This document shows, piece by piece, positions 1-64,000 of a stretch of DNA of 64,000 nt. Positions within the stretch are counted from its first letter, which is position 1, and each line of letters opens with the position of its first letter. A program made the translations under genes and the position numbers. Source of the stretch: Mobula birostris (Eukaryota); the NCBI RefSeq assembly GCF_030028105.1, contig NC_092396.1:15955820-16019819 (forward strand). Direction: 5' to 3'. The notes beneath the pieces are model-generated. The model was not told the DNA's origin, ran no database searches, and saw only the letters and a program-made list of their open reading frames with translations.

Positions 1-960
1 CCAGGCAGTGTCCAATGCCCAGCTATCTTTAGCTGCTTCATCATCCATCACAGGATCAGAAGAGAAATGGCTGTTAATGATCACATAAAATGTACAATTT
101 CTCAGCAAATGGAAGCAGTCTGTTCACATGCAGCAAAATCTGAACAATATTCAGCTGTGAAGGAAGGTTAATGCCTTGAAGGTGCTATGCAAAGAACATC
201 TCCAACAAGAGAAACTAACCATTTACCATTGACAACAATGGTCCTTTCTAGGATGTTGCACCAGACAGTCAGCCATTCTTGTCTGGCACGTAGTGTCAGG
301 ATTGGTCTCCTTTCGGATTAACCAGGTCACGATATGAAGGTTCCTGACACCACCCTTGTTTTTTTTTTACGAGGCCGAGTGGCTAGCTCGACGCTCAACC
401 TGGCACGGATGGAAAGCGTGCTCAGGGGGGTGGCCCGACTTGAATTCGAACTTGGGAGCCTTCGCTCCGAAGTCCGGCGCTGATGCCACTGCGCCACCAG
501 CCAGCCAATAACAATGGTAATACCATCATTGACTCTCCCACTGTCAACATTCTGAATGTCATTAAAGACCAGAAATTCAATTCGATCAGCCAAATCAATG
601 CTGTGATTACAAGACCAGGACAGAGGATGGGTATCCTGTGAATGATCTGCCTCCTGATATCACAGAATCTTTCCACTATTTACATAGCAAAAGTTAGAAC
701 AGAAAGATCTCCAATTACTTGATGAAGTACAATACGCACTCAAGCTCAACACCATCCAGGACAAGACAGGTAGATTCATTGTTGCTTCATCCACCCACCT
801 TATATAATAATTTCCTCCATCACCAGTACAAATCATATGTACTGTCCACAAAGTATACTGCAGTTACTTCAATAAACTACTCCAAAAGTACCTTCAAACC
901 ATCTATAGACATTATGGAGAGTTTCAGGTGCATGAGCATATTTCTGCTTACATGTTCTCC
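1..960 (+). mobile_element. Highly degenerate LINE (CR1/L2-like) 3' ORF2 remnant, interrupted by a SINE
   Basis: Resembles the RT C-terminal region of CR1/L2-clade LINEs; no intact ORF; boundaries approximate. Confidence 0.45.
243..509 (-). mobile_element. tRNA-derived SINE with 9-bp target-site duplication
   Basis: Minus strand reads ggctggTGGCGCAGTGG (Pol III A box) ... GTTCGAATTC (B box), then an internal A-run; flanked by AACAATGGT at 234-242 and 510-518. Confidence 0.8.
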
Positions 961-1324
961 TCCCATAGCATCCTGACTTTGAAACATTGTCATTATGTCT
1001 AAATCCTACTCACCACTACCTTTCCTTTACAATAAATCAAGGCAATGCCCCCTAGAAACACAGATTCCCGAAACAAACTAAAACTCCAGAACAAGTCAAT
1101 AAATGAGAATTCAATCTATACAGGCTTCTTCATTTACATGATTACTTGATGTCTGCTGCAACTTCAAAAAAAGGAACTGGCAGGAAAATCTCAAAAAGCA
1201 GCAATGAAACTCAAGAAATATCAATATAAAAAGTATTAATTCACAGTGGAACAAAGGGAACTTTTAATATTACTGTAGTACATTCTTCAACAACTTAAAT
1301 TTAACATTCTAAAACCTTCTAACG

Positions 1325-1610
1325 CAAGTCTAGGACCAGAAGGCATGGCAAACTTGGGATGTCCATTTAGACAAAGGAATTTCGTTTGCCAGAGGGTAGT
1401 GTATCTGTGGAATTCATTACCACAGACGGCTGTGGAAACCAGGTCATTGAGTATATTTAAAGTGGAAGTTGATGGGTTCTTGAATAGTCAGGGCATTAAA
1501 GGTTACAGGGAGATGGCAGGAGAATGGGGTTGAAGGATAATAAATCAGCTGAGCTGACTCAATGGGATGAGTAACCTCATTTCGGCTGCTATTATCTTAT
1601 GGTCTCATGT
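1325..1610 (+). mobile_element. CR1 LINE 3' end fragment
   Basis: ORF 1345-1533 contains QRVVYLWNSLPQTAVE, the typical CR1 ORF2 C-terminus, followed by CR1 3' UTR. Confidence 0.8.
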
Positions 1611-1709
1611 GATTCTCATGTGTAATTAAAATCAAATCCAACATAAGCCATACAGAGAGCAAGAAGATCGATCAATCAAGTTCTTAGGAAAGGAGAAAGC
1701 TTTCCAACT

Positions 1710-2910
1710 ACAGTTCAGCATTCAATACAATCATCCCCTTAAAACTAATCAATATGCTTTAAGACTTTGGCCTCAATACCACCTCTGCAATTCGATCCTC
1801 AATTTCCTCACTTGCAGACTCCAGTCAGTTTGGATTGGCAACAACATCTCCTCCAAATCTACATCAGCACAGGTGCACCTCAAGGCTGTGTGCTTAGCCC
1901 CCTGCTCTACTTGCTTTACACTTATGACTGCATGGCTAAACACAGCTCCAATGCCATATTCAAGTTTGCAGATGACACCACTACTGTAGGTCAAATTAAA
2001 TGTGGTGACAAATCAGCATACAGAATGGAGATTGAAAATCTGACTGAATGGTGCCACAACAACTTCTTATTCAATGTCAGTGAGACCAAGAGGCTGATTT
2101 TTGACTTCAGGAGGAGGAAACCAGGGGTCCATCAGCCAATCTCCATCAGTGGCTCAGAGATGGAGAGGGTCAGCAACTTTAAATTTCTCAATGTCACCAT
2201 TTCCGACAATCTGTCCTGGGGCCAGCATGTAAATGCAATTACAAAGAAATAATGACAGCACCTCTACTTCCTGAGAAGTTTGCAAAGAATCGGCATGACA
2301 TCTAAAAACTGTCAAATTTCTTTCGATGTGTGGTGGGGAGTATATTGACTGGCTGCATCACAGCCTGGTATGGAAACAGTAATGCCCTTGAACTGAAAAT
2401 CCTACAAAAAGTAGTGAATATAGCCCAGTCCACTCGGTGTAAAGCCCTCCCCACCACGGAGCACATCTACACAGAGCACTGCCACAGAAAAGCAGCATCG
2501 ATCAGCAGGGACCCCCAACACCATGGTCATGCTCCTTTCTCACTTCCGGAATCAGGAAGGAGGTACAGTACAAGATCATCAGGACTCCACCATCAGATTC
2601 AGGAATGGTATTTACCCCTCAATCATCAGGCTCTTGAACCAAAGGGAATAACTTCACTTGTTCCATCTCTGAAATGTTCCCACAACCTACAGATTTACTT
2701 TAAAGGACTCTTCATCTCACGCTCTTGATATTTATTTCTTACTCTCTGTATTTGCACAATTTGTTGTCTTTTGCACGCTGGTTGTACGCCAGTTGGTGCA
2801 ATCCTTCATTGATTCTGTTAGGATTATTGGATTTATTGAGTAAACCCACAAGAAATGAATCTCGGGGTTATATATGGTGACATACATGTACTTTGATAAA
2901 CGTACTTTGA
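1710..2910 (+). mobile_element. Rex1/Babar-type LINE, 5'-truncated and degenerate
   Basis: RT motifs STGAPQGCVLSPLLY and KFADDTT (ORF 1767-2252), SILTGCITAWYGN (2330-2728), Rex-type 3' tail. Confidence 0.85.
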
Positions 2911-3229
2911 AATTGGTGTGGTAAAACGCTGAGGTCATAGAACAGCGATAACTTCAAAAAAAAGACTAGAAACCAATGTTTTCGGGAGGTACCGGCCGAC
3001 AAATGTTTCCGTCAAGTCAGTACATAACAATAAAGTGCTGGGTCATTTCAAATATAACGACGATCCAGCAGAACACCGGAATAATCCAACCTGGAGATCT
3101 ACATTAAAGCCCGCTGAATAAACACAATCTATTGTCAAATTGAACTTTAATCCGCCGTAAATGTAAGAGCACTAGCCAGTTATCTAATCAATAAAAATAA
3201 ACTCTAAAGCACAGTCTAAGTCCAACACG

Positions 3230-3810
3230 TACGTGTGCCAGACTGATTGTATTCCACTAGCTCTACTTGTTTGTGTATTTGCTGGACTGCGCTCTCAAAG
3301 CGATGCGTTACGGGAGTTGTAGTTTTACAGCGCCCCGTACGCCCGCATCAACCCAGCAGTGACGTACAAAGAGAACTACAACCACCTGAGGACCGCGCAT
3401 GCCCGTCGCTGCTGATCCACTCTTCCCCAGCATCTCCGGCTCTCACTTCCCAATCCTCTCAGGCCAAACACCCCTCACCACTTGCTCCTCACACTCAACA
3501 CCAGCGGCTCTCCAAGCTGCCTCTGCTGACCTATGTCAATGGCGAAGCTCTTGGCGTTCTCCAGGTTGCGGAAGATCTCGTCGGGCGGCAGTGTGATGCT
3601 TTTGTCGAGGCCGTCGCGCGCTGAGCGGGACGTTCGAACGCCCCCAGCTGCTTTCGTGCAATCTGCCGCCATTGCCGTTCCCACAGCACGGTGCGTCCTG
3701 CGTAAACCTGGCGTCATACGTCCGCCGCGCGTTCCCCGGCAACCCGAGTCGCTGATGGCCCGCGATGAAGTTTGTTCCCGGTGTCGCAGAAACAAGACAT
3801 CATCCTAACG
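3230..3810 (-). promoter_or_regulatory. CpG island / PANK4 promoter
   Basis: Dense CpGs across exon 1; RFX X-box-like GTTCCCCGGCAAC at 3731-3743; NRF1-like GCGCATGC near 3395. Confidence 0.75.
3531..3672 (-). CDS. PANK4: Pantothenate kinase 4 / 4'-phosphopantetheine phosphatase, coding exon 1 (gene continues beyond the left end of the window)
   Basis: ATG at 3672 in good Kozak context (gcaATGG). Encodes [47 protein letters not shown](G); [26 protein letters not shown] is the PANK4 N-terminus. Phase-1 GT donor at 3530-3529. Confidence 0.95.
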
Positions 3811-3924
3811 CTTTGCAGTTTTACTGTTTGGACAACATTAATGAATTTGACCCGTGGAATGTATGTTAAAATTCAAATCTTAAATATTGAAAGTCAGATT
3901 AAGTGCAATATTAAATACTGAAAT

Positions 3925-4210
3925 ATTAGCCAGATGCAGGGTCTCGACCTGAAATGTCAACTGTCTATATCCCTCCACAAACTCGCTGTGCATCTCCATC
4001 GTTCAAGATTTCCACCATCTGCCATCTCACCTGTTTCAGCCTTAAATATTAACCATTTTATCAAATTCCTTGTCAGATTATAAATCCAGATGTAGGGTCT
4101 TGAACCGAAGTATCGGCTGTCCGTTTCCCATCACAGATGCTGTCTGACCCACTGGGTTTCCCCAGTATTTCGTTTGCTCCAGATTCCAGCATCTGCAATT
4201 CCTTGTGTAA
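3925..4210 (+). mobile_element. Two degenerate Penelope-like terminal-repeat fragments
   Basis: Decayed copies of the agggtctcggcccgaaacgtcgactg ... cagatgctg ... ttccagcatctgca motif seen throughout the window. Confidence 0.65.
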
Positions 4211-4264
4211 GACCAAAAGAACCAACGATATAGAAGAGGATCGGGCTATTCCGCCCATCGAGTA

Positions 4265-5090
4265 AAGAGCATTACTGGTGCCTCCACAATCTCTTCACCT
4301 ACCTCTTTCAGAACCCTAGGGTGTAGTCCGTCTGGTCCAGGTGACTTATCTACCTTCAGACCTTTCAGCTTCCCAAACACTTTCTCTTTAGTAATAGCAA
4401 CTGCACTAACTTCTGCCCCAACAGTTCTGAACTTCTGGCATACTGCTAGTATCTTCCACAGTGAACCTGATGCAAAATACTTCTTCAGTTCATCTGCTTA
4501 TCGTTGTATTCCATCCAGCATCATTTCCCAGTGGTCAGATATCTACTCTGGCCTCTTTTTACTCTTTATAAATCTAAAAAAAACTATACTCTTTGATATT
4601 ATTGACTAGCTTGTCTTCATTGTTCATCTTTTCCCTCCTTGTGGTATTTTAGTTGTCTTCTGTTGGTTTTTGAAAGCTTCCCAATCCTCTAACTTCCCAC
4701 GAATTTTTGCTCTATTATATACCCTCTATTTTGCTTTTTTGTTAGCTTTGACTTCCCTTGTCATCATGATTATGTCATCCAACCTTTAGAATACTTCTTC
4801 TTTGGGTTGTTTCTATCCTGCACCTTCCAAATTGCTCCCAGAAACTCCAGCCATTGCTGCTCTGCCGTCATCCCTGCTGGTGTCCTCTTCCAATCAACCT
4901 TGACTAGCTTTTCTCCCATGCCTCTGTAATTCCCTTTATTCTACTGTAATACTGCTACATTTGATTTTGGCTTCTCCCTCTCAAACTGCTGGGTGAATTC
5001 TGTCACAGATATCTCCTAAGGTTTCCTTTACCTTAAGCTCCCTAATCAAATCCAGTTAATTACACAACACCCAATCCAGAATAGTATCCA
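4265..5090 (-). mobile_element. CR1 LINE ORF2 fragment
   Basis: Similar in organisation to the endonuclease-RT linker of the CR1 at 9.2-10.1 kb; stop-ridden. Confidence 0.7.
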
Positions 5091-5239
5091 GATTATAAAC
5101 AAGGTTAGGCAAACTAAATTATAAACCAATTCCTCAAACATCTCCTTACATGTATTTCATTTGAATTAGCAGTGTGAATAACATTCAATTATAAATTCAT
5201 GTATATTTTGACCCTTGCAGATTGCTATCACCTCCAGTG

Positions 5240-7560
5240 TGTTATGTACTGAATATAATGTGAGAGGGCATTCTGGATACATGACTTACAAGTAAAATAA
5301 ACCAGTGTATTTGCTTCTCACCTCACCATCTCTTGTGTGTATTATTTATGGCCAGCCGGCTACCCAGTACTACAAAACATAACAATTGGTGTCACAATAA
5401 CAAGTCCTCATGCAATACTTATTGCTTTGTTCCCTTTGGCAAAAAAGTCCATGTGCAATGCTAGTGCTTTACTGCTGTATAATGTGGGTGAGCAAGAAGA
5501 AAGCGGCCACTGGAAACATTGGGAGAGGAGAATCCAAGGAAAGAGAACGAGAATGAGGCAGTTAAATAGAGGGGGAGAGACACAGATAAGACTAGTTAAA
5601 TTTTCTGGGTTTTCGTGATTGTGGTTGAAAATGGCAACAATATTTGGATGTATGGGGTTGCATAATGAAACAACAGAGCAATGATCCATATACTGAAAGA
5701 TTTGAATATTTGGCACTGACAAATCAAATTTCAGATGATATTCATGTTCCAACTTTTTTGACTGTGATGGTGCAAAAATGTTTAATTTATTACACAGTCT
5801 AGTACAACCTGCTAAACCTGGAGTTCAGCCTTAAGGGGACATAGTTAAAATCTTAAAGGACCACTGTTCACCTAAACCTTTGATTATTGCTGAGAGGTTT
5901 AGATTTCATAAAAGGAATCAGGAGGAAGGAGAGTCTATTTCACAGTTTGTGGTGGTGCTGAAGCAATTGTCTGAACACTATGATTTTGGGCAGTGGCTGA
6001 ATGACACATTACATAATAGACTCGTATGTGGTCTGCATAGTGAGCTATTCAGATATGTTTGCTCACAGAAAACAAACATTACAGAAAGCAATTGAGATTA
6101 GTACATCTATGGAGATGGCTGCTAAAGAAGCACAGCTATGAAGCACATCTTCCTAAGTTCATAAAGTTGCTGCAGACTTTAAGAATAAGACACTTATTGA
6201 AAGTTGGTGTTACCATTGTAGAAAAACTGGGCATTCAGTAAAAGAATGCTGGAATAAAGGATTTAGATTACTGAGGCTGTGGCAAAAAGGAACTTGCCTG
6301 TAAAAGTAAAAAGACACTGTCAACCAAAAACACTAATAATGAAAACTGGCTTTTGGAAAAGCAAAAAAAAATGTGAACAAGATGGAACGTACTGAGGATG
6401 GACTGAGTGACTCACCCTGTGGTTGAAGAAATTTTGCATGTTTTGTCTGTTGCAAGACACAAAGACGGCTATTGGGTGACCCCCCACAGTTGGATGTGGC
6501 CACGCTGAGGAATGCAGGTGGACACGGGTGCTGCAGTATTGCTGGTGTCAGAGACAAGAAGAAATTGCAGCATCTCACCCTAGAAGGGGCAAGGTCGACT
6601 TTAAAGACTTACAGTGGTGTGTTTGTTCCACTGAGGGGAGTAGTACATGTTACAGTGGAGATTAACGAACGGAGAAAGAAACTTCCACTGTGCACTGTTA
6701 AAGGTAGTTACCCAGTGCTTCTGGGCCGCTTATGGTTGGGACAGCTCAGGCTTAACTGGCACGAAGTGCACTTCATTAGTAGGAGCACAGGTCTACAAGA
6801 GGTTTTAAAGAAACACGAAGTCTTCGATTGAGAACTGGCCAATAGAAAGGGAATCACTGTTAAGCTGGCTGTTAAGCACAGGTTCTTAGCCGAGCGGTGA
6901 GGTGCCTGCTGAGTCTCGGTGGGCAATGGATAAGAAGGAATGGATTGAAGAAAAAGGTCAATTAAATGATAAAAATAAAATTAAGTGACATAAGGAAACC
7001 ATACAGTATATATATTCCAAGGAAAAGCTGCTAGAAATCAAAAGAAAGCAGATACCGGTATGCCTTTTGGAAAAGTATGACAGTGAAAACATCTGGGACC
7101 CTAAAAAGTGACATGCATCCCAGTTCTAGCAGGAGTTTGCCATTGCGTGGAGCTAAGAAGGACTATGCTTTGGATTTGGCAAGAGCAGCTCTCAAGTGAA
7201 GAATTGCAGATCCACGAAAGGGAGTAAAGGAAGAAGATCTTGATGTTGCACTTAGTCCTCAGTGCCAAAGCTTTGGTGGTGGTTGTCATGTGACCAATCA
7301 CTCCGATCTGAAAGCCCACTGCAAAATAAAAGAATGGGTTGAGTTGCCAGCGGAGAATTGGAAGTGAGCGCATAATAACATCAAGAACCTTTGATCGAGA
7401 TGGTGAAGGCAAAGACTTGCTTGACAGTGATGCTAGAGAAGGAAAGGAGTGTGACTACAAGGAAAAGCACTTTATGAAAGAGCTTAATGTTGGCAAATAT
7501 GTTTTTGGTGAACAGAGGCAATGTGATTCCTATACTGAAGAGGAACCAGAATGGTTTTCT
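5240..7560 (+). mobile_element. Gypsy LTR retrotransposon relic (5' LTR, gag, protease)
   Basis: Short LTR 5240-5384 bounded by the inverted termini TGTTATG/CATAACA, then PBS-like attggtgtca. Gag IIAERFRFHKRNQEEGESISQFV...LVCGL (5880-6095); protease-type DTGAAV near 6520; frameshifted. Right boundary uncertain. Confidence 0.85.
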
Positions 7561-8130
7561 GCTCATTAATCAATTAAAACTTTAGACACCATACACTAGA
7601 ATACTACAGCACAGTACAGGCCCTTCGGCCCTCGATGTTGTGCCGACCCATATATTCCTTTAAAAAAAGCACTAAACTCACACTACCCCGTAACCCTCTA
7701 TTTTTCTTTCATCCATGTACCTATCCAAGAGGGTCTTAAATACCTCTAATGTTTTAGCCTCCATCACCATCCCTGGCAAGTCATTTCAGGCACCCACAAC
7801 CCTTTGCATAAAAAACTTACCCCTGATGTCTCCCCTAAACTTCCCTCCCTTAACTTTGTACATATGCCCTCTGGTTTTTGCTATTCGTGCCCTGGGAAAC
7901 AGGTACTGGCTATCCACCCTATCTATGCCTCTCATAATCTTGTAGACCTCTATCAAATCCCTTCTCATCCTTCTACGCTCCAAAGAGAAAAGTCCCAGCT
8001 CTGCTAACCTTGCCTCATAAGACTTGTCTTCCAATCCAGGCAACATCCTGGTAAATCTCCTCTGTACCCTCTCCATAGCTTCCACATCCTTCCTATAATG
8101 AGATGACCAGAACTGAACACAATACAGAGA

Positions 8131-8278
8131 CTCTTCCTTCAGTTAGTCCTGACGAAGCGTCACGGCCTGAAACGTCGACTACACCTCTTCCTACAGATGC
8201 TGCCTGGCCTGCTGCGTTCACCAGCAACTTTGATGTGTGTTGCTTGAATTTCCAGCATCTGCAGAATTCCTGTTGTTT
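8131..8278 (+). mobile_element. Penelope terminal fragment with hammerhead motif, nested in CR1, 12-bp TSD
   Basis: agtcCTGACGA...tGAAACgtcgact; flanked by ACAATACAGAGA at 8119-8130 and 8279-8290. Confidence 0.85.
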
Positions 8279-11244
8279 ACAATACAGAGATTTGTAGAGT
8301 TGCAATATGACCTCTCTACTCTTGAACTCAATCCCCCTATTAATGAAGCCTAGCATCCCATAGGCCTTTTTAACTATTCTATCAACCTGTGCGGCGACCT
8401 TGACGGATGTATGGATTTGAACCCCAAGGTCCCTCTGTTCATCCACACTCTTAAGTAACCGACGCTTAACCCTGTCCTCAGCCTTCTGGTTTGTCCTTCC
8501 AAAATGCATCACCTCACACTTATCCAGATTGAACTCCATCTGCCACTTTTCTGCCCAGCTCTGCATCCTGTCTATATCCTCTTGTAACCTTTGACAACCT
8601 ACAGCTCCATCCACAACTCCTCCAATCTTTGTGTCGTCCACAAATTTACTCACCCATCCTTCCGCCTCTTCATCCAGGTCATTTATAAAAATCACAGAGC
8701 AGGGGTCCCAGGACAGATCCTTGCTGCACTCCACTAGTCACCGACCTCCAGGCAGAATACTTTCCTTTCACTACTACTCTGTGCTTTCTTCCTGTAAGCC
8801 AATTTTTTATCTAAACAGCCAAGGTATCACTGATCCCATGCCTCATGATTTTCTGGATGAGTTGCTTGTGGGGGACCTTGTCAAATGCCTTGCTAAAATC
8901 CATGTAAACCACATCTACCGCCCTACCCTCATCAATTTCTTCTGTTACCTCTTCAAAAAACTCAATTAGGCTCGTGAGGCACAACCTTTCCTTCACCAAG
9001 CCATGTTGACTATCCTTGAGTAGGCTGTACTTCTCCAAATGCTTGTAGATCCTGTCCTTAAAAATCCTTTCCAATAGCTTGCAGACCACCGACGTAAGAC
9101 TCACCGGTCTATAGTTCCCAGGATTCTCCCTATTACCTTTTTTTAAACAAGGGAACTACATTTGCTGTTCTCCTGTCCTCCGGCACCTCCCCTGCAGCCA
9201 AAGAGGATTCAAAGATCATAGCTACTGCTCCAGCGATCTCTTCTCTCACTTCCCACAGCAACCTGGGGTATATCATGTCCGGCCCTGGGGATTTATCAAT
9301 CTTGATGTTTTTAAGAAGATTCAACACTTCTTCTTCCTTGATCTCCACATTGTCCAGCACACAGGCCTGTTCTATTTTGACCTCACCCTGATCAAGGTTC
9401 TTTTCACTTGTGAATACTGAAGCAAAGTATTCAGTTAGGATCTCCCCAACCTCCTCTGCCTCCAGGCACATGTTGCCTTCTTTATCCTTTAGCGGTCCCA
9501 CCTTCATTCTTGTCATCCTTCTGTTCTTCACATACACATACACATACAACCTTGGGGTTCTCCTTAATCCTACATGCCAAGGCCTTGTCATGCCCCCTTC
9601 GAGCTCTCCTAAGTCCTTTCTTAAGCTCCTTCCTGGCTACCCTATATTTCTCATGAGCCCCTGCTGCTTCCTGCTTCTTATATCTAACGTATGCTTCCTT
9701 CTTCCTCTTGAAGAGTTGCCTCACGTGTTTCATCAGTCACAGTTCCCTGTTCCTACCATTTTTTCCTTGTCTCAGTGGGACAAACCCATCCTGAACCCAG
9801 CACAAGTGGTCCCTAAGCTTCCTCCACATTACTTCTGTGCTTTCACCCTTGAGCATCTGTTTCCAATTTACTGTCGCTAGTTCCTGCCTCATCCCTTCAT
9901 AGTTAGCCCTTCACCAGTTAAGCACTTTCCCATTTTGTCTGTTTTTATCCTTTTCCATAGCTATGCTGAAGTTAAGGGAGTTGTGGTCACTCTCACTAAA
10001 ATGCTCGCCCATCAAGAGGTCTGCCACCTGACCAAGTTCATTACGCAGAACTAGATCCAGTATGGCCTCTCCTCTCGTCGGCCGGTCCATATACTGTGTC
10101 AGGAATCCTTCTTGAACACACCTGACAAATTCAGCCCCATCTATCCCCCTTGCAGTCAGGAGGTGCAAGTCAATATGAGGGAAGTTGAAATCACCCATAA
10201 CTACAACCCTGTATTTCCTGCACCATTCTAAAATCTCCCTGCTTATCTGCTCCTTAGTGTCCCGAGGGCTATTTGGGGGCATATAGACTACTCCCAGCAC
10301 AGTGATTGATCCCTTCCTACTTCTGACTTCCACCCACACTGACTCAGTGGACACTCCCTCTGCAGCGTCCTCCCTTTCTATAGCTGTGATACTATCCCTG
10401 ACCAGTAATTCTACTGCCCCCCCTTTCTTCCTCCCATCCTATTCCTTTTAAAACACCTAAACCCCGGTACCTGCATCAGCTAATCCTGCACTTCCTCCAG
10501 CCAAGTTTCAGTAACGGCCACAACATCATAGTTCCATGTACTGATCCATGCTCTAAGTTCATCCCCTTTATTCCTAATACTCCTAGCATTGAAATAAACA
10601 CATTTCAACCCCTCTAACTGGCTACATTTATGTTTTGTCCCCTGCCTGTCCTTCCTCACCAACTCAGAACACATAGCATCATGCCCTTGTCCTTCTACCC
10701 TAATCTCTACACTCACATTCTGATTCCCACCCCCCTGACAAACTAGTTTAAACCCTCCCCAACAGCTCTAGCAAACCTGCCCACCAGGATATTGGTCCCT
10801 TTCCAGTTCAAGTGCAGCCCGTCCTTTTTGTATAGGTCAGACCTTCCCCTGAAGAGATCCCAGTGATCCAGAAATCTGAACCCCTGTCCCCTGCACCAAC
10901 TGTTCAGCCAGACATTCATCTGCCATAACTTCCTGTTCCTACCCTGTCTGTCTCGTGGCACAGGTAGCAATCCCGAGATTACCACCCTTGAGGTCCTGCT
11001 TTTTAACTTCTTTCCTAACTCCCTATATTCCTTCTTCAGGATCTCATCCCTGCTCCTATCAATGTCATTGGTCCCCACGTGGACCACGACATCTGGCTGC
11101 TCACCCTCTCTCCTGAGAATACCGAGATATCACAGACCCTGGCACCTGGGAGGCGGCAGACCATCCGGGATTCTCAATCTCTCCCACAGAACCTCTTATC
11201 TGTCCCCCTAACTATCGAATCATCTATCACTACTGCTTTCCTCT

Positions 11245-11415
11245 TTTAAAACGCAAACACAAGGAAATCTGCAGATGCTGGAATTTCAAGCAACACACAT
11301 AAAAGTGTGAACGAAGGAGTCCTGACGAAGGATCTCGGCCTGAAATGTCAACTGTACCTCTTCCTAAAGATGCTGCCTGGCCTGCTGCATTCACCAGCAA
11401 CTTTTATGTGTGTTG
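11245..11415 (+). mobile_element. Penelope terminal fragment with inverted 5' segment, nested in CR1 ORF1
   Basis: Inverted ctgcagatgctggaatttcaagcaacacacataaaag followed by the forward CTGACGA...GAAA motif and cttttatgtgtgttgc. Confidence 0.8.
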
Positions 11416-11917
11416 CTCTCCTCTTTTCCCTCCTTACTTTCTGAGCTGAGGGTCCAGTCTCGGTGCCAGAGACGTGACCACTACAACTTGTCCCTGGTAG
11501 GTCATCCCCACCACCAACAGTATCCAAATCAGTATACTTATTGTTGATGGGAACGGCCATAGGGGTGCTCTGCTCTTTCTGTCTATCCCCCTTCCCTCTC
11601 CTGACAGTCACCCAGTTACCTGTCTCCCTGAAACTCTGATCTATTACTGCCTCAGCCTCTCAAATTATCCAAAGTTCATCCAGCTCCAGCTCCAGTCCCC
11701 TAACTCGGTTTAGCAGGGGCTGCAGCTGGATGCACCTTTTGCTGGTGTAGTCATCAGAGACAATTGTGCTGTCCCTGACTTCCCACATCTGACAATCGGA
11801 GCACTGGACTGCCCTGTCTACTGCCTCCATTACCAACCCCTAAGTTAATTAAATTAATTAAAGAAACATACCCAGCCTTACCTCACTGGGAGCAAGTTCG
11901 TCTTCAGCCTCTGCTCG

Positions 11918-12368
11918 CCAAAACCTCTCGAGCCAAAGCCTCAAAGCTCCACTCCTTCACTGGCCCGCTCACTCACTGGCCGCTCTGCTTGAGCGACCCC
12001 TCTTTTTATTTGTTTGAGCTTTTCAATTTTCGATTACCCAATCAAACTGCTTGATCACCTGACCTCGACTGCCCAATCAGCTGCTTTCTGCTGAGTCTGA
12101 GCTATTCAAATCTTGATTGCCCAATCAACTGCTTTCTGCTGAGTCTGAGCTGTTCAAATCTTGATTGACTTGATTGCACAATCCAACTGCCAAAACTGCC
12201 AAAACCTCTCGAGCCAAAGCCTCAAAGCTCCACTACTTCACTAGCCCACTCACTCACTGGCCGCTCTGCTTGAGCTACCCCTCTTTTTATTAGTTTGAGC
12301 TTTTCAATTTTCGATTGCCCAATCAAACTGCTTGGTCACCTGACCTTGATTGCCCAATCAGCTGCTTT
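11918..12368 (-). repeat. Tandem duplication (period about 281 bp) plus short subrepeats in the CR1 5'UTR
   Basis: ccaaaacctctcgagccaaagcctcaaagctccact...gcccaatcagctgctt occurs at about 11918-12088 and 12199-12368; gcccaatca..ctgctttctgctgagtctgagct subrepeats lie between. Confidence 0.85.
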
Positions 12369-14635
12369 TTCACCAGCTTATTTGAACACATTCAAGAAAG
12401 TCGCCCATCTAAGAGTTCTGTTATAACCTAAAACTACAGCCTGTGCAGGGAAAATTGAATGGAGGATTTCAGGGTACTTCCTATGGTCTGGACAACCAGC
12501 TACAGAAAGTGTTGTCAGCTGGAAGAACTCAAGCCCCAGCTTTCAGAGCTAGAGAAACAGCTGGCTCCCCATTGTCTCTTCACAATGGAATGTGTTTCAT
12601 AAAGAGCACATTTCTAGAAATAGTCACTCCAAGATCAAAAGTGGGTAGGCAGAGAGGAACTAAGTGTCATTTCTTTAAAAAGAGCAGACGGATAATTTAA
12701 TAAACATCTAAAGTCAAGGTAAATTGTCAAACTACATATGTATTACCTTGAGATTCATTTCTGTAGGTATTTACAGGAAAATAAATACAATAGAATTTAT
12801 GAAAAAACTATAAAGACTGACAACCAAACAATGTGCAAAAAATCAAATCATACAAGTAATAATTTAAAGATGAGTTGAAAGTGAGTCTAGAGGTTGTGAA
12901 GTCAGTTCCGTGAGGTGAGTGAAGTTATCCATGCTGGCTTAAGAACCTGATGGAACAGAGTGGTAATGACTGTTCCTAAGGTTCCTGATCTATGGGCATC
13001 TTAATTGCTAATCAGTATTTGGTTTTAAAGATTTTGGGAGAAAGGGTTCTCTTTCAGAGTGCAGCCAGAACAAAAATACCTCATGTGATTTAGCTGAGCA
13101 GAGATGGCAGATAAAGGTCAATTCAGTAATTACCAGGTTACTCCTGAAGCCACATGCCAGTAAGTCTATAATTAAGAGTTCTGTTCAAATGGGCGTTTTA
13201 TTGGAAAATGGAGCAAAGGAGGGCTTAGACATTGGAGCTGCTTCTGAGGAAGCTGGGACCTGGGCAGGTCAGACCACAGCAAGCCTGGAACTAACATATT
13301 CAATGCTCACTGCATTGGGTAGGATTGAGCTCACTTGGCAGGAGATCAGAAGTTGAACATTGATTCAGACAGGTGAAAGACAAATCTGGAAGTGGAAGAG
13401 AGAAAATTTGTGTGCTTGGAAGGGAATGTATAGAAGAGGTTCTGACAGCAGTTAACAGATGGAATTTAATGAACAGGGCAGGGAAGTTAAAGGCACTGGT
13501 AAATGTATGGAAATATAATTAATAAAATATAATGGATTTTAAAAATTCAGATGATTGTATTATAAGTACATTTTATAAGTTAAGTTCAAGAGGACCAGGA
13601 ATAACAGATTAATGGTCCTGGTTACAGTTTTTAGATGAGATGGGGAAAGTGATTAATACAATAATCACAGGTGTGAGAAAAGATAATGTGATCCAAGGAC
13701 CATCAAATATGTCTAAATGAGTTCAATTAATGTAGAGAAAAGTGGGCAAATACACTCCTGAGGGGGTATTGTAACACCTGTGTATCACCAGTCCTAACAC
13801 ATGACTAGCCACCGCAATGTTTGAGAAAATCAAATTAACTGGGTGCTAATTGGATATCAGAACAATCCAGATATTGGAAAGAGGCAGTGAATAGAAACCA
13901 CACTTCTGGAGGTAAGGCTTTGTTTATAAGGAAAAAAAACAATATGTATAAAATATTTACATGAGCAAGAACAATTCAAAATCCCAATATTCTGTTTAGG
14001 TTCCAAATCTTAGATATCAACAACAGCCAAATTCCTGTTTAATTAGAATCAGTGAGATTCCTTTATTACCCTGATCTAATTAATTAGATCGAGTGTTATT
14101 CCCTATTCCCTATTTAAAAGTTTACAGACTAAACTGTCCTTTTTACTTATCCCTAGTTAATTAGAAAACCAAATATATTTATTATAGTTAACTTCAGTTT
14201 CCGTTCCAGGCAGTATACCTACAAGTTTAAATTCAAATTCAAAAATTATATATAGACAGTTTAACTCTTTTCACAAAATTCTCAATATCACAACTCTTAA
14301 AGTAAATCTCATCCAGTAACTTATCAAAGTCTTTGCAAAAATAATCAATTCTGGCAGAAAATCAAATTTGGATTTTTTGAATGAAAATAAACGTACATCC
14401 AACCGCATAAAATTCTCTGCATTACACATTTCGTTTGCCGAGCTGGGTCTTCATCTTGTTGGTTCGTTGGAATGAAATAGTTGATCATTCTCGGCAAGTC
14501 AGTTCACAAATTTGTACAAAAACTTGACCAAATCCCTTGGTACGATTTTACAGAAATAATTCCTGACTATACGGTAAGGATTTTGGACACTGGTCTCTGC
14601 CGATGTTATCTAATTAAAGTTGCTGCATGTTATAG

Positions 14636-14844
14636 TTCAAACAACAGGAATTCTGCAGATGCTGGAAATTCACACATCAAAGTTGCTGGTGAGCGCAGCG
14701 GGCCAGACAGCATCTGTAGGAAGTGGTGCAGTTGACGTTTCAGGTTTCAGGAATGACGAAGGGTCTCGGCCTGAAACGTCGACTGCACCTCTTCCTACAG
14801 ATGCTGCCTGGCCTGCTGCGTTCACCAGCAACTTTGATGTGTGT
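14636..14844. mobile_element. Fold-back Penelope terminal element with 12-bp TSD
   Basis: About 14670-14745 is the reverse complement of about 14770-14845; TGCATGTTATAG duplicated at 14624-14635 and 14845-14856. Confidence 0.85.
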
Positions 14845-16464
14845 TGCATGTTATAGCTGTAGCTTCAATAAATTTTTTATCGCTATTGTCTCTCCTCCAG
14901 GGGTTTCACCCTGAGGTTTTCAAATTAGTAGGGTAAAGACACTCATTACTGATTCCACTCTTTAACAGTTCATCACTTCAGCTTCTAATCATTGCCGCAT
15001 TTCTTTCCTTGTCCGTCCTGTGTCCAGCCCGCCCTGCCCTCGCAAAACCTTTGTTTTTTTTTCAAATTCTCTTAAATCGATAAACTTCGTTTTCATTCCT
15101 CTGCAGGTGGAACTTTCTAACATTACATCTTTGGGTATAATTAACCTGGGTTACACCATCATAACCCCGCGCTGACTGAGCAGAAATTTCGAGGGCATGT
15201 TTCTGATTACAGAAGTCACATTGTTAGGTTTCAATTGCCCTAAAACTAACAGGAATGCCATCAGTGTGGAAGTATTATCATTATGTGCCGTGTCGTATGA
15301 TGTAGGTGATCATGACCATGATTGTTTTGGGGACTTTTTTTTGCTGAAGTGGTTTGTCATTGGCTTCTGTTACAAGACAGGTGACCCCAGCCATTATCAA
15401 GACTCTTCAGAGATTGTCCACCTGGAGTCAGTGGTTGCGTAACCAGGACTTGGTGGTAAGGTATAGAATGTGCAAAATTCTTAAACTGCATTCAGGACAA
15501 TTTTTTTCTCTCTAAAAAGCTAAGGGCAAAAAAAGAAGGTGAGCATTTCTGGATTTAGTGATATAAGATAAAACTGGGCAGATGGAAGGAAATCCGTGGG
15601 ACAGAATTTTTCAGTGAGTATTAGCATAGCCATGGAAAAGGACAAAGGTAAAATACGAATGAAGGTTCTAAGCAGGAAGGCGGATCAATTTTACCAAAAT
15701 AATAAGTAGCTTAAAATATCAACCTGAAGGCCAATGTCAGAACACTGGAAAGTATTTAAAATGGAGATTTCAATAGTACCTAGGAAGGAAAAAAGTGATG
15801 TGGGACTGTCAAATTTAAAGACCCTGTATGACAAAGTGCACAGATAGCAAGACCAAAAAAAAATGAAGTTTACGTGAGAAACTGAAACTTTAATACAACA
15901 AATTGTCCAAAAGAGTACAGAAAGGATGGGAGTTATTTTAAGTGGGATATTAACAATGCAATGATGTAAAAAAAAGTACTAGAGGGTAAAATCCCCCATG
16001 CTTAAGACCTTCACTTTCTTTACTAATCATTCGTGCTGTTAGTTTTCTGGGCTTTAAACTTCAGCAGTTCTTCTCAAACCTCATGGGCTCTCAGCGTTCC
16101 CTCTTCATTTTTTTTAGACCTTCCTCTATATCTTTCAGCTGAGCCATTGAAACCCTTGTCCAGTCTGCCACTTCCAGTTCACAAACAAGACCATAAAACA
16201 TTCTTAAAAGAACAGCACAGTTTTTCTCTCAATGTCTTGGCCAACATTTAACCTTCAATTATCATCTACAACAAATAACGTGCTCATTTATTTCCTGCTG
16301 GCTTTCAACTTGACTACATTTAAATTTTCATATTACATTTTCTAAATGACAGCTGTAGCTACACATCAATATGATCTGTAAAAGACTTTGGAACATATTG
16401 CTTTCAGGAAAGGAATTATATAAAATATTTCTAATTGCCCATGTTAATCCTTTATTTTAGTTCA

Positions 16465-16915
16465 GTACAAGGAATGAGTTATAGGGAAAGTTTGAATAAA
16501 TTAGGACTTCATTCTCTGGAGTGTAGGAGAATGAGGAGAGATTTGATCAAGGTATACAAAATTATCTATATCGAGGGGTATAGATAGGGTTAATGCAAGC
16601 AAGTTTTTTTCCACTGAGGTTGGGTGAGACTAGAACTACAGGTCATTAGCTAAGGGTGAAAATGGAAATATTTAAGAAGAACCTGGGGGGGATCTTCTTC
16701 ACTCAGAGGGTGGTGAAAGTGTACATCAGCTGCCAGTGAAAACGGTAGTTGCAGGTTCAGCTGCAATGTTTAACAGAAATTTGGATATGTCCATGGATGG
16801 GAGGGGTATGGAGGGATATGGTCTAGGCGCAGGTCGATGGACTATGCAAAATTACAGATTGGCACAGACTAGATGGGCTGAATGGCCTGCTTCTGTGCTG
16901 TAGTGCTCAAAGATT
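16465..16915 (+). mobile_element. CR1 LINE 3' end
   Basis: SYRE-LNKLGL-SLE-RRMR-DLI-VYKI-like region and CR1 3' tail. Confidence 0.8.
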
Positions 16916-17842
16916 CCATCACTTTATAAAAGTGCTGCATAAACTCAAGTTATGGGTGTTGGTATAAGGCCTGATGTTTTCACACCTGACCCCTTTGCAT
17001 AATTCTCTTGCGCAAAGCCAACATTTGCAAAAGTTCCATTAGCTTTCTGAAGTGCAAATAATTTGTTTATCTTCCCACTGCTCTTACGTAATAAGTGAAC
17101 CAGTGGAATTAGATGGAGACTGCTACCATACCAGGAAGGTTGGTGAAGGGGTGTTGGTATACTGGTCCAGGTTCTGATCCTGTGAGCTTCACACATGCAA
17201 TGAATTTCATTGCACAGTGGTGTATAGGACAATACACTAATCTGAATCTGAAACTGCAATATATAATGAGGTCCTGATTAAGAGTCTGGGGGAGCATGGA
17301 GGGCATTTGGAATTGATCTTGCATAAGGTATAACTCAAATCCAATCTGGTTGAAACCAGGAGGGACCCATTATTAAACATCTTTAAGTTCAAGCAGCCTC
17401 TGGTAAGGAAATAGCCTCACACATGCTGAGGAAGAGGGCTGCAAATTTTCGGCCTGTGATTAAATTGGAATTAATGGCTCACTAGCAGTGTCCTGCAGCA
17501 ACTATTCTCATTGTAAAAGGGGCCAGGCATGGGTGGGGGGAGAAAAACTGTCTCCAAACAACACTGCAATTTATTTGGGATTAATAAGATTAGAATTTAG
17601 CCTCTTCAACTGTCACCATATTGGGTTAATTATTGTATGTTTTCAAACCTTCGTTCAATTGTAAATCCTTGAAGAAAGACAGCGCTTTACCTTCATTGTA
17701 AAGATTCTTCAAGGCTTCTCTTTAATTTTCTACAGCAGATGTTTGATGCAGATTAAATCCACGACAATGACAGAGTTTGCGTAGAGGAATGTATGACTCG
17801 GCTTTTGTCAACCTTCAGAGAAAGGGGGCTGACACAGACTTG

Positions 17843-18372
17843 TTTGTCCCGGTCGTTGCCCATAAACTCACCGCTGCCTCGTCACAGCCCCCTTTCAGCT
17901 CTTTGCCTGCACTCAGTGTGATGTTAATGCGGCTCATTGAGGCTTTCTCGCCCATTCATAACCTTACCGACCCTTTATGCCTCTAATCAAACTCGAGTGA
18001 CTTAAACAAGCTCCGGGAGAGTCCATCGAAATCGTGTATGGTCTCGACTTTCTTTCAAAGGCCTGTCGCGTGCCAAACCTCCTTTCACCCTGCTCCCAAA
18101 AGCTGCCTCCTCTTTACCCACTCGGGATTTTTCTCGCGGTATCGAATCGATTGGTCGCGAGATGCTTCCACGTTTGTTGTGCGCCCCGGGCTGGTGACTT
18201 GTTCTCTCTCTGTGGCCACGGAATTGGGGCCGTGGGAGCTCAATGGGATGGAGGCGTTTCTGCGATTTTCCTCGCTGCGAGGTGCCGTCCTGCCTGAAGG
18301 CTGCTGTCAGGGACTGGGTCACATTTAATATGGTAAACGGGGGCCCCGCCGATTCGCTCCAGCTCAGCAAAT
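17843..18372 (+). repeat. Conserved non-coding block A, copy 1 (candidate enhancer)
   Basis: About 95% identical by eye to copies at 24.3, 37.7 and (inverted) 54.5-55.3 kb. CpG-rich; HES class-C site CGCGTG 18067-18072, TCF site TTCAAAG 18054-18060, CCCATAAA, CCAAT. Confidence 0.95.
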
Positions 18373-18789
18373 CGCTTCTAAAAGAAAAGCGGAAAGAAAC
18401 ATTTCAGGAGATGTCGTTGTACCGTGTGTCTATGTATCTGGGTGTGTGTGAACGCATGTGATGAATCTTTCTAACTATCTCTGACATGATGTTCTCGTTT
18501 ATATTTTTTAGGATTACAGGACAGAAGGCCGCTTGGCCGATCGATCCTTTGATAGAAATTTGGTGGATCCTGTTCGATATGTTCCATTACCTGGCTCTTA
18601 CCGCACATTCCGGATCTTCTGCCCACGTTTAACTACTTACCTAATTCCCTTATGAATGCTACCAGCGAATCGTAAACCAACTAAGCTGCAGGCCACTCCG
18701 AACTCCGAGACTGCTCCACCATTTTAAAATGTAAAGTGAATTTATTATCAAAGTACGTATATCACCAAATAGAATGATGGAAAGCCCAG

Positions 18790-20870
18790 AATCAGGAACG
18801 GGTTTAATATCACTGACATATGTCGTGAAATGCATTGTTTTGCAGAAGCAGAACAATGCGATACAATAATAGAAACTATAAATTACAATAAATATGTAAT
18901 TAAAAGAACATGCATAATTAATGAATTTATATTAACGGCGTCTTCCCCGCTGCCATCAGATTTCTGAATGGGCAATGAACCCATGGACACTGTCATCGTC
19001 CATTCAGAAATGTGATGGCGGAGAGGAAGAGGCGGTACCTGAAACGTTGAGTGTGTGTCTTTAGGCTCCTGTTCCTGCTCCTTGATGGTAGCAATGAGAA
19101 GAGGGCATGATGGGGGTCCTTAATAATGGACGGCTTTTTTTTGAGGCATCGTCATTTGGAGGTGACCTGGATGCGGGAGAGCTGGAACCCATCATGGAGC
19201 TGGCTGAGTTTACAACTTTCTGCAGCCTTTTTCCGAGCCCGTCCAGTTGCCGTTCCATGCCAGACGATGGTGCAACCGGTTACAAAGCTCTCCATGGTGA
19301 TCTGTAAAGATTCGCGAGTGTCTTTGATAACATACCAATTCTCTTCAAACTCCTAATGAAATATAACCGCTGTGGTGACTTCTTTGTAACTGCATCAATA
19401 TGCTGGGCCCAGGTAGAGCCTTAGAAATGTTAGCACGCAAGAGCTTAAAACTGTCCGTCCTGATCCCTCGATGAGGACTGATTTCCCTTCCTGAACGTCC
19501 ACAATCAATTCCTTGGTTTTACTGACGTTAAGAGCCAGGCTATTGCTGTGACACCACTTACCTCGCCTCCTCGTCACCATCTGAAATTCCGCCAACAATA
19601 TTTGTGTCGTCGGCAAATTTATACATCGCGTTTGATCTATGGGCGTAGAGGGAGTGGAGCAGCATCTTTAAGGTGCGCCAGTGTTGGTTGGCAGAGAGGA
19701 GGCGATGGTATTTCCGATCCTCATAGATCTTTCCCAGTGAGGAAGTCAAGGATCCAGTTGCAGAGGGAGGTACAGAGGCCCTGATTTTGGAGCTTGTTGA
19801 TTGGAAATAAGGGTATGATTGTGTTGAACTCTGAGTTGTAGTCAATAAACAGTAGCCTGATGTAGATATTACTATTGTCCAGGTGTTCCAAGTCCGAGTG
19901 GAGAGCAACTGAGATTGCACCCGCTGTACACCTATTGCGGCGATTGGCAAATTGTAGTTGGTCCAGGTGCTGTCTTAGGCAGGAGTTTATTCCAGCAATG
20001 ACCAACCTTTCTAAGTACTTCATCATAGTAGATGTGAATGCCACTGGGCGATAGCTGTTGAGGCAGCTCTCCCTACTCTTCTTGGGCACTGGATAAGATT
20101 GTCGCCCTTTTGAAGCAGGTGGGAGCCTCTGAATTTGAAGATTTGAAGACGTCCTAGAACACACGCCCCAGTTGGTTGGCACAGGTTTTCAGAGCCTGGA
20201 CACCTGTTGCCTGGCGAGGAGTCGCCTTCCTGAAAGATGTTCTGACGTCGGCATCCGAGACAGAGATCACAGGATCACCAAGATGTTGCGGAGATTCTCT
20301 CTTTCAAAGCGAGTGTAAAGAGCGTCGAGCTCAACTGGGAGGGAAGCATCACAGCCAGTCATGATGTTGGGTTTCGCTTTGTAGGAAGTAATGGCCTGCA
20401 GACGATTCCGTCTCTAATCTCAATCGGAATCGGGTTTTTTTTTCGCTTTAAAATAGCCTTCCGTCGGTCGTACCTGGACTGCTTGTATAGTTATGGATTA
20501 CCTCTTGTGTAGTTCTGCCCGATGGTCGTAGTGAAAAGAGAGCGTGGCCTGGATGATGGGGTCCTTGATGATAGATGCTGCTTTCTTGTGCAACGCTCGA
20601 TATAAATGTGCGTAATGATGGGGATGGCTTTGCCTGTGACGGACTGGGTTGTATCCACTACGTTCTGCAGACCCACTGGTTCCTGGACATTGTTGTTTCC
20701 ACACCAAGCCGTGATGCAAACTGTTACGATACTATTCCAATCTGCATCTATAGAAATTTGTCAATGTTTTAGATGACGTGCCAAGTCTAACCAAACTTCA
20801 ATGAAAGTAGAGGCTCCGCCGTGCCTTCTTTGTGATGACGCTTACGTGCTGGTCCCAGGACAGATCCTCT
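18790..20870 (-). mobile_element. Rex1/Babar LINE fragments (at least two pieces)
   Basis: ORFs 19558-20182 with CLNSYRPVAFTS, DQLQFA, RLLFIDYNSEFNTIIP, CNWILDFL, KFADDT. Confidence 0.85.
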
Positions 20871-21604
20871 GATACCAATTTCTTTAACCAATTTCCCTCG
20901 GGACCAATAAAGTATGACTATGACTATGATATGGTAACGCCCAATGTTATATTAATATTAAAGATCATGGTGATCTTTGCTTCAAACGCTATTTTCCAGC
21001 TACGTATCCATGTCTCTTTAACAACCAGAGGGCTTGGATAATAGATATCAGAATCGGCCCAATTTCACTCACTGAGTGCAGAACTAGCCCCTCATTTCTG
21101 TCTTTAATGATCTACGTCTTATTTTGAGGCTTTAATCTAATATGACTCCCTTGCCCACATTCTGGGGTCAGAGTCAAAATACCAAGTGCCGTTTGGGACT
21201 GAACGTCTTCAATCAAGGGACGATGAATCCTTGGCCTTCTCTATCCCGGAAGGTTGCGGAGGTTCTGTCATTGGTTCCGTTCCAAACGGAGATCGATATT
21301 TTTCGGGATATTGGAGGAACTCGAGCAGTAACATTGTGACTGTATAAGTACAAATATATATTGTATTAACAATGGTTGGAGCATTTCCCTCAAGATGTAT
21401 GGATTCGTAACTGCTCCATCGTTTGGATCCATTATCATACAAAAATATTTCTTTCCACCCCCCCCCCCTCCCGCACTCCATCTGCCTCTCATATTTGCCT
21501 CTGTCATTCACCTGTCACTGTCTCCCACTGTCACCCCTCCACTATCTGGCTCAACCTACCCGTCACCTTTCACCCCTCTGCCAATTACTGTACTCCCATA
21601 AGGC

Positions 21605-21912
21605 GGTAAGACATAGGAGCAGAATTAAGCCACTCGGCCCATCTAGTCTACTCTGCCATTCCATCATGGCTGATTTATATCCCTCTCATACCCAGTCTCT
21701 TGCCTTCTCCCCAAAACCTTGACTAACCTAGGATCTATCAATCTCTGTTTTAAATATATCCAATGACTTGGCCTACTTAGCCGTTTGTGACAATGAATTC
21801 CAGATTCATCTCACTTTAGCTAAACAGATTCCTCCTTATCCCTGTTCTAAATGGATGTCCCTTTATTCTGAGTGTGCCCTCTGGTCCGAGACTCCCCCCC
21901 CCCCCCGCCCCA

Positions 21913-21945
<33 letters not shown>

Positions 21946-22115
21946 AAACATCCTCTCTGCATCCACTCTATCTTGGCTTTTCAATATTTGATAAGTTTCT
22001 ATGAGATACTCTCCTCATTCCTCTAAGCTCCGGCGAATACAGGGCCAGAGCCATCAAATGCTCCTCGTACGTTTATGCTTTCATTCTCGTGAAATTCCTC
22101 TGAACCCTCTTCTGT
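21605..22115 (-). mobile_element. CR1 LINE 3' end with (CA)n
   Basis: Reverse-complemented CR1 3'UTR and ORF2 end. Confidence 0.75.
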
Positions 22116-22834
22116 GCACCTCCACCTCTTGTCACACCACTCCCCATCTCCTCTCTCTATTCTGACTACCTCCCCTCCCCACTCCCTGTCCTGTGCAGGG
22201 CTTCAGCTCGAAACATCGGCAATTCCCTTCCCCGCCAGATGCTACTCGACCCACGGGGTTCATCCGACACATTTTGTTTGTTACTCCAGATTCCAGCATC
22301 TGCAGTCTTTGATGTCTTCTTATGACATTGGAAATTGCCATGAAGAAAACTGTACGGAAATCTGCCATTGTGATACCCGCGATTTGTGGGTCCAGTCATG
22401 TTGCCAAGCAACCTATTCAAAGTCCTACAGAGATTGCAATCGTCTAGAAAGGTGTTTTTTTTACGCGGTAAACAAAACATCCTTTGTTGTTTTTGTTGCA
22501 TTTCCTACAAAACTTCACTCAACGATTGTAAGTGATCTGAGAATTTAAGTTTCTGTTGGCTTGTACAAAATCACCATTCTCAAACTGAAAAGTCTCCGCA
22601 TGAAATGACAGCAGCAGGGTGCACAGAAACATTTTCTGGGGGTCTCATGCACAATGCAAAACTCTCCCCTCGTAGTAATTTGCCACGTATCAAGCTCAGG
22701 GGACGTAGAGAGGCAGGGTAGTAAAAACTGAGTTCAATCGAGCCCAAAGTACGAAGCAAACTGCGGCAGTTAGCAGACTATTGCATTCGTTTAATAATTC
22801 TTGTTTGTTCAAGGTGTGATGGGGGGAGATGTTG

Positions 22835-23089
22835 ACAGTGGAAAGTGGGAAGGTCGGAGAGCGCGGGAGGCCGCTGTGAGATTTCAGAGCAGAAAATTGT
22901 GATTGTGTCAGAACATGGAGACCATTAGCACGGTGCTGGCTTTGAAGGCAGAGCATGAAATGGATTTGGAGTTACTACAGAGCGAGAAATGAGCTTTGAA
23001 TAGCACGCCCACTATGACATTGGCCGCAAGTATCTTACCGCCTTATCACCCACACACACTGAGCAGCAGGAATTTTTCGGTTCAGTTTT
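22835..23089 (+). repeat. Conserved non-coding block B, copy 1
   Basis: ctgtgagatttcagagcagaaaattgtgattgtgtcagaacatggagacc...ctttgaatagcac...aatttttcgg, homologous to 29.95, 42.2 and inverted 50.6-50.9 kb. Confidence 0.9.
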
Positions 23090-24280
23090 GTTGTTGTTTA
23101 TGATGGAAATGAATCTACAAGTAAGACATTGTTGTATATGGCATTTACATGAAATGAGCATGGACATGGGAATATAACGGGGCGCTTTATTCATTCTGCT
23201 ATTCAATAAGACCGTGGCTCATCTCTATCACAAGCCCAATTTACCACACTTGATTATATATTCTTAAGTCTTACAAACAGGTATTAAATTCAGTACACAT
23301 ATTTCTTTTACTGGACCCGATATCCTCTTATTTTCCCCGCTCTTCTCTCCCTCTACCTTTCATAGCAATTCTTACACAGAAGAGAAACTTATTGTGAGTA
23401 AAAATGCGCTTCCTGGCAATATCCCACGTGGTCTTCCAAGCAGGGAGGCAAGTTCTTCTCTCGGATCTAAAAAGATTACAAAGAATCACCTCAATATCCC
23501 GTTCATTATGTGTCAAATTAATAAACAACAATGACTCTTAATAAAAGAAAAGCAAGTATCCGATAGACACCGTGTGTCTTTGATGTGTTATTGGATATAA
23601 TTAACAATAATGAAAATGTGCAATGTACATATTTTCTGCAGAACTCGTTCGACATAGGATAAGAGGTGAGAAGTAAATGATAGCGGAAAATTCAAAATAA
23701 AAGGTATATGCTACAATATAAGAAATATGTCGGGCAATTTGCAGGTAAATTTACATTTTAACCAAATTAACAATTTTTTGAGGCATTGCCTGAGGAACTG
23801 GCGAAGGCACACGCTACCGAATAACCCTATTACCCTTCCTGGAAATAGAGCCTTTGGTTAGAACGTTCTAGCCAAAAAGCTGTAAATTTCAGTCAGGATT
23901 TCTGTTCTCAAGGAATGCATGGTCGGGATCCGAAATTGACGTGTCCCTCCAGCCACTTTAAATATACTCTGCCTGGATGAACGATTAATAATACTAACAT
24001 CCTCCTGCAGACAAGAGCTACGAAGGGGAATGAGTCTGGACTTCATGTAGTGTGCGGATGGCCTCTTTGCAGAGCAGGAACTGAAAAGACCTTGTGATTC
24101 TAAAAGCCTCTAATGAGAGTCGGGTACCCAACGCATTCCCCGTCTGCTAAATGTAACAACTGTCGAATTCCGTCTAATTTTTATCATGCGCTTTTTTTTT
24201 CTTTTCAATGCAACTTTTGTTTTTCAGCGATCAAGAGATTTTTCATTTTTCCCCATCTTATTCCAAACTTTGCTCGCTGA

Positions 24281-24933
24281 CTTTTATCCCCGCCAGATGT
24301 TTGCACATCAGCCCACGACAATCGCAGGCAGCTCATGTGTAACAATGAAGGCCGGCCGCTTTTTTTTAACCAGCTCCACAAAGACAATGAAGTATTTGTC
24401 CCGGTCGCTGCCCATAAACTCGCCGCTGCCTCTTCACAGCCCCCTTTCAGCTCTCTGCCTGCACTCAGTGTGACGTTAATGCAGCTCATTGGGGCTTTCT
24501 CGCCCATTCATAACCCTACTGACCCTTTATGTCTCCAATCAAACTCGAGTGACTTAAACAGGCTCCGGGAGAGTCCATCGAAATCGTGTTTGGTCTCGAT
24601 TTTCTTTCAAAGGCTTGTCGCGTGCCAACTTCCTTTCAACCTGCTCCCAAAAGCTGCCTCCTCTTTACCCACTCGGGATTTCTCTCGCGGTATCGAATTG
24701 ATTGGTCGCGAGATGCTCCCACGTTTGTTGTGCGCCCCGGGATGGTGACTTGTTCTCTCCCTGTGGCCACGGAATTGGGGCCGTGGGAGCTCAATGGGAC
24801 GGAGGCGTTTCTGCGATTTTCCTCGCTGCGAGGTGCCGTCCTGGCTGAAGGCTGTTGTCAGGGACTGGGTCACATTTAATATGGTAAACGGGGGCCCCGC
24901 CGATTCGCTCCAGCTCAGCAAATTGTTCCTTTT
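24281..24933 (+). repeat. Conserved non-coding block A, copy 2
   Basis: Core 24395-24923 plus a 5' extension shared with copy 4; Sox-type ACAATG sites; retains the 11-bp segment 24598-24608. Confidence 0.95.
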
Positions 24934-26230
24934 GGTACTGAAAATAAAAGAAGCAAAGGCCGTTGGAAAGAGAAAGTGTTGAAAAGCCACACAAACAAAA
25001 AAAAGGACCGACATGATAAGGAACCAGTGAAGTTATCAAACAGAGGGGAGGCGCAGCAGATTTAACACTTAACACTCTAAAACTTTGGGAAAATGAAATT
25101 GTTTTGGAATGACGGTCAGGTGGGAGAGGTAGCAAGTTGTATGCAATATGGGATGTTTATATATACACGATTTATTACATATAATATGCAGATTCGACCC
25201 CCAATAGTCAGTTTAACAACTTCGCTTCTGATGAATTATTATGCATTTTTAATGCAGTATTGCTGCTCTACCGTCCTGTAGGCAATAGTTGTCCTTTCAT
25301 GCTGGTTATAGTAAATGAAACTTAGTGCCCATCTTGCAAAATTTCACCGTTGACTCAGACTGCTGTATCTTCAGACCTGCTCCACAAAATACTCGAAGGC
25401 CTTCAGAGGGTAAGTACTGGGAGTCTGGATCCCCCTGGATGGAGGGGAGTGTTTTAGGATGAGGGTCCGGCGCTCAATGCCTTCTAAGCAAAGATAATCT
25501 GAGGCAGTACTGAAATGAACGGGTCAAGGGATGTTGGTGAGGTTGAACAGTGGATGAAAGTGAATCCGACCGGGATATTCAATCGCACTCACAGGGCAGA
25601 GTGACCTGCCCTGATCCGAGTTTTTATATCCCAGAGTCTTTCGCACATTCTCCAGACTAACCCGCAGCGAATTGCCATCGGATCAGGTGCACGTGGAATG
25701 TTATCCTTAAATGATCATTATATATCTGAATCAAAATAATACAATATAATTTACTTGTTGGTTTTAATTATCTGCTCGCAGGACCCACTAGCAATACTCG
25801 GCGCTTATCCATCAAAAAACTGTTCACGGAGAACAGGGAGGGTCAGATGTTGCTTTGCACGTTAACTCGAACTGGCTTTCTCGCAAACGATCAAAAGAGA
25901 ACACGGCCGTTATTAAACCGTCGGACAAGCCTTAGCCTCCGTCAATGTCACGTTGCTGATTGTGGGTGCATTTTGTGCGCAAGTTGATTGGCTTGTTCCC
26001 TAAAATACCGGTCACAATACCATTTGTTGAAACAGGCTTGATCTTTCTCCATGAACAGCTACTCTTTTATATATGGAGCTCTCATATAGAGAGCTAGAGT
26101 TACGGGTTCTGCTAGCAGATAATTAAAACCAGCAAGTAAATTATTCGTATTATTATGATTCAACTATATAATGATCATTTGAAGAGAACTTTGCACTGAG
26201 ATTCCTTTACGCGCAATTAACACAATTGAC

Positions 26231-26471
26231 GCAACTCACGGAGAATGGGGGGCGAGTGACCCAGGTGTCTGTTCATCCGCGGGTCAGTGTACTGTGTGTG
26301 AAGTGATGATAAATAGAGGGGCTTGCGGAGAAGTAAACCCGGAGCCTCGTTGGAAGCGCTGCCATTTAGTGGTGTGGGAAAGGCAGAAAGCGCTAATAAC
26401 CGTAACACGGAGAATCTAAACGCGACTTTCTTCCCCAGGAGACAGCTGGCGTCTCTCCATTCAGTTCATCG
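26231..26471 (+). repeat. Conserved non-coding block C, copy 1
   Basis: Highly similar to 41231-41473; conserved RBPJ consensus TGTGGGAA at 26373-26380. Confidence 0.9.
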
Positions 26472-27269
26472 TACAGCACCCCACCTTCTTCCAGTCCCGA
26501 GCCCTGCCCTCGCTGGCTGAACGAAAATGCCTAGGTTTGTGAACAATCTCCGTGGCTTTTCAAGCTCTTCCTTCACTCCCAACCATGAGTGTTCAAAGTT
26601 CAAAGTAAATTTAGTATCAAAGTACGGATACTACCCTGGGATTTATTTTCTTGCAGGCATTCAGAGTAGAACAAAGAAGTACAATAGAATCAATGAAAAA
26701 CTACACACAAAGACTGACAGGCAACCAATGTGCGAAAGAAGACAAACTGCGCAAATACAAAAAAAAGTGAATAAATAAGTAAATAAATAATACTGAGAAC
26801 ATGAGTAGTAAAGTCCTTGAAAGTGATTCTATAGATTGTGTTCAGTATTGTGGTAAGAGGCGAATGATCAAAGAAGGAAAGACCAACCCACATTTGTCAG
26901 AACTACTTTCTCGAGGTTCTTTCTAAGATATCGAAATTAGAATTGGTAATCGTTTTATAGTATCAGAGAATTAGCAAACTAGTAATATAATTTTTTATTA
27001 TGAGAAAGTCCCTTATAACAAACCTAGGTGGAGGGGCATCTCGTGATATAGTAACAGGATATAGATAGACGGTGAGTGGACAAAAGACGGGCAAATGGGG
27101 TTTAATTTGGGGAGGTGTGACTTCATGCGCACATTCTGTAAAAAAAACAAAAGGCAGAGTATTATATAAATGAGAGAGACTGCAAATGAGTTAAGTACAG
27201 AGGGATTAAAGTGCTTCAGTGCTTTCAAGCATAAATGGCAGAAATCTAGCGGGCAGGACCTACAGGTGG

Positions 27270-27515
27270 CCACACCTGTATCTCCCAGTGGCCACACATT
27301 TTAATTCCACCTCCCATTCCCATTCTGATATGTCTATCCACGGCCTCCTCTACTGTAAAGATGAAGCCACACTCAGGCTGGAGGAACAACACCTTATATT
27401 CCGTCTGGGTAGCCTCCAACCTGATGGTATGAACATTGACTTCTCTAACTTCCGCTAACGCCCCACCTCCCCCTCGTACCCCATCCGTTATTTATTTATA
27501 TACACACATTCTTTC

Positions 27516-27571
<56 letters not shown>

Positions 27572-27891
27572 TTTTCTCCCTCTGTCCCTCTGACTATACC
27601 CCTTGCCCATCCTCTGGGTCTTTCCCCCCCTCCCCCCTTTCCCTGGGCCTCCTGTCCCATGATCCTCTCATATCCCTTTTGCCAATCAATTGTCCAGCTC
27701 TTGGCTCCATCATTCCCCCTCCTGTTTTCTCCTATCATTTTGGATCTACCCCTCCCCCCCACTTTCAAATCTCTTGCTAGCTCTTCCTTCAGTTAGTCCT
27801 GACGAAGGGTCTCGGCCCGAAACGTCGACTGTACCTCTTCCTAGAGATGTTGCCTGGCCTGCTGTGTTCACCAGCAACTTTTATGTGTGTT
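27270..27891 (+). mobile_element. Penelope-like element 3' part (GIY-YIG C-terminus plus terminal repeat), 17-bp TSD
   Basis: ORF end PVATHFNSTSHSHSDMSIHGLLYC...LEEQHLIFRLGSLQPDGMNIDFSNF; GCAGGACCTACAGGTGG duplicated at 27253-27269 and 27892-27908. Confidence 0.92.
27795..27830 (+). ncRNA. Minimal (Penelope-type) hammerhead ribozyme motif, intact copy
   Basis: Stem I AGTC/GACT, core CTGACGA, stem II GGG-tctcgg-CCC, GAAA, palindromic loop-less stem III ACGT, predicted GUC cleavage site at 27824-27826. Confidence 0.75.
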
Positions 27892-28874
27892 GCAGGACCT
27901 ACAGGTGGTTTTTCTCCATTGCAAAGTTCTAAAATCGTGAGCTTTGTTGTATTTTTACAGGGTGTTGATGAGGAGTCACCTGGAATATTGTGTGCAATTT
28001 TGGTCCTCTCACCTATATAAAAATATACTAAACATTGGAATCACTGCAAATGAGGATTTATTGGGCTTGTTCCTGGGATAATAGGCTTGTCCTGCCAAGA
28101 GAGACTAATAGCATTCCTTGGAGTTTATCAAAACGAGACTGACCTTATGCAAGATCCTAAGGGGACTTGGCAGGGTAGATGTGCAGATGTTGACTCAAGA
28201 ATCTCAAACAAAGGGACATAACTACAAAATAGGGGGTCAATGGTTTGGTTGGAATTTCCTTTTGTGCAGAGTGATGAATCTCTGGAATTCTCTGCTGTCA
28301 GGAGGTAGAATTATTTGAAGGACATAAATATTTGATTATTTGAGAGGAATAACGGTACAAGAAAGAAACTGAGGCCAGCTTAGGTCAGACATAATCGTAT
28401 TAGATGGCAGGGCAGACTTGAAGGGATTGATAGCCTACTTCTGTTCCTATTTTCCTGTGTTCTTAGTTGAAGGGCGACTCCACTCCTGTTCTACAGGTCC
28501 TGGACTCTACTCCGCAGCTAATTATCTGATGGTACTTTGCCACAGTACCTGACTGACAAGAAGTTTGGAAGGTCATGTGCCATCTGAAAGACAACAATTC
28601 CCAGTTCCTCAGGAATGAAATTCTGAAACTGGTTAGAGGAGAATTCAATTACAAATTCACAACCACATTTCCAGCTGCTTCCTGAATTGCAGCGAGGATT
28701 TAGCCTCATCCTGAGGTATTTTGGCGTTTTTTGATGCATCAACTCCTTGAGAAATGCAGAGAGCAGTAACCACTGCAGTTGGCCGTCTTTGACCTCACTA
28801 TAATTTTTGACGTTATATATTATGGAGGTATGAAGAGCATCGTTCTCAAACTTCGACAGAAATTCACCTTCACC

Positions 28875-29170
28875 TTAGATAAAGTGGACATGGAGAGGGT
28901 GTTTCCTATTGTGGGGCAGCCTAGGACCAGGGGGCATTGCTTCAGAATACAAGAAAGTCCCTTTAGAACAGAGGTGAGGAGGTATTTCTTTAGCCAGGTG
29001 AAGGGTGATGAAGCTGTGTATTGGGTCATTGGGTATATTTAAAACAGAGGTTGAAAGGTTCTTATTTAGTAAGGGTGTGAAAGGTTACCGGGCAGGAAAA
29101 TGCAGTTAAGCAAGATAATATATCAGCCATGATGGAATGATGAAACAAACGAGATGGGCAGAACGATCTC
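28875..29170 (+). mobile_element. CR1 LINE 3' end
   Basis: DKVDMERVFP...RTRGH...FRTEVRRYFFSQ and 3' tail. Confidence 0.75.
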
Positions 29171-29656
29171 CTAAGTCTTAAGTCTTAAATCACAAGGGTA
29201 TATAAATGGTGATCTCAACTAATTGCTTTTCATCTATTAGTTGACACACTCTTATTGGTGACTGCTATCAAGCAAGATGCGACCTTTTGCCAACTGGTTA
29301 CCTAATATAACAGAAATCCACGATATTCTTTACATTGTACATATTTATTAAAATAGTATATTATTTAATTATGTAGTTATGTTGCCGAAATATTCAGAAT
29401 CTTACTGATTGTCAGTCACCTTTATTTCCATTACTAGAGCCTCACTTTCGCTGTATATTCCTAACTAGTTTCGATCGGTAAAAGATTCGAACCCTTATTT
29501 ACAACAGTGTTGATTGAGAATCTTGTCTCACGAGTATAATTGTATTTGGGATAGGATTGCTGGTAAAATGTCGTCGTGTTTTGATTATTTACATATGAAA
29601 CTTCCTCCAAGGATCTGGAAAGATAGATTGTCGCCTGGTTGCCCTGTGGAGAACAT

Positions 29657-29751
29657 TGCTGACTCATTGTATTGTATTATGCTGACTCATTGTATTGTAT
29701 TATGCTGACTCATTGTATTGTATTATGCTGACTCATTGTATTGTATTATGC
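29657..29751 (+). repeat. Perfect minisatellite, 4 x 23 bp (TGCTGACTCATTGTATTGTATTA)
   Basis: Units start at 29657, 29680, 29703 and 29726. Confidence 0.95.
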
Positions 29752-29950
29752 CTAGAGAGCCGACGAATCATCATCTTCCCTTCTAAGTTCACTGCAAAGC
29801 GGCTTTAATAATACAATTGCAGACATTATTCAATTTTAAAATGTAGAAAGTAAATTCAAAGGGTTACCGCTCCAAACCGTCCCAAATGAAGACTGTAGGG
29901 TCTTGTCTTAACATTCTTTTTTTTTAGCTTGGGCGAGCTTTTAGCGGTAA

Positions 29951-30140
29951 GAAATGGGAGGGTCGAGGGAAGCTGTGAGATCTCTGAGCAGAAAATTGTG
30001 ATTGTGTCAGAACATGGAGACCACTAACACGGCGCTGGCTTTGAGAGCAGAGCGTGAAACGGATTTGCCATTTACCACAGAGCAAGAAATGAACGTTGAA
30101 TAGCACCCCCACTAAGATATTGGCCGCCAAAGCCCTGTCA

Positions 30141-30187
<47 letters not shown>

Positions 30188-30240
30188 CAATTTTTCGGTT
30201 CATTTTCCCCTGTGGGATGTACATCGCCGACCAAAATGCC
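29951..30240 (+). repeat. Conserved non-coding block B, copy 2 (with expanded (CA)n)
   Basis: Homologous to B1, B3 and B4; CA tract expanded at about 30143-30183. Confidence 0.9.
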
Positions 30241-30639
30241 CCACCTCACTTTTTTCCCATATATAGTATTTCTGTTTTTTTGCATGATTTTTAATCTATT
30301 CAATATACATATACTGTATAAAGTATACTGAACAAGATATACTTTATTATTATTATTTCTTCTATATTATGTATTGCATTAAACTACTGCTACTAAGTTA
30401 ACAAATTTCACGTCACATTCTGTGATAATAAATCTGATTCTGAGATGACGCTCCTGGCCATGAGCGAGTACATAATCGAATTTGTTCAAAATTACGCATA
30501 AGTATTTAAATAATGTAGGCTCCATAAGTGTCTGGAAAACTATACAGTGGTCACAAACTCAAACGAAATCCTTCAAAATTCTGAAGCCACCATCTGTAAT
30601 CAGGGAAATGAGAAATCAAAAAGAAATGACAGCCCCTGA

Positions 30640-30743
30640 CAGTCAGCACATTCCCGCCCTGTAACCCACACACCGCGTAGAGTCAATTTTTTTTTTGCTT
30701 CATGTTCCCATCAGTGAGGGACACCGCCGCCCAAGATGCGGGT
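30640..30743 (+). repeat. Partial, diverged extra copy of the 3' half of block B
   Basis: cgccctgtaacccacacac...gagggacaccgccgcccaagatgcgg matches the B3/B4 tail gaggga(c)(a/g)ccgccgccca(a/g)g(a/c)tgcgg. Confidence 0.7.
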
Positions 30744-32949
30744 CCCTGTTCTCCGAGGCTTGTCTCTGTCTGGTGGTCTCCGAGTCAAACCAAAAGGATT
30801 AAAATCTTTACATGTCAAAGCAACAAGTAACAGAATAAGGTTTAGAAACGCCGCTTTTCTGGAAGTAAGGGAATTTGGCCTCGCTCCGGATCAAGTGCAT
30901 GCGCCAAAAGCCAGGAAAACAAGTTAAAAGTTTCACTAAATAAATTAAGAAGTCTCGCATGTTTGTATCGGATCTGTTCAGCCATTGTGGCCTACACACT
31001 GAATAAACTGTCCTCGCTCTGTCCTCCGAACCTGGTGTTATAGACAACATGTAACTCTGAATGTTGGCTTTCATCCCACTGCCATCTTCAACGTTTGGAT
31101 TCCAGGCTTGGACATGGAGTCCCGTAACACGGAAAGAGTTTTCCACAACACACGGCACATACATTCTAATTGGAGAGAGTGAAAGATTCATTCTGACAGA
31201 GAACCTGTTACGGAAACTAATCTCACTTTTCAGTTTTCTGTCTGTAGTCTTGTCGATTACAACGTATAAAATGCTCATCCCGGTACATTTTACTATCATT
31301 GATGTTTTATCCCCCGCCACATTTTAAGATTGTGGTTACTTGACCCCAATACTCTGTGTGAGCACAAAACCCTCCCCTCTGTTCTAATTTTTCTGCCAAT
31401 TATTTTCATTTGATGGCATTGGTTACCGACCACCGTGCGGAGGGATGGGAAATCGTAATTTTATACACACCCACTAAACTCCTTTATTGCAAGGTAAATG
31501 ATGCAGGACTATTTACTCTTTCGTCATAATTAAAATTCTCCGGCCATTGTGCCATCTTCCAGCGTTATCTCCTCACTCGTATCAGATAATTTCTGTAATA
31601 TTGACATGAACAACCCACAACACAGTTGCTGTGGCATCGCCAGCATTTTACATCATGCCTCACTTATTCATATCTTCAATGTCTTTGGCAGTTAAGGAAA
31701 GTATCCCATGTTTCGTCTCTCTTATTTTGTCTAACATCTCAGCATTTTATCCATCAACCTACTGAATTTTTCCAGTATTTTTTTGTTTTTATTTCAGATT
31801 TCCATCGTCTTCCTTTTTTACCTTCCAGGTTGACTATCAATCCTGTTAACATTAGGTGTGTATGGACATACACTCTCCTCTATTCCTCTGCTCTTCTACG
31901 TATCCAGCTACTTACTGAATATTCCCTCTGGAAGTGCGTTCTTTTATACAGTATGTCTCTGGAGGAATAGCATGTGCCTCTTTTCTGTTTGCATCCCTAA
32001 TACCGCCCCCCCCCCCCGCCTCCGTTACTTGTGGTTTTACTCTTGGCTTAATCACGCGTTCAGGCTTGACACCTACATACATCTTAAACACGATATCTAC
32101 CTTCAAGTTTAATTTACTGGCAAACAGAACAAAAAGGCAAAGAGACCCGTGGGCAGCTTAATGCGAACAACTTCCAATCGCTAAAACTCAGGTGCAGTTT
32201 TACTCCTTGCATTTACCACCCAGCCAAATTTGGATCCAATTTACCACATTCCTTGGAATGGGAATGGCAACCGCTTTTACTTTCCTGATCAGTCTGTCCT
32301 GTGAGATGTTGTAGAACATCTTGCTGTGGCTGCGATCTCTGCAGGCTACATCAAACCTTATTTCCTCATGCACTCATTGACTATCTTTACGGACCTCCTC
32401 AAGGCTAAATTATTAGCCAGATACCTTCTTCCCTTTCCTTATCCACATTAACTGTCCTTGATCAACCTGCACCTTTCGAAATGATAATTTGTAAATTCCA
32501 TTCAGAATTCTTTCTAATAATTCAGGAAGGCAGCTCATCACCGCCTTCTCAAGGGCAATTTGGGATTAGGAATAAACACTGGTTTAGCTGGCGATGCCCA
32601 TATCCCGTAAATGAATAATTTTAAAAATGCCCACCACCGATGTTAAAATGGTTGCTCTTAGATTACCTTTCTTCCCTAATTCTGATGTTTACTGTGAACA
32701 ATAATTGAGCCTCTTGACCATGTCAGTAAGTTTTTATGCATTGAGTTGGTACCACATGATTGGCTGATATTTGCATTAATGAACAGATGTACAGGTGTAC
32801 CTAATAAAGTGGCCATTGTGTATTTTATCAAACCGTTCTTATTTATCTGATTTTAAGTGCGTTAAATTCTTTAATATTTCGTCTCTCCCCCCCCCCCTTC
32901 TCTAGACCCATAACCATATATCCGTTTTTGCAAAGATGGCGGCGCCAAA

Positions 32950-34065
32950 GAGTACAGGCGACGTTTCGGGCCGAGACCCTTCGGCAGGACTGGAGGAAAG
33001 AAAGATGAGATGTCGATTTAAGAGGTGGGGGGAGGGGTGGAAAAACACAAGGTGATCGGTAAAACCGGGAGGGTGAACGGGTGAAGTAAAGAGTTGGGAA
33101 GTTGATTAGTGAGAGACATACAGGGCTGGAGAAGACGGGATCTAGTGGGAGAGGACAAAAGGCCATGGAAGAAAGAAAAAGAGGGAGGAGTACCAGACGG
33201 AGGCGATGGGTAAGCAAGGAGATAAGGTGAGAGAGGGAAAAGGGGATGGGAAATAGAAAAGGAGGGAGGCATAACAGGAAATTCGAAAATTTCATGCTCA
33301 TGCCATCAGGTTGGAGGCTACCCAGGCGGAATACAAGGTATTGCTCCTCCAACCTGAACCTGGCCTCATCGCGACAGTAGAGGAGGACATGGATGGACAT
33401 GTCGGAATGGGAATGGGAAGCGGAATTAAAATAGGTAACCATTGGGAGATCCCGCTTTTTCTGGCCGACGGAGCGTAGGTACTCGGCGAAGCCGTCTCCC
33501 AATATACGTCGGGTCTCACCAATATAAAAGAGGCCACACGGGGAGCACCGGATACAATAGATGAACCCAACAGTCTGACAGGTGAAGTGTCGCCTCACCT
33601 GGAAGGACTGTTTGGGGCTGGAAATGGTATTGAGGGAGGAGGTGTAGCACTTGTTCGGTTTGCAAGGATAAGTGCCAGGAGGGAGATCAATGGGGACGGG
33701 TGAATGCACAAGGGAGTCGCGTAGGGAGCGATCCCTGCGGAAAGCAGAAAGTGGGAGGGAGGGGGAGATGTGCTTGACGGTGGGATCTCGTTGGAGATGC
33801 GGAAGTTACGGAGAATATGCGCTGGACACGGAGACTGGTGGAGTGCTAGAATGGGGCAAGAGGAACCCTATCCCTGGTGAGGTGGCGGGAGGATGGGGTG
33901 AGGGGAAACGTGCACGGAGTGGAAGAAATGTGGTTGAGAGCGTTGATGGCGGACGAAGGGAAACCCCTTTCTGTGAAGAAGCAGGGTACCTCCTTCGTTC
34001 CGAGACGAAAAGCCTCATCCTGAGAGCAGATGCGGCGGAGACAGAGGAATTGAGAAAAGGGGTCG
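32950..34065 (-). mobile_element. Penelope-like element 3' part with GIY-YIG endonuclease
   Basis: ORF 32843-33709 with GFIYCIRCSPCGLFYIGETRR and LEEQYLVFRLGSLQPDGM; terminal hammerhead motif at about 32955-32992. Confidence 0.92.
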
Positions 34066-34809
34066 GAAGAGGTATTGAATTGTCGGCATGGTCACGATGG
34101 GCCGATCGGCCTGTATCCACACTGTATGTGTCTGTGCCACTTGATCAAGTTCGTACGCGGAGAACGGCCAGCAGAATCTCTAGACTCTAAACTCCAGAGC
34201 TTGGAGATAATTCCTGTAAACCGCCTTGTGCTTCACATTCCTGAGCTGTTACTGACCCAAGCTGCCGAAAATAGAAAACTCGTTGGACCTCGTTCATTTT
34301 ACTTTATAAAACATCTCTTCTGCTTATTGGGAATAAACAACTCATCTGAAATTGGCACTATCGGAAAAGGGTGCATTCATTCCGTAAAACAATAACTCTG
34401 CTTCTTATCCACAAAACATAAATTACAATGAATGAAATAGTTATGAACACGTTCATATCCTATCATTGGAATAGAAAACTTTAAGTAATGAGGTCGAATC
34501 CATATATTCATTCGAACTTAGCATGAGGATACTGTTCTCTTAACATCTCGCCGAGTTTACGAAAATTGCAGGGAAATCAGATCCGATGGGAATCTCTTCA
34601 CGTTTCCAATATTTGTTGTCATGTTTCGCTCAACCATCTCAAGGTAATTGGTGGAAAGAGAAAGTCAGTTAACTTTTCAGCTCTGACCGCATCTTAACGT
34701 CTGAAGCGCTTAATGGGTTTCTCTTCGCACAGATGTTGCCTTATCTGCTGAGTGTTTCCAACATTTACTTTATTTCAGATTTTCAGTGTCTGCAGATTGT
34801 TTTAATTTT

Positions 34810-34921
34810 AAAGTGTTTAGTGAGACGCATTCTTAATTGAGCAATTGACGGTTCTAATATTTCCTTTCTTTAGTATCTGATATTAGTTACTCAATTAAGA
34901 ATGTGTCTCACTAAACACTTT
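34810..34921. repeat. 38-bp inverted repeat with 36-nt spacer (hairpin / MITE-like)
   Basis: aaagtgtttagtgagacgcattcttaattgagcaattg (34810-34847) versus tagttactcaattaagaatgtgtctcactaaacacttt (34884-34921). Confidence 0.85.
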
Positions 34922-37652
34922 TTAAGTAATCTGAAAGCAGACGAGCCAGTATTTGTGAAGAGGGAGAGCTGTCATGATATTTTCAGATTTCCAGGAACGC
35001 AGTACAGTATTTCACTCTTCTATCTTTACTGCTGAACGCGATTGAACAGGTCAGAGTGGCTATGCAATATGTAGCCACAGTGATATGTGTTGGTTATGTT
35101 AGTGGGCCAGCAATTCAGAAAGTGAGTCCGCAGGCTATCAAGGCAGTCTGAGGATTTGTACGCACGTTGTTAAAGGAGCTTAAAAATAAATAAAGAGCAG
35201 GTGTCTGTAAAAGTGACCACAACGCTGTAGGATTACTGAAAACCCAGACGAAAGGTTTGGTAGTGGTAATACTAAAGGACTATTCATCTAGAGATCATGA
35301 GTTCAAATCCTCATTTCAATTCACATTCACTCTGGTCAAGGGAGAATCTAATTACTCTTGGTTAATGGCAACTAATTCACTCTTGAAAGCGTCGGTTTAA
35401 TTTAGAAGATGTTATTAGCCGGGAGATAAATAACCTGTGATTCTCAATTGGAGTCCAGGGTCTCGTCAAGCGAGCATGGGCTTGTCAGTTTCACTGTAAG
35501 ACCTTGTCAATTATAATGACATCCTTCTGATCCGAGGTCGAGTCCCGTTTGTCTGCTAAATGACTAACCAGACTCTCTTTTAAAAAATGAGTTGAAGAGG
35601 TCGGGTTGGATGGGAGAGGTGGGAGTGGGGGCGATTCTAACAAATAACAGTGTATGAAGAAACTGCCAGATTATCTTGTCCCCGTTTCATTCCCGAGGCT
35701 ATTCATTCGGAATTTGTGGTGACTTTTGAATTATTATTATTATGTCAATTTGGAAATCAGACATAAAAAATAGAAGTCTTTATCCGACTTGATTTTTGCG
35801 TACAAATGCCTCGTTACCCGATTTCATGCTCCCAACAACTTTAAATTGTGAGCGCAAAATCTTTCAATCTAATTGTATTACAGTTTGAACGCATTAATTT
35901 ATTCGGATTATATTTGTGGGGCCGATAATTTATACTTTAGCCGACATCATTATCTGATTGTAAAATTTATTTTCTTGGAGCGGAACGTGCATGAATTTAT
36001 TTCCGTCCGTTGGCTTGGGACATTTTGATGTGTTGCAGTGCTTTCATAACCACCGCTTTCTTCCAAATTCCTAAAAAAAAGCTATAATATTCCATGCTGT
36101 CCCACAAGCGTGGATATTTAGCCGCCCTTGTTTCCGATAAATCTTGAAATTTCTCACTTGATATTTTGCTGCTCTTTGAAGCAAAATATCCTTTCCCTTC
36201 CTCCACTAACTCCTTGTCTCCGAAACTTCAACCACACTTCCCACAGACACACACAGTGCGCACACACACACACGCCTGAAGGCTGACAAAAAAAGTTATC
36301 CATGTATAGAAATCAAAACCGAGTTAAACTTATGCATCCCGTCTGTGATGAGATAGTTTGAAGAGGGGGAAAAATCAGATTCGTAGAGATTTATGGTCCA
36401 TTTGACCGATTGTGTTCAAGACAACCAAAAATGGATCTGGGATTAATCCCACCCCGACCTACACTCTTCAAATACATTCTGGAGGAGGGTCGCCAGCCAC
36501 GTGTTTGAGAAGCTGATGGTTTGCACAGCATGCAAGAATTTATTTGCAATTCATTACTACTTTGATGATACAGTACTATTGACTCTAGTAGTTCAAAGAC
36601 TGGTACTCTAATGAAATACCGAATTGCCACAATAATGACAACCGAGAAGGCTGTCTGTACCGATGTAAGCAGAGGTCCCACACTCCAGTGGGCGAGTCTT
36701 TGGAGTCTATCAGGTTGCAGGACCCTGTCAGCATTAGTATTCCAGTGAACCAAAAGCCAATAATTCGGGGAGGTTTCCTTTTCAGTTACCATCCGTAAAG
36801 AACATCCGGAATAAATCAACAAATCCCTGTTAAAAAATATTCAGCAAAGGCATGTGACACTCGGCGTGGCTGTGAATCATCACGAAACTGTAGATAAACC
36901 AAAGCAATATCCTAATACCAAATAACAGTTAAAATGAGATCTAGAAGTACGTTTGTGAAAACAATAAACGGTGCGCTAGGATAACCGTGCACCGAGTTAC
37001 TCCCTAGATCCAATCCACGGCGATATTTAATGCATCCCGGAATCCCTTTCCGTCTGGTCTCTTCAATAACATCACAATATTCCATTATATTCTCTCACAT
37101 TTCCTTATCTGGTTTCCCATGTACTGTTGTGCTGGGCAACTGTTCCACAATGCAGCGTATCTCACGGACACACTCCGAGCTTCTGCAGGTCTCTTTCGGA
37201 CCTATGGCCAACAATTATTTTCATTAACCAAAGGATTCTAAAAAAGATAATCTAATTAAACTTTTTTTGGTGGGGGGAGTAATATCTTAAAGACACGTGA
37301 ATAACCTGGGGAATAATATTTAATATTCCTGATTCTTAGTTCACTGTCCCTCGCATATCACCCAATCAAACATCCATGATCTATACAAATCACTATCTAG
37401 TTACACTTCACCTTTCTTCCCTCCAGATGAAACATGCCCCTCCCAACTGGTCCAGTCTTTACCCCCTGTTTAGCTCTCCAGCCTCCGCCTCTTCCCCCGA
37501 TTTATAATGGGAAGATAATATTGTGTCAATTTGCCTGATTATAATTTGTATTCAGACGTGAGAATTGGGATCAGCCGTTCCCCCCACTTCTGTCAGTCTG
37601 ACAGCCTTGCCGGGATCCTCGCCCAGAATTTTGCTGCCATTTTATTTAAATT

Positions 37653-38381
37653 CCCGCCAGCTCATGTTTAAGAATGAACGCCGGCCGCTTTTTTTTACCA
37701 GCTCCATAAAGACAATGAAGTATTTGTCCCGGTCGCTGCCCATAAACTCACTGCTGCCTCGTCACAGCCCCCTTTCAGCTCTTTGCCTGCCCTCAGTGTG
37801 ATGTTAATGCGGCTCACTGGGGCTTTCTCGCCCATTCATAACCCTACCGACCTTTATGTCTCCAATCAAACTCGAGTGATTTAAACAAGCTCTGGGAGAG
37901 TCCATTGAAATCGTGTTTGGTCTCAAAGGCTTGTCGCGTGCCAACCCCTCTCTCACCCTGCTCCCAAAAGCTGCCTCCTCTTTACCCACTCGGGATTTTT
38001 CTTGCGGTATCGAATCGATTGGTCGCGAGATGCTCCCACGTTTGTTGTGCACCCCGGGATGGTGACTTGTTCTCTCTCTGTGGCCACGGAATTGGGGCCG
38101 TGGGAGCTCAATGGGACGGAGGCGTTTCTGCGATTTTCCTCGCTGCGAGGTGCCGTCCTGGCTGAAGGCTGTTGTCAGGGACTTGGTCACATTTAATATG
38201 GTAAACGGGGGCCCCGTCGATTCGCTCCGGCTCAGCAAATTGTTCCTTTTATTTCGCAGTAATGAAAACAGTTTCTTTGAACTCGTTAGAACGTGACACT
38301 CAGTCCGTGTCCGAATCCTAGAGAGAGAGAGACTGAGCCACCGGCTGAAGCCTCCGAATTACGACTCAGGTCAGAGGCAGA
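37653..38381 (+). repeat. Conserved non-coding block A, copy 3
   Basis: Same core as A1/A2; lacks the 11-bp segment (junction 37924/37925); shares a 3' extension of about 140 bp with copy 4. Confidence 0.95.
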
Positions 38382-39329
38382 GAACGATATTCACAGCTAC
38401 TGTCCCTGTTATATATTTTCTCCAAACATTTCTCGGGGTTTAGCGAGGGACGGGCACATCATACACTTGTAACACGAGTATACAAGAGGCTGCAGATGCC
38501 AGAATCTGGAGAACAAGCTGTTTCCTGGGGGAACTCAATAGGTCGAGCAACATCTGTGGGAAAGAGAGAGAGAAATTGTCGATTTTACGTGTCGAGACTC
38601 GAGCCTGATGCACCGACTCTATCCAAAACGTCGACACCCCACCCCACCCCACAGATGCTGCTCAATCTGCTGAGTTCCTCTCGCCGATTGTTTGTTCCAC
38701 AATGAAATAGCTTAGAAATCTGTTGGAACGAAAATGCAGAAATTACTGAAAGGTCATTTCATCAACTTTATATTCGATATTTCAATAGGTTTCAATAGCA
38801 CATTTAATGTATCATTGTACATTGTATCATTTTTAATGCACGCATTTCTAAATGACAATAAACGAAGACTGAGTGTCCTCATAATCTAATCTAATGTCAG
38901 AGAATGAAGTCAAGCGTGCAGCAAAGACACTGACTTGCAGTACCCCAAAGACTACTCGTTCACCCGGTAATTCGACATACCGCAGGCTCTCTCTCTTCCT
39001 AATAAGGGAAAAAGTGGTATCCCCGTTTCACATCTAGAGGGGCGACATAACAAAACAACTCGCTGATTTATGGTGTTAAAAGTCTGTTGTGTCGGTTTTT
39101 TTCCGAGCTCTGTGCCCAAAGAACTCGGGCCTCTGGGCACACAGCCAGCAACCAGCTCGCTGCTTACAATCTTCGGCCTTCCGTGACCCATCAGGCGGCG
39201 GCGGCACCGGCCCTAAATCCGCCCGTCTCCAGAGTCTCGAAAATCCGGCACCCTGAAGGCGCGCTCGTCTTCCAGGCCGCATCCTTGGCATAACCCCCTG
39301 TTGTCTTGTGGCTGAAATGGTTGCCACAA

Positions 39330-40110
39330 GAGGACACAGGGTTAAGGTACTGGGAAGTAGGTACAGAGGAGGTGTCAGGGGTAAGTTTTCTTACGCAGAG
39401 TGGTGAGTGCATGGAATGGGCTGCCGGCAACGGTGGTGGAGGTGGTTACAATAGGGTCTTTTAAGAGACTTGTGGATAGGTACATGGAGCTTAGAAAAAT
39501 AGAGGGCTATGGCTAAGCCTAATAATTTCTAAGGTAGGGACATGTTCGGCACAACTTTGTGGGCCGAAGGGTCTGTATTGGGCTGTAGGTTCTCTATGTT
39601 TCCATGTTTCTATATTTCTATAACTTCACCTAAGTTGCATTCAATCATGCAACTGTTTACCGCTAAGGAAAATCATTCGGGCCTGCATTGTCTCGGAAAG
39701 GTCTTTGAGCAGGCAACGGCATTAGACGTAACCTCCACAAGTCCAAGAAGCTGTACCTCATAAAGACAGCGTCCATTATAAAGGACTCGCATCACCCAGG
39801 ACATGCTTTCTGCTCATTGCTACCGTCAGGAAGGAAGTACAGAAGCCTGAAGGCACACACTCAGCGATTCAGAAACAGCTTCTTCCCCTCTGCCATCCGA
39901 TTTCTAAATGGACATTGAACCCATGAACACTATGTCACTTTTTAAATAGTATTTCTGTTTTGCCTATTTTAATTTAACTATTTAATATACAGATATTTAC
40001 TTACTGTAATCGATTTGTTTTATTTTCCATATTATCATATATTGCATTGTACTGCTGTCACTAAGTTAACAAATTTCATGACATACGCCGATGCTATTAA
40101 ACCTGGTTGT
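39330..40110 (+). mobile_element. CR1 3' end followed by Rex1 3' tail
   Basis: ttttcttacgcagagtggtgagtgcatggaatggg CR1 end; Rex-type tail 39740-40110. Confidence 0.7.
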
Positions 40111-41230
40111 GTAACACCGGAGGAACATAGCAGGCCAGGCAGCATCTATACAAAGGGATAGTGAATCGACGTTTCGGGTGAGACCCTTCACCAGAAATGG
40201 AAAGGAAGGGGGAAGATGCCAGGATAAGAAAGTGGTGGATGAAGCCGGGAGAGGAGGAAGGTAGGAGGGTGGGGTGGGGGAATGAAGTGAGAAACTGGGA
40301 AGCGGTAAATCGTTGAAGAAGAAGAAATCTGATGGAGAGGACAGTAGTCCGTGGGAGAAAGGGGTTCGAACATCCCCGGGTTTTCCTCAGCCTCTTACCT
40401 TTACAGGCCCAGTTTCCATTTGAAGCTGCCCACCATTACATCCAGTCTATTCCAGAACATAATACACAGGATGTAAAAGAAACAAACCTCATCGCCTCTA
40501 GCCTAATTTCCCCTCCTCCACACTGTTTTTCTCTAACTATTTGTCAAAGATTCATGATGTTTAGCAGAACATTAACCAATTTAACAATACTAGCATCAAC
40601 GCAGTATGGGTATGATCCCTAGATAACCTCCTCCCATTTTCACCGATTGCAGTGTTAGAATGGAAGTGATTATTAAAGTTTGCGTGGATTAGACTTCCTT
40701 TCTTGGGAACCAAAGGAAGACTTAATTGAGATATAAAAGTTATGGAAGGCCTCGATATCAGGTCTATTCCCAAAGAAACGCATTATTTTATTTTAAAATA
40801 GCTGATAAAATGATTTGGGGAACCAAGAGGATATTTTTCATCCATATTTTTGTAGGGTCTGGAAGTCCCTGTTTGAAAAAAAATGGCAGAGCGTCTCATT
40901 ACATGAAAATAGTTTGGATGTGTACTTGCACGGTTGTAATCTGAAGGATGACGGATTTAATGCTGGGATGTGGGATTAGATTGAACAAATCTTCGACCGG
41001 CCGGAACTCGACGGTCCGAATGGTCTCATTTGATGGCTCCATGATTATAACGGAAGGCAGAATGGTGACAGCGTGACTGCCCAGCTCCTCTGCAGAAGTT
41101 TACTCTTATAGCACCGTGACCAGATCCACAGTGAATATATTAAACGCGGGATGATAGCAAAGGGAAATACCTGGACACAACCCCGCCTCCCCCCACCGCC
41201 TTGCCGGATATATTCATTAGTCAAATAGCT

Positions 41231-41473
41231 GCAACTCATACGGTGGGGGGGGGGGGGAATTGGGCAAGTTCTGTTCATCTGCGGGTCAGTGTACTGTGTG
41301 TGAAGTGATGATAAATGGAGACGCTTGCGTAAAAGTAAACCCGAAGCCTCGCTGGGAGCGCTGCCATTTAGTGGTGTGGGAAAGGCAGAAAGCGCTAATA
41401 ACCGTAACACGGAGAATCTAAACGGGACCTTCTTCCCCCGCAGACAGCTGACGTTTCTCCTTTCGGTTCATCG
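41231..41473 (+). repeat. Conserved non-coding block C, copy 2
   Basis: Homologous to 26231-26471; TGTGGGAA at 41375-41382. Confidence 0.9.
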
Positions 41474-42213
41474 CCCCCTCTCTGTCTAGGCACAAAGAAA
41501 CCTGGCCCTGTGAAATGTCCAAGCCGTCTAGAGGCGGGTGGGAAGAGGGCAGAAGAGCCCCAGGTGCAATAAGCCATCTCCAGGATGGGGATGGTCGGTT
41601 AATGGTCGCGAATGTAATGCAGTTTGACTGGATCTTGCCGTGCTCAAATCGGCTCCAGTCGTTTTCTAAATTACAGGAGTCACTGCTCTCCAAAAGTACT
41701 TGACTGTAAAAAGCACTTTGGACGTGCTAACGTTGTGAAAGGCGTTATAGACATGCTAATTATTCCTCAAGCCTGTGCAGAAATAAACAAGACTCTTTTA
41801 CATAAAACAGGAGGAATGTTTTCGACTGCATTTGTCAGTATTTGTTATTACCGTAGGAACAGCAAGGACAGGACATTCAGCCTTTGAGGGGGCACCGCCA
41901 TTCAAGAGGAAATTGTCTCTTCTAATTTGAATGGAAATCTGATTTCTACATATTAATTAACACCTCAGATCATCCTGATTCTCGCCTTTGTTAGCAGTAA
42001 TGGTCTCACTTGTTGATCTAACGTACTGGAATTTAGCGAGGCCAACGTTCATTCATCGCGGATTTTCCCAGAGTAAACTCATTCTCTGTTAATGGGGCAC
42101 CTGCGCGATCACGCACAATGCCGAGGGGCTATTGGAAATCATGAACGCACAAGCAAGCTCTTTCCGTGAGTTTTCGAAGGGTAAATGTTTCCAAATTGTA
42201 CTGTGGCGGGGGA

Positions 42214-42494
42214 ACAGTGGAAACGGGAGGGTCGCGGGGAGCTGGGGTCAGTTGTGAGATCTCAGAGCAGAATTGAGATTGTGTCCGAACATTGCGACAG
42301 TTAACGCGGCGCTGGCTTTGAGAACGGAGCGTGAAACGGATTTGCCATTTACTACAGAGCGAGAAATGAGCTTTGAATAGTACTCCCACTACGCCAGCAT
42401 CCTATCGCCCTGTCACCCACACACACTGAGCAACAGCAATTTTTCGCTTAATTTTCCGCTGTGGGAGGGACGCCGCCGCCCAAGCTGCGGATCT
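42214..42494 (+). repeat. Conserved non-coding block B, copy 3
   Basis: Homologous to B1/B2/B4; tail cagcaatttttcgcttaattttccgctgtgggaggga identical to inverted B4. Confidence 0.9.
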
Positions 42495-42544
42495 AGAGGA
42501 CGCACTCAGTTTTTGACCTAAACTGTCCAAAGTTACAGTTAAGT

Positions 42545-42990
42545 AATATAAGACTGTAAGATACAGCAACAGAATTAGGCCATTGTGGCCCATCGAGTCT
42601 GCTTCGCCATTACATCATGGGTGATCCAGCCTTCCTCTCAGCCCCAGTCTCCTGCCTTTTCCCTGTATCCCTTCATGCCCTGACCAATCAAGAATCTATC
42701 AGCCTCCGCCTTGAATATACATAAAGACTTGGCCTCCACAGCTGCCTGTGGCAAAGAATTCCACAGATCCACCACTCTCTGGTTAAAGAAATTCCTCATC
42801 TCCATTGTAAAAGGACGCCCCTCTATTCTGAGGTTGTGTCCTCTGGTCTTAGACACCCACCACCATAGGAAACGCCCTCTCCACATCCACTCTATCAAGA
42901 CCTTTCACCATTCGATAGGTTTCAATGATGTCACCTCTCATTCTTCTGAATTGCAGTGAATACAGGCCCAGAGCCATCAAACGTCATCAT
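42545..42990 (-). mobile_element. CR1 LINE 3' end
   Basis: ORF 42638-42898 with TRGHNLRI...FFNQRVVDLWNSLPQAAVEA. Confidence 0.85.
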
Positions 42991-45900
42991 ATAGACAATC
43001 AACGGACGGAGAAAACAACACTCCGGGACTGTTTTCTTTTTATTTTTTAAAAAAACTTTCAGATCAAAGGAGTGAGGTTGACAACGTAAACTCAAACTGT
43101 CTGGGAAACAAACATAACCCACTATGCTCGCAAACTCAGACAAAGTCCTCCAAAGTTCCGAAGCCACCATTTAAAATCAAACTTTGCTGCATTCACGGTC
43201 AGAATTGGCGATGGACTAAATACAAATTCCACAGTGGACCACTACTGTGATCTCTGCTGTTCACTGGCTCATGGTAGAAAAGTGTCCTCCCCCTCCTTTC
43301 ATTTATTTAATCTCATTCCAATAGACCCCTCATCCTTTCTCTTCTCCTCTTCCGCCCTCATAATCTGCCTTTCGTTTCCCTCTGATTCCCCACCTCCTTC
43401 CATTTATTCCATGCTCCACTGTCTTCTCCCATCAGATTCCTTCTTCAGCCTTTTGACTCTTCCACTTATCACTTCCCAGCTTCTTCCATCATTCCATTTC
43501 ATCCATTCTGTCCCACTCATCGACCCCCCCCCCAACCTGGTCTTACCTGCCAACTTGAGCTGAATCCCCCTCCCCCGCTACCCTTTGTTATTCTGTCTTC
43601 TGCCCTCTCCCTTTCCTGTTCTGATGAAAGGTTTCGACTCGAAACGTCTACTCTTTATTCCTTTCCACAGATGCTGTTTGACCTGCTGAGTTCCTCCAGC
43701 ATTTTGTGTGCTGCTCCGCAGCGTTCACCGTGCCTCTTCGCGTCGCAACCCCTCTTCTCTCCGCATGCTCTCACTCTGACCACTGCTTTCTTTGAGGTTT
43801 GGAGTGATCCCGAGTACCCACACTCAAAGTTTATGCTCCCAGGCTGACCCTCGGGATGAAGGATAACTGGTTCTACTCCATTTCTGTGGATTTAGATGTC
43901 TGATAAGATCAGTTTGGGGCCTATGGCTCTACCATAACCGGGCAGGAAATGGTTGATAAGGGTGGGAGTCGTAGGTTAAAAGTGACGTATTATTTGCCAT
44001 TTAACATTCTATGTTCTTGAACCACAGACTCGGAGCTCTCAATGACAAACAAATATTCCTTCTTCATCCCAGGAGTTGGTGAGAGATGTGGCTTCTTTAT
44101 TCAAAGAGGCGTTGAGAGTATCCTCGTGAAGTTTCCTTTGACTTCCCGGTAATCTCGTGCCAGTGGTGAATCTATGCCCTGCCCAATGGAGATGACATTC
44201 TCTTCGCTGCAGATATTGACTTGGGACCTGAGCCAATCCTGACACTGTTTTGATATGTTGCGGGGCAGAGTTGGTGAATCTTTCCGAGAATCAGCGGCAC
44301 CTGCTTTAAGTAGTCCAGTTCGCAGAGGGAACCACAGCTGCCTGCACGCCTTTTCTATCGGTCAAAGGCTTTGCCAATTCACTGAAGCTCATAGTAAATT
44401 TCATCTCCAATACCTGCCCTTAATGAGAGTTGGCAGCTGAGATATAGGAAATGCTCTCCACTCTCCAGGGTCTCGTTGTCAGAGGGTGGTTTTGTACACC
44501 AGAACAAATTAGTTGAGAACCCTTAATTTGCGGATGTTGGGCTCAGATCGACCGAAGCATTCAAGATTGAGGCGACAGCGTCCAAGTGGTAAAAGTGGTG
44601 AACGTGCGGTTACGAGCATAATTCAATCCCCCTTTCTTCCATTCCCCACTCTGGTTCCCCTCTTGCCTCTTCTCTTTTCCTCACCTGCCTATCATCTCCC
44701 CCTAGGGCCCCTCCTCCTTCACTTTCTCCTACGGTCCACTCTCCTATCCTATTAGATTCATTCTTCTTCAGCTTTTTGCCTTTTCCACTTATCACCACCC
44801 CCTCCTCCAACCACCGACCACCCGCTCACCTGGTTTCACCTAACACCTTCAGCTTGTGCTCCTTCCCCCATCCCCCTTCTTATTTTGGTTTCTTCCCCGT
44901 TCCTTTCCAGTCCTGATGAAGGGTCTCGGCCCGAAGTGTCGATTGTTGATTCCCTTCTACAGATGCTGCTTAACCTGTTGAGTTCCTCCAGCACAGGATT
45001 TCCAGCATCTACAGAATCTCTTGTGCTGCTCCGTATGTGCGGTTTGGTTCTATATGGGAGCGCTTTGTTCTTGCGATGAGCGTGGCGAGTAGAGAGGAAG
45101 TAGGAATTGTCCATTAATGGCTATTGTTGTGTCAATGATTAACCGCACCAATTATTCCTCTTTAGATAGTTCATGAAATGCCGCATTTGCCCAGCGGGGC
45201 TGTCCATGATCCACTATAAAAGCTTACAGAGCTTTGTACGTTTTATTGTTCACTTCGGATCCTGTGCATTAGGTGTAACATAATAAACCCCTGGAATTTC
45301 CCATTCATCGCCACAAGAGGAAGATCGTCCATAAAAAAACCAATCGAATGAAGCCCCAAGAAGAATCCAGATTACAAACGACCTCTCTTCATTTATGGTC
45401 CAATTTAACACCTATCAGTTCCAACAAGGATTCGGTCCCCTGTCCAAAGGTCTTAATGTATATTGTGCCACTTTTTACTCGCGTGAAATCCTTGGAATAT
45501 TTGGTGACATTGGAAGAGCCATGCAAGAAAAAGTTGATTAAATACAACGCAAATTCATATTTACATTTCTCATTGGCTGGCCACGTCTCATGGATTGTTG
45601 GGGTCACTTCCAGGTTCTGTCAAATATAGTGACCGACCATTCCACGCTCCACGCTCAGCCAACCCCGCTGAACCCTCAGCCCCAGTGCTGGCGATGCAGA
45701 GTTTGCACGTTCTGGCGACAACCACGTGGGGGTGCCTGGGTCTCCGGCTTCCCCCCGCAACCCAAAGGTCGTGAGGTCAATGAGCTACTCTAAATTATCC
45801 CCAGTGTAGGCAGCTGTCCGGAGAATCGGAGGGAGCTGAGTCTGAGTCCGCTATGTTAAACCATCTTGCCAACCCAGCACACAGCCTCGGCGCACATGTC

Positions 45901-46695
45901 CTGACAAACTAAGCGCATCAGCAGCTGTCTGAGAATTGCACGCTCGCTCTGCGTTGTGCAACGGAGGGTGCCGAAATCGGACATTCATGCGAATCACAAT
46001 GGGATCTATCATTTTCATGAGGCAAAAAGAAACTATGCTTATACTTGCCAAATGTTATAACTTGGCAGAACCAGCGGCAGAAGGTCTAGTTAGCCCTGCT
46101 GCTCCCAGAATGTGAGGGAGGGCAGCCGAAGAAGAATCAGTCACACTTCCCATCTCTGACTGCTACACAGTGACTCCGGCTGCGAATCGGCCTCCTTGCG
46201 ATGCAGTTCATAATCGACCGCTGAGGCCAAAAAAAAATCTGTGAAAAACGTTCATTAACAGTAACGAATTGATTTATTTAAATCGACTGCTATTTTACAC
46301 AAGTACATTGAAATTGTGTTGGGAAATTCGATATGGCCCAATTATTCTGCGAGGCTGTTTGTGCTTCTGATTAACAACATCCCGCGACTTCATCTCATTT
46401 GTTTCATTCCACTTCCTTCCTGCCGCATTGGTATTTGTACCTAATCACAAACAAGAGAAAATCTGCAGATGCTGGAAATCCAAGTAACACACACGATTTG
46501 TCCTGCTGAAGGGTCTCGGCCCGAAACGTCGACTGTACTCTTTTTCATAGGTGCTGCCTGGCCTGCTGAGTTCCTCCAGCATTTTGTGTGCGGTGCACGT
46601 ACCTACTCGACTTTCCAACTTAACCAAGGCATTCCTTAAAACACTTTTAACTGTTAGTATCATATTCACTCTAATCTACCCCGTCGATCTATATA

Positions 46696-46852
46696 NNNNN
46701 NNNNNNNNNNNNNNNNNNNNNNNNNNNNNNNNNNNNNNNNNNNNNNNNNNNNNNNNNNNNNNNNNNNNNNNNNNNNNNNNNNNNNNNNNNNNNNNNNNNN
46801 NNNNNNNNNNNNNNNNNNNNNNNNNNNNNNNNNNNNNNNNNNNNNNNNNNNN
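46696..46852. other. Assembly gap (157 N)
   Basis: Run of N. Confidence 1.
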
Positions 46853-47361
46853 TGCTTAGTTTTCCTGTGAGCTTGTTTATATCACAAAACAGTTAAAAAG
46901 TACTGACTGCAGAAAAATCGTTGAATAAAGGCATTTTTAGTGTGCTCCTTCCATAGGGCTGATAAATATGTGTAAAATGCACAGTCTCATTATTCTCTTC
47001 TAGCAAGTAACCAGTAACTATACTTAATATAACAATGAGAATCAGATGGATCGTGCACGACCTGATGATGATCCAGTCGATTTCTAGGAGGGACAATCGG
47101 GTTTCTTCTCCGCTTGTTATAAATGAGTGGGTTATTTCGGAAGTTAACTCCAACACACATTAGGGAGACAGGCGAATTTTCAGAATTAGACACAGTAGTG
47201 TTTTATTGCAGATCTGTATAATTCCCTGATTTTAAGTTCGCCAGCTGATTAGTTAAGGTCTGGGCGGGGTGGGTGTGGGGGTCCTAACCCAGTACCATCG
47301 CTACCGGGTCTGTTGATCATGGAAAGATAAAAGCCCGAAGCGCAATCTAAACAATACAACC

Positions 47362-47367
47362 TTTATT
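47362..47367 (-). terminator. Putative HES3 polyadenylation signal AATAAA
   Basis: TTTATT on + strand about 140 nt downstream of the HES3 stop codon. Confidence 0.6.
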
Positions 47368-47504
47368 CCATTCCGATATAGAAATAATATTGCAACGCTT
47401 TTTTTTCGCACAATGCACTTACATACACTTATATACACAAAGCTACAAAGGAAATCACAGAACTATGTTAATGTATACTATGTACATCTCAGGGGATGAA
47501 GCAG

Positions 47505-48001
47505 CTACCAAGGCCGCCAAAGGGTTTCTGAGTCAGGACAAAGTACAAGGTTGGTGGTAGTTTTAGTATCAATGCTGATGGCTGGACTTCTCTTTTCCTT
47601 TGCTGGGGTTTCGGGGCTGGATTTCTGTTCACTCGACGTGACTTCAGCCACTCGTCTCTGGCTGCTGCGTCGAGCCAAGGAAGGGGAGGGAGGAGGAGGT
47701 TTGCCCGAGCGGCCGGTTGGGACGGTGGGCTCGCTGGGTGGCGGAATCGACGGGCTTAATGAAGCCTGCACTGAGTGAAGCCGGGTTGACGGAGAAACTT
47801 CAAACCGACAGCCGCTGTCCGCCGTGCTGAAACCAGAAGCCGAAAAGACGGGAAAAGCGTTTACCAAGTGGTTCAGCACTTCCAGTCGCAGGTGTTCGTC
47901 TGTACTTTTGCTTCGCAGCAGGTACTGACTGACCCCGTTCAAGCAGCTTCTGAATCCTGCCTGGTATTCCGCCACACCATCCTGCGACAACACCAGGGCC
48001 C
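47505..48001 (-). CDS. HES3: HES3/her3 exon 4 (Orange domain, P/S-rich region, WRPW, stop)
   Basis: Acceptor ttttcag; phase-compatible with exon 3. (G)ALVLSQDGVAEYQAGFRSCLNGVSQYLL...SETLWRPW*. Joined CDS 72+96+82+497=747 nt, 248 aa. Confidence 0.92.
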
Positions 48002-48699
48002 CTGAAAACACAAATACAATCAGCGAGGTCAACTGGATGAGGATCGCCAGTAATTTTCTAACTATAGCGTTTCATACTTTACCGATGCTTTATACGTTTA
48101 TTTTCCAATTTATTTTTCCACTGTTTCTTTTAAATATCAACTTACACGTTCCCTCCGTCCGCACTGTTTGCTATTGCGATAACGCATAGTCCAATACAGA
48201 GGGAGGTCAGGCACTCAAGTGTGTTAACCTTCCTTTTTCTGAACGCCTCAGCCACATCACCACCAACCCCCAGTCCAAATCCCGCTTCTTCTGCTTCGGA
48301 CACTCAAGCCATCTACTTAACCTCCTTCTTCTACTACGTCACCCACATCTCGACCCTTCCATCTCCACCTCTTCGCATTCCATGCGCCCAACACCATCCC
48401 CGTTCGCGTATCTCCGTTAATTTCAATGCAGCGGAGCGGCGCATTTTGGTGGCCTTGTAAAGGGTTGACGGCTTTGGGGGAAGACAAAGGTCAACTAATT
48501 GGTCAAAGATTATTTTAAATTAAATTACACTATAGTAAATAAAATTTATCCTGCAGGGAATTCGGCGTTGAAAATTAGTAATCATCGCATTTACATTTGG
48601 AGATACCCAGGGTTTTTGCATCAACCTTCCGATGACGTTGGCAGAGCTCTGAATCCCACCTTCCTCCTTCCCTTCTTTTCCTTTCCCTCTCCCTCCCCT

Positions 48700-48784
48700 C
48701 CTACACACACACACTCTCTCTCTCTCTCATACACACAGGCAGACAACACACACACACAGAAACAGACAGACAGACAGACAGACA

Positions 48785-48836
<52 letters not shown>
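48700..48836. repeat. Compound microsatellite (CA)n/(CT)n/(GACA)n in HES3 intron 3
   Basis: Directly visible; a second (CT)n(CA)n tract lies at about 49210-49310. Confidence 0.95.
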
Positions 48837-48839
<3 letters not shown>

Positions 48840-49260
48840 TTACTCATTCTCTCTCAGCCCATCCAAGGAAAGAGGGTGCTATTTTGCTGTTATTGAAGGG
48901 AGTCAATTACCAGGGACACGAAATGGAATTGAGACACAGATCTCATCGAATGATGGTGCCCTGACTCAAATTTAACTGTACATCTTACCGCGCAACAACA
49001 ACACATGAAGTTTGCGATAAAGTTCCATCAGTTTGGGATGAAAGAGAAATATCACTGGAAATTATGATTCTTTCGCATGGAGGCCGGGAAGGGTCTGGAG
49101 CTCACTTGGTGGAAGGAGCTGGAATAAGGCCGGGCAGCATTTTTTTTCGGCCAGTTCAGTGGAGCCGATATGTGTCGATTCCACTAGACGTTACATCCAC
49201 ACCTACCACCGCTCTCTCTCTCACACACACATACTCTCTCTTTCTTTCTATCTCTCTCTT

Positions 49261-49309
<49 letters not shown>

Positions 49310-49341
49310 AACCACCACCCACTGAGGGTGATAAGGCCTAC

Positions 49342-49423
49342 CTTGTCGAGAACTCTGCAAATCCCTCAGATGTTTGACTGTTAATTCCAGGATGTCGGCC
49401 TTTTCCAGTTTGCGCTTCCTGAT
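49342..49423 (-). CDS. HES3: HES3/her3 exon 3 (loop and helix 2)
   Basis: IRKRKLEKADILELTVKHLRDLQSSRQ(G); cag acceptor, GTAGG donor. IRKRKLEKADILEL is characteristic of the HES3 subfamily. Confidence 0.93.
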
Positions 49424-49728
49424 CTGTTCGGGATATAATAGTGGGTACAACATTTAAACAAAGCACACCGGAGGTGGGAGTGATAAATACCGAGAAATAA
49501 AGCATCCGAGCAAAAGTACAACACTCCAAGAGTTACAGACAGAAGGCAAGAGACTGGGGCTGAGAGAAAAATGGATCAGCCATAATGAAATGGCAGAACA
49601 GACGCGATGGGCCACAAATGGCCCAGTTCTGCTTCAAAATATTTTGGTTTAAGTTTACAAAGCACTTGGGCAAATGCCCATCCCCGCGGGACGGCCGTGA
49701 GAAAGATGTTCACAGTTTAAAATCTCAC

Positions 49729-49824
49729 ATTGTTGGAGTAGTGTTCTTCCAATAACGTCTTCAGCTGCTCCAGACATTCGTTGATCCGGGCTCTTCTTTT
49801 TTTCTCCATCAAAGGCTTCGAAAT
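49729..49824 (-). CDS. HES3: HES3/her3 exon 2 (basic region and helix 1)
   Basis: ISKPLMEKKRRARINECLEQLKTLLEEHYSNN; tttccag acceptor, GTGAGA donor; 96 nt. Confidence 0.93.
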
Positions 49825-49928
49825 CTGGAAACAATAAAAACGTTTACATGCTTTGCAATTTTCACAAATTAATACTTCGAAAGGAGACACCGCGGAAGTC
49901 GAACAATTCCGTTAAATTTCGTTCCCAC

Positions 49929-50000
49929 CTTTCGATAGCTGCACGCTTGTGCGGTGAGCGAGAGCTGGAACCGTCCCACCGGCTTGTTTGTATTTTTCAT
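49929..50000 (-). CDS. HES3: HES3/her3 exon 1
   Basis: ATG at 50000, MKNTNKPVGRFQLSLTAQACSYRK, AAG|GTGGGA donor in phase 0 with exon 2; about 120 nt downstream of a TATA box. Confidence 0.8.
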
Positions 50001-50500
50001 TTCAGTTTTTCGTTTTCCTGACGTACTTATTTTGGTTTTTGGAAACCTCGCGTGTTCTTGCTCCCTGAGAGCAGGTGAGCGGTGCGATTGTCCGGTATGT
50101 CGCTGGCAAGCCGCTTCAGGGTTTTATAAAGCTACGCCACTTTGCATCTGAATACAACGTGTTACCGCCTGTAGAAGCGGCCACTTGCCGCTGCTGTAAA
50201 CCCCTATTGTAAAGGGGAAGAGAATGCGCCTTTTATCATTATTCATCCCCACCGAATTAGAAACACTGAGCTGATCTTCCAGTGGTCAGTTGGTCAAATC
50301 TTTGCCTGATATTCCTTTAGAGTTGATGGGAATATTCTCCATTGATCAATGCCCATCAAAATAAGAAAAACAATAACCGATTATTAATTAGAACCCACTT
50401 ATCTATAAGACGAAATACGAAGAGGAATTTCTGTCTGGGAAGGTAGATACTGAGAGAAGTGCGGGTTTTTATTAAGAATTAATTAATTCTAATTCCTGTA
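50001..50500 (-). promoter_or_regulatory. HES3 proximal promoter / 5'UTR
   Basis: TATAAAA 50122-50128 (minus); octamer-like ATGCAAAG 50140-50147; Sox-type CTATTGT 50204-50210; palindromes CATTGATCAATG 50340-50351 and AGAATTAATTAATTCT 50475-50490. Confidence 0.7.
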
Positions 50501-50579
50501 AGGTTACCGAAAAGCCAACTGGTGATACTTTGCGATGCCCCTTATGTTTACCCCAAATGAAATGGGTTATCAGAGGCCA

Positions 50580-50870
50580 AGATCCGCATCCTGGGCGGCG
50601 GTGTCCCTCCCACAGCGGAAAATTAAGCGAAAAATTGCTGCTGCTTACTGTGTGTAGATGACAGAGCAATAAGGGGCTGGCGGCCAGTGTCATAGTAGGG
50701 GTGCTATTCAACGCTCATTTCTCGCTCTGTGGTAATTGGCAAATCCGTTTCACGCTCTGCTCTCAAAGCCAGCACCGTGTTAATGGTCTCCATGTTCTGA
50801 CACAATCACAATTTTCTGCTCAGAGATCTCACAGCGGTTCCCAGCTCCCCACGGCCTTTCCCTATCCACA
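50580..50870 (-). repeat. Conserved non-coding block B, copy 4 (inverted; about 450 bp upstream of the HES3 TATA box)
   Basis: Reverse complement of B1-B3. Confidence 0.9.
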
Positions 50871-52049
50871 GCACAGCCAGCAATAGTCGACAGTACCTAC
50901 AGAACTCTGCTAAGCATCCTCTAGCCTTTTGTGAGAACTTTATTCTTAGTGACGTATGGAAGTTGGCTGGTTGCAGTTTAAAATATCATTCTATTTAATT
51001 GATTGTATCAGCGTGGCCCGGACTTGCATCAGTTAGGAGCATTTAGAAGTCTTTTAAGGCTTACACATAAATGGGACTGACAGCCGAATATCCCGTGTGC
51101 AAACACGTGTTAAAGAAGATAATCTTCCATTTATTGTTCAAATACGCAAAACGCTACCCACTGGGAGCTAAAGTTTATCTGCACATTCACGCATTAACAC
51201 GTTGCCCGCAGAACCCACGGCGCGGACAAGTGTTATTTTCTAAAGGCAAATTTACTGCGCGGGGACTTGCAGAAACTTCACTCGGCGAGAATCTTCCGGC
51301 TTTCCTGAAGAGTTTTGAAATTTAGCATTCCGCTGTTCTACATTGTTTAAGATGTTGTGGAAAGGGAGAGCTCGACCATTTCACCATAAACTACCGAAGC
51401 TCCGAAATACCAGGAGATAACCAAACTACCAATTCACGCTGCTCCGCCGTTCTGTAGGAGTGATCAAACGAATCTTTGTCATCAGCTGATTACATCAGCA
51501 TCTAAAAATCAGCTCTGTGTAACGCCTGCTGTCGCCAGAGCCCAGTCTAGTTCCTTGGCCCCCTCAGTTACACAATTTGCCCTTCGCATATCATACCCGC
51601 ATTGCCAGTGGAGCAGTTCTCCAATGAAGAGCTTTGCGCTTTGCTCCGCTCTCCTTCCCTATGGTACTTTAATTTTGCTCTTTTCAAATAAATGTCAAAT
51701 TGTTATTGAATCTACTAATGCTGATCCCGCAGTCAATGTATTCCAGTACATTTGCTCTTCTTAATTACTCAGACAAAATAATTTAGTTTAATGTAAAGTT
51801 TCTGGAGAATTTTGGAGAATCAAGTGCTACTAGGAAGTGAGATGTTGTTATATGTTGTAAGGCCATCAGCCCTCAGAGAGGCATAGGACCGACGTTTTAG
51901 GTCGTGCTTCGAGACATCCCGGAATCTTACGCTCATCCTTGCGTAATGACAAGATAAAGGATCCAAACTGGAGGGAACTCCGGGTGCGTCTTTTCTTGAC
52001 GACGGTTGAAGACAGTGTGCTTGGGTATGTGTTGCACCCAATAACTGAT

Positions 52050-52500
52050 GGACATAGAACAGGCCTTGGCCCAGGATGCTGTGCCACCTTTAACTTACTG
52101 TAAGATTAATCGAACCGCTCTCCACCCCCTCCCCAACATGTACAGTACATAGCTCTCCATTTCCCTTCACCCATGTGCCTATGAGACTCGTCCCTAATGT
52201 CCACGCTCTCGCCACTTTCTCTCTAAAAATCCTACTCTTAACAATCAACTTAGCCATTTCTGTCTGTTCACTCTATCTATGCCTCTTTTGATCTTACACC
52301 CCGCTATCAAATCACACCTCGTCCCCCTTCGCTCCGAAGGGAAAAGCCCTAGCTCGCTCAGAACATGCTCTCTAATTCAGGCAGCATCCTGGTAAATCCC
52401 CTCTGCAGCCTCTCTAAAGCTTCCACGCTCTTCCCATAATGAAGTGACCAGAAATTATATTCCGAGTGTGGCCTAAACAGAGCTTTACAGAGCTGCAAAT
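52050..52500 (-). mobile_element. CR1 LINE 3' fragment
   Basis: ORF 52358-52588 with RPHSEYNFWSLHYGKSVEALERLQRGFTRMLP. Confidence 0.75.
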
Positions 52501-54502
52501 GGCCAAATATTAAACTGATTTTAAAGGAGGAAAGTGCTTTGAAAGATTTACGAAGAGTATGGAGATAACGAAGAATGTACGAAAACATACAAACTTGCAG
52601 ATCGTTGCGGGGAGTCGCATCGAACCATTCAGAACACTAGTTTACCCGCTGCCGGAATATTACTTCGAATACTGGTCGCCTGACTTCGGGTTAGGTTTCC
52701 CAGAATAGTTTCAGGAATTAGGAATTTCAACTATGATGTTCAACAGGGGAAGCTGCGATCGAGCTCCGCCTGTGTGTGTTTGGTGTGCGGAGGGAGATGG
52801 TGGGGGTGGGGGTTGGGACGATTTGATCACGATCAACTTAGGTAGAATACAAGATTCTATTTTCCTGTGTCGGGAGGGGAATTTCAAATGTTAGTGACGG
52901 GGAAAATACCCGGAGAATAATTGTGATCTGGAATTCAGCTGGGTTACAAAAAATCAGAGATTTGACTATCTATCTGTATTCTTACTGTAATCCACAATTT
53001 CCACTATTATGTATTACATTGTCCTGCTGTCGCAAAGTTAACACATTTCACGACATTTGCCGGTGATAGTAAACCTGATGTGATCCGGAATCTGATTCTG
53101 ACCGGTTCTTAACGGATCACAGGGTTGTGGGAGCAGTGAGCAGTGGGGTTGCAGGGGCTTGTTCTACAAGTAGACAGAGCAGACCGCAACAGTGTTTCAC
53201 TGTGATCAATTCTACGATGGTATAATTCCATGAAACACCCGGAAATATTGTTTAGGTCGACGGTATCTTGTCCAGAAAGCGGAGGTGGGGGGGCGGGGCC
53301 GGTGAATTACTTAATGTAGTTCTTCATCATTACAAATGCGCTCGAAAAGAAGGCATAAGGAAATGCTTCAGTCTGCGGCGGAAACTCTTAATGAGGTTCA
53401 TAGATCTAAGGAAGTTACGAATAAAACATAAGGAGAAGCCTTCCTGCTCAGGGAATGTTGCCAAGAGTGTCGCTATCGTATGGAGAAGCGGGCCTGATAA
53501 TGTCAACACATTCGGGGGTCGAAGGGGAAATTGAAGCAGCTCGACAGGATGAAAGGAAGGGGGTTGGTGATGGGTCACGCTGGTTCCATCCTATACAATG
53601 GGCCGAAAAAATGGAAGCGAGGGCAGGAAATGTCAGATTGTGAAATGGAGGTAGTTGAGCTGAGGACACGAACTGAAGTTGCGGGGAAGTCAGCGGACTC
53701 TCCAAAAGAGTGAAGAGTCAACATTAGAGGAAAGGGATACAGCGTGGAACAGGCTTGATACAGGCCGGATGCAGACTGGGAACGAGCTGTCCACGTAATA
53801 AACTGGATGCCATTTTGGAGCGAAGGAAACTGAGAGGCGACTTGACAGAGGTGTATAGAGTTATAAGAGGCTTAGAAAGAGCGCAAAGCCAGCGCCTTTT
53901 CCCCTATTACCAAATGGCATCCTTTTTACGGGGAGTGGAGGAAAGCTTAGGGGGAATGTTGGCGGTGTTTTTTTACGCAGAGAGTGGTAAATCCCTGTAA
54001 GTGCATGGCCGGGAGCGGTAGTAGAGGCTGATACTACAGGAACATTTCGGAGACTCTTAGGCACATGAATGAAAGAAAATGGATATTTATGGGCTGTTTG
54101 GGAGGGAAGGGTTAACTTTATCGCTCGGTACGTCATCGTGCGCAAAAGAGAAGGTACTGTTCTTGCTAGTGGAATCGTTGCGAATAAATATTTTGGGGAA
54201 GTCCAGTTTTTGGAATTCTCTTCCCCAAGAACTGTGGGCACTGCACCGTGGAATATATTCATGACCGAGACAGAGGCAAGAATGTTGAACAGAGGCCGAG
54301 AAAGAATCAGAATCATGTTTATTATCACTGATGTCGTCGTGACATTTGTTGACTTGTGACAGCAGTACAGTGAACGGCATAAATAAATTGTACAAAAGAG
54401 AAAACCGAGGCCTCGATCCCGGCGAGTAAGAGAGCAGATCCTGCGGCCGGAGGCCTTCCGCTTGTTCCTCTTTCAAATTCCGGATAGTAACAATAAATAA
54501 CG

Positions 54503-55275
54503 TCTGCCTCTATCCTGAGACGTCATTCGGGGGCTCCAACCCGTGGCGCGGTCTCTCTCCGAGGTTCTGACACAGACTGAGCGTCACTTTCACGTTCTAA
54601 CGAGTTCAAAGAAACTGTTTTCATTCCTGCGAAATAAAGGGAACAATTTGCTCAGCCGGAGCGAATCGGTGGGGCCCCCGTTTACCATATTAAATGTGAC
54701 CCAGTCCCTGACAACAGCCTTCAGCCAGGACGGCACCTCGCAGCGAGGAAAATCGCAGAAACGCCTTCGTCCCTTTGAGCTTCCACTGCCCCAATTCCGT
54801 GGCCACAGGGAGAGAACAAGTCACCATCCCGGGGCGCACAACAAACGTGGGAGCATCTCGCGACCAATCGATTCGATACCGCAAGAGAAATCCCGAGTGG
54901 GTAAAGAGGAGGCAGCTTTTGGGAACAGGTTGAAAGGAGGTTTGGCACGCGACAGGCCTTTGAGACCAAACACGATTTCGATGGACTCTCCCGGAGCTTG
55001 TTTAAGTCACTCGAGTTTGATTGGAGACATAAAGGGTCGGTAGGGTTATGAATGGGCGAGAAAGCCCCAATGAGCCGCATTAACATCACACTGAGTGCAG
55101 GCAAAGAGCTGAAAGGGGGCTGTGAGGAGGCAGCGGTGAGTTTATGGGCAGCGACCGGGACAAAAACTTCATTGTCTTTGCGGATCTGTTACAAAAGCGG
55201 CCGGCGTTCATTCTGAAACATGAACCGCCTGAGATTGTTGTGGGTTGATGTGCAAACATCTGGCGGTGATAAAAG
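54503..55275 (-). repeat. Conserved non-coding block A, copy 4 (inverted; about 4.4 kb upstream of the HES3 TATA box)
   Basis: Reverse complement of A1-A3; carries both the 5' extension (shared with A2) and the 3' extension (shared with A3). Confidence 0.95.
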
Positions 55276-55454
55276 ATGCCAAGTAAAACTGCGGGGCAAG
55301 GCAGAGCAGGAACCTCAGTTCCACCTACCTCTGAGTGAATCTCGCTTTGATTTGGAGGCAACAGAACCAGACGGATCAGTCAGGGAAACTGATACTCCTC
55401 GTCGGTAGCGCCCTTCCATCTACTCCCCAGCACACCCACTCTCACGCAACGTTC

Positions 55455-57745
55455 GAAGTAAATTTATTATCAAAGTACATGCGTGCCACCATATACACCC
55501 CTGACATTCACTTTCTCGCGGGCATTCACAGTAACTACAAGAAACATAATAAAATCAATGGAAGATCACTCTGAAAAGGACGGACAACAGCGAACGTGCC
55601 GAAACCCCCGATAAACTCTGCAAATACAAAAAGAAAGAGTGAAAAAAGATATAATATAATAAATAGGTAATAAATATCGGGAACATGAGACGAAGAGTCT
55701 TTGAAAGTGAGTCCATAAGTTGCGGGAACAATTCAGTGATCGGGCGAGTGAAGTTATCCCCTCTGGTTCAAGAACCTGATAGTTAAAGGGTAATAGCTGC
55801 TCCTGAACCTGGTGCGGTGAGTCCCGAGGCCCCTGTGCCTTCTTCCCGATGGCAGCAGCGAGAGGAGCGCACGGCCTGGGTGGTGGGAGTCCCTGTTGGT
55901 GATGGATGCTGCTTTCTTGTGGCAGCGTCCCTTGTAGATGTGCTCAAAGGCGGGGAGGCTTTCCGTGTGGTAGGCTGGACCATATCCACTACGTTTTGTA
56001 AGCTTTTCTATTCAAGCGCATTGGAAATTCGATATCGGATCGGAATGCAACCAGTCAATATACTCTCCTCTATACATTTATAGCAGTTTGTCAAACTTTT
56101 AGATGACATGCCGGATCTTCGTAAACTTCTAAGAAAGTAGGGGAGCTGCCATGCTTTCTTCGTAATGGCACTTAGATTTTGGGCCCAGGACAGATACTTA
56201 TACTTTATACTTTATTGTCGCTAAACAATTGATAGTAGTGTCACGTACCCCGTGACGGGAATAAAAAAACAGCAGAGATGGAAAACATTTTGGAGTCCAG
56301 TATTGCTATCAACTAATAATATTTATTAGTAACTACGCAACAGTAATATAAATGTAGATAAATCAAACAGGTTAGCAATGATTTTATATATATAAGTAAA
56401 TCAATAAGTGTGGAAATATATGTGAAAACCGAGCTTCTTTAAGTCTAGGGGTAAAAAGATACGGTCTTACGATGATGAGTAAAGTTCAGTTCAGTTCAGT
56501 TCATGGTATTGAGTTGAGTAGTGATGGAGAGAGAGAGGGAGAAATTTGAGTCTTCAGGTGAGCTGACGCCGTCGATCTTCTCGTTGTCCTTCGAAATCCT
56601 TTAAAAGTCACCGACTGTGACCTTAACAAAGGGGACCGGTTTTCTGTGGTGGAGCTATCCTCCAGGCGAGGGTGGACACATGGACGACTCCCCTCCAGTC
56701 AACCCCTTTCCTCTTTCCACTGCAAGAGCGAATGATCGATCCTCCAAAACCCACTTTTTCTGCGGCACAACAATGCTCATTCAGTGTCCAAAACATGTGT
56801 CTGAGGTCTGTATCATCTGACCTCCTATTTTATCTTCCGGTGCTGAGCATCAACTGTCTCTAAAAATAACTCCTCCTTCCTCTCTCTGTGTAAGAAATGC
56901 AAGCAGGCAAAAATCCTTGAGAAGTATCAAAAACCTGCCGAAAATCATAACATCGAGTGTCCATTAAATAATGCCCTCGGTCACCACAGCAACTTACGAG
57001 CTGCTCTGTGCTGTCTCCAACTCAGCAGAAATCCAAAAGTTATTCAGTTCTTTCTCGTTCCTTAAAGTGACAGTCCAACAGTTAGTCTTTGTCTCCCTCT
57101 GTCTTCAAAACAAGATATCGATGTTAAATAACTCTCTCTCTCTTTTCAAAAGCACAGTTCATAGGGGTAATTCAGGACCCTGTCACACTAGAACGTACAA
57201 TTATCACAGCGATATTTGATTCTGCACTTCGTACTCCCTGGGGTACAAATCGATAGTAAATATAAAATTTAAATTATAAATCATAAATAGAAAATAGAAA
57301 AAGGAAAGTAAGGTAGTGCAAAAAAAAAAAAAAAACCGAGAGGCAGGTCCGGATATTTGGGTATTTCAGATACTCTGAAATGGCAACATTGATGAATTTA
57401 AAGTTGCTGACCCTCTCCACCTCCGATCTCCCGATGAGAACTGGTACATGGACCTGCAATATCCACCGCTGAAGTCATAATCATCTCCATTGCCGTTTTG
57501 ACAATGAATGAGAGGTTATTGTTGTGATACCACTCAGCCAGATTTTGAATCTCCTTCCTATATGCTGATTCGTCATCACCTTTGATCCTGCCAATGACAG
57601 TGGTGTTATCGACAAACTTAAATATTGCACTAGATCTGTGCCTAACCTCACAATCATCAGTAAAAAGCGAGTAGAGCAGGTGGTTAATCACATATATCTT
57701 CGGTGCACCTGTGCTGAGGGAACTTCTGGAGGAGATGTTGTTGTC
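55455..57745 (-). mobile_element. Rex1/Babar LINE fragments with nested insertions
   Basis: LSTGAPK...LLYSLFTDDC...IFKFVDNTTVIGRI (57398-57859) and Rex-type 3' tails at 55455-56190. Confidence 0.8.
56239..57187 (-). mobile_element. Solo LTR (about 950 bp)
   Basis: Minus strand TGTGACA...GTGACA termini, AATAAA near the 3' end, near-perfect 4-bp TSD GTAG/CTAG; splits a Rex tail (ttgata|ctagaacgtac). Confidence 0.75.
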
Positions 57746-57989
57746 ATTCAGTTGTGGGAAAGTCATTGGAAAGTGACGAATAAACTCTACTCGGGTTTCC
57801 AGCCGGCTACAGGTATCGATTTTAACAGACGTTTCGATGACAGACTCTGCCATCTTCATCAGGGATGATGCCTGGGGGCATGTCTAGTCTACTGGTATTT
57901 ATACCCCTGTCGTCCCTCCCTCCTGATTAGCTAGTCCTCATCATTGGGTTTCCGCTCTCCCACCTTGTTCGCAATCGAATTCAAGTTCA

Positions 57990-59590
57990 GTAAGGCACTG
58001 ATAAGATTCCCCACGCAAGAATCCTTCAGAAATTAAAGAGGCACGGGATCCAAGGGGACCTTGCTTTGTGGATCCAGAATTGGCTTGCTCACAGAAGGCA
58101 AAGGGTGGTTATAGATGGTTCGTATTCTGCATGGTCGGTGATCAGTGGTGTTCCACAGGGATCTGTTCTGGGACTCTCCTGTTTGTGGTTTTTATAATGA
58201 CCTGGGTGAAGAAGTAGAAGGGGGGTTAGTTGTGGATAGGTTGGAGGATTGTCAGAGGTTACAGGGGGACATTGACAGGATGCAGAACTAGGCTGAGACG
58301 TGGCAGATGGACTTCAGCCCAGATAAGTCTGAAGTGGTTCATTTTAGTAGGTCCAACTTGAAGACAAAATAGTATATTTTAGTATATAGTATAGTATAAA
58401 TGGTAAGACTCTTGGCAGTGTGGAGGATCTGAGAGATCTTGGGTTCCGTGTCGGTAGGATACTCAAAGCTGCTGCGCAGGCTGACAGTATTGTTAAGAAG
58501 GCGTCTGGTGTGTTGGCATTCATCAACCATGGGATTGAGTTCAAGAGCCGTGAGGTAATTGTTACAGCTAGTCAGGTCACCTCACTACAGGAAGGATGTG
58601 GATACTATAGAGAGAGTGCAGAGGAGATTTACAAGGATGTTGCCTGGATTGGAGGGCATATATTATGAGAATCGGTTGAGTGAACTTGGCCTTTTCTCCT
58701 TGGAGTGACGGAGGATGAGAGGTGACCTGATAGAGGTGTATAAGATGACGAGAGGCATTGACCGTGTTTGCCGAGGGATCAGCATCAGCTGGAAAAAAAT
58801 GGCAGATGATGCAGACAAGTGTGAGGTTTCGCACGTTGACAGGACCAACCAGGGTAGGACTTACACAGTGAACAATGGGGCAGTGAGGTGTGTGGTAGAA
58901 CAGAGGGATTTAGGAATACAGACACACAATTAATTGAAAGTGGTGTCATGGGTACCTAAGGTCATAAAGGAATCGTTTGGCAGATTGGTCTTCATAAATC
59001 AATGTATTGAGTACAGAAGATGGGATGTGATGCTGAAGTTGTATATGGCGTTGTTGAGGCCTGATTTGGAGTATTGAGTGCAGTTTTGGTCACCTACCTA
59101 CAGGAAAGATATAAACAAGGTTAAAAGAGTGCAAAGGAAATTTACAAGGATATTGCAGGGTCTGCAGGACCTAAGCCATAAGGAAAGATTGAATAGGTTA
59201 GGACTGTATTCTTCAGCACATAGAAGATTGATAGGTAATTGGATAGAGATATACAAAATTATGAGGGGTATAGACAGGGTAAATGCAAGCAGGCTTTTTT
59301 CACTGAGAATGGATGGGACTACACCCAGAGGTCATGCGTTAAGGGTGAAAGGTGGAAAGTTTAAGGGGAACATGAGGGGAAAACTCCTCACTCAGCAGGT
59401 CATGAGAGTGTGGAATGAGATGCCAGCACGTGAAGCTAGCGAGGTCGATGTCCACATTTAAGAGAAGTTTGGATAGGTACATGGATGGTAGAGGTATGGA
59501 GGACTATGGTCAATGGGACAGTTTAAATGATTCTGGCATTGACTAGATGGGCTGAAGGGCGTGTTTCTGTGCTGTACTTCTCTACGGCTC
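57990..59590 (+). mobile_element. Two adjacent CR1 ORF2 3' fragments
   Basis: SGVPQGSVLG-like region, VKKASGVLAFINHGIEFKSREV, QFWSPTYRKDI...TRGH-like region and 3' tail. Confidence 0.85.
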
Positions 59591-59639
59591 TAATCTGAAC
59601 TGAATGGGGTCTAACTCTTACTGAATTCTACGTGTGCAT

Positions 59640-62600
59640 GCTGGCAAATAAGGCACCAGGAGCTTGGACTCCCGTGTTCAGTTGAGTGGAGTTTGGCTTA
59701 CTGCTGTATTGTGTACTTCTACCTCACACACAAGAAGAGTAGTTCAGTAAAAAGATGACAGCACAGCTGACCGAACAGCATACGAACAGTCGATGGCAGT
59801 GAATGACAAGCATTGTGGATGCGCCGTACCCGAAACACACCCCACCAGAGGAAAGGCAAAGCTCACCAGCCCGAGCGTCTAACAGTTCTCGTCGCCGTTC
59901 ATTGCGATCGTGCAGATCATCAGCTGATTGTGCAGCATCACCAGGCGGAGCGAAGGCAGAGGCTGCGCCAACACGTGCTACATTTGCAGAGGGGGAGATT
60001 GCCATTAAAACTGACGAAAATTGGCTAGAGGCTAATTTGGAAGCCTTGCTTTTTCAAAAATAGGCTGCAGCTTCTGTCGCTCAGGCGGAGATATTGGAGG
60101 CAGCAGAAGAGCAAGAGGGTGAGGGGCTTCACAGTAGAAAAAGCCACTCAGCATCAAACCAGGACACATAATAACGTGTGAGTGGTTGTGTTAGGGACCA
60201 AGCCAAACGTCTTACCAGCAGTCTGAGTCTCCCTGCTACATAACCAGGATCAACGGCTGCACTCCGTTCAATTTAGCTCTCACACTTCGCCTAACCCCCC
60301 TTGGAAAAAGACAGTAAGCAGCAGCCTGCAACAATGGTTACCCCCCCCCCCCCGCCCCTAGTAAATTGTTCACAGCGGAGCTCAGAAATACTTAATCCTT
60401 CACATATGTTACGCAACTCTTACTTACCCGTCTAGCACCAAACAATGAATTTACCTACGGTTAAAACAGAGGAGACAATGCCAAGATTTGACAGGGAACA
60501 ATCCACGTTGACAGCCAAGGTTTAATACGCTTCATTACAACACACATAAAAGTTGCTGGTGAACGCAGCAGGCCAGGCAGCACCTCTAGGAAGAGGTACA
60601 GTCGACGTTTCGGGCCGAGACCCTTCGTCATTACAACAGTCGTTTACCAGAGAGGGCCGCGCAGAGTCTTCAGGCATGAAGAATATGGCAAAGTGTTTGG
60701 CGTGCATAGAGCTCGTGAGCACCGGCCTATCACACTTTCCGATTACCGCTCAGAAGGTTATAGAGCATGGAAGCAATCTTTTAACAATACAGCCCAAGCC
60801 CAGGATCAGAATTGTTGAAGTGGCTTGGTACGGAATCCTCGGACTGTTTAGAACAGTTCAGAAACGAGCCCCAGTTGCAGCTTTAAGAATGACCCGGGGC
60901 AGGCTCGAAGAATGTTCCACTGCACTGGAGGTAAGGGAAAGTGCATTTTTTCAAGGAGCTGGATGGCTTTCCACAGATTTCAAATGAGGTTAACAAAGTT
61001 AAGAGAGCTTGGGAATCTGTTAACGGAGCTGCTTTCAGCAAATTTAGACACTTCCCGCGACATTAGTCCTATTGCTGGAAAGCTGTCACACTCTTCGCAA
61101 GAGAAATGGATTTCTCAAGGTTCAAAGTGCAAAGAGGAAAATGGAGTCACATATCTCTCCCTTTTCTTCCTTCACTGATTTTGCCTGCCGTCAAGGTAAA
61201 ATAAGAGCTACAGCTCATCCTGGAGAAGGCACATCTGAAGCACACAAACATTAAGACTCTAGTGTCAGTGTCATCCTACAGTTCAGAATGAATCTGTACT
61301 TAAAGATGACCCAGCAAAACATTGTCCCATTCATAATAAAGCCTCATCTGTTGTGAAAGTAAGTGTAGTGGCATAAGGTTAAAAACCGTTGAGGAAGGAA
61401 AGGCTTATCTGAAAGAGCAAGGGATTTGCTTCAGATTCTGTTCTTCATCCTGTCACCTCGCACGTAACCGTAAGTGTGATGAATGCAACAGCAGTCATGT
61501 TACAAGCACTACATCATGGTCTTCCTCTGCGGGCATCCAAGGTTTCACATCACCACTTCAGGGTACGCGGGAGGAAGAAACTTTGCCGTCTGTGAAGTCT
61601 TCATGCACAGAGGTTTGTAACAACAGTCTAGCCACTAAAATCTGTTCCAATATACTCTGAATGTGTATCTGAAAGGGCGTACAGGGTGTCCGGGGAAGGG
61701 TTGCACCTCTGGTGAAGGGGCTTGTCATGTCTTTTCCGGAGCAGTTTACTTACTTTTGGTCCCCACTGGACACTCAGCTCTCACCTGTAGCACCATGGTA
61801 CACTAGGCGGGCTAAACCAGGTGAAGGTAGCTGGTGGCCTCATACCCTGGTGAGATAGGGATAGCCTGTCCTAGCATCCGAAGTCAGCTTCCGTAGACTG
61901 GGCAGATGAGATCTGCAGTGAGATCCAACTGTTAGGAAGACGATACTGCAGTGGTCCGTGGAGAGCAAAGCGCATGACAAGGCATTCACTGCAACCAACG
62001 AAGACCTCAGTTTGTGACACTTGCTCGTACCAGCTGACCTGGATTTCTGAGGTCTACAGAGTGGAACTACCCCAGTGCAACGGCTCTTGCAGTTTAAAAA
62101 AAAACTCTCCAGTACAGGTTTCCTGTCATCGTCGGACATGATGTACAACCACCATCATAAAGGGCAACGGGAGAATGCTTTCAAGATGTACGCTACGCTC
62201 GATGACCAGAGCAAAAGATCCTTAGCTTCGTCAGAGTTCTTTGTTTGGCATTCATTGTGATTCATCCTACATTTTGAAGACCTGTGCTGCTGTAATGGAG
62301 AGATCAGGCAGAAGAACAACAGGTTATCAGATTGAGGCATGGAATGGTGACATTACTCTTAAACTTCCAACACTGATTGAGTTCAATGTCATTCCAGACA
62401 ATCGCGAAGAAATACCAGTTCCAGAGGCTGCTTTCTACCCACTTCAAGCGTCTCGCCGACCAGATCCCACTCTAGCCCAAACCTTACTTCATCTTGGGCC
62501 AGATATCCTCAGAGCACATACAGTCGGGAAGCATCTCAATGGTCTTGGCAATGCACCCTTCACATAGGATGGGTCCTTGTTAGTGATATGTACTCAGGGA

Positions 62601-64000
62601 GTGCCCACAAGCCAACTGTTCACAAGTTTAAAACAAACATTTCGGAAAATGGGAGGCGTTCACTGTTCAGACCTCGCACAAGCTATGCTAACCTTAAAGA
62701 AAAGGTAAACTGCAGTTCACATTCTCGACATGGTCTCTCACAAAGCGTCAGTATCAACAGAACGTCCCAGGATAACTTGCATCCTCAGGTAGATATTTCA
62801 GACACTGAACTTGGCCAAAGAAAAGAATTAGCTGAACACAGTTTCTCTAGCAAAACCGCAGGGCAAATTCAGGATATGGTGGAAAATCTCCAAAGACTAA
62901 TGGAACTCGTCCCAGAAATGAAAAGGTTTCTGGGCAGCCATTAAGAGGTAAAAGGCATGTAGAACAACAACTGTGTGATTAGATGGCAGTGAATGGAGGG
63001 TGTGTCAACACAGTGTTTTGCGTAGAGCGTGTGGTTCACAACCACCCAGCAACTGCGCAAGATGCAGTGAAGGACTGTAAGGCGCAGGGACACGTATATC
63101 AACAGCCAAGGCTGCACTTGGGACTTTAATCCACCACACTCGCCACCCACGGGTGGGGCATGGGAGTGCGTAACTGGAGGGTCGAGGAGAATCTTGGACT
63201 CGATGCTGATGTGCACCCTTCCAAGTAAAAATTGGAAAGTTCGCAAAGTGAGAGTTCAAACTTCCAGCTTGAGTCATGAGGTTCTGTGCAATCTCATGGC
63301 AGAAGTAACGACAATTATCAACTCGATGTCATTGGTTCCTGTCTTTAATTCTTACTCATGCTTCTCACACAGAGAAGCAGCGCACTGCCCCTACTGGAAA
63401 GATTACAGGACTGGACCTCTATAAATAGCAGTGGCGTCAAGTGCAAAGTTTAGCTCATTAATTCTGCATGTGATGGAAACAAGAATATCTGCGGACATGG
63501 CAAGTTCACCACAAATGGCGCGAGTCATGCTCTAACATTGAAGAAGGTGATTTGTTCTTCTGAAGGACGGCAGAATAGTCCAAAACGACTGGCCCATGGC
63601 ATCAGTAACAAGTGAAGATAGGAAAGTTGGAAAAGTAGAGCTCAAGGTGACAAAACAAGGGTGAAGCAAGAAGTTTTTCGGACCTGTGCCTGAAATTGTT
63701 CTGCTGAAAACGTAGGACCGAACATTGTAACCTGAACCTTTAACTGTGACATCTTTATAGATGTCGGGCGGGGTGTGTTCCGTCTTTTACTTTGAAATAT
63801 AGCCCTGCAGACTTTTATTCTGATTGTGCTGCTGACTTTAATTCTACACCCTTTCCTCGTTCTATGCGTCTTCAGACAATGCGGATTCACAGTTCTGCAA
63901 GGAACAAAAACTCTCAGTTAAGCGAGGAGCACTGCTTTCCCGCCAATACAAGACACGTGCGCACGCCTCACGGTCTCTCTCCCGCCAGTCTTGCACTGGT
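59640..64000 (+). mobile_element. BEL/Pao LTR retrotransposon relic (internally deleted) with start of 3' LTR
   Basis: Protease YATLDDQSKRSLASSEFF, LKTC...LPTLIEFNVIPDNREEIP, integrase LSHEVLCNLMAEVTTIIN, QWRQVQSLA...WKQEYL; polypurine tract gggcggggtg then TGTTCC LTR start at about 63776. Confidence 0.88.
60543..60627 (-). mobile_element. Short Penelope terminal fragment inserted in the BEL element, 11-bp TSD
   Basis: Reverse-complemented gacgaagggtctcggcccgaaacgtcgact; TCATTACAACA at 60532-60542 and 60628-60638. Confidence 0.8.

What the first reader, a model, noticed from the sequence alone, without database searches (positions are those of the whole stretch)
17843..55275. Four-copy A-(C)-B non-coding cassette around HES3: candidate amplified enhancer array
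Seen: block A at 17843, 24281, 37653 (+) and 54503-55275 (-); block B at 22835, 29951, 42214 (+) and 50580-50870 (-); block C at 26231 and 41231. In all four units B follows A in the same orientation, 3.6-5 kb away, and C (when present) lies between them. The spacers are unrelated and contain different CR1, Rex1 and Penelope insertions, so the duplications look old, yet A copies are about 95% identical by eye. Only the inverted unit 4 leads into a gene: B4 is about 450 bp upstream of the HES3 TATA box. Units 1-3 have no recognisable downstream gene. Established: the motifs inside (HES class-C CACGCG, Sox ACAATG, TCF CTTTGAA, Cdx/Hox CCCATAAA, RBPJ TGTGGGAA, CCAAT) are typical of hes/her enhancers. 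Inference: the HES3 upstream regulatory region was multiplied, or former hes gene duplicates lost their coding parts while the cis-elements were kept, giving an enhancer array built by segmental duplication.
Basis: partly seen in the sequence, partly recalled or inferred. Interest (0 to 1): 0.85.

Follow-up and report, generated by a model that had tools for sequence, protein, structure and literature searches.

The report
Duplicated non-coding blocks flanking HES3
Around the neural-development gene HES3 of a ray, a short stretch of non-coding DNA has been copied four times and one 545-base part has stayed unusually alike; it may be a set of duplicated gene switches, but nothing here shows that it switches anything.

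Summary
Block A has four copies with a 532-545 bp core that is 93.6-96.2% identical. Block B has four copies plus one fragment. Block C has two copies. All lie in the same A-(C)-B order and orientation, 3.6-5.0 kb apart, with unalignable spacers. Unit 4 is inverted and ends 452 bp before the TATA box of a four-exon HES-3-like gene.

The main refutation test fails. In contigs of three species, A and B have the summed depth of a handful of copies (about 2-7x single-copy), whereas neighbouring transposon pieces reach 10^3-10^5. A is not coding: dN/dS is 0.93, there is no codon periodicity, and indels are 1, 11 and 1 bp. It matches no Rfam family and folds no better than shuffles. No second set of hes exons exists in the window.

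So this is a local segmental duplication of non-coding HES3 flank. The enhancer reading is untested. The motifs are single hits. A's high identity (shoulders 84-85%, B 2-3x more diverged) fits selection or past gene conversion. The tool for cross-species loci was closed. The scan noted similar conserved patches at other loci of this genome. Interest is moderate.

The parts
17831..18379 (+). Block A, copy 1. It carries the core only and is truncated on both sides.
   Evidence: 17 private substitutions
24281..24933 (+). Block A, copy 2 (core plus 5' shoulder)
37649..38381 (+). Block A, copy 3 (core plus both shoulders)
54503..55275 (-). Block A, copy 4 (core 54646-55176 plus both shoulders), 4.5-5.3 kb upstream of the HES3 start codon
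22835..23089 (+). Block B, copy 1
29943..30240 (+). Block B, copy 2, interrupted by a CA microsatellite
30636..30739 (+). Partial extra copy of the 3' 100 bp of block B
   Evidence: E 4.9e-10
42214..42494 (+). Block B, copy 3
50580..50869 (-). Block B, copy 4, ending 452 bp upstream of the HES3 TATA box
26247..26471 (+). Block C, copy in unit 2
41250..41473 (+). Block C, copy in unit 3
50122..50128 (-). TATAAAA of the HES3 promoter
   Evidence: read
49926..50000 (-). HES3 exon 1, coding part (starts MKNTNKPVGRF)
49723..49827 (-). HES3 exon 2 (basic region and helix 1)
   Evidence: (HLH, 9.2e-08)
49340..49435 (-). HES3 exon 3 (helix 2)
47505..48002 (-). HES3 last exon (Orange domain to WRPW and the stop codon)
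   Evidence: (Hairy_orange, 4.3e-06)
46696..46852 (.). Assembly gap between unit 3 and the 3' end of HES3. It lies in no block and was not filled or looked up.

Best explanation
Shown: a non-coding piece of the HES3 5' flank was copied locally by segmental duplication. The piece runs from block A through C to block B and stops about 450 bp short of the core promoter. There are now four units: three in direct orientation on the 3' side of the gene, and one inverted unit that is the gene's own upstream region.

Inferred: all four units remain, and the 545-bp CpG-rich A core has changed two to three times less than B and about three times less than its own shoulders. The reason I favour is that A, and more weakly B and C, is cis-regulatory DNA bound by factors, either an orphan-CpG-island or poised-enhancer-type module or a promoter-like module. 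The four units would then act as redundant, additive inputs to HES3. The rest of each unit is later insertion or decayed sequence.
For: - Collinear A-(C)-B order and orientation in 4 of 4 units.
- A and B are low-copy. In X1 the summed contig depth is 133-308 over A4 and 88-118 over B4, against 43-60 in single-copy bins. Eight of the 30 bins, which are transposon pieces, reach 3,600-510,000. The ratios are similar in X5 (32-49 vs 13-15) and X13 (20-33 vs 3-7).
- Paralogue-specific variants appear as separate contigs at single-copy depth. The two 11-bp-insert forms of A1 and A2 have depths 59.9 and 50.4. An A3-type contig has depth 51.5, with exactly the 10 substitutions and 1 gap that separate A3 from A4.
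- One insert form is also present in X13, so the copies predate that species split.
- A is not coding. Variable sites by codon phase are 10/9/9, indels are 1, 11 and 1 bp, and dN/dS of the one frame open in all copies is 0.93. Pfam finds nothing.
- A is not a known or strongly folded RNA.
- Identity steps from 95% in the core to 84-85% in the shoulders, also in pairs that do not involve the truncated A1.
- B core distances are 1.9-3.2 times the A distances. Pair 2-4 is closest and pair 1-3 farthest in both blocks.
- No long shared tracts point to recent gene conversion (p 0.11-1.0), and 45 of 53 variable sites are private to one copy.
- All four A copies, C2, C3 and B3 are among the 15 CpG-island-like segments of the window.
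- Enhancer duplication is a documented route to redundant enhancers (PMC13345019, abstract read). Orphan CpG islands are reported at poised enhancers of developmental genes (10.1101/2020.08.05.237768, search listing and start of abstract only).
Against: - There is no functional evidence of any kind: no RNA holder, no chromatin data, no methylation data.
- The motif content is single hits.
- Cross-species constraint could not be measured. The A contigs of the other species are collapsed consensus paths of several paralogues. X1 record 7 differs from A4 at exactly A4's five private sites. Their low divergence from A4 therefore says nothing about selection.
- In cold-blooded vertebrates, computed CpG islands often lie away from promoters (PMC3583005, start of abstract). 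A's CpG sites vary only about 1.9 times as often as other sites (12 of 53 variable sites on 13% of columns). With a window background o/e of 0.59, that does not prove hypomethylation.
- GC 54% against 44% is also what GC-biased gene conversion would give.
- The A-B distance correlation depends on the columns chosen (r 0.14-0.78).
- The tool warns that contig depth is not a copy number. At one place (54961) the depth of 342 would allow 2-3 more A-like copies outside the window.
- The adjacency of units 1-3 to HES3 rests on a scaffold join across the gap.
Confidence: 0.45

Rival explanations
1. The units are a neutral low-copy repeat. The same local segmental duplication occurred, but the A core is alike only because it was homogenised among the copies by gene conversion some time ago, possibly GC-biased. 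It has since drifted and does nothing for HES3.
For: - Sharp steps from 95% to 84-85% identity at the edges of A.
- A star-like pattern, with 45 of 53 variable sites private. The six 2:2 sites are spread over all three possible groupings (3, 2, 1).
- A is GC- and CpG-richer than its surroundings.
- dN/dS-like neutrality and an even spread of changes along A.
Against: - No significant shared tracts in any of the 6 pairs (p 0.11-1.0).
- All four copies, including the inverted one 17-37 kb away, would have to be homogenised at about the same time with the same 5' boundary. That boundary also appears in pairs without the truncated A1.
- A distances keep the same closest and farthest pairs as B, which a reset by conversion would tend to erase.
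- The paralogue-specific 11-bp insert form is shared with another species, so homogenisation is at least not ongoing.
Confidence: 0.3
2. A is the CpG-island promoter or first exon, and B or C further parts, of a tandemly duplicated non-coding RNA gene next to HES3. The blocks are then kept as transcript or promoter parts, not as enhancers.
For: - A is CpG-island-like in all copies.
- The fixed A-(C)-B order and orientation with variable spacing looks like exons and introns.
- A pyrimidine tract followed by CAG, an acceptor-like site, lies at the start of the A3 and A4 3' shoulders (read).
Against: - No run on record as RNA holds the stretch.
- No Rfam family matches.
- There is no excess folding (z +2.29 and +0.07).
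- Block edges are ragged between copies and carry no shared splice consensus.
Confidence: 0.12
3. A and B are the two ends of a low-copy composite mobile element that hopped locally.
For: The same two end blocks appear with variable insides. All copies lie within 40 kb.
Against: - Depth is that of a handful of copies in three species.
- No inverted repeat joins the outer ends of A and B.
- The outer boundaries differ between copies.
- There is no transposase-, integrase- or RT-type ORF in sense between A and B. The RT fragment in unit 1 is on the opposite strand.
Confidence: 0.05
4. The array is an assembly artefact, either wrongly multiplied copies or a false join.
For: - An assembly gap separates units 1-3 from HES3 and unit 4.
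- A4's four clustered private letters at 54767-54787 are not seen in any contig laid there.
Against: - The copies differ by 4-6% and by indels, and their separate forms occur in read-derived contigs at single-copy depth.
- Two other species show the same excess depth.
Confidence: 0.03

Closest known systems
Redundant ('shadow') enhancers born by duplication of an existing enhancer
   Same: Several copies of one non-coding module lie around one developmental transcription-factor gene. They arose by local duplication and flanking sequence similarity has been lost. PMC13345019 (abstract read) reports duplication signatures in 18.3% of fly and 33.9% of mouse shadow-enhancer sets, more often in larger sets.
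   Different: No enhancer activity, accessibility or target has been shown here. There are four copies at 94-96% identity, with a two-module (A, B) unit kept in order.
Orphan CpG islands at poised enhancers of developmental genes
   Same: A is a 545-bp segment with GC 54% and CpG o/e 0.80-0.89, with no gene of its own, lying a few kb to tens of kb from a developmental regulator. The concept comes from 10.1101/2020.08.05.237768 (listing and start of abstract only).
   Different: The methylation state is unknown. In cold-blooded vertebrates, computed CpG islands are poor guides (PMC3583005, start of abstract). The known cases are mammalian and are not arrays of duplicated copies.
Duplicated conserved non-coding elements (dCNEs) of vertebrates
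   Same: Paralogous non-coding elements stay recognisable while everything around them is unalignable (PMC2781166 and PMC1896008, search listing only).
   Different: dCNEs sit beside paralogous genes from whole-genome duplications and are conserved across vertebrates. Here all copies flank one gene, and conservation beyond close relatives is untested.
Low-copy repeats homogenised by gene conversion
   Same: There is a sharp step in identity inside a duplicated segment, and the patch is GC-rich. The same kind of patch was read this way at another locus of this genome (note s1-145615, unchecked).
   Different: No significant conversion tracts were found, and a paralogue-specific indel is shared with another species.
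Tandem hes/her gene clusters (for example zebrafish her4.1-4.5, recalled from PMC10112928, search listing only)
   Same: Local duplication at a hairy/E(spl)-type locus.
   Different: In those clusters the coding genes are duplicated. Here only one set of hes exons exists in the 64 kb window.

Membership tests
Dispersed transposable-element family | Many copies spread over the genome | tested here: not met
   summed contig depth over A4 is 133-308 and over B4 is 88-118, against 43-60 in single-copy bins of X1. The eight transposon bins reach 3,600-510,000. The low-coverage run X9 has depth 0 in the three A-core bins but up to 4,236 in transposon bins. Caveat: contig depth is only a rough proxy.
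Dispersed transposable-element family | Defined termini (TIR, LTR, TSD) or own coding capacity | tested here: not met
   No inverted repeat joins the outer ends of A and B. Boundaries are ragged. No Pfam domain occurs in A or in the sense-strand spacer ORFs tested.
Local segmental (tandem or inverted) duplication | Parts kept in the same order and orientation in every unit | tested here: met
   A then (C) then B in 4 of 4 units, with C in 2 of 4.
Local segmental (tandem or inverted) duplication | Parts of a unit share one history | tested here: inconclusive
   Pair 2-4 is closest and pair 1-3 farthest in both A and B, with r 0.71 on 146 B columns. However, r ranges from 0.14 to 0.78 depending on the columns, and the six pairs are not independent.
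Local segmental (tandem or inverted) duplication | Distinct copies present in reads, not made by the assembler | tested here: met
   A1-, A2- and A3-type contigs each appear at depth 50-60 in X1. One insert form also appears in X13.
Transcriptional enhancer or cis-regulatory module | Open or marked chromatin, or reporter activity | not testable with these tools
   No such data are at hand.
Transcriptional enhancer or cis-regulatory module | Slower change than neutral DNA between species | tested here: inconclusive
   Contigs of the other species over A are collapsed consensus paths of several paralogues.
Transcriptional enhancer or cis-regulatory module | Clusters of factor-binding motifs beyond chance | tested here: not met
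   Each named motif occurs 0-2 times per block. Only the short ACAAT and CCAAT occur more often, at about background density.
CpG island (sequence definition: at least 200 bp, GC at least 50%, o/e at least 0.6; the criteria are recalled) | Composition | tested here: met
   The A cores have GC 0.54-0.55 and o/e 0.80-0.89 over 533-545 bp. They are among 15 such segments in the window.
CpG island (functional: non-methylated island) | Lack of methylation in germ line or embryo | not testable with these tools
   There is only an indirect hint: CpG sites vary about 1.9 times as often as other sites.
Protein-coding exon | Frame kept, third-position excess, dN/dS below 1 | tested here: not met
   Indels of 1, 11 and 1 bp, codon phases 10/9/9, and dN/dS 0.93. 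No Pfam family.
Known or structured non-coding RNA | Rfam match, or folding better than shuffles | tested here: not met
   0 Rfam matches at gathering score in the window. z is +2.29 and +0.07.
Gene-conversion tract | Runs of shared variants longer than chance between some pair | tested here: not met
   Permutation test on 53 variable sites over 6 pairs gives p 0.11-1.0. The test has low power and cannot see old events.
HES3 orthologue (the flanked gene) | bHLH, Orange and WRPW domains; best hits named HES-3 | tested here: met
   HLH and Hairy_orange domains and a WRPW end. 9 of 13 hits are named HES-3 or HES-3-like, the best at 90% to Hypanus sabinus. The four exons were mapped with P0001.

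The most novel reading that the evidence does not exclude
The four A-B units are a lineage-specific amplification of a HES3 control module in manta and devil rays. In this reading they are four hypomethylated CpG-island enhancers placed on both sides of the gene, kept by selection, that raise or stabilise HES3 expression in neural progenitors. That would be a candidate genetic contributor to the very large brains of these rays. The link to brain size and the role of HES3 in neural stem cells come from recalled general knowledge and from the abstract of PMC13174599, not from any test here.
Probability: 0.07. Interest if true: 0.75.

Novelty: new member of a known kind. Interest (0 to 1): 0.4.

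Why it matters
If the A and B copies are active, this is a clean natural case of regulatory DNA multiplied without its gene: one developmental repressor with four nearly identical upstream modules. Such a locus would allow tests of whether duplicated enhancers add dosage or robustness, and of how they stay alike. If they are inert, the locus is only a further example of low-copy repeats with a homogenised GC-rich patch, a pattern this scan has already met elsewhere in the same genome. Its meaning hinges on data that are not yet available.

Tried and rejected
- Coding reading of A. One antisense frame is open in all four copies over about 100 codons. I rejected it because dN/dS is 0.93, there is no codon periodicity, the indels break the frame, and Pfam finds no family.
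- Second hes gene or pseudogene behind B1-B3. tblastn with the window's own exon translations and with the Hypanus HES-3-like protein found only the one gene. Weak hits at 60254-60416 (E 0.29) are in two frames with no DNA similarity.
- Alternative first exon. The N-terminus of the bHLH-less Heptranchias isoform P0004 matches nothing in the window.
- RNA reading. Rfam gives 0 matches, and A4 folds no better than shuffles on either strand.
- TE reading. See the depth profile and the absence of terminal inverted repeats.
- Cross-species constraint. I abandoned this because the A contigs are collapsed consensus paths of several paralogues.
- CpG decay as a proxy for methylation. It is too weak in a genome with a background o/e of 0.59.
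- Literature. 0 papers hold both 'Mobula' and 'hes3'. Searches on hes3/her3 enhancers and a term search inside PMC12127900 gave no described HES3 upstream element to compare with. Supplementary files were not opened.
- Earlier notes. Look-ups near the place and by sequence returned nothing.

Full report
**What is there**

- Block A lies at 17831-18379, 24281-24933 and 37649-38381 on the plus strand, and at 55275-54503 on the minus strand.
- Block B lies at 22835-23089, 29943-30240, 42214-42494 (+) and 50869-50580 (-). A partial fifth copy of its last 100 bp lies at 30636-30739.
- Block C lies at 26247-26471 and 41250-41473.
- The profiles find no other copy in the 64 kb window.

In each of the four units A is followed by B in the same orientation, 3.63-5.01 kb later. 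C lies between them in units 2 and 3. The spacers share only short pieces, most of which belong to very high-copy repeats.

**The gene**

The minus strand holds a four-exon gene:

- Exon 1, coding part: 50000-49926.
- Exon 2: 49827-49723.
- Exon 3: 49435-49340.
- Exon 4: 48002-47505.

It has an HLH domain, a Hairy_orange domain and a WRPW end. I searched it with the last exon alone. Of 13 hits, 9 are named HES-3 or HES-3-like by their sources, the best at 90% identity from the stingray Hypanus sabinus.

No other hes exon is detectable in the window. A weak hit at 60254-60416 is noise: it is in two frames and has no DNA similarity.

The species label 'giant manta ray' comes from earlier notes of this scan and was not checked. 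The best protein hit fits a stingray-like batoid.

**The gap**

The N run at 46696-46852 lies between unit 3 and the 3' end of HES3. It is 653 bp behind the stop codon, in non-coding DNA and in none of the blocks, so reading frame is not at stake. Its left flank ends about 90 bp after a copy of a common 100-bp repeat, and its right flank is AT-rich unique DNA.

I did not test continuity. Reads were laid on unit 4. The linkage and relative orientation of units 1-3 to HES3 therefore rest on the scaffold.

**Is it a transposon family?**

I laid Logan contigs of four runs on 49400-55350 at 80% likeness. The runs were X1 (same species label), X5, X9 and X13 (three other coded organisms).

| Run | Single-copy bins | A4 bins | B4 bins | Transposon bins |
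|---|---|---|---|---|
| X1 | 43-60 | 133, 198, 308 | 118, 88 | 3,600-510,000 (8 of 30 bins) |
| X5 | 13-15 | 32-49 | 61, 29 | not summarised |
| X13 | about 3-7 | 20-33 | 24.5, 10.7 | not summarised |
| X9 (low coverage) | not summarised | 0 in the three A-core bins | 3.3 | up to 4,236 |

The high-depth X1 bins include a piece inside HES3 intron 2.

The tool warns that contig depth is not a copy number, so I read this only as 'a handful of copies, not hundreds'. One position (54961, depth 342) would allow two or three A-like copies beyond the four in the window.

Individual contigs fit the four window copies.

- The 11-bp insert forms of A1 and A2 appear as separate contigs at depths 59.9 and 50.4.
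- A 160-bp contig at depth 51.5 differs from A4 by 10 letters and 1 gap, exactly the A3-A4 difference.
- A 259-bp contig at depth 116 differs from A4 at five letters, exactly the number of A4-private sites in those columns. It is therefore a collapsed consensus path.
- One insert form is also present in X13, so distinct paralogues predate that species split.

There is no inverted repeat joining the outer ends of A and B. The block boundaries differ between copies. The only reverse-transcriptase ORF inside a unit lies on the opposite strand. The TE reading and the assembly-artefact reading are both unlikely.

**Is it coding or an RNA?**

- One antisense frame of A is open in all four copies over about 100 codons. 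However, 7 synonymous against 20 non-synonymous changes give dN/dS 0.93.
- The 28 variable sites of the 300-bp gap-free block fall 10/9/9 on the three codon phases. The copies differ by indels of 1, 11 and 1 bp.
- Pfam finds nothing in the A ORFs or in the spacer ORFs I tested, apart from RT and endonuclease fragments.
- Rfam has no match in the window at gathering score.
- The A4 core folds no better than dinucleotide shuffles on either strand (z +2.29 and +0.07).

**What is special about A**

- The core has 532 gap-free columns and is 93.6-96.2% identical in all six pairs.
- Its shoulders, present in only some copies, are 84-85% identical. The step at the 5' edge is also seen in pairs that do not involve the truncated A1.
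- The best-aligned 146 columns of B are 1.9-3.2 times more diverged than A for the same pairs. Pair 2-4 is closest and pair 1-3 farthest in both blocks. The correlation (r 0.71) falls to 0.14-0.43 with other column choices, so it is suggestive only.
- Of 53 variable sites in A, 45 are private to one copy. The six 2:2 sites are split 3, 2 and 1 over the three possible groupings.
- A permutation test for long shared runs, which would signal recent gene conversion, is not significant in any pair (p 0.11-1.0).
- A has GC 54% and CpG o/e 0.80-0.89, against 44% and 0.59 for the window.
- All four A copies, both C copies and B3 are among the 15 CpG-island-like segments of the window.

**Reading**

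The structural part is well supported: a local segmental duplication of non-coding HES3 flank that stops short of the core promoter. Why A stayed so alike is open.

I favour constraint on a regulatory module, at 0.45. The reasons are:

- the shared boundary of the core in pairs with and without A1;
- the preserved ranking of pairs between A and B;
- the lack of conversion tracts;
- the retention of a paralogue-specific indel across species.

An old round of homogenisation by gene conversion, perhaps GC-biased, explains the sharp steps, the star-like pattern and the GC richness without any function. I give it 0.3. A tandemly duplicated non-coding RNA gene (0.12), a composite mobile element (0.05) and an artefact (0.03) follow.

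It carries no weight. The CpG-island argument is weakened by the report that computed islands are poor guides in cold-blooded vertebrates (PMC3583005, start of abstract only).

**Comparison with what is known**

- Duplication of enhancers is a documented source of redundant enhancers (PMC13345019, abstract read: 18.3% of fly and 33.9% of mouse shadow-enhancer sets).
- Orphan CpG islands at poised enhancers of developmental genes are described (10.1101/2020.08.05.237768, listing and start of abstract).
- Duplicated conserved non-coding elements are known from whole-genome duplicates (PMC2781166, listing only).

Even in the best case this is a new member of a known kind. No paper in the library holds both 'Mobula' and 'hes3'.

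**What could not be done**

The HES3 loci of other rays and sharks therefore could not be compared, and that comparison is the decisive test between selection and conversion. A pattern scan of metagenome contigs with an invariant 32-mer of A found nothing, which was expected and is uninformative. No listed holder of the stretch is on record as RNA, so expression is unknown.

**Verdict**

The blocks are real, low-copy and non-coding, and their function is untested. Interest is 0.4.

Noticed in passing
window 54767-54787: A4 carries four private substitutions within 21 bp, all T on the plus strand. In one search the only contigs laid there, in X1, X5 and X13, read the letters of the other copies. 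The likely cause is that Logan's contigs collapse the paralogues into one consensus path, but an error in the assembly's consensus is not excluded.
   Followed up: partly
window 30636-30739: There is a fifth, partial copy of the last 100 bp of block B, 400 bp behind B2. B2 itself is interrupted by a CA microsatellite at about 30139-30190.
   Followed up: partly
window 3201-4000: This is the most CpG-dense segment of the window (GC up to 0.61, o/e 1.0-1.3, 55 CpG in 800 bp). Several ORFs overlap on both strands with no obvious gene. It lies next to an RT fragment at 1767-2728.
   Followed up: no
window 52186-52583 and 49400-49658: These are extremely high-copy repeats, with summed contig depth of 2-5 x 10^5 in X1 against about 50 for single-copy DNA. 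The second lies inside HES3 intron 2 and has relatives at 1375-1537, 21598-22058 and 42543-42981.
   Followed up: partly
window 8131-8243, 11318-11417, 14754-14847, 27781-27893, 46497-46606, 60538-60630: A repeat of about 95-113 bp occurs in six copies at 82-97% identity in both orientations. It looks like a SINE or a LINE tail. One copy lies about 90 bp before the assembly gap.
   Followed up: no
window 8093-11087 (-): LINE remnant with endonuclease (Exo_endo_phos_2) and reverse-transcriptase ORFs. Further RT fragments lie at 1767-2252 (+) and 19721-20182 (-).
   Followed up: partly
protein P0004 (Heptranchias perlo): This is a predicted HES-3 isoform without the bHLH domain, in which another 5' exon is joined to the last exon. 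Its N-terminus matches nothing in this window. It recalls the two first-exon forms of mouse Hes3, which I recall and did not check.
   Followed up: partly
window 48600-49310: Long CA/GA microsatellites fill much of HES3 intron 3.
   Followed up: no
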